From positions 65,807,326 through 65,871,325 of the forward strand of contig NC_090395.1 in the NCBI RefSeq assembly GCF_036365525.1: 64,000 nucleotides of DNA, written 5' to 3'. The position numbers and the translations under genes were made by a program. Numbering within the stretch: position 1 is the stretch's first letter; each line of letters starts with the position of its first letter. The DNA comes from Heterodontus francisci (Eukaryota). The notes below the pieces were generated by a model. That model was not told where the DNA came from and did not search any database. It saw only the letters and a list, made by a program, of their open reading frames with translations. Shown here in pieces: positions 1-64,000 of the stretch.

Positions 1-252
1 CATATTCCCTACCACATCCCCACCTTCCCTCAATTCTCCTACCACCTACCTACACTAGGGGCAATTTACACCAGCCAATTTATCTATCAACCTGCAGGTC
101 TTTGGCTGTGGGAGGAAACCGGAGCACCCGGCGGAAACCCCCACAGTCACAGGGAGAACTTGTAAACTCCACACAGGCAGTACCCGGAACCGAACCCAGG
201 TCGCTGGAGCTGTGAGGCTGCAGTGCTAACCACTGCGCCACTCTGCTGCCCC
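1..252 (-). mobile_element. tRNA-derived SINE (HE1/V-SINE-like); 3' end runs off the window
   Basis: Reverse complement starts GGGGCAGCAGAGTGGCGCAGTGGTTAGCACTGCAGCCTCACAGCTCCAGCGACCTGGGTTCGGTTCC (A and B boxes), then GGGTGCTCCGGTTTCCTCCCACA; near-identical to copies at 21036, 53367, 54313 and 58120. Confidence 0.85.
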
Positions 253-254
253 AA

Positions 255-900
255 AGTGATCAGAGATGGCCTTATCTGTGGGAATACCAAAGCCACATGA
301 GTTGGCAAGGTCAAGGAGGTGGCAATGAGTATGGGCTGTGGAGTTTACAAGGAGGGGGAGATTAAAGGAGGATAGGAGGCCAGTGATCTCAGAGGAGAGA
401 GATCATGATGAATTAAGATGGAGGTTAAAATCACCGAGGATGAGAAGTCACTCGGTGCAGAGGCTGAGGGGGGAAAGCAGTGAAGATATTTCAGTGGGAA
501 ATGTTTTATAGTACTTGGGTGGACAGCAGAATATGAGGATTTTAAATGAAAGGCAAGCAGGGTACATTAAGGTGAGATGCTCAAAGGAGGAGAAAGTGCC
601 CAAGAGTAGGGGGTCAGGCCTAGGTGTGATCTGGTGGCAAAAGCCACACTGCCACTGTGACGGCCTGGGTGGGCCAAGTGGTGGAAGGTATAGCCAGACA
701 GGGAGGCTTCATTTAGGGGAAGGTATCATCACCTTTTAGCCAGGTTTCCAGCAAGGCCATGATGTTGATGCAATCATCCGCAATAAGTTCATGGATGGTA
801 AGGGCCTTGTTCACAAGTGACCAGCCATTCTGGAGAGAGATGCGGAGAGGAGCAGTGAGAGCTGGCCCACTGGCAGAGTCCACAGGGTCAGTAATGGGAG
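255..900 (-). mobile_element. Degraded LINE (L2-like) AP-endonuclease fragment
   Basis: Minus-strand translation gives ISLQNGWSLVNKALTIHELIADDCINIMALLETWL (EN N-terminal motifs) and further on LLILGDFNLHL. Confidence 0.7.
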
Positions 901-1669
901 GATTGGCATTTTCCCCCCATTGGAAATGCAAGGCCACCAAGTCAATCAGGGAGCTGGTTTTCTAGGAGGTGACAGAGGTCTATCACCAACTGACATGACA
1001 ACCTCAGGCTGCAGAAGCACTGCTCTTCCAAGAAGTCAAAGAAACTAAAACCCTGCCTGTAAACATGGGTAGTGACTACTTCGAACTCAACCCCTCTGCT
1101 GCTCCCCTCACCGCTTAATATCAGCAGGTCTCTCCACAGTTGCTGCTGCTGATGGTCATCTTGTTCCTCGTTTGAGGTCCAATCTAAGGCAGCCAGGGCC
1201 CCACACTGATTTGAGTCTCAATATCTCCAAAATGCAGAAACTACGTATTCACCACAGTACTCTGAACAAACCCTTTCCCAGTGATCAGGGGAAAAAAGCA
1301 GCAGTGAGCACTGAGTATTTATTGCTATAATTACCTGATTTTTAATGAGCCCCATGAATGGTCATTGTGATCTCACTTTGGTTTCAATGGCGAGTTTCAG
1401 GAAGCCAGGTAAACCTATGGATACATTGTTAATTAAAAATGAAAATTGAAATAGCACTAGAATTGAGTGATTAAGATATTTAAATTGCTTGCCTGCCTCT
1501 CTGGAGGGAATGTGTGCAACCAGCCAAATTCACCCAAGTTAAACTGGGAAGTCAGTGTGTTGGAGCTGAATTTCAGATGCAAATGTATTTTTGGCCACTT
1601 TAACTCCCTACACCCACCTAAACCCACATGGTGTTGGCAGGTGAACTGACCATCAATGTTCAACTTCTC

Positions 1670-2020
1670 CTAAGATATTTAAAAGATACAGTATCTCAGA
1701 AAGAGAGAAGCTATTTCCTTTGCTGGGGGTGTCCAGAACAATGAGGCACAACCTCAAAATTAGAGCTAGGCCACTCAGGAGTGATGTCAGGAAGAATATC
1801 TTCACACAAAGGATTGGGGAAACCAAGAACTTTCTCCCCGAAAAAGCTGTTGAAGCTGGGGGTTCAATTGGAAATTTCAAAACTGAGTTTGACAGATTTT
1901 CGTTAGGTAAGGGTATTAAGGATTCTGCAACTAAGGTGGGTAGATAGAATTAAGATACAAATCAATCATGATTTAATTGATCACAGGCTCAAAGGGCTTA
2001 ATTGCCTACCCCTATTTCTA
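1670..2020 (+). mobile_element. CR1 LINE 3' fragment
   Basis: Translates as SRTMRHNLKIRARPLRSDVRKNIFTQRI...LPEKAVEAG..FKTEFDRF, the typical CR1 ORF2 C-terminus. Confidence 0.75.
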
Positions 2021-3115
2021 GGTAATGGACCTCCTGGTAATTTTTTAATGGATTTGGGCATGTGAGTATAAAAGTGGTCAAAGACAGGCTCGTAAGCAGA
2101 TAGACTGTCCAATCACCATGCCAATTTTGGCCTATTCTGTTTCTATGCCACAGAAACGGACAGTTCCAGAGAGGCAGATCAGTGATTGGAATATTTAGTG
2201 AGGCTCCATTCCTCAGATTTGGGAGCCATTTGAATTGAATGGCTCTAGGCCAGGTTTCTAGGGCTCAGGAAACCAGGCTGCTGAAGGGAGGCTGATGCTG
2301 ACGGGAGGAATAGTTAAATCTGTTACCAGCACTTGCTTGTGGGCCAGGAGTTGTAGAAGTGCTTCCCACCCATCCCCCCAAGAAAACGTTTCTCCCTCCC
2401 CATAATCGGCCAAATTGTGCCCGCCCCCGGAACCCCACCAGCGATTGGCCAACACCCCATCCCCAGCAATCTCACTCTCTCTCCCTCCCTCCTTACTTCC
2501 ATGCTCTGAGCCTGCACCTTCTCAATCTAGCCCATTGCTGGGTGGGAAATGGAGTAAACGAATTCTAGGTTCTGCCCTTAAATTTGCGTCGACCTCAACC
2601 TCCACAGCATTTCTGTGTTTCCCAACCATACACATGCTCCCTCCCAGCCTCCCTGTAAATTTCAGGACATAAAGATTAATTTTCAGCAGCAGACACTGGA
2701 AACAATCATAATTACACTCCCCATCTAGAGCCACAAAATATGTAACAGATATCTATAAATGTTTTGCTCTCATTTTCTGCCGGATTTCTCCAATTAGTTC
2801 ATGTTCGACAATCAAACAATTAAACAGCATTGGAGGCTAGCCACCTGCTACTTAGAGAATTTTTTAGTCCTGATTTTCATATTGACACATCCTCAGTATC
2901 ATTGCTGTCCTGATCTGCAGCCCTGCTATGTTCTGATACAATGGCAGACATCGTGGTCCAGGCTGCTACGAGGATGGAGAGATATGGAGAGGTAGATGTG
3001 CTGGTGAGATTCCAACATGACAGGTCCTGCCTAAGATACAAAAGTGCTGAAAATTGGAGAGTATTTGATTTTTAGATGCTCAGTCAGTATCTGAATGTTT
3101 GTTTCTTTCCCACAG

Positions 3116-3438
3116 AATCGTATCTGTTCCTGTACTTGGATTTTTATCACCACCAAATGTCACATATTCTGGGGGCTCAGTGTCCGTCTCCTGTGAGTCT
3201 GTCCGGGGATCCCTTCCCATTCGGTACACATGGCATGAAAAGACCCCGTCTGAAGATTCAAAGATCTCTGACACCAATAAACTGGATCTACATTGTCAAT
3301 CCTTCAAACAGCAACATCATCAATATTACTGCACAGCCTCGAATAATCAGGGGAGAAAATCCAGTGAAATTGTTCATGTGTCAGTCTTCAACAGATCGGG
3401 ATTGAATTGCAGTTATGTGACGCAAATCAGCAGCATTG
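3116..3438 (+). pseudogene. Gene A: duplicated C2-type Ig exon with a 1-nt deletion (frameshifted pseudo-exon or assembly error)
   Basis: Acceptor tttcccacag|3116 and donor 3438|gtaagt. Length is 323 nt versus 324 nt for the paralog at 38325 (AATCGTA vs AATCCGTG). Ig frame: SVPVLGFLSPPNVTYSGGSVSVSCESVRGSLPIRYTW...QYYCTASN. Phase-1 entry reads ESYLFLYLDF... to a TGA at 3403-3405. Confidence 0.8.
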
Positions 3439-3544
3439 GTAAGTGTTAGTGTAAGCAAACAATATGCTGAATGAATTAGTTTTAATTAATGTGTATTCAA
3501 ACTAGTTAAGTTCCTTTAGTCACTCCGAGAAACTGCAAAATAAA

Positions 3545-3825
3545 ATTGCATTTCTATAGCACCTTTCACAAGCTCAGGGTGTCCCAAAGTGCTTTACAGC
3601 CAATGAAAAGTGTAGACACTGTACTGTCTGAAACAGCAGCCAGTTTCTGCACAGCAAGCTCCCACAAACAGGAATGTAATAATAACCGGATAATCTGGTT
3701 TTTAGTGATTGCTGGTTGACAGAGAAATATTGGCCAGCAGGCTGGGGAGAACTCCCTTGCTCTTCTGTTAAATAGTGTCATATGAAATTTACAACCACCT
3801 GAGAGGGCAGACAGGATCTTCATTT
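3545..3825 (-). mobile_element. Deu-SINE (SacSINE1/AmnSINE1-like) 3' part
   Basis: Reverse complement matches the central and tail regions of the full-length copy at 63035-63505. Confidence 0.7.
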
Positions 3826-3849
3826 AGAGTCATAGGCTGAAGTTTATGG

Positions 3850-6155
3850 GTCCCCTCTATCTCCCTCAATCTCCTTCGTTGGAGAACAACACTAGCTTCT
3901 CCAAGCTTATGTTGGATCTAAAATCCCTCATCCCTGGAACTATTCTGGAAATCTTCTCTGCCCCTTCTCAAAGACCCTCACATCCTTCCTAAAGTGTGGT
4001 GACCAGAAGTGGACGCAATACTCCAGTTGTGGCATAGTGAGAGCTTTATAAAGGTTCAGCATAGCTTCCCTGCGTTTGTACTGAATATCTCTATTTATGA
4101 AGCCTAAGATCCCATATACCTTGCTGACTACTCTCTCAATATGTCCTGCCACCTTCAAAGATCTAGGCACATGAACCCCCAGGTCCCCCTATTCCTACAC
4201 ACTCTTTAGAACTGTGCCATTAAGTCTATATTGCCTCTCCCTATCCCTTCTGCCAAAATGCAACTCCTCACAATTCTCTGCATTAAATTCCATTTGCCAC
4301 ATGTCTGTCCATGCTGCCAGCCTATGCCCTGTTGCAGTCGACTGGTATCATACTCACTGTCTGCCACACTTCCAAGTTTGTATCATTGGCAAATTTTGAG
4401 ATTTTACTTGGTATGCCAATGAAAAAAGCAGTAGTCATGGCACTGAACCTTGGGAACACCAATGTCTACCATCCCGCAGTCTGAAAATAAACATGTACCA
4501 TGACTCGCTGTTCTCTGTCCTTAAGCCAATTTTTTATCCAAGCTGACACTGACCCTCATATTTCCTGAACCTCAGTTTTGGTAACCAGCTTTTTATGGGG
4601 TACTTTGTCAAATGCTTTCTTAAAATCCATATAGACAGCATCCATTGCATTCCCTTCATCAACCTGCATATTTATTTCATCAAAAATTCAATTAGATTAG
4701 GCAAGCATGATCTTCCTTTTACAAATCCATGTTTGCTCTCCTTAATTAACTCAAACCTCTCCAAGTGCCTGTTGATTTTTTCCCCTCATTATTGTTTTTA
4801 AAAGCTTACTCACCACTGATGTTAAACTCACTAATCTGTAGTCACTAGGACTGTCCTTACACCCTTTCTTGAATAACATTTGTAACTTTCCAATCCTCTG
4901 GCACTTCCCTGGGTATCTCGGGAAAATTGGAAGATTATAGCAAGCCCATCCACTATCTCCCCCGCCTCCAGACCCACTTTCCTTAGCGACCTGGGATGCA
5001 AGGCACCCAGAGCAGGCGACTTATCCACCCGAAGCATAGCTTGCTTTTCAAGGATATGCTGCCTATCAATTTTCACCCCATCCATTACCTCTACCATCTC
5101 CACTTCTACCAATATTTTGTCAGCATCCTCTTCCTTAGTAAACACCAATACCAAGTTCTCATTAAGTATTCTAGCCTTACCCTATGCTTCTAAGCATATA
5201 TCACTCTCTTCATCCCTCATAGGACCCAGCCTGCCTCTTACTACCTTCTTACTATTTATATGCCGGTGGAAGCAATTTGGGTTCCCTTCTATGTTAACAG
5301 CCATTCTATTAACATTGTCACACTTTGCCAGTCTTATATTCCTCTTCACTTCCCCTCTCAACTTATTGTATTTAGCCTGATTTTCGCTTAAAGAATTCAC
5401 CTGAAATGTATCATATACCCTCTTTTTTGTTTCATTACATTCTCTATTTCCCTTTTCATTCAAGGAGCCATGGCTTTGGTTCCCCTACCCTTCACCCTTG
5501 TTAAAATGTACTTAGCCTGGACTTGAAACATCTCCTCCTTAAAGATCATCTATTGTTCCAGTACTGTCAATCTTTGATTCCATTTTATCCTGGCTAGATC
5601 CCATCTCATCCCATTGAAGTTAGCCCTCTTCCAATTTAGAAGTTCTACTTTAGATCGTTCCTTGTTCTTCTCTATCACTGATCAAAACCTTGTGATATGA
5701 TGATCACTCTTACCCAAGTGTTCCCCCACAGACACTTGGTCCACTACCGAGCACCAGAACCAGAAATGCCTCCTTCCTAGTTGGACCGATAACATCCTGG
5801 TCAAGGAAGTTCTCCTGAACACATTTCAGAAATTCCTCCCCCTCCTTAGCCTTGACTCCAACATTATCCCAAATGATATTTGGGCAATTAACGTGCCCCC
5901 AATATCACCACTCTATAGTTCTTGAACACTCCTGTGATTTCCCTGCAGATTTGCTCCTTGATCTCTCTTTCACTATTTGAAGGGCTATAGAATACCCTTA
6001 GTAGTGTGATCATCCCCCTTTTGCTTTTCAACTTTAACCAAACAGCTTCTGTCTTTGCCCCCTCAAGGATATCCTCTCTTTCCAACTCTACAATGTCTTC
6101 CCGAATCAATGTTCCACCCATCTCCCATTTTCCGTTCCCTATCTTTTCTGAACAC
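3850..6155 (-). mobile_element. Degraded CR1 LINE ORF2 (EN to RT)
   Basis: Minus-strand ORF pieces: EAVWLKLKSKRGMITLLRVFYSP (EN), DKSPALGALHPR, and SLKVAGHIERVVSKVYGILGFI...LEYCVHFWSPH (RT C-terminal region); many frameshifts. Confidence 0.85.
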
Positions 6156-6158
6156 TTT

Positions 6159-6465
6159 GGCTGGAATTTTACGTGGCAGCGAAGACCCCACCGTCGGGGG
6201 AGAGCCCGCCTCCGCCAGGCCTGGAAGCCACACAACACTTTTACTTGGCCCAGACCCTGAATTGACCTCAGGTGGGATTTCCGTCCTTCTGAGGCAGGAT
6301 GTCCCACATCCAAGAGCTGCCAGCCAATCAGCACGCCTGCAGCTCTTCAGTCCCAGCTGCGCCGCTGGGAGCGAATTTAAATGCAGGACCTCCACCTTTG
6401 CGGCATTTCTGGGTTTCCCAGTCACACATGCACTTCCTCCCTGCCTTTCTATAAATTTCAAGGCC
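6159..6465. mobile_element. GC-rich Harbinger-type MITE / composite remnant
   Basis: Starts GGCTGGAATTTTAC and ends AAATTTCAAGGCC; contains GAGCTGCCAGCCAATCAG, shared with MITEs at 41814, 54971, 51290 and 62400. Confidence 0.55.
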
Positions 6466-6927
6466 AAAAGGCTTCTTTTCAGCTGAAGTTGCCTGGAACA
6501 AATCACAATTACACTCCCTATTTAAAACTACAATACATGAAACAGATAAGTGCCAATTCTTTGCCCTCATTTCCTGCTGGGATTTTCCAGGACTCTCTCC
6601 AACTCGTTCATGTTCAACAGTCAAACAATTAAACAACATTGGAGACTGGCTACATGCTACTAAGAGATGTTGTTAGCCTTGATTTCCATGTTGACACATC
6701 CTCAGTATCATTGCTACTGTCCTGATCTGCAGCCCTGCTATGTTCTGATACAATGGCAGACATGGTAGTTGAGGCTGCTCGGAGGATGGAGAGATATGGA
6801 GATGTAGATCTGCTGGTGAGATTCCAACATGGCAGGTCCTGGCCGAGATACAGAAGTGCTGACAATTGCAAAGTATTTGATTTTTAGATGTTCAGTCAAT
6901 ATCTGAATGTTTGTTTCTTTCCCACAG

Positions 6928-7245
6928 AATCTGTTCCTGTGCTTGTATTTTTATCACCACCAAATGTCTCCTGTTCTGGGGGTTCAGTGTCCGTCTCCTG
7001 TGAGTCTGTCCAGGGATCCCTTCCCATTCAGTACACATGGTATGAAAAGACCCCGTCTGAAGATTCAAAGATCTCTGACACCAATAAACTGGATCTACAT
7101 TGTCAATCCTTCACACAGAAACATCATCAATATTACTGCACAGCCTCAGATAATCAGGGAGAAAAATCCAGTGAAATGGTTAATGTGTCAGTCTTCAACA
7201 TATCGAGGACGAGCTGCAGTTATGTGACAATAATCAGGGGCATTG
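6928..7245 (+). CDS. Gene A exon: intact C2-type Ig domain (phase 1-1, 318 nt)
   Basis: tttcccacag|AATCTGTT...GGCATTG|gtaagt; encodes ESVPVLVFLSPPNVSCSGGSVSVSCESVQGSLPIQYTWYEK...LDLHC...QYYCTASDNQGEKSSEMVNVSVFN with the B-strand Cys, C-strand Trp and F-strand YYC. Confidence 0.9.
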
Positions 7246-8229
7246 GTAAGTGCTAGTTTAAACAAACAATGTGGTAAATGCACTTTTATAATTAATGTCT
7301 ATCCAAACTGGTCACTGGTTAAATTCGTCACTGAGAAAATGCAACAGGCCAAATTCACTCTATTTGGTTCCCTCAATAGTTAGAACAAGGCTATTTTTCA
7401 TGGAAAATATATCCCCCAAAACATGTGCAAAAATTACAGAAACTCCATTATTCCCATGAAATTAAAATGAAACTTGTTTGACTTTATAAACCGATATGCC
7501 TATTTCGAGCAGGTGGAGTTGTCAAATGCAACATCCAACTATTGTGCCCCAGTTTAGGAAAGATGTCAAGTGATAAGAGTGTGGAGGAGTAGAACTAAAA
7601 TAAAACCTGGGATGAGAGGTTTTAGTTATGAGGAGAGAAACATCAGAACAGAGGTTAAGTGAACTGCTGGATGTATTCAAAATTATTAGGGGCTTTGATG
7701 TGGTAAATTGGAACTAATTATTTCCACCAGCCAGTAGTGAGTCAGCAACTAGGCGGCATAAATTTGAGATCATCACCAAAAGGACAAAGGGGGAAGATAG
7801 GAAAATTTTATTGATGCAAATAGTTGTTAGGACATGGAAAGGCGGGCACGAATAAATGTCAGAAGCAAAATCAATAATAGCTTTGAAATGGGAAGCGAAA
7901 AGAAACACATTTAGCAGGGTATGGGGGAAAGGATAAGGCAATGGGATTAAGTGCGGAGCTCTTTCCAAGAGCCAGCACAAGATCATATTAAACACGCATC
8001 TGCTAATATTGGCAATGGTCATTTTCTGCATTATGGGGTCAGTTTTCTAAGCTTGCAGGAGCGATGGAAACCTCACCCTAGCGGCAGTGGATATTGCAAA
8101 ATCCCGTCAGCGATTTTCCACCCATTTAATTATAATGATCCATGTTGCTGTTGGGAAAGGATCCCTACCTCCAGCGAGCACTCAGATAACGAGCTCAGGT
8201 GTATTTTAATATATAACTAGCTTTAAAAT

Positions 8230-8790
8230 GTAAGAAATGACTTGCATTGACACAGCACCTTTCATGACCTCAGAACACTCCAAAGTGCTTCACAACCAAA
8301 TTTCCTTAATCCTTTGGATAAATCTCAAAAAACTATTTGAGAGAGTTAGTTTGGAGATTTTCCGTACACATGATACCAGGCAAACCAAACAGATGGTCAC
8401 CATGGAGATGAGTAACGAAAGTCTGAATTATATTCACTGTTGCAATGTTGTGGAAACACAGGATTTAATATATGTACAATAAAGTCCCACAAACAGCAAT
8501 AAAATAAACCACCAGATAACCTGCATTTTAGTGATGTTGGTTGAGGGATGAAAGTTTGCTAGGACACTCGGAGAACATTCCTATTCTTCTTTTAATAATA
8601 CCATGGGCACCCCTTTACATCTACATGACAGGACATATGGGTTCTCAGTTTACTATCTCATATAGACAACAACATCAACAACAGTGGACCACTACCTCAG
8701 TGCTGCACAGCCTGAAGTACATGCCTTCTGTGGGTCTTGAAACCACAACCAACTGCTTTCAAGGAAAATGTGCTACAAACTAAACCACCA
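8230..8790 (-). mobile_element. Degraded Deu-SINE
   Basis: Reverse complement resembles the 63035 SINE (tRNA head near 8790, tail near 8235), with an internal insertion. Confidence 0.55.
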
Positions 8791-9591
8791 CTGACACCTA
8801 CTGTAGTTTCTGTAGTTTCCAGGTGAAATTGCTTCCTACTGCTAATATTCTTCACTGACAGATAAAGCAAGTGGCCATATTGACATATGGCCAGAGTCAA
8901 TATTTGCATATGTAAATTTTCATGCACCACTGCTCAGGAGAAAATGCATTTCTCTCTGTTTTCTGACTGTTTTGATGTTTCTCAGTCCAACCAATTGTGA
9001 ACATGTTGCTTCTCACTCAGTGGAAAATTAAACTGCTGTATTAAAATAAGCTAAATTCCTCCTTAATTCAGAACCAATGTCATTGTTTTATGGTGATTGA
9101 GTAATTCAGTTTTTAGTAAATGGAATTCTGAGATTTTGACTGGCAATTTGGAATCATATAATGTTACAGCACAGAAGGAGGATATAATTCAGGATGATAC
9201 CACTGTCCAGCACTGAGATAGTGCTTGGCTGTTGGAGGTGCTGTTGTCTAGATGAGATGTTAAACTAAGGATCCACATGCTCCCTCACATAGATACAGTC
9301 ATAGAGTCATTTACAGTCAAGAAGGAGGCCATTTGGCCCAATGAGTCCATGCCACTTCTCCATGGAACAATCCAGTCAGTCCCACTTCCCTGTTTGACCC
9401 CTGCAGCCCTACAAGTTCATTTCCTTCAAGTGTACATCCAATTTCCTTTTGAAAGTATTGATTGTCACTGCTTCCACCACCCTCGTGGCGGGGAGTTCCC
9501 GGTCACTACCACGGCATAAAAAAGTTCTTCCTCACATTTTTCCTTTATCTCTTGCCCGAAACCTTCAATCTTTGTCCTCTAGTTCTTCTGC

Positions 9592-10752
9592 TATCACTCG
9601 ACATCAAGGCAGTATTTGACCGAGTATGGCATCAAGGAGCCCGAGCAAAACTGAGGTCAATGGGATTCAGCGGGAAAACCCTCCGCTAGCTGGAGTCATA
9701 CCTAGCACAAAGGAAGATGGTTGTGGTTGTTGGAGGTCAATCATCTGAGCTCCAGGACATCACTGCAGGAGTTCCTCAGAGTAGTTTCCTAAGCCCAACC
9801 ATCTTCAGCTGCTTCATCAATGACCTTCCCTCAATCATAAGGTCAGAAGTGGGGATGTTCGCTGATGATTGCACAATGTTCAGCACCATTCGTGACTCCT
9901 CAAATACTGAAGCAGTCCGTGTAGAAATGCAGCAAGACCTGGACAATATCCAGACTTGGGCTGATGAGTGGCAAGTAACATTCGTGCCACACAAGTGCCA
10001 GGCAATGACCATCTCCGACAAGAGAGAATCTAACCATCTCCCCTTGACATTCAATGGCATTACCATCGCTGAATTCCCCACTATCAACATCCTAGGGGCT
10101 ACCATTGACCAGAAACTGAACTGGAGTAGCCATATAAATACCGTGGCTACAAGAACAGGTCAGAGGCTAGGAATCCTGAGGCAAGTAACTCACCTCCTGT
10201 CTCCCCAATGCCTGTCCACCATCTACAAGGCACAAGTCAGGAGTGTGATGGAATACTCTCCACTTGCCTGGATGGATGCAGCTCCAACAACACTCAAGAA
10301 GCTCAACACTATCCAGGACAAAGCAGCCCACTTGATTGGCTCCCAATCTACAAACATTCACTCCCTTCACCACCGATGTACAGTGGCAGCAGTGTGTACC
10401 ATCTACAAGATGCACTGCAGCAATGCACCAAGGCTCCTTAGACAGCACCTTCCAAACCCGCAACCTCTACCAACTAGAAGGACAAGGGCAGCAAATGCAT
10501 GGGAACACCACCACCTGCAAGTTCCCCTCCAAGTCACACATCATCCTGACTTGGAACTATATCGCCGTTCCTTCACTGTCACTGGGTCAAAATCCTGGAA
10601 CTCCCTTCCTAACAGCACTGTGGGTGTACCTACCCCAAATGGACTGCAGCGGTTCAAGAAGGCAGTTCATCACCACCTTCTCAAGGGCAATTAGGGATGG
10701 GCAATAAATGCTGGCCTGGCCAACAACGCCCAAATCCCATGAATGAATAAGA
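9592..10752 (+). mobile_element. 5'-truncated LINE (CR1-group family B), RT plus 3' tail, inserted into a CR1 fragment
   Basis: ORF 9717-10694 (325 aa) has AGVPQ..LSPTIFSCFINDLP and MFADD, preceded by LDIKAVFDRVWH; tail CAATAAATGCTGGCC...CCCATGAATGAATAA is shared with 21480-21550 and 50440-50530. Confidence 0.9.
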
Positions 10753-10754
10753 AA

Positions 10755-11690
10755 AACTTAATGGGAACAGATTTTCCTTGTCTAACTTATCTAAGCTTGT
10801 CATAATCTTGTACATCTCTATCAAAACTCCCCTCAATCTCATTTGCTCCAAGAAGAACATGCCCAGTGTCTCCAACCTAACCTTGTAACCAAAATCCCTC
10901 ATCCCTGGAACTATTCCGGTAAATCTTCTCTGCAGTCTCTCAAGGACCCTCACATCCTTCCTAAAGTGTGGTGACCAGAACTGGATGCAATACTCTAGTT
11001 GGGGCCTAACCAGAGCTTAACTTCCCTATGCCTCTATTTATGAAGCCCAAGATCCCATATGCTTTTCTAACCATTCTCTCAATATGTCCTGCCACCTTCA
11101 AAGATTAATACACGTGCACCCAAAGGTTCTTCAGTTCCTTCACACTCTTTAGTACTGCGCCATTAAGTGTATCTCACCTCACCTTTCCCTTCTGCCAACA
11201 TGCATCACCTTACACTTGTCTGTATTAAATTCTATCTACCACTTGTCTGCCCATTCTGATAGCCTATCTATGTCCTGTTGCATGCAGTCCATATCATCCT
11301 CACTGTTTGCCACTCCTCTGTGTTTTGAATCATTGGCACATTTTGAAATTGTACTCTGTATTCCAAGATCCAAGTCATTTATATATAGCAAAAAAGGAAT
11401 GGTCTTAGAACATTACTGTCTATCATCCTCCAGTCTGAAAAACAACCATTTACCACGAAAACTTGCTATTTTCTGTCGTTAAGCCAATTTTTTTATCCAA
11501 TTGCAATTGATCCTCTTATTCCATGAGCCTCAATTTTGTTAACCAGCCTTTTATGTGGTACTTTATCAAATGCTTTTTTAAAATCCATATAGACAATATC
11601 CACCTCATTCCCTTCATCAACCTTCTCTGTTACTTCATCAAAAAAATTCAATTAGATTAATCAAGCATGATCTGCCTTTTAGAAATCTAA
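10755..11690 (-). mobile_element. CR1 LINE fragment (continues at about 9295-9590)
   Basis: Minus-strand RVLERLQRRFTGIVPGMRDFGYKVRLETLG...RLRGVLIEMYKIM; homologous to 3850-4740. Confidence 0.8.
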
Positions 11691-13052
11691 TGTAAAAGAT
11701 CCCATGGTATTGTTCAAAGAAGAATAGAGAAGTTCTTCTGGTGCCCTAGCAAGCATTCACCCCTCAACCAATGTCACTAAAATACAGATTAACTGACAAT
11801 TTATCTCATTACTGTTGGTGGATGTTTGCTGCATGCAGATTACCTTCTGTGTTTCCCTGCATTATAACAGTGAATATACTTCAGATTGTTATTCTTCATC
11901 TCCATAGTGACGATCTGTTTGGTTTATCTGTTACCTTGTGTACAGAAAACCTCCATAGTAACTCTCTCTTAAACAAACAGCCTGTTTAGATTTATGCACC
12001 CATTGGATTAAGGGAATTCGGCTGTGAGGCACTTTGGAATATCCTGAGGTCATGAAAGGTGTTGGGTCAATAATACTGCAAGATCAGAAAATCAGCCCCA
12101 AGAGCTGGAAATGACCATTGACAATTTTAGCAGTTGACTGTTTAATATGATCATGTGATAGTAATAATATTATGTTAACAGCCAAATGCCGTACAAATTT
12201 TCACTGCTTGTCCAGTATTATTCAACAACAGTGATTATTAACCGAAATTTCCCAAACACTTAATCCTCAGCTGACATTGCTTTTCCACTGCGGATAGCTC
12301 TCCAGGACAAAATCGTGGTTTCCAGGCCCCCAGAAATACAGTTCCAGTGCTGGTAGGGGGCCGCTCTCTGCCTGGAACTTTCTTTATGTTTGTATGGAGG
12401 AAAAAAGTGATATCTGGATTTTAGTTCATCAACCTGAGCCTTTTAACTGCCCCTATAGTAACTTTGTATTACCAACATTCAGATATGTGGATGAAACAGA
12501 ATTAATCAGGAAAAATGGGTCATTGGCAGGTGTCAGCAGAATCTCTCCTTGATACCAGAGAGGGGGAAATTACATAAAACTTAAACCATCCAAATCCATT
12601 ATACTAACCAAAGTTCCATTTGAGAAGAGTGCTGAATTGCTTGACTGCACGGGAGAGAAACAGGTGAATAGAGTCATAGAGTCATACAGCACAGAAACAG
12701 GCCCTTCGGCCCATCATATCCATGCCAGACATCAAGCACCTATCTATTCTAATCCCATTTTCCAGCACTTGGCCCGTAGCCTTGGCGTTTCAAGTGCTCA
12801 TCTAAATACTTCTTAAATGTAGTGAGGGTTCCTGCCTCTACCACCCCTTCAGGCAGTGTGTTCCAGATTCCAACCACCTTTGGGTGAAATTTCTTTTCCT
12901 CAAATCCCCTCTAAACCTTCTGCCCCTTACCTTAAATCTACGCCCCCTGGTTATTGACCCCACCGCGAAGGGAAAAAGTTTCTTCCTATCTAACCTATCT
13001 GTGCCCCTCACAATTTTGTATGAATCTAAATGTTGTCCCCTTGTCTCAATAG

Positions 13053-13125
13053 GACCTGAACATTATTGTGAAGATTTTTCACCAACTTCAACCACATCTT
13101 CAGGATCTCCATCTGTCAGTAAAAG
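13053..13125 (+). CDS. Gene A exon: Ser/Thr/Pro-rich stalk (phase 1-2, 73 nt)
   Basis: ttgtctcaatag|GACCTGAA...AAAAG|gtaaaa; GPEHYCEDFSPTSTTSSGSPSVSK; paralogous to 41176-41296, and its phases fit both neighbouring exons. Confidence 0.85.
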
Positions 13126-13999
13126 GTAAAATATTCTCATTTATGGTGCTTTCATGAGCATTGAATTCAAATGAGAATAAATGATTAAGAGTTTTGGCAT
13201 AAGGATTTATAATCATTTGCTATTTTAGACTATAATTTATCAGAATGGAAATGGTGGCTGGCTTTACGTCATGCTGTTGTGTTAGGTTCCTAACGAAGTT
13301 ATGTTGGTGCAAAGTAAGAATAAGAAGTAAGCATCTCCAGTTTGCCACCCCTCAGATGGTGCTACTTTCATTATTCACCTTGATTGCTTCACTGCTAACC
13401 TAATCTCATGGACTTGTGCTTGCTGCTCTCCAGCGATGTCAGTTTTCCTTAACCTTCTCCCTTCTGAAGTGGCACTGACAGAAAAGTCGCATTCTCTGTC
13501 ATTTTCTTCTTCACAGTTCTCCAGTGGTGTATACATTCTTCCCAAACATAGAGGGAAGGAAGTCTGTCTGCTTCCAGTTCTCAACAATTGCCTGTTAGAA
13601 GGTGCGTAAGAACATTGTGGGATGATGCTATTCTGAGTACCCTCACTGCCTGCGGAGACATCTCATCAATGCTGCATCACACCAGACAGTGCTGCTTCCC
13701 TCAGATGGTCAGTCACTTTTATAAAGTCCCCAATTATAAAATTGAGCCTAACATTACAGCTATGCATTTTGGACATGTTAACGAACTTTGCTTAATTTGA
13801 TCTTTATCTAATTATCACAAAGTTGTCTTTCCTCCATGAGTCAAACACTAGGTTAGTTTCCCAGCTAAAGTCCCTTGGCTCTGCTGCTTCACATTAGTAC
13901 ACTATACTAAGATTACAGTGTAAACAAGAGATAAATGTTTTAAATACAAAGCAGTCTCATTTCTTCTGAATGGTTTTGTATTTCTTCTCTTTTGTTCAG

Positions 14000-14090
14000 T
14001 TACATTATCTGGAATGCGATACGCTGGGTACTCTTTGCTGTCCTGGTGACTTGTACTTTTACAGTAACAAGGTGCATGAGAAAACGCAAG
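14000..14090 (+). CDS. Gene A exon: transmembrane segment with charged Arg (activating type)
   Basis: cttttgttcag|T TAC ATT ATC TGG AAT GCG ATA CGC... reads (S)YIIWNAIRWVLFAVLVTCTFTVTRCMRKRK|gtgggg; phase-2 entry matches the stalk exon; hydrophobic run followed by basic stop-transfer residues. Confidence 0.85.
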
Positions 14091-14281
14091 GTGGGGATTA
14101 TGGACTTTATATGAATCACTGCATCAATACTTTCAAAAATATTGATCACAGATATTGTAAAGAAAAACTTGCATTTACGTAAATCCTTTCATGTCCACGA
14201 ATGAAACAAAGTATTTTACAGCCAATATGAGTTCGTTTTTAAGTGCTACTGATGTCAGCTAGGAAAACCAAATGGAAATGT

Positions 14282-14415
14282 CCTTTCATCAGGTCACAGA
14301 CCTGAAACATTAACTCTGTTTCTCTCTCCACAGATGCTGCCAGACCTGCTGAGTATATCCAGCACTTTCTGTTTTTATTTCAGGTTTCCAGCATCTGCAG
14401 TATTTTCCTTTTATT
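14282..14415. mobile_element. Penelope-like terminal-repeat fragment
   Basis: AGGTCACAGACCTGAAACATTAACTCTG...GATGCTGCCAGACCTGCTGAG; same family as 30715 and 32555 but in the opposite orientation. Confidence 0.6.
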
Positions 14416-14434
14416 TCAGGAAATAAATATTAGT

Positions 14435-14915
14435 CTTGGAAAGGGTGCAGTGTAAATTCACCAGGATGATACCTGGGCTTAAAGGGTTAAATTATAAGGA
14501 CAGATTGTATAAACTGGATTGTATTTCCTTGAGCTTGGAAGATTTGAGTTGTGAGTTGATTGAGCTATTAAAAATTATTAAGAAATTCAATATGGTAGGA
14601 ACAGAGAAACAGTTTGCTCAGTGGGGGAATCTGGTATAAGGGGGGCATAATCTAAAAATGAAAGCTAAGCCATTGAGGAGTGAAATTAGGATGCACTTTT
14701 ACACACAAAGGGTAGTGGAAATCTGGAAAATGCTCATCCTAAGATTGTGGGTGCTGGTTCAAGTGAAGGTTTCATAGCTGATATCACTATAAATTTGTCA
14801 GGTAAGAATAGCAAAGGATATAGATCAATGGCAGGTATACCGAGTTGAACTACAGATCAACCATGATCTAATTGAGTGGTGCAGTCAAATAGGCTACTCC
14901 TCTTGTGATATTCCT
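14435..14915 (+). mobile_element. CR1 LINE 3' fragment
   Basis: LERVQCKFTRMIPGLKGLNYKDRL...; CR1-type 3' end. Confidence 0.75.
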
Positions 14916-15469
14916 TTCTAACTTCTCCATTACAGAACCCTCCTGGCAAGCAGTCCATTGTTGTAAGATAGTTGCTACAAGAAAAGGAAGGGAGGAAATA
15001 GGAAAGGCTAACAGATGCTTTACTGCACAGCAGCAGGGACAATTGTTTTCAGACGAGAACGCAGATGCCTCAAATTTATCCACTCGAGCACCAAGAGGCT
15101 CAGACACTGACCCGATGCTATTGTTGCTGGAAACCACGACTGGATGTTTAAAATGTATTTAATAAAGTAGCCAACTCAATCTTTTCCTGTTATCAAATGC
15201 CCACCATCACAGCGCAGGGAAACATGTGTTTCCTGTGAGTGAATACGTGTTAACCTGTCTTAAAGAGTGACACAACTGGCAGCTTTTCCCAGCACACACG
15301 CAATGGGTGATGGGGGAGGGAGGAGAGTGATCTCAACACAGCTCCAGTCCATCACAAGCTTTTCCTCAATTTGTTGCTAGTTCCAAAATTCTGTTCAGAA
15401 CTGACATGTAAAATAATGCATCGTTCACAATCTCAATGAATCTGATGTCTTAAGTATTTTCTTTTTCAG

Positions 15470-15517
15470 TCACTCGCTGAATCAGATGGTCACAGTTTGA
15501 TCAAGGTGGTAAAATGA
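15470..15517 (+). CDS. Gene A probable terminal exon: short Tyr-free cytoplasmic tail
   Basis: ttttctttttcag|TCA CTC GCT...AAA TGA reads SLAESDGHSLIKVVK* in phase 0, matching the TM exon donor; AATAAA at 15614-15619. Alternative: read-through of the weak donor gives VGIMDFI* ending at 14114. Confidence 0.6.
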   Translation, partial: SLAESDGHSLIKVVK

Positions 15518-17966
15518 AGATTGCCTGGTTACATCTACGTTGATGGAATTTTGAATCCTGATTAAATATTCATTATTCATCCAGCTTTGAACATTTTCTT
15601 TCCAACTATACGAAATAAAATGGATTTTCTCATTAAATTAGTGGAGGAAGAATCAAAAACCAAAACGATGGCTGCGACTTTCAAGTCTCTCTGTCTACAC
15701 CTTGGTAATAATATACATCTGTGTGCCCACTTCCTGTCTACATAACTAGGCTTCTTGTTTTATATTTTTGTCATAATTTTTGTGTCAATTGTTAAGCCTG
15801 AAAATATCACAACTACATGAACAATGTTCTGTAAGAAATAGGCAACTTGAATTATTCATTCGCTGGAAACCAATAATATGTTGCATCTTTCCATGGGATT
15901 GAACTCTAGTGAAGATATTGCAAAAAGTATAACTGCAGTTTCAAGAATGAAGCCTGATCCCCTGTTTGACCACCATCTTACTGGACCCCTCCACTGCCTC
16001 TGTGCTGTCACAGCACTTGGATGAGCCAAAATATCTACCAATTCAACATTGTGAAGACTGAAGCCCCCCCGAATCTCGTGGCGGGGGTGGGCTTTCCGTC
16101 CCCCGCAATGGCGTCAGCTGCCTGTGCGCAGGCACTGCCGCCATTTTTAAAGGGCAGCCAGCCTTGCCGCCCAATTTAAATTTTTTAAGTCCTACCCCCA
16201 AAATTAAATTAATACATTTCTAACACCCCTTTCCCACCCTCTAATAACAATTACAATAAATTATTTCCCCTTCCCCCCACAAAACACTTACCTTTTATAT
16301 CTGACCTTCCCCGCCCCCCCACCCCAAACTGCATAAAGTTTAAGGTTTAACCCTTCCCACCATCCCCTACACCCATTACGTATATTTGACTATGTTCACA
16401 CGCCAAAATTCTTTCAGCAAATTCTGGGCGGTTATGTTTTCAGCAATAGTACACAAAATAAATCCTGTCAGGATGATTCACTATCAAGCACAGCCTGCTC
16501 GGTCACACCTTCCAAGATGTCAACAACCATATCTGCAGACCCCACCTGGCAGCAATTGTCTACAGGTCATCAAAGAGGCAGATGTAGAGCTGTGCCCTCT
16601 GTTGCACGGACACCGAGAGCTAATAAGCAGCATAAATCTGGAAAAGGCAGTGATGATAATGGTCAGCTGTAACCTCCATTCTGAAGATACATGAAGAGTG
16701 GAATTGTCTGAGAGGCCCTGCCACCATCCATTAATGTGAATAAATAGGATATTGTGGGTAACGCAGCCGGCGACATTCGCCATCCCACTGATGGTTTGGG
16801 GCAACTGCCCGTTAAGGACAAGTCCTGGGAAGGCTTTTTACGAGAAGGGCAGAAATCCCAGAGTCAGGCTAATCTACATATTGCGAGCAGATCACTGTAT
16901 CAATCCAGAGCAAATGGGATGTATATCCTACTGGGGGAGGAATTTTGCGGCAGGACCTTGTCCTGCAATTGTTCATCTCAGTGGAATGGATATTTAAAAT
17001 CTGCCGACAGCACGTCTACCAGGATATGGTTTTAAGACAATCCTATGTCACTGTACAATCTCAGACTATTTGGTCAGATATTCCTTCATGTTGTTATTAA
17101 ACTCTGTATTAACTGCTTCAGCTGTGAATCTAAATTGCATACTCAGTACTTTGTGGGAAGGAGAGGACATTGAATCGTCCTGTCAATCTCAACAATTGCA
17201 TGAGGTTTATTTTTAAATTTGTGTTCTAGCTCAGGTGTTTTCAACCAGGGGCCTGCAAAAAGATTTCAAGGCAGTTAAGACTTGCACAACCTAAAGTTGG
17301 TGATTAATATCAGTGATCAGACCCAGAATGTGCTGCCACCCAGTGGCTCCCAAAGAAACTGCGGCTGTAATGATCTCACACAGTTTCAGTCTCCGGTTTA
17401 TTCACTTTAACAGAGTCCCCGAGTGTTCCTCACCCTGAACCACACAGGGGTCCTCGGACAATTCCCCTTCAGTTGGCGACCTATATGATTGAGCCTGATG
17501 AACAAGGAGAAGCAGATTAAACTGACGCTCAGATTCATCCATTTATATTGTCTTGCTTGATGTCGCACTTGATACTTTTGGCCTTGACTACAAGATGACC
17601 GACACAGAGCATTGGGAATTACAGTCAGGGGGTGATGACAATCTCTTCCACACAACTGTTCAATCTCCCGAATATAACGAAAAACAGAACAAGGGCCTGC
17701 AACTCAGTGGCCCCATAGAATCAACAGTAAACACAATATGATGCTCACCATAGCTCCACACAAAGGAAGGGAACATGTTGATGGAGAGTAAAGCAAGAAT
17801 TCAAACTTCTCAGATTGCTCTCGAAACTGTAATGATTAAAGAGACCAAAAGACTCGTTTAGAGCCAGACACTGCAGTACCAGAGCAGAATAGGAGAGGGA
17901 CAACTGAGAGATCAATTATCTCAGTAAATCAGGGTCAAGAAACAAATACAGGGTCCAAAAAATATA

Positions 17967-18063
17967 GGGGAGGCAGTGGCGTAGTGGTATTGTCACTGGA
18001 CTAGTAACCCAGAGACCCAGGGTATTGCTCTGGGGAGATGGATTCAAATCCCACCACAGCAGA
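17967..18063 (+). promoter_or_regulatory. tRNA-derived Pol III internal promoter (A and B boxes) at the LINE 5' end
   Basis: A box TGGCGTAGTGG; anticodon-like stem-loop CTGGA-CTAGTAA-CCCAG; extra hairpin CCCAGGG-TATTG-CTCTGGG; B box GATTCAAATCC. Confidence 0.7.
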
Positions 18064-21035
18064 AGGTGAAATTTGAATTCAATTAATAAATCTGGAATTA
18101 AAAGCTAGTCTAATGATTGTCGATTGTTGTAAAAACCCATCTGGTCCTTACCTGGTCTGACCTACATGTGACTCCAGACCCTCAGTAATGTGGTTGACTC
18201 TTACATGCCCTCTGAAATAGCAAGCCACTCAGTTGTATCTAACTGCTACAAAGTCAATAAAAAGGAATGAAACCGGACAGACCACCCGGAATCGACCTAT
18301 GCACTGGAAACGACAACAGCAAACCCAGCCCTGTCGACCCTGCAAAGTCCTCCTTACTAACATCTGGGGGCTTGTGCCAAAGTTGGGAGAGCTGTCCCAC
18401 AGACTAGTCAAGCAACAGCCTGACATAGTCATACTCATGGTATCATACCTTACAGACAATGTCCCAGAGACTGCCATCACCATCCCCGGGTATGTCCTGT
18501 CCCACCGGCAGGACAGACCCACCAGAGGTGGTGGTACAGTGGTATACAGTAGGGAGGGAATTGCCCTGGGAGTCCTCAACATCGACTCTGGACCCAATGA
18601 AGTCTCATGGCATCAGGTCAAACATGGACAAGGAAACCTCCTGTTGATTACCACCTACTGCCCTCCCTCAGCTGATGAGTCAGTACTCCTCCATGTTGAA
18701 CAGCACTTGGAGGAAGCACTGAGGGTGGCGAGGGCACAAAATATACTCTGGGTGGGGTACTTCAATGACCATCACCAAGAGTGGCTCGGTAGCACCACTA
18801 CTGACCGAGCTGGCCGAGTCCTAAAGGACATAGCTGCTAGACTGGGTATACAGCAGGTGGTGAGGGAACCAAGAGGGGAAAACATACCTAACCTCGTCCT
18901 CACCAATCCGCCTGCCGCAGATGCATCTGTCCATGACAGTATTGGTAGGACTGACCACCTCACAGTCCTTGTGGAGACGAAGTCCCGCCTTCACATTGAG
19001 GATATCCTCCATCGTGTTGTGTGGCACTATCACCGTGCTAAATGGGATTTTGAACAGATCTAGCAATGCAAAGCTGGGCAGCCATGAGGCGCTGTGGGCC
19101 ATCAGCAGCAGCAGAATTGTACTCAACCACAGTCTGTAACCTCATGGCCTGGCATATCCCCCACTCTACCATTACCATCAAGCCAGGAGACCAACCCTGG
19201 TTCAATGAAGAGTGCAGGAGGGCATGCCAGGAGCAGCACCAGGCATATCTCAAAATGAGGTGTCAACCTGGTGAAGCTACAACACAGGACTATCTGCGTA
19301 CCAAACTGCGTAAGCAGCATGCAATAGACAGAGCTAAGTGATCCCATAACCAACGGATCAGATCTAAGCTCTGCAGTCCTGCCACATCCAGCCGTGAATG
19401 GTGGTGGACAATTAAACAAATAACTGGAGGAGGTGGTTCCACAAATATCCCCATCCTCAATGATGGGGGAGCCCAGCACATCAGTGTGAAAGATAAGGCT
19501 GAAGCATTTGCAACAATCTTCAGCCAGAAGTGCCGGGTTGATGATCCATCTCGGCCTCCTCCCGAAGTCCCCAGCATCACAGTTGCCAGACTTCAGCCAA
19601 TTCGATTCACTCCGTGTGATATCAAGAAACGACTGAAGGCACTGGATACTGCAAAAGCTATGGGCCCTGACAATATTCCGGCAATAGTACTGAAGACCTG
19701 TGCTCCAGAACTTGCCGCGCCCCTAGTCAAGCTGTTCCAGTACAGCTACAACACTGGCATCTACCCTGCAATGTGGAAAATTGCCCAGGTATGTCCTGTA
19801 CACAAAAAGCAGGACAAGTCCAACCCGGCCAATTACCGCCCCATCAGCCTACTCTCAATCATCAGTAAAGTGATAGAAGGTGTCATCAACACTGCCATCA
19901 AGCGGCACTTGCTTAGCAATAACCTGATCAGTGATGCTCAGTTTGGGTTCCGCCAGGGCCACTCAGCTCCTGACCTCATTACAGCCTTGGTTCAAACATG
20001 GACAAAAGAGCTGTACTCAAGAGGTGAGGTGAGAGTGACTGCCCTTGACATCAAGGCAGCATTTGACCGAGTATGGCATCAAGGAGCCCTAGCAAAACTG
20101 TCAATGTGAATCAGGGGGAAAACCCTCCGCTGGCTGGAGTCATACCTAGCGCAAAGGAAGATGGTTGTGGTTGTTGGAGGTCAATCATCTGAGCTCCAGG
20201 ACATCACTGCAGGAGTTCCTCAGGGTAGTGTCCTAGGCCCAACCATCTTCAGCTGCTTCATCAATGACCTTCCTTCAGTCATAAGGTCAGAAGTGGGGAT
20301 GTTCGCTGATGATTGCACAATGTTCAGCACCATTCGTGACTCCTCAGATACTGAAGCAGTCCGTGTAGAAATGCAGCAAGACCGGGACAATATCTAGGCT
20401 TGGACTGATAAGTTGCAAGTAACATTCGCGCCACACAAGTGCCAGGCAATGACCATCTCCAACAAGACAGAATCTAACCATCTCCCCTTGACATTCAACG
20501 GCATTGCCATTGCTGAATCCCCCACTATCAACATCCTAGGGGCTACCATTGACCAGAAACTGAACTGGATTAGCCGTATAAATACCGTGGCTACAAGAGC
20601 AGGTCAGAGGCTAGGAATCCTGAGGCGAGTAACTCACCTCCTGACTCCCCAAAACCTGTCCACCATCTACAAGGCACAAATCAGGAGTGTGATGGAATAA
20701 TCTCCACTTGCCTGGATGGGTGCAGCTCCAACAACACTCAAAAAGCTCGACACCATCCAGAACAAAGCAGCCCGCTTGATTGTTTGCATCCACAAACATT
20801 CACTCCCTCCACCACGGACACACAGTGGCAGCAGTGTGTACCATCTACAAGATCCACTGCAGCAATGCACCAAGGCTCCTTAGACAGCACCTTCCAAACC
20901 CATGACCTCTATCAACTAGAAGGACAAGGGCAGCAAATGCATGGGAACACCACCACCTGCAAGTTCCCCTCCAAGTCACACACCATCCTGACTTGGAACT
21001 ATATTGCCATTCCTTCACTGTTGCTGGGTCAAAAT

Positions 21036-21384
21036 TTGTTTATTTTATTTATTTAGAGATACAGCACTGAAACAGGCCTTTCAGCCCACTGAGTCTGTGC
21101 CAACCAACAACCACCCATTTATACTAATCCTACATTAATCCCATATTCCCTACTACATCCCCACCATTCTCCTACCACCTACCTACACGAGGAGCAATTT
21201 ACAATGGCCAATTTACCTGTCAACCTGCAAGTCTTTGGCTGTGGGAGGAAACCAGAGCACCCAGCGGAAGCCCACACGGTCACAGGGAGAACTTGCAAAC
21301 TCCGCACAGGCAGTACCCAGAACTGAACCCAGGTCGCTGGAGCTGTGAGGCTGCCGTGCTAACCACTGCGCCACTGTGCCACCC
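21036..21384 (-). mobile_element. HE1/V-SINE-like SINE inserted in the LINE 3' region
   Basis: Full tRNA head to tail; flanked by CAAAAT direct repeats (21030-21035 and 21385-21390) that split the LINE sequence GGGTCAAAATCCTGG. Confidence 0.9.
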
Positions 21385-21600
21385 CAAAATCCTGGAACTC
21401 CCTTCCCAACAGCACTGTGGGTATACCTACCCCAAATGGACTGCAGCGGTTCAAGAAGGCGGCTCACCACCACCTTTTCAAGGGCAATTAGAGATGGACA
21501 ATAAATGCTGGCCTGGCCAGTGCCACCCACATCCCATGAATGATTAAAAAAAAAGATAAGGATTCCAAACGTTATCCCTGACATAGAGACTCGAATGACC

Positions 21601-22930
21601 TTCTTCTTTGGCCTCCTTGACTCGGGAGACAATGGGTAAGCGCCTGGAGGTGGTCAGTGGTTTGTGGAGCAGCGCCTGGAGTGGCTATAAAGGCCAATTC
21701 TGGAGTGACAGGCTCTTCCACAGGTGCTGCAGAAAAATTTGTTTGTCGGGGCTGTTACACAGTTGGCTCTCCCCTTGCGCTTTTGTCTTTTTTCCTGCCA
21801 ACTGCTAAGTCTCTTCGACTCGCCACACTTTAGCCCCGCTTTAATGAGTTCACGCCAGCTCTGGCGAACGCTGGCAACTGACTCCCACGACTTGTGATCA
21901 ATGTCACAGGACTTCATGTCGCGTTTGCAGACGTCTTTGAAGCGGAGACATGGACGGCTGGTGGGTCTGATACCAGTGGCGAGCTCGCTGAACAATGTAT
22001 TTTTGTGGATCCTGCCATCTTCCATGCGGCTCACATGGCCAAGCCATCTCAAGCGCCGCTGGCTCAGTAGGGTGTATAAGCTGGGGATGTTGGCCGCCTC
22101 GAGGACTTCTGTGTTGGAGATACGGTCCTGCCACCTGATGCCAAATATTCTCCGGAAGCAGCGAAGATGGAATGAATTGAGACGCCGCTCTTGGCTGACA
22201 TACGTTGTCCAGGCCTCGCTGCCATAGAGCAAGGTACTGAGGACACAGGCTTGATACACTCGGACCTTTGTGTTCCGTGTCAGTGTGCCATTTTTCCACA
22301 CTCTCTTGGCCTGTCTGGACATAGCAGTGGAAGCCTTTCCCATGCGCTTGTTGATTTCTGTATCTAGAGACAGGTTACTGGTGATAGTTGAGCCTAGGTA
22401 GGTGAACTCTTGAACCACTTCCAGAGCGTAGTCGCCAATATTGATGGATGGAGCATTTCTGACGTCCTGCCCCATGATGTTTGATTTCTTGAGGCTGATG
22501 GTTAGGCCAAATTCATTGCAGGCAGCCGCAAACCTGTCGATGAGACTCTGCAGGCACTCTTCAGTTTGAGATGTTAAAGCAGCATCGTCAGCAAAGAGGA
22601 GTTCCCTGATGAGGACTTTCCGTACTTTGGACTTCACTCTTAGATGGGCAAGGTTGAACAACCTGCCACCAGATCTTGTGTGGAGGAAAACTCCTTCTTC
22701 AGAAGACTTGAACGCATGTGAAAGCAGCAGGGAGAAGAAAATCCCAAAAAGTGTGGGTGCGAGAACACAGCCCTGTTTCACGCCACTCAGGATAGGAAAG
22801 GGGTCTGATGAGGTGCCGCCATGTTGAATTGTGCCTTTCATATTGTCATGGAATGAGGTGATGATACTTAGTAGCTTTAGTGGACATCCAATCTTTTCTA
22901 GTAGACTGAAGAGACCACGTCTGCTGACCA
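21601..22930 (-). mobile_element. RTE-clade (BovB-like) LINE, 5'-truncated
   Basis: ORF 21654-22841 (395 aa) has GVKQGCVLAPTLF, LLFADD, FTYLGS, RRLRWLGHV and a C-terminal C2H2-like CSTCGRACHSRIGLYSH; AAG-rich tail. Confidence 0.93.
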
Positions 22931-23299
22931 GACTGCAGAGAAATTAGGTGCATGTTTAGAGTCAAGGGTTACAAACCCAAATGTATCCAAGGTGCCCACT
23001 GGAATTTACTCAGCAAATCAGAGCCGTTTCTCAGTACATAACACTGGGATGGTTCTTCCTAGTTGAGTATCCAGGTAATGCCTCCCGCGGATTTCCTCCC
23101 AAGTCTCAGAAATTCAACTTCAGCCACAAGATGTGTCACTGTCTTCAGTGCGGTGGGTGTGGTTACACAGGGCCAATGGGAGCGACTTGCCTCCTTTGAT
23201 GTTTAAATCCAGTGTCATTTACCAGGCTTACTCAGCACCAACTAGGACAGGGGAAATACACGGCCCTGTGTCAGGGGCTTTAGCAGAGGTATAGGGTCA

Positions 23300-24695
23300 T
23301 AGAGTCATTTACAGCACTGAAGAAGTCCATTCAGCCCATAGGATCATAAAAGCTTTATGGCATAGAAATAGGCCACTTGGCCCATCGTGTCTGTGCCGGC
23401 TGAAAAAGATCCACCTAATCTAATCCCACCTTCCAGCATTTGTTCCGTAGCCCTGCAGATTACGGCATTTGAGGTGCATATACAGCCTCCTTTTGAATGA
23501 GTTGAGGATTTCTGCCTCAACTACCCTTTCAGGCATTGAGTTCAAGGCCCCTAGCACTCTCTGGGTGAAAAAGTCTTTTCTCATCTCTCTTCTAATCTTT
23601 CTACCAATCACGTTAAATCTATGTCCCCTAGTCACTGGCCTCTCTGTTAAGGTAAATGGGCCCTTCACCTCCACTCTATCCAGGCCCTCACAGTTTTGTA
23701 CATTTCAATCAGATCTCCCCTCAGCCTTCTCTGTTCCAGGGAGCCCAACCCCAGCCTATCCAATCTTTCCTCATAGCTGCATTTTCCCAGTCCCTGCAAC
23801 ATGCTCATAAATCTCCTCTGAGCCCTCTCTAATTCAATTACATCCTTTCTGTAATGAGGTGACCAGAACTGCACATAGAGTCCATGCCAGATCGCCAAGG
23901 AGCTATTCAGTCAGTTCCACTTCCCCGCTCGATCACTGTAGCCCTGCAAGTCTATTTCCTTCAAATGGCCATCCAATTTCCTTTTGAAGTCATTGATTGT
24001 CTTCGCTTCCACCATCCTTGTGGGCAGCGAGTTCCAGATCATTATTACCCGCTGCATAAAAAAGTTCGTCGTCATCGACCTCCTGCATCTGTTGCCCAAA
24101 GCCTTCAATCTGTGTCCCCTAGTTCTTGTACCATTAATTAATGGGAACAGTTTCTCCTTGTCTAATGTATCTAAGCCTGTCATAATCTTGTATGCTTCCA
24201 TTAAATCGCCCCTCAATCTCAACCCCAGCTCCTCCAACCTAACGTTGTAGATATAATCTCTCATCCCTGGAACCTGGTAAATCTCCTTTGCATCATCTCA
24301 AGGACCCTCACGTCCTTCCTGAGGTGCAGTGACCAGAACTGGATGTAAAACTCCGGTTGGGGCCTAACCAGAGCTTTATAAAGGTTCAGCGTAACTCCCT
24401 TGCTTTTGTACTCAATGCCTCTATTTATGAAGCCCAAGATCCCATATGCTTTGCTAACCACATTCTCAATATGTCCGGCCACCTTCAAAGATCGATGCAC
24501 ATGCACCCCCAGGTCCCTCTGTTCCTGCACACTCTTTAAAACTGTGCCATTAAGTATATATTGCCTCTCTATAATCCTTCTGCCAAAATGCATCACCTAA
24601 CACTTGTCAGTGTTAAATTCCATCTGCTACTTCTCTGCCCATTCTGCTAGCCTATCTATGTCCTGGTGCAGGCGGTTCATATCATCCTCACCTTG
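23300..24695 (-). mobile_element. Cluster of nested CR1 3' fragments
   Basis: Several minus-strand ORFs with CR1 C-terminal motifs (QFWSPHYRKD, RLRGDLIE, TRGHR, FFTQRV). Confidence 0.8.
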
Positions 24696-24749
24696 GGGAT
24701 TGATTCTCCCTCCCAGTTAATTGATCACAGTTTGCTTTACCCAACTTTC

Positions 24750-27700
24750 AAAGAACAAGAACAAAGAACAAAGAACAGTACAGCACAGGAACAGGCCATT
24801 CGGCCCTCCAAGCCTGCGCCGATCTTGATGACTGTCTAAACTAACACCTTCTGCACTTCCAGGGACCGTATCCCTCTATTCCCATCCTATTCATGTATTT
24901 GTCAAGATGTCTCTTAAACGTCACTATCTTACCTGCTTCCACCACCTCCCCCAGCAGCAAGTTACAGGCACTCACCATCCTCTGTGAAAAAAACTTGGCT
25001 CGCACATCCCCTCTAAACTTTGCCCCTCGCACCTTAAACCTATGCCCCCTAGTAACTGACTCTTCCACCCTGGGAAAAAGTTTCTGACTATCCACTCTGC
25101 CCATGCCGCTCATAACTTTGTCAACCTCTATCATGTCGCCCCTCCACCTCCGTCGTTCCAGTGGAAACAATCCGAATTTATCCAACCTCTCCTCACAGCT
25201 AATGCCCTCCAGACCAGGCAACATCCTGGTAAACCTCTTCTGTACCCTCTCCAAAGCCTCCACGTCCTTCTGGTAGTGTGGCGACCAGAATTGCACGCAA
25301 TAATCTCAGTGTGGCCTAACTAAAGTTCTGTACAGCTGCAGCATGACTTGCCAATTTTTATACTCTATGCCCCGACCGATGAAGGCAAGCATGCCGTATG
25401 CCTTCTTGACTACCTTATCCACCTGCGTTGCCACTTTCAGTGACCTGTGGACCTGTACTCCCAGATCTCTCTGCCTGTCAATACTCCTAAGGGTTCTGCC
25501 ATTTACTGTATACTTCCCACCTGCATTAGACCTTCCAAAATGCATTACCCCACATTTGTCCGGATTAAACTCCATCTGCCATTTCTCCGCCCAAGTCTCC
25601 AACCGATCTATATCCTGCTATATCCTCTGACAATCCTCATCACTATCCGCAACTCCACCAACCTTTGTGTCGTCTGCAAACTTACTAATCAGACCAGCTA
25701 CATTTTCCTCCAAATCATTTATGTATACTACAAACATCAAAGGTCCCAGCACTGATCCCTGCGGAACACCACTAGTCACATCCCTCCATTCAGAAAAGCA
25801 CCCATCCACTGATACCCTCTGTCTTCTATGACTGAGCCAGTTCTGTATCCATCTTGCTAGCTCACCTCTGATCCCATGTGACTTCACCTTTTGTACCAGT
25901 CTGCCATGAGGGACCTTGTCAAAGGCTTTACTGAAGTCCATATAGATAACAATCACTGCCCTTCCTTTATCACTCATCTTTGTCACTTCCTCAAAAAAAC
26001 TCAATCAAATTAGTAAGACACAACCTCCCCTTCACAAAACCATGCTGCCTCTCTAATAAGTTTGTTTGTTTCCAAATGGGAGTAAATCCTGTACCAAAGA
26101 ATCCTCTCTAATAATTTCCCTACCACTGACGTAAGGCTCACCGGCCTATAATTTCCTGGATTATCCTTGCTACCCTTCTTAAACAAAGGAACAACATTGG
26201 CTATTCTCCAGTCCTCTGGGACCTCACCTGTAGCCAATGAGGATGTAAAGATTTCTGTCAAGGCCCCAGCAATTCCTTCCCTTGCCTCCCTCAGTAGATC
26301 CCATCAGGCCCTGGGGATATATCTACTTTAATGCTTTGCAAGACACCCAACACCTCCTCCTTTTTGATAATGAGATGACTGAGACTATCTACACTCCCTT
26401 CCCTAGGCTCATAATCCACCAAGTCCTTCTCTTTGGTGAATACTGATGCAAAGTACTTATTTAGTACCTCGCCCATTTCCTCTGGCTCCACACATAGATT
26501 CCCTTCTCTGTCCTTGAGTGGGCCAACCCTTTCCCTAGTTACCCTCTTGCTCTTTATATACGTATAAAAAGCCTTGGGATTTTCCTTAATCCTGTTTGCC
26601 AATGACTTTTCATGACCCCTTTTAGCCCTCCTGACTCCTTGCTTAAGTTCCTTCCTACTGTCTTTATATTCCTCAAGGGATTCGTCTGTTCCCAGCCTTC
26701 CAGCCCTTACAAGTGCTTCCTTTTTCTTTTTGACTAGGCTCACAATATCCCGTGTTATCCAAGGTTCCTGAAACTTGCCAAACTTATCCTTCTTCCTCAC
26801 AGGAACATGCTGGTCCTGGATTCTAATCAACTGACGTTTGAAAGACTCCCACATGTCAGATGTTGATTTACCCTCAAACAGCCGCCCCCAATCTAAATTC
26901 TTCAGTTCCTGCCTAATATTGTTATAATTAGCCTTTCCCCAATTTAGCACCTTCACCCGAGGACTACTTTTACCCTTATCCACAAGTACCTTAAAGCTTA
27001 TGGAATTATGGTCACTGTTCCCGAAATGCTCCCCTACTGAAACTTTGGCCACCTGGTCGGGCTCATTCCCAATACCAGGTCCAGTACGTCCCCATCCCTA
27101 GTTGGACTATCTACATATTGTTTCAGGAAGCCCTCCTGGATGCTCCTTACAAATTCTGCCCCATCCAAGCCCCTAGCACTAATTGAGCCCCAGTCAATAT
27201 AGGAGACGTTAAAATCACCCACCACTACAACCCTGTTACCTTTACATCTTTCCATAAATCTGTTTACAAATCTGCTCCTCTACCTCCCGCTGGCTGTTGG
27301 GAGGCCTGTAGAAAACCCCCAACATAGTGACTGCACCTTTCCTATTCCTGAGCTCCATCCATATTGCCTCGCTGCATGACCCCTCCGAGGTGTCCTCCCG
27401 CAGTACAGCTGTGATATTCTCCTTAACAAGTAATGCAACTCCCCCACCCATTTTACATCCCCCTCTATCCCTCCTGAAGCTTCTAAATCCTGGAACATTT
27501 AGCTGCCAATCCTGTCCTTCCCTCAACCAAGTCTCTGTAATAGCAACAACATCATAGTTCCAAGTACTAATCCAAGCTCTAAGTTCATCTGCCTTACCTG
27601 TTATACTTCTCGCATTGAAACAAATGCACTTCAGACCACAAGTCCCGCTGTGCTCCGCAACATCTCCCTGCCTGCTCTTCCTCTTAGTCTTACTGGCCTT

Positions 27701-28062
27701 ATTTACTAGATCCCCCTCATTTATTTCACTTGCTGTCCTACTGCTCTGGTTCCCACCCCCCGCCACACTAGTTTAAACCCTCCCGCGTGACGCTAGCAAA
27801 CCTCGCAGCCAGGATATTTGTGCCCCTCCAGTTTAGATGCAACCCGTCCATCCTGTACAGGTCCCATCTGTCCCTGAAGAGATCCCAATGGCCCAGATAT
27901 CTGAAACCCTCCCTTCTACACCAGCTGTTCAGCCACGTGTTTAGCTGCACTATCTTCCTATTTCTAGCCTCACTGGCACGTTGCACAGGGAGTAATCCCG
28001 AGATTACAACCCTAGATGTCCTGTCTTTTAACGTTCTACCTAACTCCCTAAACTCCCCCTGC
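24750..28062 (-). mobile_element. Near full-length CR1 (HER1-like) LINE: truncated ORF1 (SGNH esterase) plus disrupted ORF2
   Basis: ORF1 C-terminus VVISGLLPV...DGLHLNWRG (27768-28060); ORF2 EN motifs FNARSI, ITETWL, VVGDFN, NSDHN; RT motifs YRPVSLTS, DFSKAFDKVPH, GVPQGSVLGP, FADD; (TTCTTTG)n tail at about 24750-24780. Confidence 0.93.
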
Positions 28063-28559
28063 AGGGGGGAGTTTCCCTCCATGAATCAAGTTCCCTTTTT
28101 TTTCCTAAAACCTGCCTGATAACCCATTTGTGGATCTAGTAAATGGAACAGAGGGAGTCTTTCTCCTGCATACCTAGGAGTTCCGATCTCCTCGACCTGA
28201 CAGAATTGTTGTTCAGCACCAGCAACAAGTTTCACATTAAGCAAATAAAACCACAATATTAATAAATACATATGTTTTATTGTATAATTATTTTTTGCAC
28301 AGAAGATATACATGTGTTATGGGGGACTGTGGAATTTTTATAATACGGAGGTGGCCCTGTTCTAACTCACTTCAATTCAGCGCTAAACCTTGTTTGGGTC
28401 ACCATCACCCATTCCTGCTAACATTTTAACAGTCCTGTTTTCATGATTTTCTATCTTTGATGAAAATTAGTTAAGTTCTGTTTGTTAAATATAACTGACA
28501 GTATTTCAAGTTCTTAGGGGCCAGATTACATCGCCTGGCTTACTGTGTTGTCATGACCT

Positions 28560-28590
28560 GGCTTCCTGCTATCTTCTTCCTCATTTAAAT
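28560..28590 (+). promoter_or_regulatory. Putative PU.1/ETS sites upstream of the Gene B start
   Basis: CTTCCTG and CTTCCTCATTT (reverse complement AAATGAGGAAG) about 100-120 nt upstream of the ATG; motif match only. Confidence 0.35.
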
Positions 28591-28682
28591 TCCTTGTACT
28601 ATTATATTGGATATTTATTTCCATGTGAGATCGAAGAGCTGGGTGACCGACAGCAAGTGCTGATCTGATCTTTGTGAATAAA

Positions 28683-28722
28683 ATGATGTGGATTCCGATT
28701 CTTCTCATTTGTTCCCTGCCCG
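28683..28722 (+). CDS. Gene B exon 1: signal peptide
   Basis: ATG ATG TGG ATT CCG ATT CTT CTC ATT TGT TCC CTG CCC G|gtgagt reads MMWIPILLICSLP(V); a phase-1 donor joins VSGA of exon 2 to complete a leader. Confidence 0.85.
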
Positions 28723-28984
28723 GTGAGTAACAGTCAGAGCTGGATCTTCAGATAATCGGTGTTTGTTTCTGTCTAGTGTACGGTTTATACAGTGAAGATG
28801 TTTAAATACTTGGAGACATGTAAAGGCACAAAATACTCAGCAAAAATAAATCCATAATATTTGTGTGAGTCTTGCATCTCTTTTTGATTATACTATTGTA
28901 CCACAAAAATATTTACCAAATAATGCTAAACTGCATCATTAATTGTGAATGAAAAATAAAAGGCCCATTTAATTTTTTTGAAAA

Positions 28985-29427
28985 AGCTCCACAAGTAACT
29001 TAATCAAAACGCAAAGGCAGCCCGTTTTAATCTGTAACGAGCGATTTTTTTAATGCAGTCTGATGTCCAATATACATTGAAGACTTCTTTTGGGCCTCCT
29101 TATCTCGAGAGACAATGGATACGCGCCTGGAGGTGGTCAGTGGTTTGTGAAGCAGCGCCTGGAGTGGCTATAAAGGCCAATTCTGGAGTGACAGGCTCTT
29201 CCACAGGTGCTGCAGAGAAATTTGTTTGTTGGGGCTGTTGCACAGTTGGCTCTCCCCTTGCGCCTCTGTCTTTTTTCCTGCCAACTACTAAGTCTCTTCG
29301 ACTCGCCACAATTTAGCCCACAATTTAGCTCCACAAGTAACTTAATCAAAACGCAAAGGCAGCCCGTTTTAATCTGTAACGAGCGATTTTTTTAATGCAG
29401 TCTGATGTCCAATATACATTGAAGACT
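28985..29427 (-). mobile_element. RTE 3' fragment (29086-29326) flanked by perfect 101-bp direct repeats
   Basis: 28985-29085 is identical to 29327-29427; the insert encodes the RTE C-terminus, identical in translation to the copy at 47820-48004. Confidence 0.92.
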
Positions 29428-30494
29428 GCAGTGGTAATAATCCCTCAAACAGAACAAGCCTCGAGTTTGCAATTGTTTCTGTCATTTAAAGTATAGCTAA
29501 TGATTTATTGTTTCATGAGGCTCTATCAGTGATACTATTCCTCACTGGTAGGCGGTTGGTCTATATCCAATAAGTGACCGTTTTCTTCCCATTTTTAACT
29601 TCAACCAAGTAAATTTAGCTTTTCACTCCAGTCCCACATTAACTTATGATATTATGCTGCAATGGAATTTTTCACTAATACTGCCATCTCCTGCATTTGT
29701 GATGAATCTATTTTGGAGCCAACAATATTAAAATCCTAGTCCCACCCTACTCTGAGCCACAACTCTGTTAATTCTATTTCATCAAACCTCCCCATAAAAA
29801 TTTGTGCCTCTAACTTATCAATTTTACACAGAATATGTTATGTACTTCTGTACATTCGACTGATGTATGTCTCTATCTGTTTGGCAATCTTCCTCTTTTC
29901 AATCCTTCCCCTTTCTCATCTGATTTCTCTTATCTCCCCATTTCCCCGTTTAATCTTTCCTATATCCTTATCCATTTCTGCTCTTCTCTGTGCCTCTTCA
30001 CCTTGTTTTTAATCTCTATCCTGTCATTTTAGTGTAAACTATTTCCCCACAGCACGAGTTCCTCTCCCAGCAAGGCCATTGGTCTAATAACTGTTCAAAT
30101 AATGTGCTCCCATCCTCTACAAGCTGCTTCTCCTCCGAACTGGCCCCAATGTGCCAGGAATCCAAACCCTTTTCTTCTGAACTATCTCTCCAGCCAGAGA
30201 ATTACTTCCCTTATCTTACCATTTGCAACTGACGACCATGGTACACTGGGAATAATCCTGTCTTTACTACCCTCGTTGATCTATCTCCAAGTTCCTGAAT
30301 CTTCCCTTGCTGAAACTCCAATCCTCTTCCTTTCTCTGTCCTTGGCTGCATGAACCATGTTCACCTTCAGTCTCCAAATCCTGCTGCAGTACATGTTGCA
30401 GCCAATAAAGTTAAGAGGATGGAAATTGATTTGACTATCCCCAAGGTGCTGAATGATTTGGAGAAGAATTTCAAATTCAAGTTGTTACTGTTAG

Positions 30495-31090
30495 AAAGAA
30501 GAACTTGCATTGTTTAGCACCTTTCGTAACCACAGGACATCCTAAAGCTCTTTGCAGCCAATTACTCAACTGAACTATTGCCTCTGTTTTAACATAGGAA
30601 ACACATCAGACAATTTGCGCACAGCAAGCTCCCACAAACAGCAATATGATGATGATCACGTACTATGATTCTAGTTGGTTGAGATATAAATGTTAGCCAG
30701 GACACGAGGGAGAATAAAAGCAAAATACTGGCAGATGCTGGAAATCTGAAATAAAAATGAAATGTGCTGAATAATACTCAGCAAGTCTGGCAGTATCTGT
30801 GGAGAGAGAAGCAAAGTTAATGTTTCAGGACTGTGACCTTTCATCAAAACTGGAGGGAGAATACACCTGCTCTTCTTCAAAATAACACCATGGGAATATT
30901 TACAACTACCAGAGAGGTAGAATGGGGTCAGCATTTAATATCTCATCTGTAAGAAAACACCTCCAACAGTGCAGTACTCCCTCAGTACTACACTGGAATA
31001 TATTTTATTCTCAGGTCTTTGAAGTGGGACTTGAATGCACAATTCACTAGCTCAGAGGCAAGACTGCTGACACTGAGCCACAGCTGACAC
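30495..31090 (-). mobile_element. Deu-SINE interrupted by a Penelope-like fragment (30715-30855)
   Basis: tRNA head reverse complement (CTGAGCCACAGCTGAC) near 31085 and tail near 30500; inserted AAAGCAAAATACTGGCAGATGCTGGAAATCTG... Confidence 0.7.
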
Positions 31091-31329
31091 AATAACAATA
31101 GTGACTGTACTTCAAAAGTAAATGATTGGCTGTGAAGTCCTTTGTCTCATCCTGAGGCTCCGATAAGGCACTAGTTAATGTTTTCTTTCTGCACAAACTA
31201 GAAGGAATTCATGCATTAATAGATAGAGTGGAGAGATTCCTCTGTCCCCAATGGTAACTCTTATTAAAATGTATTTGTTTGTAATAAGCAGTTATTTCCT
31301 GTTCAGTTTCTGAAATGTTGTCTCCTCAG

Positions 31330-31641
31330 TTTCAGGTGCATTGTGGGCAAAAAAGAAAGTAACAGGAATTGTGGGAAGAGCGATCACAATAGATTGTCAC
31401 TATGGGGCATCGTACCAGTCATCCATGAAATATTGGTGTCATGGCTGGACTCGACAGTGTTCAGTTTTAGTCAAATCAAATGGGCAACATGAAAGAATAT
31501 CAATCACAGATAACAAGAAACAAGGAATATTTATTGTTACAATGAAGGATCTTCGCTCAGAAGATGCAGGAAAGTACAGCTGTGGTATTGAAAATTGGAG
31601 CTTTGATCCAATGTTTGCTGTAGAGCTACAAATATCTTACG
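31330..31641 (+). CDS. Gene B exon 2: V-set Ig domain of CD300/pIgR/TREM type (phase 1-1, 312 nt)
   Basis: ctcctcag|TTTCAGGT...TACG|gtacat; ITIDCHY...KYWCHGWTRQC...RISITDN...FIVTMKDLRSEDAGKYSCG. Canonical Cys pair plus the extra KYWC-x6-C pair characteristic of CD300/pIgR V domains. Confidence 0.93.
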
Positions 31642-31764
31642 GTACATTTCTGTGATTAACTTTATTGCTCTCTATTGAAATGTCTTATCAATGCTTTATG
31701 TAGGAGGAAAATTGACAGCTCCAATATCCCGAGGCTCCGCAGCAGTGCACTGAATCACAGGATC

Positions 31765-32078
31765 ACAGAAATGTTGCACTGCAGAAGGAGGCCATTTGGC
31801 CCATCGTGTCCACACCAGCTCGCTGAAAGCAATTCACTCAGTTCCATTCCCTCGCCTTCTCCCCGTAACCCTGTACATTCTTCCTTTTCATATAACAGTC
31901 TAATTCCCTTTCGAATACTTCAAATGAACCTACCTCCACCACAGTCTTAGGCGGTGCATTCCAGACCTTAACCACTCCCTGCGTGAAAAAGTTTTTCTTC
32001 ATGTCACTTTTGCTTCTCTTACCAAATTCTTTAAATCTGTGCCCTCTTGTTCTCGATCCTTTCACGAGTGGGAACAGT
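31765..32078 (-). mobile_element. CR1 3' fragment
   Basis: SRTRGHRFKEFGKRSKSDMKKNFFTQGVVKVWN. Confidence 0.75.
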
Positions 32079-32554
32079 TGCATTGTAGAGTCTGGCAGGG
32101 AGCGGGTAGAGGTCGGGAAATCCAACTCGTGGTATACACACACCCAATTCATGGCCTGTCTTTGGTCTTTCTGACCAAGAATTTCAAGTATTATGGGACT
32201 AACAATTTAACTACAGGATATTGTGGCAGACATCACATGGGATGCTCAGCACATTTTCCTGTCTCTGAACTGTATTAAATAACACACTGTCAGATGTTTG
32301 CGTTCAGATTAAAATGAATAGACAATAACAAAATCAGCGAGCAGCAAGTTGTTACTATTGACATAAATTCCTAAAAATAATCAGGTAGAAACAATCCACA
32401 GAGCTTAACAGGTTTCATAGGCTCCCTAATGTGATGGATGATACACAGACTTCAACTTTACAAACAAACTAAACCCAAAGTGAAAAGCAAGATCATCTTT
32501 TTATTGGTAAAAGAAGCCTCTTTATCAATTGTTGAGACATTGGGGGGAATCTAA

Positions 32555-32720
32555 ATAAAAGCAAAATACTACAGAAGCTAGAAATCAGAAAAACAAGAAA
32601 TGCTGGAAATACTCAGCAGGTCAGGCAGCAGCTGTGAAGAGAGGAGCAGAGTTAACATTTCAGGTCAGTGACCCTTCATCAGAACTGGCAGAGCCAGAAA
32701 TGTAATAGGTTTTAATTATT
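32555..32720. mobile_element. Penelope-like fragment containing a minimal hammerhead ribozyme core (minus strand, 32650-32686)
   Basis: Reverse complement AGTT-CTGATGA-AGGGTCACTGACCT-GAAA-TGTT-AACT. Confidence 0.65.
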
Positions 32721-35700
32721 GGGGGGAATCTTTGTGGTCCTGTGGAGATGTATTTGGAGGTGTGGGGTGGCCGAGAAGATATGAGGAACCTGCATCGAGA
32801 CAGTTCCCTGACACCTTTCCACCTCCAGTGAACTTTCTCGGGGTGGGCTGGGAACAAAATCAGCAACCCGCTCCAGGGAGGTGGGCAGTCAATTAGGCCA
32901 CTTAAGGCCCCACTTAAGTGCCATTTTCCATAGGCGATGCTGGGAGCAGTTCCCCACTGACTACAGAGTCCAGCAGCTCCTTGGAGATGGCTTCCCTGCA
33001 GCAGGTTTAGGGGTTGGGACCCATCGAAGCAGGAGGCTACATGCCCCAATGAAGAGCCACCAGGATGAAAGGCCACAGTCATGGCCAAAACCAAACCTGT
33101 GGAGGGGTTACCACTCCACACCCATGGCTCTACCAGCTGTTGGGAGGATTGGACCAGCGACAACAACCACAGAGGAAAGACTCAGGGCGTTCAAAGGCTG
33201 CACCCCGTTTAACAATGCCTGACTTGATGTACTGCTGGGGGCAGTGAAGAGTCGGAGAGAGATACTATTCCCCTGCAGCGGGAGGAAGAAATCAACATAG
33301 AAGCCGGGCCTGCATGTGGCCGAGGAGGTCAGCCACAGGAGCATTGTGCCACATTCCTGGATTCAGTGCATTTACCTACACCCCGTTGTTTACATCAACC
33401 ATTTCCCTCACTTTGTCTTGCCAAGCCTACTCCATCACATCACTCCTTGCACCCACTTACGTTGCACACGCACCCATCCTTCTCTTTCTGTGCACTTGCT
33501 TACATCCTCATCTATGCATCCTACCCTGTACTCACCCTGACCTGTATGATCCTATCTCTTCTCTCCGATAGTCACCCTCACCAAATGCACTGCATCCATT
33601 GGGTTGACACATGCCATTGGAGCCATTAGAGTCACTCACAGTTCTGTTCTTTCTCCCAGTGCAGAAAACAAGAGCGCCGAACACTAGGGATAGAACCAGA
33701 TGTGGTCCTCCATAGACTTCACAGATGACAACTGCAGAGGAGGAAGCACTTGGAGATCAGTGGCATCTTGATGTCCCTCATCATTGGAGATGGGGAGTTG
33801 GGGACCTCCCAACTACCTAGTGACAGCATTAAATATTATAGTCCCATATGTCATGCAAGACTCAGTCATGTTAATCTTATTTCACTAGTAAGTTAAATAT
33901 GATTATCTTCAAAATGATAAGGTGCAACATTCTTACCTTGTCAGTACCAATTCCTATATTTTTTCTCCACCTGGGCCTTTTCCCATGCAGTAACAGTTAG
34001 TGGACCTTTTTGTAATTAATTCAAAAGGTAGGAGCATTGCTGGCAAGGCCAGCATTTATTGCCCATCCCTAATTGCCCTTGAGAAGGTGGTGGTGAGCCG
34101 CCTTCTTGAACCGCTGCAGTTGTGTAGTAATGGTACTCCCACAGTACTGTTAGGTAGAGCATTGCAGGATTCTGACTGAGCGTCAATGAAGGAATTTATT
34201 GTCCTTCTAGAGGTCGTGGGTTTGGTACGTGCTGTTGAAGAAGCCTCACCAAGTTTTTGCAGTGGATCTTATTAATGGGAGTGAATGTTTAAAGTGGTTG
34301 ATGGAGTGCTGGTCAAGCGGGCTGCTTTGTCCTGGATGATGTCGAGCTTCTTGATTGTTGTTGGAGCTGCACTCATCCAGGCAAGTGGAGAGTATTCCAT
34401 CACACTCCTGACTTGTGTCCTGTAGATGGTGGAAAGGCTTTGGATAGTCAGGTGGTGAGTTACTTTTCGCAGAACACTGCCTATGACCCGCTTATAGCTA
34501 CAGTACTTATATAGCTGGTCCAGTTAACTTTGTGGGGAATGGTGTTTCCCACCACTCCGCCCCCACCAAGAATGGTAATGGTGGAAGATTCAAAGATGGT
34601 AATGCCATTGAATGTCAAGGAGAGGTGGTTAGACTTTCTCTTGCTGGAGATGGTCAGTGCCTGGTATTTATGTGGGGTGTATGTTACTTTATTTATCAGC
34701 TTGAGCCTGAATGTTCAGGACCTGCTGCATGCGGGCACGAGTGCTTCATTATCTGAGGAGTTGTGAATAGAACTCAATGCTGTTCAATCATTAGAGAACA
34801 TTCCCACCTTGAGGACAATGAATCCTCAGAGAAGCTGATTCCTTATGAGGGTGCATCATCAAGAACTCATGCCTACCATGCACCAACACAAATACTCACA
34901 CTTCAATGGGTCCAATTAGGCAGATTGTTGAGTTTTCACCTGGTAACTCACATTTCACAAGTAGCAAGAGCAAACAATGATGGAAGTTTCTCAAGGGCAA
35001 TTAGGTTTGGGAAATAAATGCTGGCCTAGTCAGCGACACCCACATCCCATGAATGAATTTTTAAAAGTTTCAGCTACAAAGAGACTGCATCAGAGGCCAG
35101 AGTCCTCTCCAAACTCTGCTCAGGTGGACACAGGTGGTGTACCCCGGACGCCTTCAACGAAAAGGATAATCATGGAGGGGCAGCAGAAAATCTGTAATGT
35201 ACTGACAGATCTTCCACACAGAATGTCCACAATTGCAGAGAGAATGGAGGAGTCCAACTCAAGCACGAGTGGATTGAGTCTTTGAATATTTTTAAGGCTG
35301 AGGTAGATAGATTCTTGGTAAGCAAGGGGTTCGAAGGTTATCGGGGGTAGGTGGAAATGTGGAGCAATCAGTTCAGCCATGAACCTATTGAATGGCGGAG
35401 CAGGCTCGAAGGGCTGAGTGGCCTACACCTGCTCCTAATTCGTATGTTGTAGGGCATTGCAAGGATATCTTCATCCATGCCAATCAAATGAGTACATGCA
35501 GGCCATGAGCTCAGCCAAGCAGACTCTCCATGCCAATATCTCTGGTGCATGAAATAAGATGACAGACACCTTGCACTTGGCCTTACAGCGCGTCATGGAT
35601 CTGCACCAATCTACTCTCCAGTGGCAGGAGTGAAGTGCAGCTGGGCCACGAGAGGGTTGATGCTGAAAGGGGTCATAGAAATGGGGAACAACTCAAAGCA

Positions 35701-36900
35701 TTCCTACTTCTCATCCCTTGCCCTTCACACCTCCAGACAATATGCAACATGGTGCCTGCTGTTCCAATGACTGAGACTGCCCCTGCACAGGTGCAGGTGG
35801 AGCAATCTTTGATGGGGCCCTCACAAATTGCAGATGAATTCAGTCAAGAGTATCTCAGCAGTCAGAGCAGGGATCTAAGCAGCCTGCCCCTACCTCTGCT
35901 TAAGCCACAGGGGTTGCACCAGGTGAGAATGGTAGGAAGAGGAAAAGTAAAGCTTCGTAGTTGCACAAAGGTATGGACATGGGTATTTGAAAAATTGTTA
36001 TATTGTTATGTTTCTGTTCTTTAGTAGAATCAGATAAAATTTATTACTTTGCACCCCTTTCCCGTGTTGGTTCCTACGTTGGTAACTCGATTTTTCATTT
36101 GCTTGTTGACACATGGGAAGATATGAGTTCATGGGAATCAAAGGAGCTTTGCAATGGGTGGTTAGTTGGTAGTAGGACTGTTTTGTGGCAGTGGCATTGA
36201 TGTTTGTGTGAGAGTGTTGAGAGTGACCATTGGATGTGTTGTTGAAATGGTTCAATGGTGGTAACTAATTGAATTTTACAGCTGTAAGGGAATCCATGGC
36301 ACGCTGGGCAGCGATGTGAGTGATTGCAGCTTTGTTCGCGTCACTATCCTCCCCCTCCTCCCCCTCCTCCTCCTCCTCCATTTCCTTCTCTGCCATGTGT
36401 GCTCTGTGCCTTTTTCCTCCTCCAGTTCGAATCCCCACTGCTGTGCAATGTCTCCTAGCAGCCACACCTTCAGTCTGCTTGTAGGTCCAAAAAGGTCAGG
36501 TTTGCCGGAGGATGAAAGCATCATGGCAACTCTCTGGAAATCCTACATAAATATTTTCCTGTGGTTGCACACCAGCTGTACATTGATAGAATGGAAGCTC
36601 CTGCGGTTTACGAAGACTCCCGGTTAATCTTGGGATGCATGGTTTGCCATGTGTGTGCAGCCAATGATGCCGTGCAATTGTCAGAGTCCAGCCAGAGACA
36701 CAAACCCAAGCACCCACTCATTCTAACCCATATCATCAAAGGCAAAGTTGTGAAATTGTCAGCCCCGACAAACAACCCATCAATGCCTTCTGCATTTGTG
36801 TACAGCCGACTGAGAAAATGTGTTTATGTCACATGCTCTGGAACATCCTGAGGCAAAATACTTGAGGGTTGTGGTCACTTTCACTGCCGTTGTTCATCTG
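32720..36900. mobile_element. Degraded PIF/Harbinger transposon (Myb/SANT gene on +, transposase on -) with nested insertions
   Basis: + strand about 33195-33370: LDVLLGAVKSRREILFP...HVAEEVSHRSIVPHSWIQC (Myb/SANT-like). - strand about 36440-36630: FVNRRSFHSINVQLVC, FPESCHDAFILRQ, WLLGD (HARBI1-type DDE). Ends are uncertain. Confidence 0.75.
34010..34790 (-). mobile_element. Family-B LINE 3' fragment, degraded
   Basis: Reverse complement of the tail and RT C-terminus seen at 9900-10750. Confidence 0.75.
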
Positions 36901-37409
36901 TGGCCATGGCGAATACATTGAGTTAAGATACAGACCAATCATAATCTAATTGAATGGCGGAACAGGCCAAGGGGCTGAATGGTCTACTCACTTTGCTACT
37001 TTCCGGACCACCTATTTATTTTTCAATAGATCTGGGAGTGTGAGTAGCAAAGTGCTTAGGGACAGGCTCACAAGCAGTACTATTCAAAGATAGACTGTCC
37101 TGCCATCAAGCAAATTTTGACGTAATTGTTTCTGAGTTTGCGTCAATGATAATAGTGAAGACCCACCAATTCTCTTTTTAAAAATATTGGTGGATCTGGT
37201 CATTTTTGTGTTTTGGCTACTCCCTTGACACAGAGATAAAAGCGGAAGCTCCCTCCACCCCATCTCCAAAAGGCAGGAGAGGATCGGGTGCAGGGTTTCA
37301 ATGTGTAACCCAACCGGCTGTGAACTTGCTTAGTTCTCTTATAACTACAGCCGGTTCAAGGTATCAAGTACCCTGCTCTGGAGGGGCGGTCAGTGATTAT
37401 AATATTTAA

Positions 37410-37866
37410 ATGAGGCTCCGTTCCTCTGATTTTGGGATCCATTTGAATTTAGTGATTGTGGGCCGTGTTTCCCAGGTTTCGGGAAACTGGGCTGCTGAAG
37501 GGAGGCAGGAGCTGCTGATTGCAGAAGGAAAATCCATTTCCAGCACTGCTTGTGGGCGAGGAGGAGCTGGAGTGCTTCTCCCTGCCACCCAATCAAACAG
37601 TCTCCTGCCATCTCTCTCCCATCACAATCAATTGACACCCTCACCATTGACCAACATCCACTCCCCCCAGCTGTGATATCTCCCTCCCTCCTCACTGCCA
37701 TGCACTGAGCAGCCAGATTTCTAATTTGGTCCACTGCCGGGCAGGAAACAGAGTAAAATGCTCGAATAAGATCCTGTCATTAAATTCGCACAACCTCCAT
37801 CTTCCACAGCATTTCTGAGCTTCCCGGGCAAACATGCACTCCCTCTCTGCCTTATAAATTTCAGGC
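37410..37866. mobile_element. MITE remnant shared with the duplicated intron segments at 2200-2670 and 6365-6465
   Basis: Shared blocks GAGGCTCC(A/G)TTCCTC..., CAGCAC..GCTTGTGGGC, and terminal TAAATTTCAGG. Confidence 0.55.
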
Positions 37867-38324
37867 CAGAGGATCACTTTTCAGTTGCAGATAACTGGAA
37901 CCAATCACAATTACACTTCCGATCTAAATCCACAAAACTTCTAAAAGATATCTGGTAATTTTTTGCCATCATTTTCTGCTGTGTTTATGACTCTCACCAA
38001 CTGGTTCACATTTGAGAGTCAAACAATTAATCAGCATTAGAGGCTGGTTACCTGCCACTGAGAGAAATTGTTACCCTGATTTTCATATTGACACATCCTC
38101 AGTATCATTGCTGCTGTCCTGATCTGCAGCCCTGCTATGTTCTGATACAAGGGTAAACATGGTAGTTGAGGCTACTGGGCGGATGGAGAGATATGGAGAG
38201 GTAGATGTGCTGGTGAGATTCCAACATGGCGGACCCTGGCTGAGATACAGAAGTGCTGATAATTGGAGAGTATTTGATTTTTAGATGTTCAGTCAGTATC
38301 TGAATGTTCGTTTCTTTCCCGCAG

Positions 38325-38648
38325 AATCCGTGTCTGTTCCTGACCTTAGATTTTTATCACCACCAAATGTCTCATGTTCCGGGGGTTCAGTGTCCGTCTC
38401 CTGCAAGTCTGTCCAGGGATCCCTTCCCATTCAGTACACATGGTATGAAAAGATCCCGTCTGAAGATTCAAAGATCTCTGACTCCAGTAAACTTGATCTA
38501 CATTGTCAATCCTTCACTCAGCAACATCATCAATATTACTGCACAGCCTCGAATAATCAGGGAGAAAAATCCAGTGAAATGGTTAATGTGTCAGACATCA
38601 ACAGATCGGGGGAGAGCTGCAGTTATGTGATACAAATCGACAGCATTG
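38325..38648 (+). CDS. Gene B exon 3: C2-type Ig domain (phase 1-1, 324 nt)
   Basis: tttcccgcag|AATCCGTG...AGCATTG|gtaagt; ESVSVPDLRFLSPPNVSCSGGSVSVSCKSVQGSLPIQYTWYEK...QYYCTASNNQGEKSSE. Confidence 0.93.
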
Positions 38649-39794
38649 GTAAGTGTTGGTTTAAACAAACAATGTGGTAACTGATTTTTTAAAAAATAAT
38701 GTCTATCCAAACTTGTCACTGGTTAAATTCCTTCAATCACTCTAAGAAACTTCAACTGGGCAAATTCACTCTATTTGGTCCCTCTGCAGTTATGAACAAG
38801 GACACAGATCTGCATTTTTTTAAGGAAAATGGATGGGATCATAAAATACTGCCAAACCATACATAAATATTGCAGAAACTACAGTAATTCCATGAAATTA
38901 AAATGGAATTTGTTTGACTGAATCTTCATAAACCAATATGCCTGTTTCTAGCAGATGGAACTGTGAAATGCAACCTCCAACTGTTGCGTTCTGGTTTAGG
39001 AAGAATGTCAGGGATGGAGTGTTGAAGAGTTGAACTAAAATGAAACCTGAGGTGAGATTTTAGTTATGAGGTGAGAAACATCAGAACAGATGTTAAGTGA
39101 TATGCTGGAGATATTAAAAAGTATTAGAGGCTTTGATCAGGTAAATTCGGATTAATTCCTTCCACTCGTCAGTGAGGGAGCAACTGAAGGGCATAAATTT
39201 AACATCATCACCAAAAGGACCAGGGAAGAAGTTAATGGAATTCTATTGATGTAAATGGTTGCCAGGACATGGAATGCTGGCTCAAATAAGTGTCAGAAAC
39301 AGAATCAATAATGGCTTTTAAAAGGGAAGGGAAAAGAAGCAAATTTAGGAGGATGTGGGGACAGTACAAGACAATGGGACTAAGTGGGGAGTTCTTTCAG
39401 AGAGTCAGCACAAGAGTGAATTTCCTCCTTCTCTGCTGTAAAATTCTATCATTCCAAATTGTCAGACAAAATCTTAGAACTCCATCTACTAAAAAGTGAT
39501 TTACTCAGTCACCATAAAACAACGATCCTTTTCTGAATTAAGAAGGATCTTGGCCTATTTGAATCTAGTGGTTTAATTTTCTGCAAAGTGGAAACAGCAT
39601 GTTCACCATTGGTTGCGCTGAGAAACATCAAAATGGTCAGCAAACAGAAATGGAGTTTCTCCTGAGCGATAGTACATATAAATTACATACACAAATACTG
39701 ACACTGGCCATGTGCTAATGTGGTTACTTTCTTGAGATGTCAGAGAAGAAGACTGTCAATTGCAGGTAGAAATTGTAAACTGCATTTGAAATGT

Positions 39795-40250
39795 CAGTGT
39801 CAGCAGTGGCTCATTCTGTAGCATTATGCTCTGATGCGATCAGCTTGTGGATCCAAATCACCCTGCAGAGTTATAAATCAGCCAGAAACCACTGCCCAGT
39901 ATTAAGATTGTGCTATGCTGTTGGCTAGATAACACGTTAAACTGAGCATCCATCTATCACCCACCCCAGTCAGATAGATGGAACAGATCCCACGGCACAG
40001 TCCAAGGAAGAATAGGGAAGTTCTCTTGGTGTCCTGGCAAGCATTTGTCCCTCAACTAATGTTACTAGAAAACAGATTATCTAGTGATTTATCTTGTTTC
40101 TGTTTGTGGGATTTTACTGTGTGCAAATTAGCTTCCATGTTTTCCTACAACACAACCATGGCTACACTTCAAATAACTACTTCATAGTCCGTGAAGCACT
40201 TTGGGATATCCTGAGGTTGTGAAAGGTGCTGCATCAATGCAGATTATTTC
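39795..40250 (+). mobile_element. Degraded Deu-SINE
   Basis: Collinear with 63035-63505; a positionally equivalent copy lies at about 11690-12060 in Gene A. Confidence 0.65.
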
Positions 40251-41175
40251 TTACCCTTTGCAACAAATTATTTATTAAAACGTACCTGAGCTAATTATCT
40301 GAGCACTCACTGGAGGTGGGGTGCCTCGCCCACCAGCAATGCAGATCATTATAAGTAATGGACAGAAAATCACTGGCAGGATATCACAATATCCACTGCT
40401 GGTGGGTGAGGTTTCCAGTCACTACAGCAAACTCAGAAAACTGACCCCAAGAGACAGGAAATGACCAGATTAATATTAGCAGGTGACTGTTTAGTATGAT
40501 CATGTGATGTTCATCCGTCTATTATTTTAACAGAAACATTCTTTCAACAGAGAAATGTCATACAAATATTAACTGCTTGGCCACTAATATCTGCAGCAGT
40601 AATTCCTGGTCTGATATTTCCTGATGACATTCTTTTTCCACATCACTCCAGGGCAGAATCGTGTGCTGGGTCCCCAATAATACATTTTCTGGTGTTGGCA
40701 GGGGCCAGCTCTTTGCCTGGAGCTTTCATTTGCGTTTGCACAGGGCAAAAAAGGGGATATCTGGATTGTGGTCTCACCAACCCGAGCCCTTTAATTGCCC
40801 CAATAGTAACTCTGATAGTAACTGTCAGGTATGGGAAAGAAATAGAAATTATCAGTAAAAACAAGTCATTGCCAGGTGTCAGCAGCCTCTCTCCTTGCGA
40901 TCAGAGAGAGGGGAAATTACACAGAAATAAACCATCCAAATTCATTATATTAACCAGGCTTTTCCTCAAGTAATGAAGTTCCATTTGACAATGTTTCCTG
41001 CATTACAACAGTGACTACACTTCAAAAAGTACTTCATTGTCTGCAAAGTGTTTTGAGACGTCCGATGGTTGGGAAAGGCACTATCTAAATGCAAGTCTTT
41101 CTTTCAATGGTGCTCTCTTGGTTGACTACATGTGAAAATAAGATGAATCTGAATGTTATTCCCTTGTTTCAATAG

Positions 41176-41296
41176 GACTGGAATATTTTTGTGAAGTTTC
41201 TTCAACTGTATCACCAACAACTACACATTCTACAAGCACAAATATAATTTCCACTGATTATCGGAACCAATCATCAAAATTAAAACCTGATAAAAG
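41176..41296 (+). CDS. Gene B exon 4: Ser/Thr-rich stalk (phase 1-2, 121 nt)
   Basis: ttgtttcaatag|GACTGGAA...GATAAAAG|gtacaa; GLEYFCEVSSTVSPTTTHSTSTNIISTDYRNQSSKLKPDK. Confidence 0.88.
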
Positions 41297-41813
41297 GTAC
41301 AATGTTCTCATTGCTTGTGTTTTGATTGGCACACCTTCCATGTGGGGGATTAACAATGTTCTTTAACAATTTTGGCATAAGGAGTGAAAATCATTTATTA
41401 TTTTGCAATGTAGCTCATCAGAATGGAAATGGTGGCTGGGTTTACATTATGCTGTTGTGTTAGCTTCTTAACAAAGGTGCTATTTTGGTTGGTGGCAGAT
41501 AAGAACAAGAAGTGAGCACCTCCACTTTGCCACTCATCAGATGGTTACTATTCACCATGATTATTTCACCCCAATCCTAATCTTGTGGTGGGAGATGGGT
41601 TGTAACTGTCAAACTTACCTTATCAATATTCGAAGGTGAGCAGTGCAGTTCTCCCTGGAGGCTTGGCCAATATTTATCCCTTAACTAACACCACTAAATA
41701 AAGCAGATTATCTTGTCATTATCACTTCTTTATTTCTGGGACCTTGCTGTGTGTAAATTAGCACCCATGTTTCCTACATTACAAAAGTAACTACATTTCA
41801 AAATTGCTTCATT

Positions 41814-42486
41814 GGGCAGATTTTACAATGAGCGGGGGGGTGGGGGTGGGGACCCGTCCACCAACCCATCAGAAAGTCAGTGACGATCCTGCCTCCTCTG
41901 GGCCCGGGGATCCAGACTGGATTTTAGAGTCCCAGACCCATCCTTGAGGCAGGAAGTCCTCCCTAATGGAGCTGCCAGCCAATCAGCGGGGTGTAGTGCC
42001 AACAATGGCCACCACTTGCAGTGGTGCTGCTGGGACTACACCCAACTGCAGGATGATGATGAAGGACGGCCCTGGAAAAAAGGTAAGTTTTTGGGGCCTC
42101 ATCGGGGGCAATCAGTCAGAGCCCCGGTGAGGCAAGTGGGGTCGGTTAGGAGGTGTGGGGGGGCGTGTTGTGGATTGGGGTTGGGTCGGGGCACAGGATG
42201 CCCAATCAGGCCGCCTAGTTTTATCAGGCAGGTTTTGAGACCTCAGCCACTCGCCAGTCAAATATAAAATCCCAATGGCCGCAGGTGGAGGCCCTTAAGT
42301 GGCAGTTAATTGGCCTTGGGGCCATTTCTCACCGCTGCCACCCTGTGTAAATTGGCAGCAAAGGCAGAGGCAGGTCGGGAAGGGCCCCCCAGCCTTCCAC
42401 TCCGTTTTACGCTCCTACCCCCTCTTCCACCCATCCCCCCACCCCTGCCACCAGCCCGTTCTTTTGGGGGGCGTAAAATTCTGGCC
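41814..42486. mobile_element. Harbinger-type MITE inserted in a Deu-SINE tail
   Basis: Terminal inverted repeats GGGCAGATTTTAC / GTAAAATTCTGGCC with a 3-bp ATT duplication; the flanks rejoin as CTTCATTGTCTATAAAGTGCTTTGGG (SINE tail). Confidence 0.8.
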
Positions 42487-42617
42487 ATTGTCTATAAAGT
42501 GCTTTGGGCCATCCTGAGATCGTGAAAGGCACTGTATAAATGTAAAACTTTCTTTAAACAAATAGCCAAGAATTATATTGTGAACCAGCACTGACCCTTT
42601 CCTGTTCTCTGTCACAG

Positions 42618-42706
42618 CCTGCTTTACATTGTGCTTGGTGTGCTGGCGGTCTTTCTTGTTGTGTTCGCTGTTTCTCTACTTTTGTACCTGAGGCAATTCA
42701 AAAAAG
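42618..42706 (+). CDS. Gene B exon 5: uncharged transmembrane segment (phase 2-1, 89 nt)
   Basis: ctctgtcacag|C CTG CTT TAC...AAA AAA G|gtgagt reads (S)LLYIVLGVLAVFLVVFAVSLLLYLRQFKK(G). Confidence 0.92.
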
Positions 42707-42921
42707 GTGAGTTTGTTTTCTTTAATCATTTCATTATACATCAATAGCTTGCGGAAGAATATGAAGAGAACAGAGTTTATTGTACTCAACACCTACAATT
42801 GTAAGATTCTGTACGTTCTCATCTACATATATCAAAAACGGAAGAATAATTAAGTTGTTCGGGTTGTGAGGTAACAGCAAATATTTTCCTGAACTCTGGT
42901 GGAAGTAAAATTCAACAAGAC

Positions 42922-43730
42922 ATTAGACAATGTCCCAGACACCGCCATCACCATCCCTGGGTATGTCCTGTCCCACCGGCAGGACAGGCCCAGCAGAGGT
43001 GGTGGCACAGCGGTATACAGTTGGGAGGGAGTTGCCCTGGGAGTCCTCAACTCTGGACCCTATGAGGTCTCATGGCATCAGGTCAAACATGGGCAAGGAA
43101 ACCTCCTGCTGATTACCACCTACCGCCCCACCCCCCACCCCCCACAGCTGATGAATCAATACTCCTCCATGTTGAACTCCACTTGGAGGAAGCACTGGGG
43201 ATGGTGAGGGCACAGAATGTACTCTGGGTGGGGAACTTCAATGTCCATCACCAACAGTGGCTCGGTCGCACCACTACTGACCAAGCTAGCCAAGTCCTAA
43301 AGAACATAGCTACTAGACTGGGTTTGTGGCAGGTGGTGAGGGAACCAACAAGAGGGAAAACATACTTGACCTCGTCCTCACCAATCTGCCTGTCACAGAT
43401 ACATCTGTCCATGACAGCATTGATAGGAGTGACCTCCGCACAGTCCTTGTGGAGACGAAGTCCCGTCTTCACATTGAGGATACCCTCCATTGTGTTGTGT
43501 GATACTACCATCGTGCTAAATGGGATAGACTTTGAACAGATCTAGCAATGCAAAACTGGGCATCCATGAGGCGCTGTGGGCTACCAGCAGCAGCAGAATT
43601 GTACTCAATCACAATCTGTAACCTCATGGCCCAGCATTTATTTTAATTTGTTCATGGAATGTAGGTGTCGTTGGCTAGGCCAGCATTTATTGCCCATCCC
43701 TAATTTCCCTTGAGAAGGTGGTGGTGAGCT
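42922..43730. mobile_element. Family-B LINE EN fragment (+) abutting an inverted 3' tail fragment (-)
   Basis: 42922-43636 matches about 18455-19155; 43640-43730 is the reverse complement of the LINE tail. Confidence 0.8.
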
Positions 43731-43995
43731 AAATTTCTCTAATTTGACCCAAATTGTAATAAGTTGCAGTCAAATACAGGACCGATATTTCCTCAAGAGA
43801 ACTTACTAGGGAATCAGATGTCCAATATTGGAATGTTTACTAAAGCAGTTTCTAGATTCTCTGTGGGACTGGTAATAAGAATAAAATCTAATTCTGTTTA
43901 GCTTCTCTTCGTAATATTGATCCACGTAAGAAGTAGCCAATTCTTCCCCTAGTCATATGAGAGGAAATCTTTCAGTTAAGTAATCATTCAGTAAA

Positions 43996-44720
43996 TAGGG
44001 CCCGACCAAATTCACGGCTGTGAAAACTGCTTCACGGATCATAAAATCTCAGGTCCGCTGGGAAATTGGCCATTTTGCGAACTTCGAGTATTTACTGATT
44101 GACACAAGAAACCCGCTGATCACTTTACAAAGTGGACAGGGAGCTCAGAAAATCATCAGTTGATTACAATGGAACTTGTAGATGCTTTGACAAGCGCCAA
44201 CATACCACTGGAAAAACTTGATCACCCAAAGCTGCGGGTATTCATTCAATGTAATGCGCAAAATTGTGGCTGCTTGCTAAGCGCAAATTAATGATGACAG
44301 GTCTACCGACCAAAGGTTTTCGCGACACTTTGTGAGGAGATGAAGTCTCAGATTGTGAGGAGGCATGTGAGCCTTTTGCAATTATTTGTGATGAGTCCAT
44401 CAATGCACAATGCAACTATGTGCTGCATGTTTTGTTTGATTTTATGTCTGGTAAGGCCGAAGATGTACAGTCAGGAAAGCTCACAACAGTGCTCACAAAC
44501 TGTGTCCACATAGAAGCTGTGCTGTTAATTACAGCAGTTTCCCAAATGATAATAAAAACCGTTTCAAAATACCGTGCAGATTTCAATAAAGTGCCTGCTT
44601 TCATTAGTGACAATGCAACTGTATGAGTGCATGCAGTATATTAATCAAATTCCTGTCAGCAGAATGGAATGGGTGAATGACTGCCTTAAAATCAAGCCAG
44701 CATGAATTTGCTAAGAGCAT
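43996..44720 (+). mobile_element. hAT transposon fossil with CGGBP1-like transposase remnant
   Basis: Begins TAGGGCCCGACCAAATTCACGG (TIR-like). From 44169: MELVDALTSANIPLEKLDHPKLRVFIQ...***QVYRPKVF, then AIICDES and AFISDNAT (hAT catalytic-Asp motifs). Right end is uncertain. Confidence 0.75.
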
Positions 44721-47626
44721 CCTGAGCATTCTTACAAAAAAAACTTGCAGATCAAAAAATTTTCCCTGTGATAACAACTGTGGAAAAAAAAGCTTTGTAT
44801 GGCAGTAATCTGAAGCTAAATCCAGATGTGAAATCCCAAAGACTGAGCCCTAAATATGACATGTGCTGGCTGGGATGTTCCAACAAGTTAATTTGAGCAG
44901 AGGCAGCACTACAAAGGTTTATAATGTCTGATTTAAAACCACAATCTTATAATTTTTCACCCACTCGGGAGAATTTTATGCTCTCCCCTGCGGTGACTTT
45001 GGAGGTGGGAGAGTGCATAATCGGGCGGAATGGTGGCGGGGGGAGCAACCCCGTCACCTTCCTGCCTCCACCCAAATTAAATTGGGCGGGAAGGCCCATG
45101 GACGGCCTTCCACCCTGCCGTCAACTGAGGCCCTTAAGTGGGCAATTAATGGCAGTGTGTTTGCTGGTGACCAAGACCCCTGTCGCCGAGATAAAATCCA
45201 GCTCGTGTTACTATGATTTTTTTTTAAATTTAAGGTCATTCATTTTGAAGCATTTGTAGACTTGAGAGGAAGAGGGTGTGTAAACAGTGTTGCATCTCAT
45301 TGCAGATGGTGCAATAACAGGAGGTTTGTCCACTTGACCGTGTTTCACAACTCTTCACTTCCAGAAAGAGCACAGGATTACCTGAATTCTAGTAGAAACT
45401 ATCCCCTAACTCTATCATTAGGAGACAGTTGTTTAAATGTGTTGATTTATTAAATATGGTCTTAATGTTATCACGATAATCACACAAATTTACAGTCATC
45501 CTTGCGCATACATAGGCTGAATTTAATGAGACGGCCACCCGTCCTGATTGCGGGCCCGAAAATGGGTGCCATTCCAGTCCATCATATGGGCGGCATGGCC
45601 ACCACAATCACGTGACGGGCGACCATTTTGCACGGTGGCGATGTAGGCCCCGCCCCCAACAAACCATGTGGTGGGGGCGGGAGACAGGTCACTGATTACG
45701 ACGTCAGATGACTCTGATGCAGGTGCTGGCACCATATTTAAAAGCCTGCCAGCCCCGCATTCACTCCTGCTTTAGAGTCATCAGCAGCTTTGTGCAGCTT
45801 TAAACTTGGCATGACCGGTTCCTGTATTCCACCCCCACGCCAACCCCTGAGGAGGACTGCACAGGATGGCCGAGGGAAGACGAAGGGTGGCACTATGGTT
45901 CAGTGATGCCTCCCTGCAGATTCTCCTGCAGATTGCAAGGGAAGGGTTCTCCTCCCCTGTGATGGCAAGAAGAGGTCCTCCTGCCTGACCAAGCAAACCT
46001 GAGTGGAGATCGCAGAGGTCAGCGGCCGTGGGCTCACCAACCGGCGCTGGGTGCAGTGACGAAAGAGAGTCAATGATCTCCTGCATTCTGTCCAGGTGAG
46101 TGCTCCATACCACTCTCCTTTTTGGGGATTGCATGTGATCATGCAGGAGGGTGCACGACATGGGAAGGGTGGCACTACCATGGCGATGGCAGAGGGGCTA
46201 GGGTATTACCTCATCCTGACAGATGCATGGCTGCATCTCGGCCACAGGCCATCTTCCTTCATAACTCACCCCATTAACTCTCCTGACTGCATGTGTCGGC
46301 ATGAGATATATCAGATCCCCCAGAAGGGGATGAGGAGCTGACAGAAGCAGAAATGTCATGTTGATCTCTCTGCCAATTTCTACTATCTCCATCCTTCCTC
46401 TTGCAGGACAAGAAGACCCACAACAGGAGGGAGACTGCCCGGACTGGCGGAGAAGCTCCGGATCTGCGTCCTCTCACCACTGCTGGAGAAGTGGCCTTGG
46501 AGCTGGTGGGGACCCAGGGTGGCCGCGCAATCCTGGACAAAGAGACTGGAGCCTCTGTTTAAGAGTGAGGATTGATTTCCAGCAACATACTCATCACTTT
46601 TGTAGACCCACGTCACACATAGTTGGCATGACGAGATCTGCACAGCCTAACCCACACATGTCATGCAGGTAGGTGTGCGCAGGAGACTGCAGCTATAGGG
46701 AACAGTCATCTACCTCTGAGGAGGAGGACCACTCAGAGGATGCACCATCCCATTACTCTGCTGCACCTTCCACCATCGCAGATACTTTCACCTCGGTGGG
46801 TAACTACTTGGCTTTAGAATCAGGGTCACAGCTGGTGAGAGCACCACGCACATGCCCGAGCAGCTGGCAAAGGCTGAGACAGCCGAAGCCTCCAACAGTC
46901 AGAGGACTGTGAGTGGCCAGGCCCATGCTGAGTCCTAGGCTGCTGACAAGCCTTCTGGTGTCAACAACACAGGGCACGCTGGAATTGCAAACAGGGGTAA
47001 AGCAACAGATGCCAGAGGGCATGCGCAGCCATGAGCAGACAATGGAGGATTCCATCTATGCCATGAGTGCTGACATATCTCAGGCATGTGAGCACAATCA
47101 AGAGGTTGGCGACCCTCATGGAGCGCCAGATTCCAGATGCACAAAAACCTGTACATCATCGCCTTGGCCATGCGCTCAATGCAGCAGTGGCAAGGCGAGA
47201 GAAGGAACAGCAGCCTGGAGACTTCTCCCACTCCTCGACCTTCTCTGGTGAGAAGAGAGGTTCAAGTGAGCCTTGAAAGGGAGGAAGAGAGGCTGACCTT
47301 CACAGCTGGGGGCTCCCCTCAGGATGCTCTGAGTGGGGACACCAGATCCTCAGTCCCTCTGCCAGTGATCCCAGCTCCAGCAGCTGCGATGCCTGAGGAG
47401 AGCCCTGCACCAGTGCAGGAAACCCTCAGGCAGCCGCGGCCTTCCAGGCCTCAGGCAGCCAGAGGACGCCTACCAAAGTCATCACAGGCCAAGGGGCAGC
47501 CTGATCAGCAGCCTGCCTCCAGCCCAGCTGCTGTCGCAGGGGTCACACCGCATTGGAGAATTTGCTAATGTATTAAGACCACCTAACCACACTTGGGGAC
47601 TCATGGGTGTAGGAAATATGTAATGT

Positions 47627-48081
47627 AGCCGCATGGAAGATGGCAGGATCCCCAAAGACACATTGTACAGCGAGCTCGCCACTGGTATCAGACCCACCGG
47701 CCGTCCATGTCTCCGTTATAAAGACGTCTGCAAACGCGACATGAAATCGTGTGACATTGATCACAAGTCGTGGGAGTCAGTTGCCAGCATTCGCCAGAGC
47801 TGGCGGGCAGCCATAAAGACAGGGCTAAATTGTGGCGAGTCGAAGAGACTTAGTAGTTGGCAGGAAAAAAGACAGAGGCGCAAGGGGAGAGCCAACTGTG
47901 CAACAGCCCCAACAAACAAATTTCTCTGCAGCACCTGTGGAAGAGCCTGTCACTCCAGAATTGGCCTTTATAGCCACTCCAGGCGCTGCTTCACAAACCA
48001 CTGACCACCTCCAGGCGCGTATCCATTGTCTCTCGAGATAAGGAGGCCCAAAAGAAAAAGAAAGAAAAAAGAAAAAAAGAA
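47627..48081 (+). mobile_element. RTE 3' fragment inserted in the Harbinger element
   Basis: ORF 47633-48004 MEDGRIPKDTLYSEL...CSTCGRACHSRIGLYSH; A/G-rich tail. Confidence 0.9.
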
Positions 48082-49196
48082 GTGATTAATTAAAAGGTCT
48101 TTTGTGCAATTCATTGGCAATCATTGTCTGAATGGCATTTTCCATTATGCCTTAAGTGTGAGCTACTAACCTCCCCCTTTCCCCTTCGTGCAATGCCAAT
48201 GTGACCAGATGGGCACTGGCACACAATGCAGCTGGTCGCAATCAAGCATCACAAATGAAAAGGAGGTGACAGACTACATACTTTATTGGATTCTCTGTGA
48301 GTGGACATCAGGGAGGCTGGAAGCAGGTGATTACGAGCTTGTTTCTTGCCTCCTTGGCACATTGCTCAATCTGTCTGGCCTTCAGTGCAAGGTCTTCACC
48401 ATCCATTGCTGCTTGCCCCTCTCCCTCCTCTGCATCCTCCTCGTTGGTGGAGGAGTGTCACTCAGGCATCTCATCGTATTTCAAGGCCTCCCCCCTCTGC
48501 AGTACTAGATTGTGCAGAGCACAGCTGACCACAACGATACATGAGACCCTCGCTGGGGCATACTGCAGGGCTCCACTGGATCAAACGAGGCAGCAGAATC
48601 TCATTGTCAGCAACTCAATGGCTTGCTCGATGGTTGCTCAGGTGGGGCTGTGGCAAGTGTTGTATCTCTCCTCTACTGCATTGCAAGGGTTTCATACAGG
48701 CGTAAGAAGCCAAGTCTTCAATGGGTAGCCCTTGTCCCCGAGAATTCATCTTGAAGGCGAGCAGGGGGATTGAAAATCTGTGCCACCGGGGATTGTCAAA
48801 GTATGTAGGCATCATGGCTGCTTCCCGGGAAGTGGACACACACATGCAGGAAATGCTTTTGGTGGTCACAGACCAGTTGACCAATGATTGAATGGAAGCT
48901 CTTCCTGATGAAGGTGGCTGGCTGGTCCATCGGAGGCGCCGCATCATGCCAAGGGGTCCAAATATTCAGCATTTATGAGACCAATGCCAGGTGACCTGTG
49001 GGCCTGCAGATCACTGTCCATGCAGAGATGGCCTCGCCTTGACAACTGAGCTTTTGGTAATTCTCACAGCGAAGTCCCTGATGGCCCTCAGAGCCCAACC
49101 TTGCTGATGGCTGACCCTCTCTTTCAGCTATATGAGGGACCAAACATATCACACAGCAGTTTGGTAACACAATACAGCCCTCCCAAATGCACACTA

Positions 49197-49500
49197 ACCC
49201 TTGAGGAACCCTTGAGACTCCGAACACCCTTGCAGAGACCTTGACATGCCAAACCCCATTGCAGAGCCCCGAAACTCCAAACCCCTTTGCAGAGTTCCCG
49301 AGAATCCGAACCCCCTTGCAGAGCCCCCAAAACCCCGAAACCCCTTGCAGAGCCCCCAAAATTCCAAACCCGCTTGCAGAGCCTCCAAGACCCTGAAACC
49401 CCTTGCAGAGTTTCGGAGACCTCAAAACCCCTAGCAGAGCCCCCGAGACCCCGAAACCCCTTGTAACAACCCTGAGACCCCAAAAACCCTTGCAGAGCAC
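49197..49500. repeat. Minisatellite, about 11 copies of a 29-bp unit
   Basis: CCCTTGCAGAG core recurs at about 49227, 49256, 49284, 49313, 49342, 49371, 49400, 49429, 49458 and 49487. Confidence 0.85.
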
Positions 49501-49717
49501 ACAGCAACACAGTCTGACAAGGGCCTCCAAACCTGCACCCCTCCCCCAACCTTCCTCTATGCAGCAATGCTCAGGGCTGCCTCCCCGTCATTGCAACAAA
49601 GCCTCTCACTTCAGTGCCACCAGGTTTTAACAGTCAGGAACTCGAAGGCACGTGAGTGCCGCCCACCATTCACTAAATCAAGGGCCAATCATTAAATCTG
49701 GAATAATTAGATTTAAA

Positions 49718-50530
49718 ATCCAGGCTTGTGCTGATAAGTGGCAAGTAACATTCGCACCACACAAGTGCCAGGCAATGATCATCTTCAACAAGAGATAATC
49801 TAACCATCTCCCCTTGACATTCAATGGCATTACCATCGCTGAATCTCCTACTATCAACATCCTGGGGGTCACCATTGACCAGAAACTGAACTGGAGTAGC
49901 CATATAAATACCGTGGCTACAAGAGCAGGTTAGAGGCTAGGAATCCTGCGGCGAGTAACTCACCTCCTGACTCCCCAAATCCTGTCCACCATCTACAAGG
50001 CACAAGTCAGGAGTGTGATGGAATTCTCTCCACTTGTCTGGATGGGTGCAGCACCAACAGCACTCAAGAAGCTCGACACCATTCAGGACAGAGCAGCCCG
50101 CTTGACTGGCACCCCATCCACAAACATTCACTCCCTCCACAACCGATGCACAGTGGCAGCAGTGTGTACCATCTACAAAATGCACTGCAGCAACGCACCA
50201 AGGCTCCTTAGACAGCGCCTTCCAAATCCGCGATCTATACCAACTAGAAGGACAAGGGCAGCAAATGCATAAGAATACCACCACCTGCAAGTTCCCCTCC
50301 ACGTCACACACCATCCTGACTTGGAACTATATCGCCTTTCCTTCACTGTCGCTGGGTCAAAATCCTGGAACTCCCTTCCTAACACCCACAGTGGGTGCAC
50401 CTACCTCCCATGGACTGCAGTGGTTCAAGAAGGCAGCTCACCACCACCTTCTCAAGGGCAATTAGGGATGGGCAATAAATGCTGGCATAGCCAGCGACGC
50501 CCACATCCCATGAATTAATAAAATAAATAA
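49718..50530 (+). mobile_element. Family-B LINE 3' fragment inside the Harbinger element
   Basis: Collinear with 9945-10750, including the tail. Confidence 0.88.
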
Positions 50531-51289
50531 ATGCATTTAAAGAAAGTTGCTCAGCAATTTAAAATAGCTTCCCGTCACATCGGGGTGGCAATGTCGCCTT
50601 GGTGCTTTCCCACCGCTGACAAAATCTGGGACCGACATCAGGACGTCAGATTTCCAGGTGGACGATTCTGATGTGATTCGCCATCCTCCCACGCTACCAT
50701 TTCAGCCTTAAATGGCCACATTAAATTCTGCCCACAAACAATATGTTAACAAAAAAATTGTTGCATTTTCTCTTTTTTTTGTTACCTCATATTTTCTTCC
50801 TTTTCGCTTCTTGTTTAATAGAGATTTTTTATGTTATGAATGACTCTGATCGTGCGAATAGGGAAAAATGAATTCTTCTGATTGGGGAGTCAGTGACGAG
50901 GGGTCATCAATTTAAAATTTTTACCAGGAGAGCAAGGAAAAAGGTTAGGAGAAGTTTCTTTATTCAGAATATAAAGGCTTTGTTACAAGGAACAGGAGAG
51001 ACTTCTGGACTTTTTAAGGGGAATTAAGATAATGATTTGAAGCAAAGGAAGATATAGGGCATTAAAGAGCAAATAAATGCATTCGTTTTCAATTGGCCCT
51101 GCAAAGAGCTGTCACAAACAGTTATGGTTCTCTGAGACAAATGCTATTCATGGACCAACAAGGTTTTCCGTTGCGGATACATTTCCTGAGCTTGCTGAGA
51201 TGACAACCTTTCTCATTTCTCCCAGCTGCACATAGAGAAACAACAGGTCGCTTTTATTCCGCTGGCCAGGTTCCCGGCTGTGGGCCAGA

Positions 51290-51881
51290 ATGTGAGGGGA
51301 GAAGCCGCCTTGGCCCTCCGTCAGATCCCCCCTTGAAATTCCACAGTAGCGGCCAATTAACTGCCCACTCTCCGGGACGTTATCCATTTAAAGCATGAGG
51401 TCCCACCTCCAGAGTTGCCGGCCAATCAGAAGGCCGGTATTGCAGTAGGCCTGCAATGCCAAGTAAGGAGGAGACCCTGGGACACAGGTAACTGTGTCAG
51501 GCAGGCCCCGGTGACGGGGTGGAAGGGAAAGATTGGTGAGAGTGGCGGGGGGAGTTGCTGGGTGCCCTCTGGGGGCCATGGATAGCCCCCTAAGGAGGGA
51601 CCCCCCCCCAATTCATTAGGAGACTGCTAGGTTTTACCTGATGGCGTCTCCACACAGCGGCAGGGCACTCCATCTTCCATGAAATTGGAGCGGAGGCAGG
51701 AAGATGCCCTTAAGTCCCACTTAAGGGCCTCAATTGGCCTGGAGTGGGACCTCTGCCCCAGTCAAAATGCCAGGGGGCCAGGACGACGTTGGGCACAGCA
51801 CACCTTGCCATTTTATGAGCCCCCCATGCCTCCCCACCCCTGGTCTCCGTTCCCATCTTCAAGGGCAGAATAAAATCCTGC
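51290..51881. mobile_element. Harbinger-type MITE
   Basis: Shares GGAGGCAGGAAGA.GCCCTTAAGT...CACTTAAGGGCCTCAA and terminal CAGAATAAAAT with the 54971-55611 MITE. Confidence 0.6.
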
Positions 51882-53149
51882 ACCACTATTCTCAGCCATT
51901 CAGATGATTGGATAATTTCCCCTTCAATCATATCTGGAGACCATACTGCTGTAGGTGACTGGAATTGATTATATGCACATAATAACTATCTTGCAGACTG
52001 CATTTTGCTGGGGAGTTTGCATTAGTTTAGGTCATGAATTTTGTTTCCCCTAGTTCGTAGAGACTCTTTTTAAGTAGACTCTGTAGACTGTTTGCTATTC
52101 TGCTCTGTTCAAACAGACCCCGCTGAGTGAAGAGATTTTGTTTGCTGTCATAGCCCTGCCACCAACTCACAATAGACACTCTAAGAGGGCCCGATTTTAA
52201 CTCTGTATAAGTAAATGCAATTTGATTGAGTTAAAATCAGATGGTCTGATTTCTTCCTGTGATAAATTGTTTGGTCTCCCACTGATGCCACAAAAGAACA
52301 GAAGCTCCTTTTCAGGGTAGAATTGATCAGTCTTTGGGCTGAATCTTGTGGTCATACAAAATGGCAGCCGGAGCACACGGGCCTGGTGCCGCCACGCCGT
52401 CGCGATCTTGAGCCCAGCAGCTCATTATCATATGTAGGGTGGCTACCACCAACCTCCCCCAATCACGTGGCGGGGGCAGCCTCGGTGACGCCGTGAATGG
52501 CGTCAACCGTTTCTGCGCAGGTGCTGGCGCCATATTTAAAGGGCTGCCAGTCCTGTGAAGAAACTGCAGAGTTGCCCCGTTCCTCCCCCAACTACACAAT
52601 AAATGCAGAGTTCAACCACCTTGATGGGGCCAGCTTTCCCTGGACGGGAAAGTGAAAGCGCTTGAGTGCCGCATGTGGTTCTGAAGATGCGAAACTGCAG
52701 GTAAGATTGCTCCAGTTTTCATTTTAATTCATGCAAACGTGTAATTTAAATATGTAACGTCATGTCCCGTCGCAGAGCGATGGAGTGCCCACCATGGAGC
52801 TTCCCCGCCACTGGGAAGATTGGGCACGGCAATCCTGGCGTCAGGTTCCATGGTGGGCCGCTGCCGCTCCGATCTTCCACATCACCGCACCCCCACCCCG
52901 ACCCTACCACAGACCCAACGTCAGGAGGAGAACAAGTTCCCAGCCTTTGTGTGGAAAAACCCTAAGCACACAGTGGGGGAAAGGGCAGGGAGTTAATTTT
53001 CACCTTCACATCTTGGTCGGTAATCTGACAGAGCACTAAGATGAGCTCAAGTAAATTCTACAAAAGGCAGGTGATCAGCTCTGGAAGATAGTGAGGATGA
53101 AGTTTACTTCCATTTTTCCTGAACTTTTTTGCCAAATAACTAGAGGAAG

Positions 53150-54965
53150 ATGATGTAGTGGCAATAATGGAAACGTGGCTTAAAAATGGTGAGGACTGGG
53201 CACTTAGTATTCAAGGATGCAAAGGGTTCAGTAAAGACAGGGAAGGAAAAAAGGGAGTTGAGTGACAATATTGATTAGGGAAGACATTGTAGTGTTGCAA
53301 AGAGAGGATGTCCTTGAGGCATAAAGTACAGAGTCCATTTGGTTAGAGTTGAGAAGCGAAAAGGATATTTTATTTAGAGATACAGCAATGAAACAGGCCC
53401 TTTGGCCCACCAAGTCTGTGCCGACCAAGAGCCACCCATTTATACTAACCCTACAGTAATCCCATATTCCCTACCACCTACCTACACTAGGGGCAATTTA
53501 CAATGGCCAATTTACCCCCTATCACCTGCAAGTCTTTGGCGGTGGGAGGAAACCGGAGCACCCGGAGAAAACCCATGCGGTCACAGGGAGAACTTGCAAA
53601 CTCCACACAGGCAGTGCCCAGAATTGAACCCAGGTCCCTGGAGCTGTGAGGCTGCGGTGCTAACCACTGTGCCACTGTGCCACCCTGATCACGCTACTGG
53701 GGGTAACATTGCTTTTTTGATATACATAAATGATGTGAATATTGGAATTTCAAAATATGCCAATGATTCCAAACTTGGAGGTGTGGCAGACAGTGAGGAT
53801 CATATAAATCAATTGCAATAGGACATAAATAGGCTTGCAGAATGGGCAGATAAGTGGCAGATGGAATTTAATACAGACAAGTGTGAGGTGATGCATTTTG
53901 GCAGAAGGGATAGGCAGAGGCAATATAAACTAATGGCACCATTCTAAAGAGTGTGCAGGGACAGAGGGACCTTAGGGTGCATGCACATAGATCTTTGAAG
54001 GTGGCAGGACATATTGAGAGAGTGGTGAGCAAAGCATATGGGATCTTGGACTTCATAAATAGATGTATTGAGTACAAAAGCAGGGAAGTTATGCTGAACC
54101 TTTATAAAGCTCTGGTTAGGCTGCAACTAGAGTATTGTGTCCAGAATCGTTACAGCACAGAAGAATGGTCACCACACTTTAGGAAGGATGTGAGGTCCTT
54201 GAGAGGGTGCAGAGGAGATTTAGCAGAATGGTTCCAGGGATGAGGTATTTTAGCTACAGAGCTCGGATTGTTCTCTTTGTAGCAAAGGAGGTTGAGGGGA
54301 GATTTGATAGAGTAATAGCACTGAAACAGGCCCTTTGGCCCACCAAGTCTGTGCCGACCAACAACCACTCATTTATACTAATCCTACATTAACCCCATAT
54401 TCTCTATCACATCCCCACCATTCTCCTACCACCTACCTACACTAGCAGCAATTTACAATGGCCAATTTACCTATCAACCTGCAAGTCTTTGGCTGTGGGA
54501 GGAAACCAGAGCACCTAGCAGAAATCCACGCAGTCACAGGGAGAACTTGCAAACTCCGCACAGGCAGTACCCAGAATCGAACCCAGGTCGCTGGAGCTGT
54601 AAGGCTGCGGTGCTAAGCACTGCGCCACTGTGCTGCCCAAAGTTAAGCTAGACAAAAAAGCTGTTCCCATTAGCTAATGGTACAAGGATGAGGGGGCACA
54701 GATTTAAGGTTTGGGGCAAGAGATGCAGGGATGATATGAGGAAGAACTTTTTTACACAGTAAGTGGTAATGACCTGAAACTTGCTGCCCACAAGGGCGGT
54801 GGAAGCAGAGACAATGAATAATTTCAAAAGGAAATTGGATGGGTAATGAAGGCACTGAACCTGCAGGGCTAGGGGATAGAGCGGGAGAATAGAACTGTGG
54901 ATTGCTCTATAGAGAGCTGGCATGGATTCAATGGGCCGAACGACCTCCTTCTGTGCCGTAATGAC
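53150..54965 (+). mobile_element. Internally deleted CR1 with two HE1 SINE insertions (53367-53684 and 54313-54639, both minus strand)
   Basis: EN fragment (METWL..., ESIWLEL) joined to ISKYANDSKLGG and SLKVAGHIERVVSKAYG; both SINEs match the 21036 copy. Confidence 0.8.
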
Positions 54966-54970
54966 GCTAT

Positions 54971-55611
54971 AGGCCGGATTTTATTCTGGCAATGGAGTTC
55001 CCGGTGGTGGCCGGAAGGTGGATGAGACCTGACCTCGGCCCTCCTTCGGACACACCATTGTTATTTAACAGCAGGCAGTCAATTAACTGCCCACTGTTAG
55101 GGTGCCATCCCTTTAAGAAACGAGCTCCCGCCTCCAGAGCTGCTGGCCCATAGGAAGCCCGGAAACTCTGCAGTATCGAGGAATGGAGGCAACCCCGGCA
55201 GAAGTGAGTGGGGTTGGGGTCACCTGAGTCTTTCAGTCAGGCCCTGACGACAGGGTTGGAAGAGGGAGGTTGTTGTTGGGGGTGGGTCTTCCCAAAGTGG
55301 GGTGATCATTGGCGCCGGGGCGGCCACCCGGCGGTGCTGAACTGCCCCCAAAGGAGGGACTCCTCCCCACGGATCCTGCTAGGAGGCCACCAGGGTTTAC
55401 CTGGCTGCGTCTCCACTTGGTGGCAGGCCCCTCCGCGTTCAATAAAATTGAGGTGGAGGCAGGAAGAGGCCCTTAAGTGGCCATTAATGGACCACTTAAG
55501 GGCCTCAACTGGTCTGGGTGGGAAGGCCCCCGCCATTTTGTTTGCCACCCACCCCCCCCCCACCCCCTCCACCTCCATGCCCATCTCCAAGGACAGAATA
55601 AAATTCTGGCC
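54971..55611. mobile_element. Harbinger-type MITE
   Basis: TIRs AGGCCGGATTTTATTCTG / CAGAATAAAATTCTGGCC with a TAT duplication on both sides. Confidence 0.8.
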
Positions 55612-55808
55612 TATGACTCATAGATTCATAGAGTCATACAACACAGAAACAGGCCCTTCGGCCCACCGTGTCTGTGTCGGCCATCAAGCACCTATCTATT
55701 CTAGTCCCATTTTCCAGCACTTGGCCCGTAGCCTTGTATGCTATGGCGTTACAAGTGCTCATCTAAATACACAATTTATTGTTCTATGTAGGGAACCTAT
55801 GACATGAA

Positions 55809-57062
55809 CAAGTTCCATGACAATATGAAAGGCACAATTCAGCATAGCGGTGCCTCATCAGACCCCTTTCCTATCCTGAGTGGCGTGAAACAGGGTTGTG
55901 TTCTCGCACCTACACTGTTTGGGATCTTCTTCTCCCTGTTGCTCTCACATGCGTTCAAGTCTTCAGAAGAAGGAATTTTCCTCCACACAAAATCAGATGG
56001 CAGGTTGTTCAACCTTGCCCATCTTAGAGCGAAAACCAAAGTACGAAAAGTGCTCATCAGGGAACTCCTCTTTGCTGACAATGCTGCATTAGTATCCCAT
56101 ACAGAAGAGTGTTTGCAGAGACTCATCGACAGGATTGCGACTGCCTGCAACAAATTTGGCCTAACCATCAGCCTCAAGAAAACGAACATCATGGGACAGG
56201 ATGTCAGAAATGCTCCATCCATCAATATCGGTGACCACGCTCTGGAAGTGGTTCAAGAGTTCACCTACCTAGACTCAACTATCACCAGTAACCTGTCTCT
56301 CGATGCAGAAATCAACAAGCGCATGGGAAAGGCATCCGCTGCTATGTCCAGGCTGGCCAACAGGGTGTGGGAAAATGGCGCACTGACACGGAACACAAAG
56401 GTCCGAGTGTATCAAGCCTGTGTCCTCAGTACCTTGCTCTATGGCAGCAATGCCAAGACAACGTATGTCAGCCAAGAGCAACGTCTCAACTCATTCCATC
56501 TTCGCTGTCTCCGGAGAATCCTTGGCATCAGGTGGCAGGACCGTATCTCCAACACAGAAGTCCTCGAGGTAACCAACATCCCCAGCATATACACCCTACT
56601 GAGCCAGCGGCGCTTGAGATGGCTTGACCATGTGAGCCGCGTGGAAGATGGCAGGATCCCCAAGGACGCATTGTACAGCGAGCTCGTCACTAGCATCAGA
56701 CCCACCGTCCATCCATGTCTCCGCTTTAAAGACGTCTGCAAATGCGATGTGAAGTCCTGTGACATTGAACACAAGTCATAGGAGTCAGTTGCCAGTGATC
56801 GTCAGAGCTGCCGGACAGCCATAAAGGCGGGGCTAAAGAGTGGTGAGTCGAAGAGACTTAGCTGTTGGCAGGAAAAAAGACGGAAGTGCAAGGAGAGAGC
56901 CAACTGTGTAACAGCCCCAACAACCAATTTTATCTGCAGCACCTGTGGAAGAGTCTGTCAGTCTAGAATTGGCCTTTATAGCCACTCCAGCGCTGCTCCA
57001 CAAACCACTGAGCACTTTAGGTGCTTACCCATTGTCTCTCAAAACAAGGAGGCCAAAGAAAG
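55809..57062 (+). mobile_element. RTE LINE, 5'-truncated, with a premature stop
   Basis: ORF 55804-56781 (GVKQGCVLAP, LLFADN); degenerate TSD ATGTAGGGAA..TATGA at 55786 and 57063. Confidence 0.92.
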
Positions 57063-57218
57063 ATGTAGGGAAATTATGATTGCAATATTGTTGAGGTTCA
57101 CATGAATGTAGATCAATGTAAGGTTATGAACACAGCAACACATGTTTAGTTTGGACATTTTAAACTTATTAACCATTCCTCTTACAGTTCTTTCAACAGT
57201 AACATTGTAATTTTTCAG

Positions 57219-57271
57219 GTACAAACTACATTATACGTCATCGAAAAGGAAAGACTGTAAATGAGAATCAG
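57219..57271 (+). CDS. Gene B exon 6: membrane-proximal cytoplasmic segment (phase 1-0, 53 nt)
   Basis: taatttttcag|GT ACA AAC...AAT CAG|gtaagg reads (G)TNYIIRHRKGKTVNENQ; its phases bridge the TM exon and the ITIM exon exactly. Confidence 0.8.
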
Positions 57272-57799
57272 GTAAGGACATCCAGTATGAATTCTCTAAC
57301 TATTGTATGGAAATTGGCAAAACTGGATGACATAGATTTACATCAAATTTACAGCACAGAAATAGGCCATTCAGCCCAACTGGTTACGCTAGTGTTAATG
57401 CTTCACATGAGCCTCCTCCTACCCCTCTTCATCTAACTCTGTTAATGTATCCTTCTATTCCTTTCTCCCTTGTATGCTTAACTCCCTTTCCCTGAAATGC
57501 AAGTATGCTATTTAACTCAACCAATCCTTAAGAAAGGAATAAGGAATTCAGGAGCAACCTCTTTACCTCCAGAGTGCTCAGAATGTAGAACTCTACCAGA
57601 GGGTGAATATGATAAATCCATTCAAGGGGAAGCTGGATAAGCACATGAGGGAGTAAGAAGTAGAAGGATATGCTGGTGAGGTTAGATGAAGAGGGGTGAG
57701 AAGAGGTTGGTGAAGAGAATAACACCGGCACGGACCCATTGGGCTGAACTGCCTGTTTTTGTGCTGTAAATATATATTTTAATATATTCCCTCCATCAT

Positions 57800-59410
57800 A
57801 GGGTCAGAAGTGGGGATGTTCGCTAATGATTGCACAGTGTTCAGTACCATTTGCAACTACTCAGATAGTGACGCAGTCCGTGTCCACATTCAGCAAGACC
57901 TGGATCATTTTGTGGCAGAGTTGCTACTTTTATCTCTAACAATTGCGTAGTTTTAGTTCTTTTTCCAGATCTTTTTCCAGATATGTATTTCAACATTGGG
58001 CTGATAAGTGACAAGGAACATTCGTGCCACAAAAGTGCCAAGCAATGACCAACAAGAGAAAATCTAACCATCTTCCCTTGGCATTCTTCTTCTTCTTCTT
58101 CTTTGGGCCTCCATATCTCGGCAAAGTGGCGCAGTGGTTAGCACCGCAGCCTCACAGCTCCAGGGACCCGGGTTCGATTCCGGGTACTGCCTGTGTGGAG
58201 TTTGCAAGTTCTCCCTGTGTCTGCGTGGGTTTTCTCCGGGTGCTCCGGTTTCCTCCCACAAGCCAAAAGACTTGCAGGTTGATAGGTAAATTGGCCATTA
58301 TAAATTGTCACTAGTATAGGTAGGTGGTAGGGAAATATAGGAATAGGTGGGGATGTTTGGTAGGAATAGGTGGGGATGTTTGGTAGGAATATGGGATCGG
58401 TGTAGGATTAGTATAAATGGGTGGTTGATGTTCGGCACAGACTCGGAGGGCCGAAGGGCCTGTTTCAGTGCTGTATCTCTAATCTAATCTAATCTCGAGA
58501 GACAATGGATATGCGCCTGGAGGTGGTCAGTGGTTTGTGAAGCAGCGCCTGGAGTGGCTATAAAGGCCAATTCCGGAGTGACAGGCTCTTCCACAGGTGC
58601 TGCAGCCAGTGAGGTGCAATGACCTCTCCCACCGACAAAGGCAACCCGTGGCGCCCAGTTTCTACGCCAATTTATCTGGACTTATAACCCGTAACTGCTG
58701 CCTTCCGTGTTGTTTTAGTCGCTGTGAGGCAAATTACCATTGCTAAATCCCCACTATCAACATCCTGGGAGTTACCATTGACCAGAAACTTATAAATATA
58801 AATGCTGTGGCTACAACAGCAGGTCAGAGGTTGGGAATTCTGTGGTGAGTGACCCAACTCCTGACGCCCCAAAGTTTTCCCACCATTTACAAGGCAGAAG
58901 TCAGGAGTGTGATGGAATACTCTCCACTTGCCTAGATGGGTGCAACTCCAACAATACTCATGAAGCTCAATACCATCCTGGACAAAGCAGCCCGCATGAT
59001 CAGCACCCCATCTACCACCTTAAACATTCAAACCCCCCACCACCACTTGCATACTGTGGCAGCAGTGTGTACCATCGACAAAATGCACGCCCCACGCCTC
59101 CTTCGACAGCATCTTCCAAACCCGTGATCTCTTCTACCTAGAAGGCCAAGGGCAGCAGATGCATGCGAACACCACCACCTGCAAGTTCCCCTCCAAGTCA
59201 CACACCATCCTGACTTGGAACTATATCACTGATCCTTTACTGTCACTGGGTCAAAAACCTGGAACTCCCTTCCTAATAGCACTGTGGGTGTACATACACT
59301 AGATGGACTGCAGCAGTTCAAGAACGCGGCTCATCACCACCTTCTCAAGTGCAATTATGGATGGACAACAAATGCTGGCCTTTCCAGCTACACTCCCAAC
59401 CCATGAAAGA
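57800..59410 (+). mobile_element. Family-B LINE 3' fragment containing an RTE fragment (58085-58605, -), which contains an HE1 SINE (58120-58495, +)
   Basis: The LINE is interrupted after ...CTTCCCTTGGCATTC; the RTE tail is split at ATCTCG with ATCTCG on both sides of the SINE. Confidence 0.85.
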
Positions 59411-59595
59411 ATTTTTTAAAAAACTTTGTAATTCTTTGTAAACTGATTTGCAATAATCAGGAATTCGATTTCTCTTCATAACAGCACAAATCACCATACA
59501 GGTTAATCAGAATAAAATTGGATCATACATTTTTTTATTTTAGTAATTTGCAAACAAGTTGATCAGAAAAAAATTGGATTTTTTTTTTATTTTAG

Positions 59596-59910
59596 CAATT
59601 GGCAACAGTAGAAGAGAGCGCTGTATATGCAAATATTAACCACATTCCAAGTGGCTCAGCAGAAACACATAGCGAGGGAGCTGCCAAGTTGAATAATGAA
59701 AACGGAATCACATATGCAGCATTGCAGTTTCAAAAGAAATCGTCAGCACGGAGCGGTGAGGTGGCAAAGTGTTCAGTTAACAACGAGGACAGTGTCATCT
59801 ACAGTGGTCTCAACATTCTAAGCCAGTCCCCAAAGAACAATCGAGAAACGCCATCAGTTGATACACCACAGGACACTCAAATGGCAATTTATGCTACCGT
59901 TACTCGTTAG
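59596..59910 (+). CDS. Gene B exon 7: cytoplasmic tail with ITIMs and stop codon
   Basis: tttttattttag|CAA TTG GCA...; AVYANI, ITYAAL, VIYSGL, AIYATV*. The seven exons sum to 1254 nt, one open frame of 417 aa. Confidence 0.92.
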   Translation, partial: QLATVEESAVYANINHIPSGSAETHSEGAAKLNNENGITYAALQFQKKSSARSGEVAKCSVNNEDSVIYSGLNILSQSPKNNRETPSVDTPQDTQMAIYATVTR

Positions 59911-60391
59911 GAAAACTATTCATGTGATAGATGTGTTGTCTATTGTTCCATTTTACTTTGCATTTTAGTCGCATTGAATTGCATCTGCCATGAACTGTCC
60001 ACAAGTTGTTCCTTCCAATTCCACTGTTCCTTCCAGTTTGGTATCAATCAATTTACGTTGAGTTTCTGAGTCAGGTCATTTATGTCAATGAGAAATAGTA
60101 GTGGTCCCAATACTGAGCCTTGTGGCATCCCACTCAGTACCCGTTCCCCCAAATACTCAGCCCACCATAACATAATGGTTCTCAGGGGTCAGCTTTGGCT
60201 TAGCTTCAAACGCTTGTCTCTAGGTCAGGAAGTCATAGGTTCAAGCCCCACAACAGTGACAGAAGAACATCCAGGGACAGAAAATATAATTAAGAGTAGT
60301 AAACATGTAACCCAAAAGACTAATCATTCTTAAATAATCTGATTGATTTTTTTCCAGAGAGAATAGATAAGGGAATTGTAGTAGACGTTAT

Positions 60392-60977
60392 CTTGTTCTT
60401 GTTCTTTGGCCTCCTTGTCTCGAGAGACAATGGGTAAGTGCCTAGCGGTGGTCAGTGGTTTGTGGAGCAGCGCCTGGAGTGGCTATAAAGGCCAGGTTAC
60501 TGGTGATAGTTGAGCCTAGGTAGGTGAACTCTTGAACCACTTCCAGAGCGTGGTCGCCGATATTGATGGATGGAGCATTTCTGACATCCTGTCCCATGAT
60601 GTTCGTTTTCTTGAGGCTGATGGTTAGGCCAAATTTGTTGCAGGCAGTCGCAATCCTGTTGATGAGTCTCTGCAGACACTCTTCTGTGTGGGATGTTAAT
60701 GCAGCATTGTCAGCAAAGAGGAGTTCCCTGATGAGGACTTTCCGTGGTCTTCGCTCTAAGATGGGCAAGGTTGAACAACCTGCCATCTGATCTTGTGCAG
60801 AGGAAAATTCCTTCTTCTGAAGACTTGAACGCATGTGAGAGCAGCTGTGAGAAGAAGATCCCAAACAGTGTAGGTGCGAGAACACAGCCCTGTTTCACGC
60901 CACTCAGGATAGGAAAGGGGTCTGATGAGGCACCGCTATGCTGAATTGTGCCTTTCATATTGTCATGGAATGAGGTG
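60392..60977 (-). mobile_element. RTE LINE with an internal deletion, in the Gene B 3' region
   Basis: GVKQGCVLAP...FTYLGSTITSNL is joined directly to the 3' end (junction at about 60494), skipping about 0.7 kb relative to the 55809 copy. Confidence 0.85.
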
Positions 60978-61619
60978 TTATACAATTAGATAATTAGATT
61001 TGAAAGACAGTCGGCGCATAACAAAGGTTAGGACATGTGGAGTCTGGGGACAAATAGCTGAAGGGATGTGGAGAGAATGTTTCCATTTGTGGGAGAATGC
61101 AAAACTAGGGATCATAAATACAGGATATTTATGAATAAATCCAACAGGGAAATAAGGAGGAATTTCTTTATTCAGAAAATGATTAGAATATAGCTACCAC
61201 AGGAAGTGATTGAGGCAAATAGCTAAGATGCTTACAAATGGAAACTAGAGAAGTACATGAGAGAAAAGAGAATAGAAAGATATGTTGAAAGGCTCTAATC
61301 AGGTAGACAGAATGGAAGGAGTATATATGTAGTATATACAACATCGACTAGTTGGACTGAATGACCATGCTCTGTGCTGTATATGCCTTGTAATTCTATG
61401 TAAATTCTTGCCAGTGTTTTTAAATTAGTGCAGCTTTATTCATTGTTGTTAAAAAGTTATTTTCTCAACAAAAAAAAATGCAGCCTGCTTCAGTCCTAAA
61501 TTTCCACTGAGCCATTTTGAATGAATGTACCATTAAAGTATTTATATGTTAAAAATTGAAACTGATATTTTACTGTGATATCTATATATTCGCTCATATT
61601 GATACAAAGCATATTATAC

Positions 61620-61657
61620 AATAAATCTTACAAACATAAATAAAATGCAGTAATAAA
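61620..61657 (+). terminator. Candidate polyadenylation signal cluster for Gene B
   Basis: AATAAA at 61620, 61639 and 61652 in an AT-rich non-repeat block. Confidence 0.45.
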
Positions 61658-62399
61658 AATATGCATAACCACATCAGTGTCAAAGTAAATATCATTTAGA
61701 ACATATGTAACACTACATTAACAATTAAAACTTGTATTTCTTTCATGCCTTTGTGGTGTCTAGAATTGAACACAATACACCAGTGGAGGCCTAACTGGCA
61801 TTTTATAAAAGTTAAGCGTAACGCCTTTACTTTTGTACACTATTCCTCTTTTAGTCAAGCAAAGGATCCCATTTTTTCACAACAGCCTCCTCAACTTGAC
61901 CTGCCCCCTTCAAATATTTTTGTACATTGCGGAGATGATACAAGTGGAGGATGAACACTGTATATCATACTGCTGTGGCACTGAAAATATTTATAATTCT
62001 ATCCTGTCACAGGCTCATATTGGAATTGCACTCTTACAGAAAGGTCCTACACTATCCTTTGTAATTACAAAACACTATCCTTTGCTATTACTTCTGCACA
62101 ATTACTTTATTTTCACTCATTACCAGAATCGTTCCAAATACCACTGTGATACAATCCGATCACTGTGTTATTGGTATGTTCACAGGGGCAGCTCTCTAAT
62201 AACTGAATTGCAGTCATACAAAATCGGTCTGGCCGCATCATCCTTTCAATGGCCCCTTTGAAGGCTTGCAGGATGGCCATTATACTGCCTAATTTGTGAC
62301 ACTGCAAATTCACAACATACTACCTTGAAACACATTAAATTTCGGGTCCAGGGCCTAAGTTTTATACAGATTTCACACTATAGCCAGAAATTTATTGAT

Positions 62400-62820
62400 G
62401 CAGTGGAGGCCCTGGTGACAGGCCCGAAAGCTGGGGCAACCCCACCTCGGCCGCTAATGGGATCCCCCCAGCTGTATTTATCGGCCATCCGGCAACTAAT
62501 TATTTGCTATCAGGGCTCCTGTCCCTTTAAAGGACAGGTGCCCATCCCCAGGAAGTGCCAGCCAATCAGAGGGCCAGCAGCTCAGCAGTCTCAGCAGTGC
62601 CATCGGGAGTGGTGGCGAATGCTGGGACTGCGACTGGAGGAGAGGGCAGCAGATCGGCCTCCCAACCAGGTAAGTAGATTCTGGAGGTGGTGGTGGGGCT
62701 CGTCAGGCAGGCCCCGGGGGGGGAGGGGCAGTGGGGGAAGGGTGGGTTGGTGAGGATGAAGGTGGGGGGGAATGCCGCAGGGGCAGCCATTGCCACCGGG
62801 GGGGATCTTCCGTGAACAGT
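62400..62820. mobile_element. Harbinger-type MITE fragment
   Basis: GC-rich, with GTGCCAGCCAATCAGAGG and CCCTTTAA motifs shared with the other MITEs. Confidence 0.5.
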
Positions 62821-63034
62821 CCTTAAAACCTAACTCTTTGATCAAGCATTTGGTCGTTTTTCCTAATATCTCCTTATGTGGCTCAATTTCAATTTTATTT
62901 TGCTCACGCTCCTGGGAAGTGCCTTGGGACGTTTAACTACGTTAAAGATGCTATATAAAATCAAGTAGTTGTTGTAGTGTCCAAGCGCTTGTCTCACTGC
63001 TGCCATTAACACATATTAACACACTTTAACAGCA

Positions 63035-63505
63035 TCAGCTGTGGCTCAGTAAGTCACACTCTTGCCTCTGAGTTGGAAGGTTCCAGATTCAAGTCCCACT
63101 TCAGGGCTTGAGCACAAAAATCAAGGCTAGCACTCCAGTGCAGTACTGGGGGAGTACTGTGCTGTCAGAGGTGCCATCTCTCAGATGAGCCATTAAACCG
63201 AGGCCCCATCTGCTTTCTTGGGTGGATGTAAAAGATTCCCGGGCACTATTTTGAAGAACAGCAGGTGAGTTATCCCTAGTGTCTTGGCTAATATTTATCC
63301 TTCAATCAACATCACAAAACAAACAGATTATCTGGTCATTATCACATTGTTGTTTGCGGGCACCTGCTGTGCACCTACTGGCTGCCATGCTTCCTAATTA
63401 CAACGGTGTCTACACTCCAAAAAGTACTTCATTGGCTGTAAAGCGCTTTGAGACCTCCAGTGGTCATGAAAAGCACTATATAAATACAAGTCTTTCTTTC
63501 TTTAT
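63035..63505 (+). mobile_element. Full-length Deu-SINE (SacSINE1/AmnSINE1-related)
   Basis: tRNA head GCTGTGGCTCAGT...GATTCAAGTCCCAC; central GAGGTGCC...TTAAACCGAGGCCCC...GATGTAAAAGAT; tail GGCTGTAAAGCGCTTTG...TATAAATACAAGTCTTTCTTT. Confidence 0.8.
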
Positions 63506-63529
63506 CTATCTGCCTACCTATAATGGGTG

Positions 63530-63910
63530 TCATGGAATCATAGAGCATAGAATGAGGCCATTCAGCCTATTATGCCTGTGCTGGCTCTTAAAAAGAGCTA
63601 GTCCCATTCTCCTAATCTTTCCTCATCGCCTTTTCAAGTATATATCCTAGTCCTTTTTGGAAGGTACTATTGAATCTGCTTCCACCAACCTTTCAGGCAG
63701 TGCATTCCAGGTCATAACAATTCACTGCTTAAAAATGCTTCTCAACTTGCCCTCTGGGTCTTTTACCAATTGTCTTAAATCTGTCTCTTCTGATTGCTGA
63801 CCCTCCTGCCAGTGGACCTTCATAATTTTGAATACCTCTTCAGTCTCCCCCATAGCCTTCTCTGCTCTCAGGAGAATAATCCCAGCTTCTCTAGCCTCTC
63901 CTGTATGTAG
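63530..63910 (-). mobile_element. CR1 3' fragment
   Basis: Reverse complement of a CR1 ORF2 C-terminus and 3' UTR. Confidence 0.65.
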
Positions 63911-64000
63911 GTGAACCCACACCTCCCCTCTTAGACTACCAACTTGATGGTTCGGCCTGAACCCGTCTGGGTGAAGAAAATGGTCAAGGCGCCTAACTGT

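Follow-up and report, generated by a model that had tools for sequence, protein, structure and literature searches.

In this study, we examined a 64,000-nt stretch of the horn shark (Heterodontus francisci) genome, referred to here as the window, and found two adjacent genes on the + strand that belong to the modular domain immune-type receptor (MDIR) family. We consider it likely that they are neighbouring members of this family, in which Gene B constitutes a complete ITIM receptor and Gene A the 3' part of an activating-type receptor. Every exon proposed earlier for the two genes was found on the + strand, bounded by canonical AG/GT sites and in phases that agree with one another (Table 1), which bears out the sequence-only reading of two same-strand genes with activating and inhibitory designs. 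MDIRs are multigene activating/inhibitory families that resemble CD300, TREM, FCAR and pIgR (PMC3031540), and the MDIR family of the clearnose skate is credited to Cannon et al. 2006, as cited in PMC3031540. The skate proteins named MDIR2, MDIR3 and MDIR5 show full-length homology to the family described here, so that the earlier suspicion that it might be the skate MDIR family, and hence not new, proved right. MDIR2 (P0215, 416 aa) aligned to the Heptranchias orthologue with 44% identity over 100% coverage (E 5e-101), and a tblastn search with MDIR2 on the window returned the V domain at 61% (9e-38), the C2 domains at 59–62% (down to 3e-33) and the tail at 32% (3e-9). Both genes are new examples of an already described design and reveal no new kind of system.

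Table 1. Exons of Gene A and Gene B, in positions of the window
Feature	Position	Strand	Remarks
Gene A C2-1 exon	3116..3438	+	323 nt; Pfam Ig_3 E 1.3e-6; probable pseudo-exon
Gene A C2-2 exon	6928..7245	+	318 nt, phase 1-1; 84% aa identity to Gene B C2
Gene A stalk exon	13053..13125	+	phase 1 to 2; starts G-P-E-H-Y-C-E, like Gene B stalk
Gene A TM exon	14000..14090	+	phase 2 to 0; embedded Arg, motif Y-I-I-W-N-A-I-R-W
Gene A terminal exon	15470..15640	+	15 codons + TGA (15470-15517), short 3' UTR, AATAAA 15614-15619
Gene B leader exon	28683..28722	+	from ATG, phase 0 to 1; P0177 residues 1-13 at 100%
Gene B V exon	31330..31641	+	CD300/pIgR-type V-set; P0177 residues 15-117 at 100%
Gene B C2 exon	38325..38648	+	FCRL-like C2/I-type Ig; best FCRL5 domain i-E 5.6e-6
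Gene B stalk exon	41176..41296	+	Ser/Thr-rich, phase 1 to 2
Gene B TM exon	42618..42706	+	helix without charged residue, phase 2 to 1
Gene B cytoplasmic exon 1 (cyt1)	57219..57271	+	phase 1 to 0
Gene B tail exon	59596..59910	+	four Tyr motifs; stop 59908-59910

Gene B comprises seven exons between 28683 and 59910 on the + strand, all with AG/GT borders and consistent phases. Translated in frame, each exon is contained without a mismatch in P0177, a RefSeq entry of 417 aa titled 'uncharacterized protein [Heterodontus francisci]', and together the exons cover its residues 1–417 at 100% identity, save five split codons, in full agreement with the 417 aa and the consistent phases given for this gene beforehand. 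Since its exons tile at 100% onto an existing RefSeq protein, Gene B is not hidden from annotation. The earlier description of the genes as hidden among repeats is correct for the open reading frame track, but not for Gene B, which already exists as an exact RefSeq model. The V domain (Pfam V-set E 3.7e-10) carries the extra C–C' cysteine pair, and CLM-1/CD300f is its best single-domain match in the PDB (E 7e-19), with pIgR D1–D5 also matching. A tandem acceptor is present at 31330/31336. The C2 domains of the window match Pfam Ig_3/Ig_2. As anticipated from the sequence alone, the transmembrane (TM) helix is neutral and followed by an ITIM tail: the best 19-aa Kyte-Doolittle window reaches 3.18, compared to 1.8 for the Gene A TM, and two canonical ITIMs, I-T-Y-A-A-L (Y353) and V-I-Y-S-G-L (Y382), are accompanied by two ITIM-like Tyr motifs. 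In the tail alignment, which includes MDIR2, MDIR3 and a chimaera, Y353 is kept in 19/19 and Y382 in 17/19 sequences. By analogy with ITIM receptors, ligand engagement of Gene B would lead to phosphorylation of these tyrosines and recruitment of SH2 phosphatases, by which activation would be damped.

For Gene A, an Arg-containing TM and a Tyr-free tail of about 22 aa had been predicted, and both could be confirmed with the terminal exon now located at 15470–15517. The Arg is embedded in a hydrophobic run of 23 residues, the TM exon ends with the basic stop-transfer sequence R-C-M-R-K-R-K, and the last part of the TM exon and the conserved terminal mini-exon together specify the 22-aa tail, which has no Tyr. 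Over their full length, the last two exons match the C-terminal ends of Arg-TM proteins annotated in Chiloscyllium, Hemiscyllium, Scyliorhinus and Heptranchias; in Mustelus the match is almost complete. All 30/30 positions of the TM exon are aligned at 57–63% identity to the Arg-TM proteins of four sharks, with 26 positions at 54% identity for Mustelus asterias, while the terminal exon matches the last 13–15 residues of P0225, P0038, P0028, P0159 and P0154 and the boundary between the two exons falls on the same residue as in the aligned shark Arg-TM proteins. Read-through of the 14090 donor, which would yield a 7-residue ending with a stop at 14112, was rejected as the main form, because the orthologues end in the mini-exon sequence. 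Splicing of the same donor to the 59596 acceptor, connecting the Gene A TM exon to the Gene B ITIM exon, is phase-compatible. The Arg would be expected to pair with an acidic TM residue of an adaptor that carries an ITAM, for instance a homologue of FcR-gamma or DAP12; we found no useful literature on shark FcR-gamma/DAP12 or on CD300 in cartilaginous fish. A scan for V and leader exons gave none for Gene A in the window, and comparison with all 260 retrieved proteins gave no further Ig, TM or ITIM exon at 15.6–28.6 kb or past 59.9 kb.

Public RNA data were searched with a 7.5-kb stretch of Gene A that contains a LINE and lies outside the terminal exon at 15470. The query was matched by 24 public runs, each holding just 5–14% of its words, and the four runs that were mapped showed massive depth where the stretch is transposon, while its unique intron had no coverage. 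At the stalk exon, the mapped runs, mostly transposon contigs, gave no depth at the 3' end. Over the TM exon, one contig of ~94 nt with a single mismatch (G14040C) was present in three public runs; it may originate from a paralogue and is not specific to Gene A.

Genes A and B probably stem from a tandem duplication. Homology between them covers the region from the C2 to the stalk exon and ends ~290 bp inside the intron that follows, and the 3' signalling modules of the two genes are unrelated to each other. The stalk exons had been described as paralogous, which the shared start of both exons and the homologous flanking introns corroborate (12074–12610 in A with 40423–40956 in B, 13120–13406 in A with 41291–41583 in B). 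The C2 exons, previously called near-identical, are less similar than this implies, as all three in the window are mutually equidistant at 89% nt and 82–84% aa identity. Exon identity equals that of 200 bp of upstream intron and dN/dS amounts to 0.8–0.94, which suggests that the ectodomain has been under weak or mixed constraint after the duplication. C2 domains of 84% identity are placed on unrelated signalling modules, with the V domain of Gene A situated outside the window.

Beyond the two genes in the window, we identified 135 relatives with this C2 domain in other chondrichthyans, many of them with V-C2-V-C2 or longer layouts. An Arg-TM was detected in 47 of the 135, using a slightly wider pattern than the first one, which had given 45 among the fetched proteins, and at least two ITIM-like motifs in 42 of the 135. 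On the C2 tree the Arg-TM and ITIM labels interleave with 20 changes and the C2 domains group by lineage, and such interleaving of signalling labels over lineage-grouped domains is, at the level of the sequences compared, the pattern of a paired-receptor family. Both signalling modules occur across sharks and rays, with the ITIM tail reaching the chimaera, and the Ig domains track lineage. The comparison shows the Arg-TM module (TM exon and 15-codon mini-exon) and the four-Tyr ITIM tail to be old cassettes, each conserved separately. These conserved modules support the view that the paired-receptor design is older than the split between cartilaginous and bony vertebrates.

It has to be considered whether Gene A is still a gene at all, or a decaying remnant, a 3' fragment left by the duplication, with Gene B alone being functional. 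Its C2-1 exon is probably a pseudo-exon, judging from a 1-nt deletion 3 nt past the acceptor that breaks the frame, so that phase-1 entry leads to a stop at 3405; the Ig frame itself is open, with one extra cysteine lost (NVTY instead of NVSC). Such decay would also agree with a window in which Gene A has neither a V nor a leader exon, with the lack of an H. francisci protein for Gene A among the protein search matches, with the C2 exon dN/dS near 1 and with mapped runs that leave the stalk exon without depth at its 3' end. However, four exons in a row (C2-2, stalk, TM and terminal) have uninterrupted frames, canonical splice sites and phases that match, a poly(A) signal is present, and the TM and tail exons are collinear with and 47–69% identical to their orthologues. 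Skipping of C2-1 would moreover yield a V-C2 Arg-TM form of ~294 aa, compared to 304–305 aa in other sharks, and the window starts just 3.1 kb upstream of C2-1, where Gene B spaces its V and C2 exons by 6.7 kb. We regard a remnant as unlikely. Even less probable, in our judgement, is that the Arg of Gene A is placed at the outer border of the helix and couples to no ITAM adaptor, in which case the short form would be a decoy or co-receptor, or act via its conserved acidic mini-tail. The Arg is followed by just 15–18 hydrophobic residues, the third residue before it is a Lys or Asp in many orthologues, and the mini-tail motif L-N/A-E-S-D-x-H is conserved, though without a known signalling role. 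Yet the hydrophobic stretch behind the Arg is not long enough to cross a membrane by itself, so that the helix has to include the Arg. In FcR-gamma-coupled mammalian receptors, too, an Arg is followed by about 16–18 hydrophobic residues.

Whether the two genes form a matched pair is a much closer question. The chance that they are mere neighbours in a large birth-and-death cluster, recognizing different ligands, is only slightly below even. The C2 identity of 84% between A and B is no higher than that between the Gene B C2 and a Mustelus Arg-TM protein (84%), the equidistant C2 exons of the window (89% nt) do not group on the C2 tree, and V-C2-V-C2 or longer layouts are found in many members. 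The designation of the two genes as a cognate pair, made from the sequence alone, was accordingly too strong, with the C2 of Gene B as close to the Mustelus protein as to the C2 of Gene A and no A–B grouping on the tree. Against mere neighbours with different ligands stands the recurrence of Arg-TM/ITIM adjacency in several species, as judged by gene numbering: chiPu_0012807 (Arg-TM) lies beside chiPu_0012808 (ITIM) and LOC127580795 beside LOC127580796. In addition, the C2 domains of Arg-TM and ITIM forms are sisters in Heptranchias (SH-aLRT 96), in Scyliorhinus (91) and in a skate (94).

Independently of the pairing, the assignment of both genes to the MDIRs also agrees with their architecture. 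Gene B combines a CD300/pIgR/TREM-like V with a C2/I-type domain and cytoplasmic ITIMs, as in inhibitory MDIRs, and Gene A, in which the C2 domains are visible, has the positive TM residue and short tail of activating MDIRs. With the skate proteins the family shares the layout of CD300/pIgR-like V, C2, Ser/Thr-rich stalk and TM; the tails of MDIR2 and MDIR3 are collinear with the Gene B tail and contain the same ITIM tyrosines, and the TM of the protein named MDIR5 in UniRef matches the Gene A Arg-TM exon in 14/29 residues. They differ in that the horn shark belongs to a different order, its Ig domains being ~60% and its tail 32% identical. The present analysis gives a genomic map at exon level for neighbouring activating-type and inhibitory-type shark genes, with a separate 15-codon activating terminal exon and the order A then B. 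Mammalian CD300 (CMRF35-like) receptors resemble the V domain of Gene B including its extra cysteine pair and likewise mix ITIM and charged-TM forms, but have a single V-type ectodomain without C2, where Gene B has V and C2; bony-vertebrate CD300/pIgR-like proteins cover just 23–33% of the Heptranchias orthologue query, corresponding to its V-domain part. The Gene B V domain can be aligned with each of the five domains of pIgR, but pIgR consists of four to five tandem V-like domains with a transcytosis tail and has neither an FCRL-like C2 nor ITIM/Arg-TM alternatives, whereas here one V is followed by an FCRL-like C2 and the tails are an ITIM tail or a tail of 22 aa. FCRL provides with FCRL5 the best PDB relative of the Gene B C2 and also features ITIM tails, but its ectodomains contain no CD300-type V domain and identity is ~30%.

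With V relatives (pIgR, Fc alpha/mu receptor-like proteins, CD300) and C2 relatives (FCRL) that include mammalian immunoglobulin-binding receptors, the activating and inhibitory MDIR genes could serve cartilaginous fish as Fc or polymeric-Ig receptors, an idea to which we assign a low probability. If true, the threshold at which IgM, IgW or IgNAR complexes trigger activation would be set by MDIRs; to our knowledge, no Fc or polymeric-Ig receptor has been established in sharks. Many members of the family are labelled 'polymeric immunoglobulin receptor-like' in RefSeq, and the names given across the family ('uncharacterized', 'pIgR-like', 'CMRF35-like', 'FCRL5', 'CXADR-like' and 'A33 antigen-like') are likewise unrelated labels for what is a single MDIR family.

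The two genes of this window are new members of an already described family. The sequence-only reading had considered the MDIRs of cartilaginous fishes as a possible home, and this could be confirmed, the full-length homologues including the clearnose skate proteins named in UniRef as Modular domain immune-type receptor 2, 3 and 5. MDIR2 equals Gene B in length and layout, while MDIR5 has an Arg-TM, as in Gene A. The V exon of Gene B encodes a V-set domain (Pfam E 3.7e-10). Of the single domains with a known structure, CLM-1/CD300f matches it best (E 7e-19), and it can also be aligned with each of the five pIgR domains, where the second pair of cysteines in Y-W-C...C is shared as well. For the C2 exons, the scores against Ig_3 and Ig_2 fall slightly short of the Pfam cut-offs, and the closest relatives of known structure are FCRL5 domains (i-E 5.6e-6 for the best of them). 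With a C2 exon as query, an exhaustive HMMER search gave 668 relatives, of which the best are, by source names, in sharks and rays. Bony-vertebrate matches cover just 23–33% of the orthologue from Heptranchias that served as query, corresponding to the V-domain part only, and within these search results the layout of V, C2 and tail is found in cartilaginous fishes only, chimaera included. Longer relatives (the fetched proteins P0154, P0185, P0159 and P0001) have a V-C2-V-C2 layout of about 500–610 aa, and a Mustelus model reaches six C2 domains, one C2-C2 tandem among them. To judge from these layouts, the modular build is therefore general in the family, and the tandem C2 exons of Gene A have precedents.

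Exon borders of both genes were read from the DNA at the coordinates proposed from the sequence alone and then checked by script. Both series lie on the same strand, every acceptor is AG and every donor is GT. With the Heptranchias orthologue as query we retrieved P0177, a RefSeq entry of 417 aa termed 'uncharacterized protein [Heterodontus francisci]', in which the translations of all seven Gene B exons, mapped exon by exon, occur as exact substrings, the five residues outside the tiles being split codons. Since these substrings tile P0177 exactly, the 417-aa model put forward earlier is correct to the residue and already in RefSeq. A tandem acceptor, cag/TTTCAG/, is present at the V exon at 31330 and 31336 (window 31321-31341), both in phase 1, with the RefSeq horn-shark model taking 31330. 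This alternative acceptor seems to be conserved, since isoforms X1 and X2 of Heptranchias perlo differ by exactly two residues (V-S), as expected from a 6-nt acceptor shift. Around the ITIM exon acceptor (window 59502-59608), too, the sequence is duplicated, ~52 bp upstream, with ttttattttag at 59533-59543. Use of 59544 as exon start would put TAA first in phase 0 and yield a tail without ITIMs; RefSeq takes 59596.

Exons of Gene A and Gene B and Ig-exon-centred blocks, in window coordinates
Feature	Position	Strand	Phase	Remark
Gene A C2-1	3116-3438	+	broken	
Gene A C2-2	6928-7245	+	1-1	
Gene A stalk	13053-13125	+	1-2	
Gene A TM	14000-14090	+	2-0	
Gene A terminal	15470-15517	+	0-stop	AATAAA at 15614
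Gene B leader	28683-28722	+	0-1	P0177 residues 1-13
Gene B V	31330-31641	+	1-1	P0177 residues 15-117
Gene B C2	38325-38648	+	1-1	P0177 residues 119-225
Gene B stalk	41176-41296	+	1-2	P0177 residues 227-265
Gene B TM	42618-42706	+	2-1	P0177 residues 267-295
Gene B cyt1	57219-57271	+	1-0	P0177 residues 297-313
Gene B tail	59596-59910	+	0-stop	P0177 residues 314-417
Ig-exon-centred block copies	2169-3538, 6377-7982, 37381-39415			78-83% identical

What is added to the family here is an exon map of the activating form with its terminal mini-exon, and a broken C2 exon. Gene A has five exons inside the window. In its TM exon, a hydrophobic run of 23 residues has Arg at position eight or nine and is followed by a basic stop-transfer; this helix is charged, whereas that of Gene B is neutral. 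By searching the DNA 3' of 14090 for the conserved tail peptide of relatives, a mini-exon of 15 codons was found at 15470, preceded by a good acceptor and closed by a stop codon, with a poly(A) signal as well. The boundary lies at the equivalent residue in relatives (in P0225, a fetched relative of 305 residues, the TM stops at 290 and residues 291-305 form the tail), and the Gene A tail thus comprises 22 residues without Tyr, 7 from the TM exon and 15 from the mini-exon, in line with the Tyr-free tail described earlier. Compared with the Gene B C2, C2-1 has lost a single nucleotide three bases after its start; it runs into a stop at 3405 if read from phase 1 entry, and one of its extra cysteines is gone. 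The best reading is that of a pseudo-exon which splicing would have to skip. The protein predicted upon skipping is a V-C2 Arg-TM form of ~294 aa, and such proteins have 304–305 aa in other sharks and a skate. Neither a V nor a leader exon of Gene A is found in 1-3115 of the window, and its V exon should lie upstream of the window, because that of Gene B sits 6.7 kb 5' of its C2 exon.

The TM signature, W-x-x-(G/I/L)-R-W-(L/V/G)-(L/F)-F, is strongly conserved in relatives and was found in 45 fetched proteins by a first pattern. In most sharks a tail comes after the Arg-TM, with its final ~15 residues running approximately x-L-N-E-S-D-x-H. The Gene A TM exon aligns over 30/30 positions with 57–63% identity to Arg-TM proteins of Chiloscyllium punctatum, Hemiscyllium ocellatum, Scyliorhinus canicula and Heptranchias perlo, and over 26 positions with 54% identity to that of Mustelus asterias; the mini-exon matches the last 13–15 residues of the proteins from these five sharks. 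The acidic character of the mini-tail (E-S-D-x-H) is conserved. The Gene A version, D-G-H-S-L-I, conforms to the [DE]xxxL[LI] sorting-motif pattern; the ray version is D-P-H-S/R-L-V, and the Leu pair is missing in several sharks. A trafficking role would be pure conjecture.

The search of sequencing runs gave small shares only, and contigs over the Gene A stretch were overwhelmingly transposon sequence. In three runs, one contig of ~94 nt per run spans the TM exon and differs from it only by G14040C (Val to Leu); depth is zero in the intron bins on either side and in the bin containing the final 25 nt of the stalk exon. These runs thus contain, free of its introns, an exon almost the same as the TM exon of Gene A, which may stem from a paralogue. 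Transposon parts of the Gene A introns (9300-11700, 12500-13050 and 14290-14500) reached contig depths between thousands and hundreds of thousands in four runs, one labelled as RNA and three of unknown kind, while the unique intron showed no depth in these four; those transposon families are probably abundant in the samples as transcripts.

The paired design extends across the family. Among 135 fetched proteins with the window-type C2 domain, 47 have an Arg-TM by a slightly wider pattern, 42 at least two ITIM-like motifs and one both. All of 19 aligned inhibitory tails keep the Tyr of the first canonical ITIM of Gene B, Y353, and 17 of the 19 keep that of its second, Y382; Y412, near the C-terminus, is kept in all tails reaching that far, and Y324 is present in sharks and chimaera and absent from skates. 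By analogy with established ITIM receptors, Gene B would recruit SH2 phosphatases, and the Arg of Gene A would, as in other charged-TM receptors, pair with an ITAM adaptor; Arg followed by 15–18 hydrophobic residues resembles FcR-gamma-coupled receptors. In a tree of the membrane-proximal C2, built by a quick method on only 107 columns and therefore tentative in its deep forks, Arg-TM and ITIM labels interleave with 20 changes each, and Arg-TM and ITIM sisters of the same lineage occur in Heptranchias, Scyliorhinus and a skate pair (SH-aLRT 96, 91 and 94). These results support an ancient origin of the signalling cassettes, with Ig domains that track lineage. In other genomes, Arg-TM genes are numbered beside ITIM genes (chiPu_0012807/0012808, LOC127580795/796, LOC144605584/586), which, based on gene numbering rather than a map, is suggestive of conserved adjacency.

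The earlier proposal that Gene A and Gene B are a cognate pair gains no support from the C2 exons. The three of the window differ from one another to the same extent (identity 89% nt, 82–84% aa), the Gene B C2 is equally close to a Mustelus Arg-TM protein and to the Gene A C2, and the tree gives the window rows no resolved placement. Among the three exons dN/dS is 0.8–0.94, and they are conserved no better than 200 bp of intron upstream, which fits relaxed or diversifying evolution, the two being inseparable here.

LINE fragments are abundant across the vertebrate DNA of the window. Self-comparison revealed a block of ~1–1.6 kb in three copies, each with an Ig exon at its centre, and two more homologous blocks tying 12074-13406 in Gene A to 40423-41583 in Gene B; past these blocks the two regions show no similarity, marking a duplication boundary between them. 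A 235-bp stretch, the 3' end of a young LINE/RTE-type element, is 100% identical and inverted between Gene B intron 1 (29085-29319) and the long intron 5 (47822-48056), and 87–94% identical to further copies at 21600-21836 and 56830-57060. The 14.5-kb intron 5 also contains a degenerate tandem repeat (49198-49382 vs 49313-49498, 74% identity), from which long repetitive Gly/Leu/Val-rich minus-strand ORFs arise at 48970-49570; this repeat looks like a minisatellite rather than a gene.

What the first reader, a model, noticed from the sequence alone, without database searches (positions are those of the whole stretch)
11690..13410. Homology between the two genes stops abruptly in the stalk-TM intron
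Seen: 11690-13410 is collinear with about 39980-41590 (SINE remnant, intron blocks, stalk exon, then about 285 nt including CAGAATGGAAATGGTGGCTGG...ATGCTGTTGTGTTAG). After that I see no similarity, and the TM exons differ in sequence and exit phase (0 vs 1) but share a phase-2 entry. Inference: an ectodomain cassette was recombined or gene-converted onto a different signalling module, and this is the visible breakpoint of how the pair was made.
Basis: partly seen in the sequence, partly recalled or inferred. Interest (0 to 1): 0.7.

Follow-up and report, generated by a model that had tools for sequence, protein, structure and literature searches.

The report
Old swap boundary in shark immunoreceptors
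Two neighbouring shark immune-receptor genes share their outer sensing parts but carry different, likely opposing (on/off) signalling tails; the point where their DNA stops matching is shared by all eight genes of the cluster, so it likely marks an ancient part-swap, a process already known from mammalian paired receptors, rather than the event that made this pair.

Summary
In detail: window 11690-13410 is collinear with 39978-41590 (71-89% in blocks) and similarity ends in the stalk-TM intron. The genes belong to the skate/shark MDIR family (CD300/pIgR-like V + C2 domains). Gene 1 has an Arg-bearing TM and short tail (likely activating); gene 2 has a neutral TM and ITIM-like motifs (likely inhibitory). 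The cluster holds four genes of each class, and similarity ends at about this point in all 16 cross-class pairs. Stalk and post-stalk intron sort by class (support 97/93, 100/99), whereas leader, V, C2 and the post-C intron do not. So this is an old class-wide boundary, and later cross-class mixing stops further upstream, near the start of the stalk exon. The sharp edge in gene 2 is a secondary ~1.6 kb deletion into a SINE-like repeat; paralog I3 keeps homology to ~13498. Across shark and ray protein models, C2 domains cluster by lineage (24 class changes), while both TM types are old. Some other species share stalks across classes, implying later swaps ending in this intron. This is a new case of known partial homogenisation of paired receptors.

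The parts
3116..3438 (+). Gene 1 (A4) first C2-type Ig exon, a duplicate; 323 nt, so it shifts the frame if spliced in
   Evidence: the route V-C1-C2 stops at residue 203; skipping it leaves an open frame to the tail
6928..7245 (+). Gene 1 membrane-proximal C2-type Ig exon (318 nt)
   Evidence: 89-93% identical to this exon in paralogs of both classes
11690..12071 (+). SINE-like remnant at the same position as gene 2 39978-40238; carries a ~140-nt insert also found in the A2 gene's introns
12074..12610 (+). Unique pre-stalk intron block, homologous to 40423-40956; no class sorting
12668..13019 (.). Repeat insertion in gene 1, absent from the gene 2 alignment
   Evidence: gap between blocks; repeat hits
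13053..13125 (+). Gene 1 stalk exon (73 nt, phase 1 to 2); first 30 nt alike in both classes, the rest class-specific
13126..13498 (+). Post-stalk intron block shared by both classes; 13126-13412 aligns with gene 2, 13413-13498 aligns with I3. About 13498 is the class boundary
13499..13999 (+). A-class-only unique intron; matches only A1, A2 and A3 in the genome
14000..14090 (+). Gene 1 TM exon, Arg-bearing (WNAIRW), entry phase 2, exit phase 0
15470..15517 (+). Gene 1 likely last coding exon (15-residue tail, no tyrosine); 91-98% conserved in A1-A3
   Evidence: splicing is inferred
28683..28722 (+). Gene 2 (I4) leader exon
   Evidence: the 7-exon model equals P0032
31330..31641 (+). Gene 2 V-set exon, CD300/pIgR-like
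38325..38648 (+). Gene 2 C2-type Ig exon
39978..40956 (+). Gene 2 counterpart of the SINE-like remnant and the pre-stalk block
41176..41296 (+). Gene 2 stalk exon (121 nt, phase 1 to 2)
41297..41621 (+). Gene 2 post-stalk shared block; ends at a deletion junction (41621/41622) that removed ~1.6 kb still present in I3
41622..42560 (+). 3' part of a SINE-like repeat found at this position in all four I genes, split by a nested insertion at about 41816-42485
42618..42706 (+). Gene 2 TM exon, no charged residue in the hydrophobic stretch, entry phase 2, exit phase 1
57219..57271 (+). Gene 2 first cytoplasmic exon
59596..59910 (+). Gene 2 last exon with ITIM-like motifs (ITYAAL, VIYSGL)

Best explanation
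The end of similarity at ~13498 / 41621 is shared by all four Arg-TM and all four ITIM-tail genes of this MDIR cluster, and it likely marks the far end of one ancient gene-conversion or crossover tract that put a common ectodomain-plus-stalk onto two older signalling modules. Shown: a class-wide boundary; class sorting of the stalk and post-stalk intron; no class sorting of leader, V, C2 and the post-C intron; a deletion that sharpens the edge in gene 2. Inferred: after that event both classes duplicated; later cross-class exchanges kept mixing the V and C2 exons but in this genome ended near the start of the stalk exon; exchanges cannot resolve past the block because no homology lies beyond it, so each gene keeps its TM and tail. 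Predicted function: the Arg-TM form pairs with an ITAM adaptor such as FcR-gamma (recalled analogy), the other form recruits phosphatases through ITIMs, and the mixing keeps their ligand specificities in step.
For: Eight leader exons, 4 A-type and 4 I-type TM exons in C25:65.50-65.87 Mb. All 16 of 16 A-I pairs lose similarity 330-520 nt from the stalk start, while A-A and I-I pairs align up to the TM. Mean identity AA/II/AI: C2 exon 90.7/91.3/91.1; post-C intron 79.1/79.1/79.7; stalk 72.0/81.1/59.5; post-stalk 80.3/78.8/69.0. The A|I split ranks 1 of 35 for stalk and post-stalk, and 11-32 of 35 for the six upstream segments. The AU test rejects an A clade for V (p=0.0001), post-C intron (0.007) and leader (0.025); stalk and post-stalk have the clade at 97/93 and 100/99. 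The divergent A5 gene has a TM exon 72% identical to gene 1's, yet none of its introns align, so the 69% A-I block is likely younger than the TM split. Across species, the C2 tree of 97 rows needs 24 class changes, at least 15 forced by well-supported branches; an A clade is rejected among 45 shark and chimaera rows (p-AU 3e-139). Both TM types occur in 14 of 22 species labels, sharks and rays alike.
Against: The AU test does not reject an A clade for the C2 exon (p=0.19) or the pre-C intron (0.18) within this genome. With local alignments the class gap is smaller (A-I 75-78% vs I-I 78-83%) and vanishes in one 150-nt window just before the edge (78.2 vs 77.7), though a tree of that half still splits by class at 100/99. 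The TM exons share a weak similarity (z=2.6) and a phase-2 entry, so remote common ancestry is not excluded. Class labels were assigned from the TM sequence, so the single class change on the TM tree is partly circular. Conversion, unequal crossover and repeated re-creation of one class cannot be told apart here. The direction of the old event is unknown. No functional or expression data. A5's introns are repeat-rich, which weakens the dating argument.
Confidence: 0.8

Rival explanations
1. One reading: a recent swap made this particular pair, and 13410/41590 is its junction.
For: The edge between these two genes is sharp (z 25.6 to -0.1), and the genes are tandem neighbours.
Against: The same boundary holds in 16 of 16 cross-class pairs. 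Gene 1's post-stalk block is 78-85% identical to A genes but 73% to gene 2. The edge in gene 2 is a deletion junction; I3 aligns ~85 nt further. JC distance in the block is 0.40 between classes and 0.23-0.25 within.
Confidence: 0.03
2. No exchange at this point: one ancestral gene duplicated, the 3' halves of the introns turned over by repeat insertion and deletion, and the TM exons diverged in place.
For: Both TM exons enter in phase 2 and start S-(L)-Y-I; weak DNA similarity (z=2.6); I-class introns are full of repeats.
Against: Right after the boundary both sides are unique sequence: the A side matches only A paralogs, and the first ~120 nt of the I side match only I2. Arg-type TM exons also sit on A5 and on three distant V-domain genes nearby, whose V domains are about 35-45% identical to gene 2's. 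Both TM types occur in rays, while the intron block is still 69% alike.
Confidence: 0.12
3. The ancestor carried both TM exons in tandem as alternative ends, and each class lost one of them by deletion.
For: It would explain a shared phase-2 entry and a shared 5' intron without any recombination between genes.
Against: No trace of the A-class intron in four whole I stalk-to-tail regions (best E 0.12). TM searches find no second TM exon inside any of the eight genes. The three isoforms of one Heptranchias gene all end in the I-type TM.
Confidence: 0.05

Closest known systems
Modular domain immune-type receptors (MDIR) of clearnose skate (MDIR2 ABC86796.1, MDIR3 ABC86797.1, MDIR5 ABC86800.1)
   Same: V + C2 modules, Ser/Thr stalk, and the same two TM types: MDIR5 has the Arg type, MDIR2 and MDIR3 the neutral type with tyrosine motifs. 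Gene 2's protein matches them at 46-50% identity, E 1e-106 or better. PMC3031540 (passages seen) calls MDIRs a multigene family of activating/inhibitory receptors related to CD300, TREM and pIgR.
   Different: Different species and lineage-specific ectodomains. The original description (Cannon et al. 2006) was not held, so I could not check whether it reports gene structure or exchange.
'Merohomogenization' of paired opposing receptors (KLRC/NKG2, KLRI, NKR-P1, Ly49, PIR; PMC3210942, abstract and first part of Discussion seen)
   Same: Opposing signalling modules older than the species split, ligand-binding exons homogenised within lineages, and the membrane-proximal stalk left out, as that paper notes for its families.
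   Different: Cartilaginous fish rather than mammals. Here the stalk and ~370 nt of intron were once shared and, judging by protein models, were swapped again in some lineages. Ligands are unknown.
CD300A/CD300C (PMC12447643, abstract and passages seen) and SIGLEC11/SIGLEC16 (PMC5701461, abstract seen)
   Same: Gene conversion keeps the ectodomains of an inhibitory and an activating partner alike; activating members are often lost or broken. CD300 is in the same V-domain superfamily.
   Different: CD300 has a single V domain and CD300C uses a TM glutamate; here there are V + C2 repeats, a TM arginine, and an eight-gene cluster rather than a two-gene pair.

Membership tests
MDIR family | CD300/pIgR/TREM-like V domain | tested here: met
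   Pfam V-set E 3e-10; best solved relatives are pIgR and CMRF35-like/CD300
MDIR family | Sequence relationship to named skate MDIRs across V, C2 and TM | tested here: met
   MDIR2, 3 and 5 among 120 hits, 46-50% identity; same TM types
MDIR family | Modular, variable number of Ig domains between members | tested here: met
   Cluster genes range from V-C2 to three V-C2 units per leader exon
MDIR family | One-to-one orthology with a named skate MDIR | tested here: not met
   C2 domains cluster by lineage; skate rows sit in a ray-only clade. The claim is family membership, not orthology
Paired opposing receptors under partial homogenisation | Two signalling types: charged TM with short tail versus ITIM tail | tested here: met
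   49 of 55 I rows carry an ITIM-like motif within 170 residues, 2 of 39 A rows within 45 residues (windows differ)
Paired opposing receptors under partial homogenisation | Signalling modules older than the species split | tested here: met
   Both TM types in 14 of 22 species labels across sharks and rays
Paired opposing receptors under partial homogenisation | Ectodomains cluster by lineage, not by signalling type | tested here: met
   24 class changes on the C2 tree; A clade rejected
Paired opposing receptors under partial homogenisation | Shared ligand and opposite signalling shown by experiment; co-expression | not testable with these tools
   No RNA holder was listed; no assays possible
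Paired opposing receptors under partial homogenisation | Conversion tracts mapped on DNA against orthologs of a second species | not testable with these tools
   No related genome is offered for G000; other species were available as protein models only

The most novel reading that the evidence does not exclude
The post-stalk intron block is a recurrently used 'class-switch' zone. Sharks and rays have repeatedly re-joined whole ectodomain-plus-stalk cassettes to the opposite signalling tail here for as long as both groups have existed, and the retained block is what allows it. Hints come from protein models: one stalk on both TM types in Heptranchias (score 0.82), in Cetorhinus A vs Carcharodon I (0.82), in stingrays (0.83-0.94) and in Rhinoraja (0.74).
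Probability: 0.2. Interest if true: 0.6.

Novelty: new member of a known kind. Interest (0 to 1): 0.33.

Why it matters
It extends partial homogenisation of paired receptors, described in mammals, to cartilaginous fishes, and gives a nucleotide-level map with two boundaries: a younger one near the start of the stalk exon and an older one in the stalk-TM intron. Slowly changing shark introns (recalled) keep such traces readable, so the cluster could test whether activating receptors are continually re-made from inhibitory ones or both tails persist while ectodomains are exchanged; the data here favour persistence. I found no paper on this in the held library, but the original MDIR paper and most subscription papers are not held. 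The principle itself is not new.

Tried and rejected
SINE-mediated junction: rejected. The SINE-like repeat shared by the I genes lies ~1.4 kb past the deepest homology point in I3, and the sequence on both sides of that point is unique. Structured RNA in 39800-42700: two Rfam matches at E 0.045 and 0.077, far below their gathering scores, treated as chance. Expression: no RNA holder listed; laying three coded runs on 2900-16200 gave mostly repeat contigs and no informative splice joint, so it is no evidence either way. Earlier scan findings near this place: none. The pre-stalk segment is unresolved: the first alignment was disturbed by repeats; the corrected one (I3 left out, as it lacks the region) gives A|I support of only 73/87 and rank 11 of 35. 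A2 was left out of the pre-C tree because its sequence does not align there. No stalk exon for A5 was found by two pattern scans. A search for papers on TM-arginine/FcR-gamma pairing in fish receptors gave nothing relevant, so that link is recalled. Cannon et al. 2006 could not be read. Weak Pfam matches to unrelated families (E 0.04-0.07) were ignored. No fold or complex prediction was run, as neither bears on the boundary. Supplements of the papers cited were not opened; they may hold tract maps.

Full report
1. Observation. Self-alignment of the window and a focused alignment confirm collinear blocks from 11690 to about 13410 against 39978-41590, at 71-89% identity. The post-stalk block scores z=25.6 against shuffles and the next 88 nt score z=-0.1. 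The shared region is much longer than the finding: it includes the C2 exons and their flanks.

2. What the genes are. Gene 2's seven exons splice to a protein identical to P0032, which its source labels a Heterodontus francisci protein. It has a V-set domain closest to pIgR and CD300 among solved structures, a C2-like domain, a Ser/Thr stalk, an uncharged TM and ITIM-like motifs. Skate MDIR2, 3 and 5 are among its 120 hits at 46-50% identity. Gene 1's leader and V exon lie just upstream of the window. Its TM carries an arginine and its likely tail has no tyrosine. That such a TM pairs with an ITAM adaptor is recalled from NKp46/LILRA-type receptors, not tested.

3. The cluster. Searches of G000 and 720 kb of fetched sequence give eight leader exons, four A-type and four I-type TM exons, plus a divergent A-type gene (A5) and more distant V-domain genes, three of them followed by an Arg-type TM. 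I name the genes I1, A1, A2, I2, A3, I3, A4 (gene 1) and I4 (gene 2). A3 and I3 have frameshifted C2 exons; I2 has a stop in its tail exon and an interrupted V exon.

4. The boundary is class-wide. In all 16 of 16 A-I pairs, similarity ends 330-520 nt after the stalk start; later hits are short or reverse-strand repeats. A-A and I-I pairs align on to the TM exon. The A-side intron beyond the boundary matches only A paralogs genome-wide and nothing in four whole I regions (best E 0.12). The first ~120 nt of the I side match only I2. All four I genes carry a SINE-like repeat just before the TM acceptor; 'SINE-like' rests on copy number and shape, and I did not determine the family. In gene 2 the shared block is fused at 41621/41622 to the middle of that repeat, ~1.6 kb being lost relative to I3. 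I3 aligns with gene 1 to ~13498 (z=5.7, then 0.9).

5. Two boundaries. Mean identities AA/II/AI are 81.8/84.8/84.1 for V, 90.7/91.3/91.1 for C2, 79.1/79.1/79.7 for the post-C intron, 72.0/81.1/59.5 for the stalk and 80.3/78.8/69.0 for the post-stalk intron. The A|I split ranks 1 of 35 in the last two segments and 11-32 of 35 in the six upstream ones. Trees give the class split at 97/93 and 100/99 for stalk and post-stalk; an A clade is rejected for V, post-C intron and leader, but not for C2 (p=0.19) or pre-C (p=0.18). The first 30 nt of the stalk exon show little class signal (AI 79.4, AA 81.7, II 86.7), and both halves of the post-stalk block split by class at 100/99. A sliding profile shows gene 2 drifting towards I paralogs from about 40880, with one window before the edge showing no gap. 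Cross-class mixing therefore fades near the stalk start. The post-stalk block separated earlier: JC distance 0.40 versus 0.23-0.25.

6. Why an exchange rather than divergence in place. A5's TM exon is 72% identical to gene 1's, yet none of five cluster intron queries aligns to A5's 18-kb region (best E 0.05). The two TM types are far more different than that (z=2.6). A 69%-identical intron block between the classes is thus likely younger than their TM modules. This step is an inference, weakened by the repeat load of A5's introns.

7. Other species. Of 137 proteins, 103 gave 112 TM calls, and 94 calls had an adjacent C2 domain. I dropped the 18 calls without one, two partial proteins (P0135, P0136) and P0032 (replaced by I4), relabelled P0110 as A by eye, and added the six intact genome C2 exons (A3 and I3 left out as frameshifted). 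The resulting 97-row C2 tree groups by lineage and needs 24 class changes (shuffled mean 31.8; at least 15 forced; few columns, 32 of 90 branches well supported). Among 45 shark and chimaera rows an A clade is rejected. A 92-row TM tree needs one change, partly by construction. Both classes occur in 14 of 22 species labels. For 39 of 46 shark and chimaera stalks, the best match in another order is of the same class, so class-specific stalks are older than the split of these orders; 7 are not. Some near-identical stalks sit on opposite TM types: Heptranchias P0057 vs P0016/P0024, Cetorhinus P0003 vs Carcharodon P0015, stingray P0076/P0100 vs P0090/P0010, and Rhinoraja P0080 vs P0093. These are gene models, P0003 is a fused one, and I could not see their DNA.

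8. Mechanism. Shown: points 1, 3, 4, 5 and the tree incongruence in 7. Inferred: one old tract ending at ~13498; duplication of both classes afterwards; continued ectodomain exchange ending near the stalk start; no exchange past the block for lack of homology; selection keeping the opposing tails. Untested: ligands, adaptor, expression and the direction of transfer.

9. Relation to what is known. This matches 'merohomogenization' (PMC3210942; abstract and first part of the Discussion read), including its remark that stalk exons escape homogenisation. It also parallels CD300A/CD300C (PMC12447643; abstract and passages) and SIGLEC11/16 (PMC5701461; abstract). Xenopus and mammalian CEACAM papers (PMC5112662, PMC2832619) were seen in a search listing only. 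MDIRs are described in passages of PMC3031540; the original paper was not seen. Five searches found no paper on exchange in shark MDIRs.

10. Verdict. A real feature and a new example of a known process. Interest 0.33.

Noticed in passing
window 3116-3438: Gene 1's first C2 exon is 323 nt (one base short near its 5' end). The gene has an open frame only if this exon is skipped; otherwise it stops at residue 203.
   Followed up: partly
window 7973-9185: Inverted copy of intron sequence (matches gene 2 40509-39420 on the reverse strand, 71-77%), which also forms an old inverted repeat with 11701-12157 in gene 1.
   Followed up: partly
G000:C25:65.50-65.87 Mb: Five genes lie on the minus strand and three on the plus strand, with the switch between A3 and I3, then A5 on the minus strand again. 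At least A3, I2 and I3 carry stops or frameshifts, so gene death accompanies the exchange.
   Followed up: partly
G000:C25:65874830-65884500 (A5): A V-C2-Arg-TM gene at the cluster edge has escaped homogenisation (V 53%, C2 51% identical to gene 2); a natural control for what sets the exchange boundary.
   Followed up: partly
G000:C25:65549388 and 65722020 (A1, A3 TM exons): A1, A3 and A5 stop within the TM exon, whereas A2 and A4 read on into the next exon, although that exon is 91-98% conserved in A1-A3. A3 has Cys in place of the TM Arg.
   Followed up: no
window 28985-29427: A LINE-tail insertion (100% identical to 47822-48056) is flanked by a perfect 101-nt direct repeat, an unusually long target-site duplication, in gene 2's first intron.
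   Followed up: no
G000:C25:65.24-65.43 Mb: Further CD300/pIgR-like V exons (35-45% identical to gene 2's V), three followed by Arg-type TM sequences that sit inside longer exons.
   Followed up: partly

What the first reader, a model, noticed from the sequence alone, without database searches (positions are those of the whole stretch)
14000..14090. FcR-gamma-type TM signature (Y-x3-N-x2-R) on a CD300-like family receptor
Seen: YIIWNAIRWVLFAVLV. Established: an Arg near the outer end of the TM in a YxxxNLxR context is used by FcalphaRI, LILRA, GPVI and NKp46-type receptors to pair with FcR-gamma/CD3-zeta, whereas DAP12-coupled CD300/TREM receptors typically use a central Lys. Inference: an ancient FcR-gamma-coupled module attached to a CD300/pIgR-like ectodomain. 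Gene A's V exon is inferred because it lies outside the window.
Basis: partly seen in the sequence, partly recalled or inferred. Interest (0 to 1): 0.7.

Follow-up and report, generated by a model that had tools for sequence, protein, structure and literature searches.

The report
Shark receptor's conserved membrane arginine
This is the membrane-spanning exon of a shark immune receptor that likely belongs to an already described family of paired on/off receptors; its arginine is kept in relatives from sharks to coelacanth and likely recruits an activating signalling chain, but the asparagine that made it look like the mammalian FcR-gamma motif varies among relatives, and this gene copy carries a frameshift in an earlier exon.

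Summary
The exon (14000-14090, YIIWNAIRW...) is real. It belongs to a leader-V-C2-C2-stalk-TM-short-tail gene in a shark cluster of CD300/pIgR-like paired receptors, likely the MDIR family. The conserved element is W-x3-R-W, not NxxR. Over 44 distinct segments of this TM class: Arg 43, Trp(+1) 44, Trp(-4) 42, Asn(-3) only 6. The class also occurs in rays, sturgeon and coelacanth. The other published NxxR hallmarks (DYT start, acidic end, tail in the TM exon) are absent. An Arg near the outer face fits a zeta/FcR-gamma-family adaptor better than DAP12, but this is inferred. Only CD3-zeta was found in the genome; the same search also missed the essential neighbour gene NDUFS2, so FcR-gamma is not excluded. 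FcR-gamma coupling of a CD300 receptor is already published (mouse LMIR8). RNA contigs show splicing for two paralogues, not for this copy, whose first C2 exon is 1 nt short. This scan reported the same motif before on other DNA. Verdict: ordinary member of a known kind.

The parts
14000..14090 (+). Gene A transmembrane exon, 91 nt, intron phase 2 before and phase 0 after; W-x3-R-W class; Arg codon CGC at 14022-14024
   Evidence: paralogue RNA contigs match its boundaries
13053..13125 (+). Gene A Ser/Thr-rich stalk exon (73 nt)
15470..15517 (+). Gene A last coding exon (15 residues and stop; no Tyr motif)
   Evidence: the same exon of a paralogue is joined to its TM exon in RNA contigs
6928..7245 (+). 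Gene A second C2-type Ig exon (318 nt, in frame)
3116..3438 (+). Gene A first C2-type Ig exon, 323 nt against 324 in five intact paralogous exons: frameshift at its start if the canonical acceptor is used. The leader (C25:65799357-65799393) and V exon (C25:65803377-65803697) lie upstream of the window
28683..28722 (+). Gene B (inhibitory-type neighbour) leader exon
31330..31641 (+). Gene B CD300/pIgR-type V exon, 82% DNA identity to gene A's V
38325..38648 (+). Gene B C2 exon
41176..41296 (+). Gene B stalk exon; its start and the intron behind it are homologous to gene A's
42618..42706 (+). Gene B uncharged TM exon (89 nt, phase 2 before, phase 1 after)
59596..59910 (+). Gene B last cytoplasmic exon (end approximate) with four Tyr motifs, two ITIM-like (ITYAAL, VIYSGL); a small cytoplasmic exon lies near 57200-57300

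Best explanation
The exon encodes the membrane anchor of a predicted activating-type member of a shark paired-receptor cluster (likely the MDIR family), whose conserved W-x3-R-W arginine likely pairs with the acidic residues of an ITAM adaptor dimer, most likely of the CD3-zeta/FcR-gamma family. Shown: exon structure, V-C2-C2 ectodomain, tyrosine-free tail, conservation of Arg and both Trp, neighbours with an uncharged TM and ITIM-like tails, splicing in two paralogues. Inferred: adaptor binding, adaptor identity, activation. The Asn is not a conserved part of the motif, so the likeness to the mammalian NxxR motif is likely convergent. This copy (gene A) may be disabled or shortened by a 1-nt deletion in its first C2 exon.
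For: Arg 43 of 44, Trp(+1) 44 of 44, Trp(-4) 42 of 44, Asn(-3) 6 of 44 distinct segments. Position -3 is charged (K, D, R, E) in 16 of 44, which marks the outer membrane face three residues from the Arg; it is hydrophobic in 4 of 4 mammalian CD300-like K/E segments. FcR-gamma prefers an N-terminal Arg and DAP12 a central Lys (PMC1440944). The codon is a CpG-containing CGN in 7 of 8 cluster exons in a region with CpG observed/expected 0.33; the one loss (TGC) is in a gene that also has a stop in a V exon and a frameshifted C2 exon. A shark CD3-zeta TM exon with the CYILD aspartate is in the genome. Ectodomain exons do not sort by TM type in the trees, as expected of paired receptors.
Against: No binding or signalling data for any member. 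The profile was seeded on R-W segments, so the Arg and Trp counts are partly circular, and the 44 segments include isoforms and close paralogues. The depth estimate is unstable: median place 6 in the best 21-residue window (range 3-18), between the published 3 (Fc-alpha-RI) and 9 (KIR), against 8 for three mammalian CD300-like lysines. No FcR-gamma gene or protein was found. The R/K rule has exceptions: LMIR8 uses Lys with FcR-gamma. Gene A's canonical splicing gives a stop at codon 216.
Confidence: 0.6

Rival explanations
1. One reading: this is a true homologue of the LRC/FCRL NxxR transmembrane module, moved onto a CD300/pIgR ectodomain, and it couples FcR-gamma specifically.
For: Y-x3-N-x2-R spacing matches; Tyr(-7) in 28 of 44 segments; Asn in 4 of 8 exons of this cluster and in 2 Mustelus proteins. 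NxxR modules have been reused by unrelated ectodomains in Xenopus (PMC2413239, PMC6557307).
Against: Asn in 6 of 44; no DYT; basic instead of acidic C-end; tail in a separate exon; the two near-invariant Trp are not among the published NxxR hallmarks. Coelacanth has Asp and sturgeon Ser at that place.
Confidence: 0.12
2. The Arg is the positional equivalent of the mammalian CD300 Lys and docks DAP12 or DAP10.
For: In gene A the Arg lies 16 residues before the next charged residue, as does the Lys of a bat CD300-like protein (P0132); 5-6 of the 7 preceding residues are hydrophobic in most segments.
Against: DAP12 disfavours Arg in type I proteins (K-to-R cut KIR assembly to 15%; PMC1440944). 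Charged residues at -3 in 16 of 44 put the Arg near the surface. No DAP10/DAP12 exon was identified, but these searches are weak.
Confidence: 0.15
3. The Arg between two Trp is structural (an interfacial anchor, or used for retention or self-association); the receptor is an adaptor-free decoy or adhesion molecule.
For: Trp is as conserved as the Arg; Trp with Arg at the bilayer face is a common anchor (general knowledge).
Against: In the proteins examined this TM goes with short tyrosine-free tails, and uncharged TMs go with long Tyr-motif tails, which is the usual activating/inhibitory split.
Confidence: 0.13
4. Gene A itself is a recent pseudogene, so this exon is not used, though paralogues are. 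This is independent of the three mechanisms above.
For: First C2 exon 323 nt, frameshift, stop at codon 216. At least three other genes of the cluster have stops or frameshifts.
Against: Skipping that exon gives an open 295-residue product, and two upstream AGs (starts 3076, 3088) give open frames. The exon has no internal stop and is no more diverged than its sisters (pN 0.07-0.11 in 8 aligned pairs). A 1-nt loss could be an assembly error or an allele; I could not check DNA reads.
Confidence: 0.35

Closest known systems
Modular domain immune-type receptors (MDIR) of clearnose skate (Cannon et al. 2006, PMID 16738934; not held, seen only as described in passages of PMC3031540)
   Same: Cartilaginous-fish multigene family of activating/inhibitory receptors resembling CD300, TREM, FCAR and pIgR. 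From recall, not from a call: modular mixes of domain types and one form with a positively charged TM residue.
   Different: No skate MDIR record appeared among the hits I could name, so no direct comparison was made. I found no report of the adaptor.
Mammalian activating CD300/LMIR receptors (e.g. mouse LMIR8/CLM-6, PMC5974347)
   Same: V domain of the CD300/pIgR type, short tail, basic TM residue, inhibitory twins; some couple to FcR-gamma.
   Different: They use Lys (or Glu) after about seven hydrophobic residues and, in the records seen, lack the W-x3-R-W frame; the shark gene adds C2 domains.
NxxR-type TM of LRC receptors (Fc-alpha-RI, LILRA, GPVI, NKp46, OSCAR) and Xenopus FCRL/SLAM-like receptors (PMC6557307, PMC2413239, PMC4536121)
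   Same: Arg near the outer end, Tyr seven residues before it, short tail; Asn present in this copy.
   Different: Asn not conserved in the family, no DYT, no acidic C-end, tail in its own exon, two conserved Trp, different ectodomain.
Database 'pIgR-like' / 'CMRF35-like' / 'FCRL5' models of sharks, rays, sturgeon and coelacanth (P0004, P0012, P0027, P0056, P0111, P0188)
   Same: Same V domain type and same W-x3-R-W TM.
   Different: Automatic names only; several are fused models of neighbouring genes.

Membership tests
NxxR-type FcR-gamma-docking TM (LRC/XFL) | [quoted passage not shown] | tested here: inconclusive
   Charged residue at -3 in 16 of 44 favours the outer face; hydrophobic-window estimate median 6, range 3-18
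NxxR-type FcR-gamma-docking TM (LRC/XFL) | Invariant Asn three residues before the Arg | tested here: not met
   Present in this copy, but in 6 of 44 segments of the class; K in an expressed paralogue
NxxR-type FcR-gamma-docking TM (LRC/XFL) | Consensus DYT at the N-terminus (PMC6557307) | tested here: not met
   S-Y-I here; Ser at -8 in 25 of 44; neither Asp at -8 nor Thr at -6 is among the six commonest residues
NxxR-type FcR-gamma-docking TM (LRC/XFL) | Acidic residue(s) at the C-end of the TM (PMC6557307) | tested here: not met
   R-C-M-R-K-R-K
NxxR-type FcR-gamma-docking TM (LRC/XFL) | TM and tail in one exon (Xenopus TM1, PMC2413239 section 6) | tested here: not met
   Separate last exon at 15470-15517; spliced so in a paralogue. 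The single-V gene at C25:65421232 does stop inside its TM exon
NxxR-type FcR-gamma-docking TM (LRC/XFL) | Associates with FcR-gamma | not testable with these tools
   Needs co-expression and co-IP
MDIR | CD300/pIgR-type V domain | tested here: met
   Gene B's V exon: Pfam V-set E 3.5e-10; PDB hits are pIgR, CD300, NKp44, TLT-1. Gene A's V exon is 82% identical to it and finds 'pIgR-like'/'CMRF35-like' proteins
MDIR | Multigene family with activating- and inhibitory-type members in a cartilaginous fish | tested here: met
   23 V-exon matches, 22 within C25:65.24-65.89 Mb; nine V-C2 genes with two TM types
MDIR | Modular mix of V and C2 domains (feature recalled, not read) | tested here: met
   V-C2, V-C2-C2, (V-C2)x2 and (V-C2)x3 arrangements
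MDIR | Groups with the skate MDIR sequences | not tested
   No MDIR record among the 30 representative hits looked up or the named hits; earlier scan notes claim it
Mammalian CD300 | Single V domain and central TM Lys/Glu in activating forms | tested here: not met
   V-C2-C2 and W-x3-R-W
Mammalian CD300 | Conserved synteny with the CD300 locus | not tested
   Flanking genes were not examined

The most novel reading that the evidence does not exclude
W-x3-R-W is a separate, jawed-vertebrate-old activating membrane module of CD300/pIgR-like receptors (sharks, rays, sturgeon, coelacanth). It docks the zeta/FcR-gamma dimer independently of the NxxR module, and shark haplotypes still swap it behind different ectodomains to turn inhibitory fronts into activating receptors.
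Probability: 0.35. Interest if true: 0.55.

Novelty: new member of a known kind. Interest (0 to 1): 0.3.

Why it matters
It gives a concrete, testable pairing (an expressed shark Arg-TM receptor plus shark CD3-zeta or FcR-gamma) for how innate activating receptors were wired early in jawed vertebrates. It also shows that an 'NxxR' match in one paralogue is not proof of the LRC module. It does not define a new kind of system: paired receptors of this type in skates and FcR-gamma-coupled CD300 receptors in mice are published.

Tried and rejected
Complex prediction of a shark CD3-zeta TM dimer (P0221 1-36, two copies) with the Arg-TM of a single-V relative (P0061 135-174, not gene A): no verdict, score 0.02; not evidence either way. 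No RNA holder on record was listed; three runs guessed to be RNA, from one sample, had no contig at 95% or better on 13030-14285, so no cover of gene A itself; not evidence of silence. Laying 20 kb was swamped by repeats. Search for FcR-gamma: PF11628 gave 1 match among 59 candidates, CD3-zeta; one search found only itself. The control NDUFS2 (PF00346; linked to FcR-gamma per PMC4536121) also gave 0 matches, so these blanks do not show absence. DAP10 family hit was non-coding. One ITAM-like terminal exon at C3:122.40 Mb stayed unidentified; no zeta/gamma TM in 98 kb upstream. A DNA pattern for DYT-x2-N-x2-R gave 236 matches; the 30 fetched showed no TM exon, many listed were a repeat, and the pattern also admitted Ser. 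The TM exon alone matched nothing in Pfam or PDB, and a relative's TM part had no usable Atlas hit. The mean pN/pS values printed include one misaligned row (G4c2) and were not used. Cannon 2006 and a review by the same group were not held.

Full report
Observation. Window 14000-14090 is a 91-nt exon between AG and GT. It reads YIIWNAIRWVLFAVLVTCTFTVTRCMRKRK. The pattern Y-x3-N-x2-R alone occurs 11 times in the six frames of the window, so the pattern needs context to mean anything.

The gene. Comparing shark and ray homologues (58 proteins; 13 used as queries) with the window and its flanks gives gene A: leader and V exon upstream of the window, C2 exons at 3116-3438 and 6928-7245, stalk 13053-13125, TM 14000-14090, last exon 15470-15517. 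The tail has no tyrosine. The V domain is of the CD300/pIgR type: the sister V exon in the window hits Pfam V-set and PDB pIgR, CD300, NKp44 and TLT-1. The first C2 exon is 323 nt, against 324 in five intact paralogous exons. With canonical splicing the frame closes at codon 216; skipping the exon, or using acceptors at 3076 or 3088, keeps it open to the normal stop. I could not tell deletion from allele or assembly error.

The cluster. 22 of 23 V-exon matches lie in C25:65.24-65.89 Mb. In 724 kb fetched I found nine V-C2 genes: four with an uncharged TM and a Tyr-motif tail, five with the Arg-class TM, plus three more Arg-class TM exons further along. Gene B in the window is an inhibitory-type neighbour with two ITIM-like motifs. 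V and C2 exons do not sort by TM type (many branches weakly supported). Both TM types follow a homologous stalk and a phase-2 intron.

What is conserved. A profile seeded on 18 R-W segments collected 46 segments, 44 distinct, from the cluster and from the proteins fetched by then. Arg 43, Trp(+1) 44, Trp(-4) 42, Phe(+4) 37, Tyr(-7) 28, Asn(-3) 6 of 44. At -3: Ser 13, Lys 8, Asn 6, Ala 5, Asp 5, Arg 2, others 5. The Asn forms are four exons of this cluster and two Mustelus proteins. The counts for Arg and Trp are partly circular and the rows are not independent (isoforms, close paralogues). The class extends beyond sharks and rays to coelacanth (P0188) and sturgeon (P0111); only the best 150 of 3592 hits were seen, so the range is a lower bound. 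The Arg codon is CGN in 7 of 8 cluster exons despite CpG depletion (observed/expected 0.33); the one change to Cys is in a broken gene.

Expression. Three runs from one sample, guessed to be RNA, hold contigs that cover only the exon and carry other exons as loose ends. One differs from gene A at 6 places, as does the paralogue at C25:65549483, and is joined to that paralogue's last exon (0 mismatches in 30). Another differs at 9 places over 13998-14065, as does the paralogue at C25:65610094, and is joined to its stalk (0 mismatches in 30). That second paralogue has Lys in place of the Asn. So the exon class is spliced into mRNA; gene A itself was not seen.

Mechanism. Feng et al. (PMC1440944; abstract and passages) show that assembly rests on one basic residue meeting an Asp pair, FcR-gamma preferring an N-terminal Arg (place 3) and DAP12 a central Lys (place 9). 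Here the residue is Arg, never Lys, and position -3 is charged in 16 of 44 segments, which puts the Arg close to the outer face; four mammalian CD300-like segments have a hydrophobic residue there. A hydrophobic-window estimate was less clear (median place 6). I therefore favour a zeta/gamma-family adaptor (about 0.6) over DAP12/DAP10 (0.15) or none (0.13). The genome search found only CD3-zeta, but it also missed NDUFS2, an essential gene linked to FcR-gamma (linkage from PMC4536121 passages), so FcR-gamma cannot be called absent. All adaptor steps are inferred.

Comparison with what is known. The NxxR subtype is defined by the Arg, an invariant residue of the NxxR motif (the paper's text prints 'Asp at -2'; I read it as the Asn), a DYT start and an acidic C-end (PMC6557307 passages), and in Xenopus by TM and tail sharing one exon (PMC2413239 passages and section 6). 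This class fails the Asn, DYT, acidic-end and exon tests, so it may work like an NxxR TM but is not filed as one. Mouse LMIR8 shows that a CD300 receptor can couple FcR-gamma, and with a Lys (PMC5974347 passages). The family fits the skate MDIRs as summarised in PMC3031540 (passages); the original paper was not held, and its content is recalled only. Searches for MDIR, NxxR and shark adaptor terms (listings only, except for the papers named above) turned up no paper on a W-x3-R-W TM or on the adaptor of these receptors; the library lacks most subscription journals.

Earlier scan notes reached the same reading for this motif in other genomes and for other genes of this cluster. They are unchecked AI notes and were not counted as evidence. 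One infers CD3-zeta from the absence of FcR-gamma; my NDUFS2 control weakens that step.

Verdict. Real exon, real conserved arginine, known kind of receptor; the NxxR likeness is largely incidental and this copy may be damaged. Interest 0.3.

Noticed in passing
RNA contigs of runs X1-X3 laid on window 13997-14090; G000:C25:65549483 and 65521274: Contigs join an Arg-class TM exon like the paralogue at 65549483 to a stalk end that is not that gene's assembled stalk but resembles the stalk of the neighbouring ITIM-type gene (3 mismatches in 30). The 30-mer is not in G000 at up to 2 mismatches. Possibly a haplotype or relative with swapped front and back halves; one sample only.
   Followed up: partly
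G000:C25:65549391-65549483 (L002): This paralogue stops two residues after the TM core's closing Arg, close to the last splice junction, so it would be nearly tail-less; the matching RNA contig has the same number of differences from gene A.
   Followed up: partly
G000:C25:65603-65648 kb (L009, L011, L006, L003): A three-unit (V-C2) gene whose first V exon has two stops in the assembly, yet its stalk-TM junction is in RNA contigs; the letters after its TM exon in RNA do not match its assembled last exon.
   Followed up: partly
G000:C3:122403295-122403370 (L100): Terminal exon with an ITAM-like motif; gene not identified, no zeta/gamma-type TM exon within 98 kb upstream.
   Followed up: partly
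G000:C25:59153271-59153561 (L026): A lone distant V exon of the same broad family about 6 Mb from the cluster.
   Followed up: no
window 6377-7982 / 37780-39415 and 2169-3503 / 37381-38713: The C2 exons and their introns are duplicated within and between genes A and B (79-84% identity), showing local exon duplication.
   Followed up: partly
P0142, P0171, P0181, P0196 (eel, bonefish, mormyrid, halosaur): Early-branching teleost pIgR-like proteins have another short-tail TM type, some with Arg or Lys near its start (e.g. WVLRH, VLRK); relation to the W-x3-R-W class not examined.
   Followed up: no
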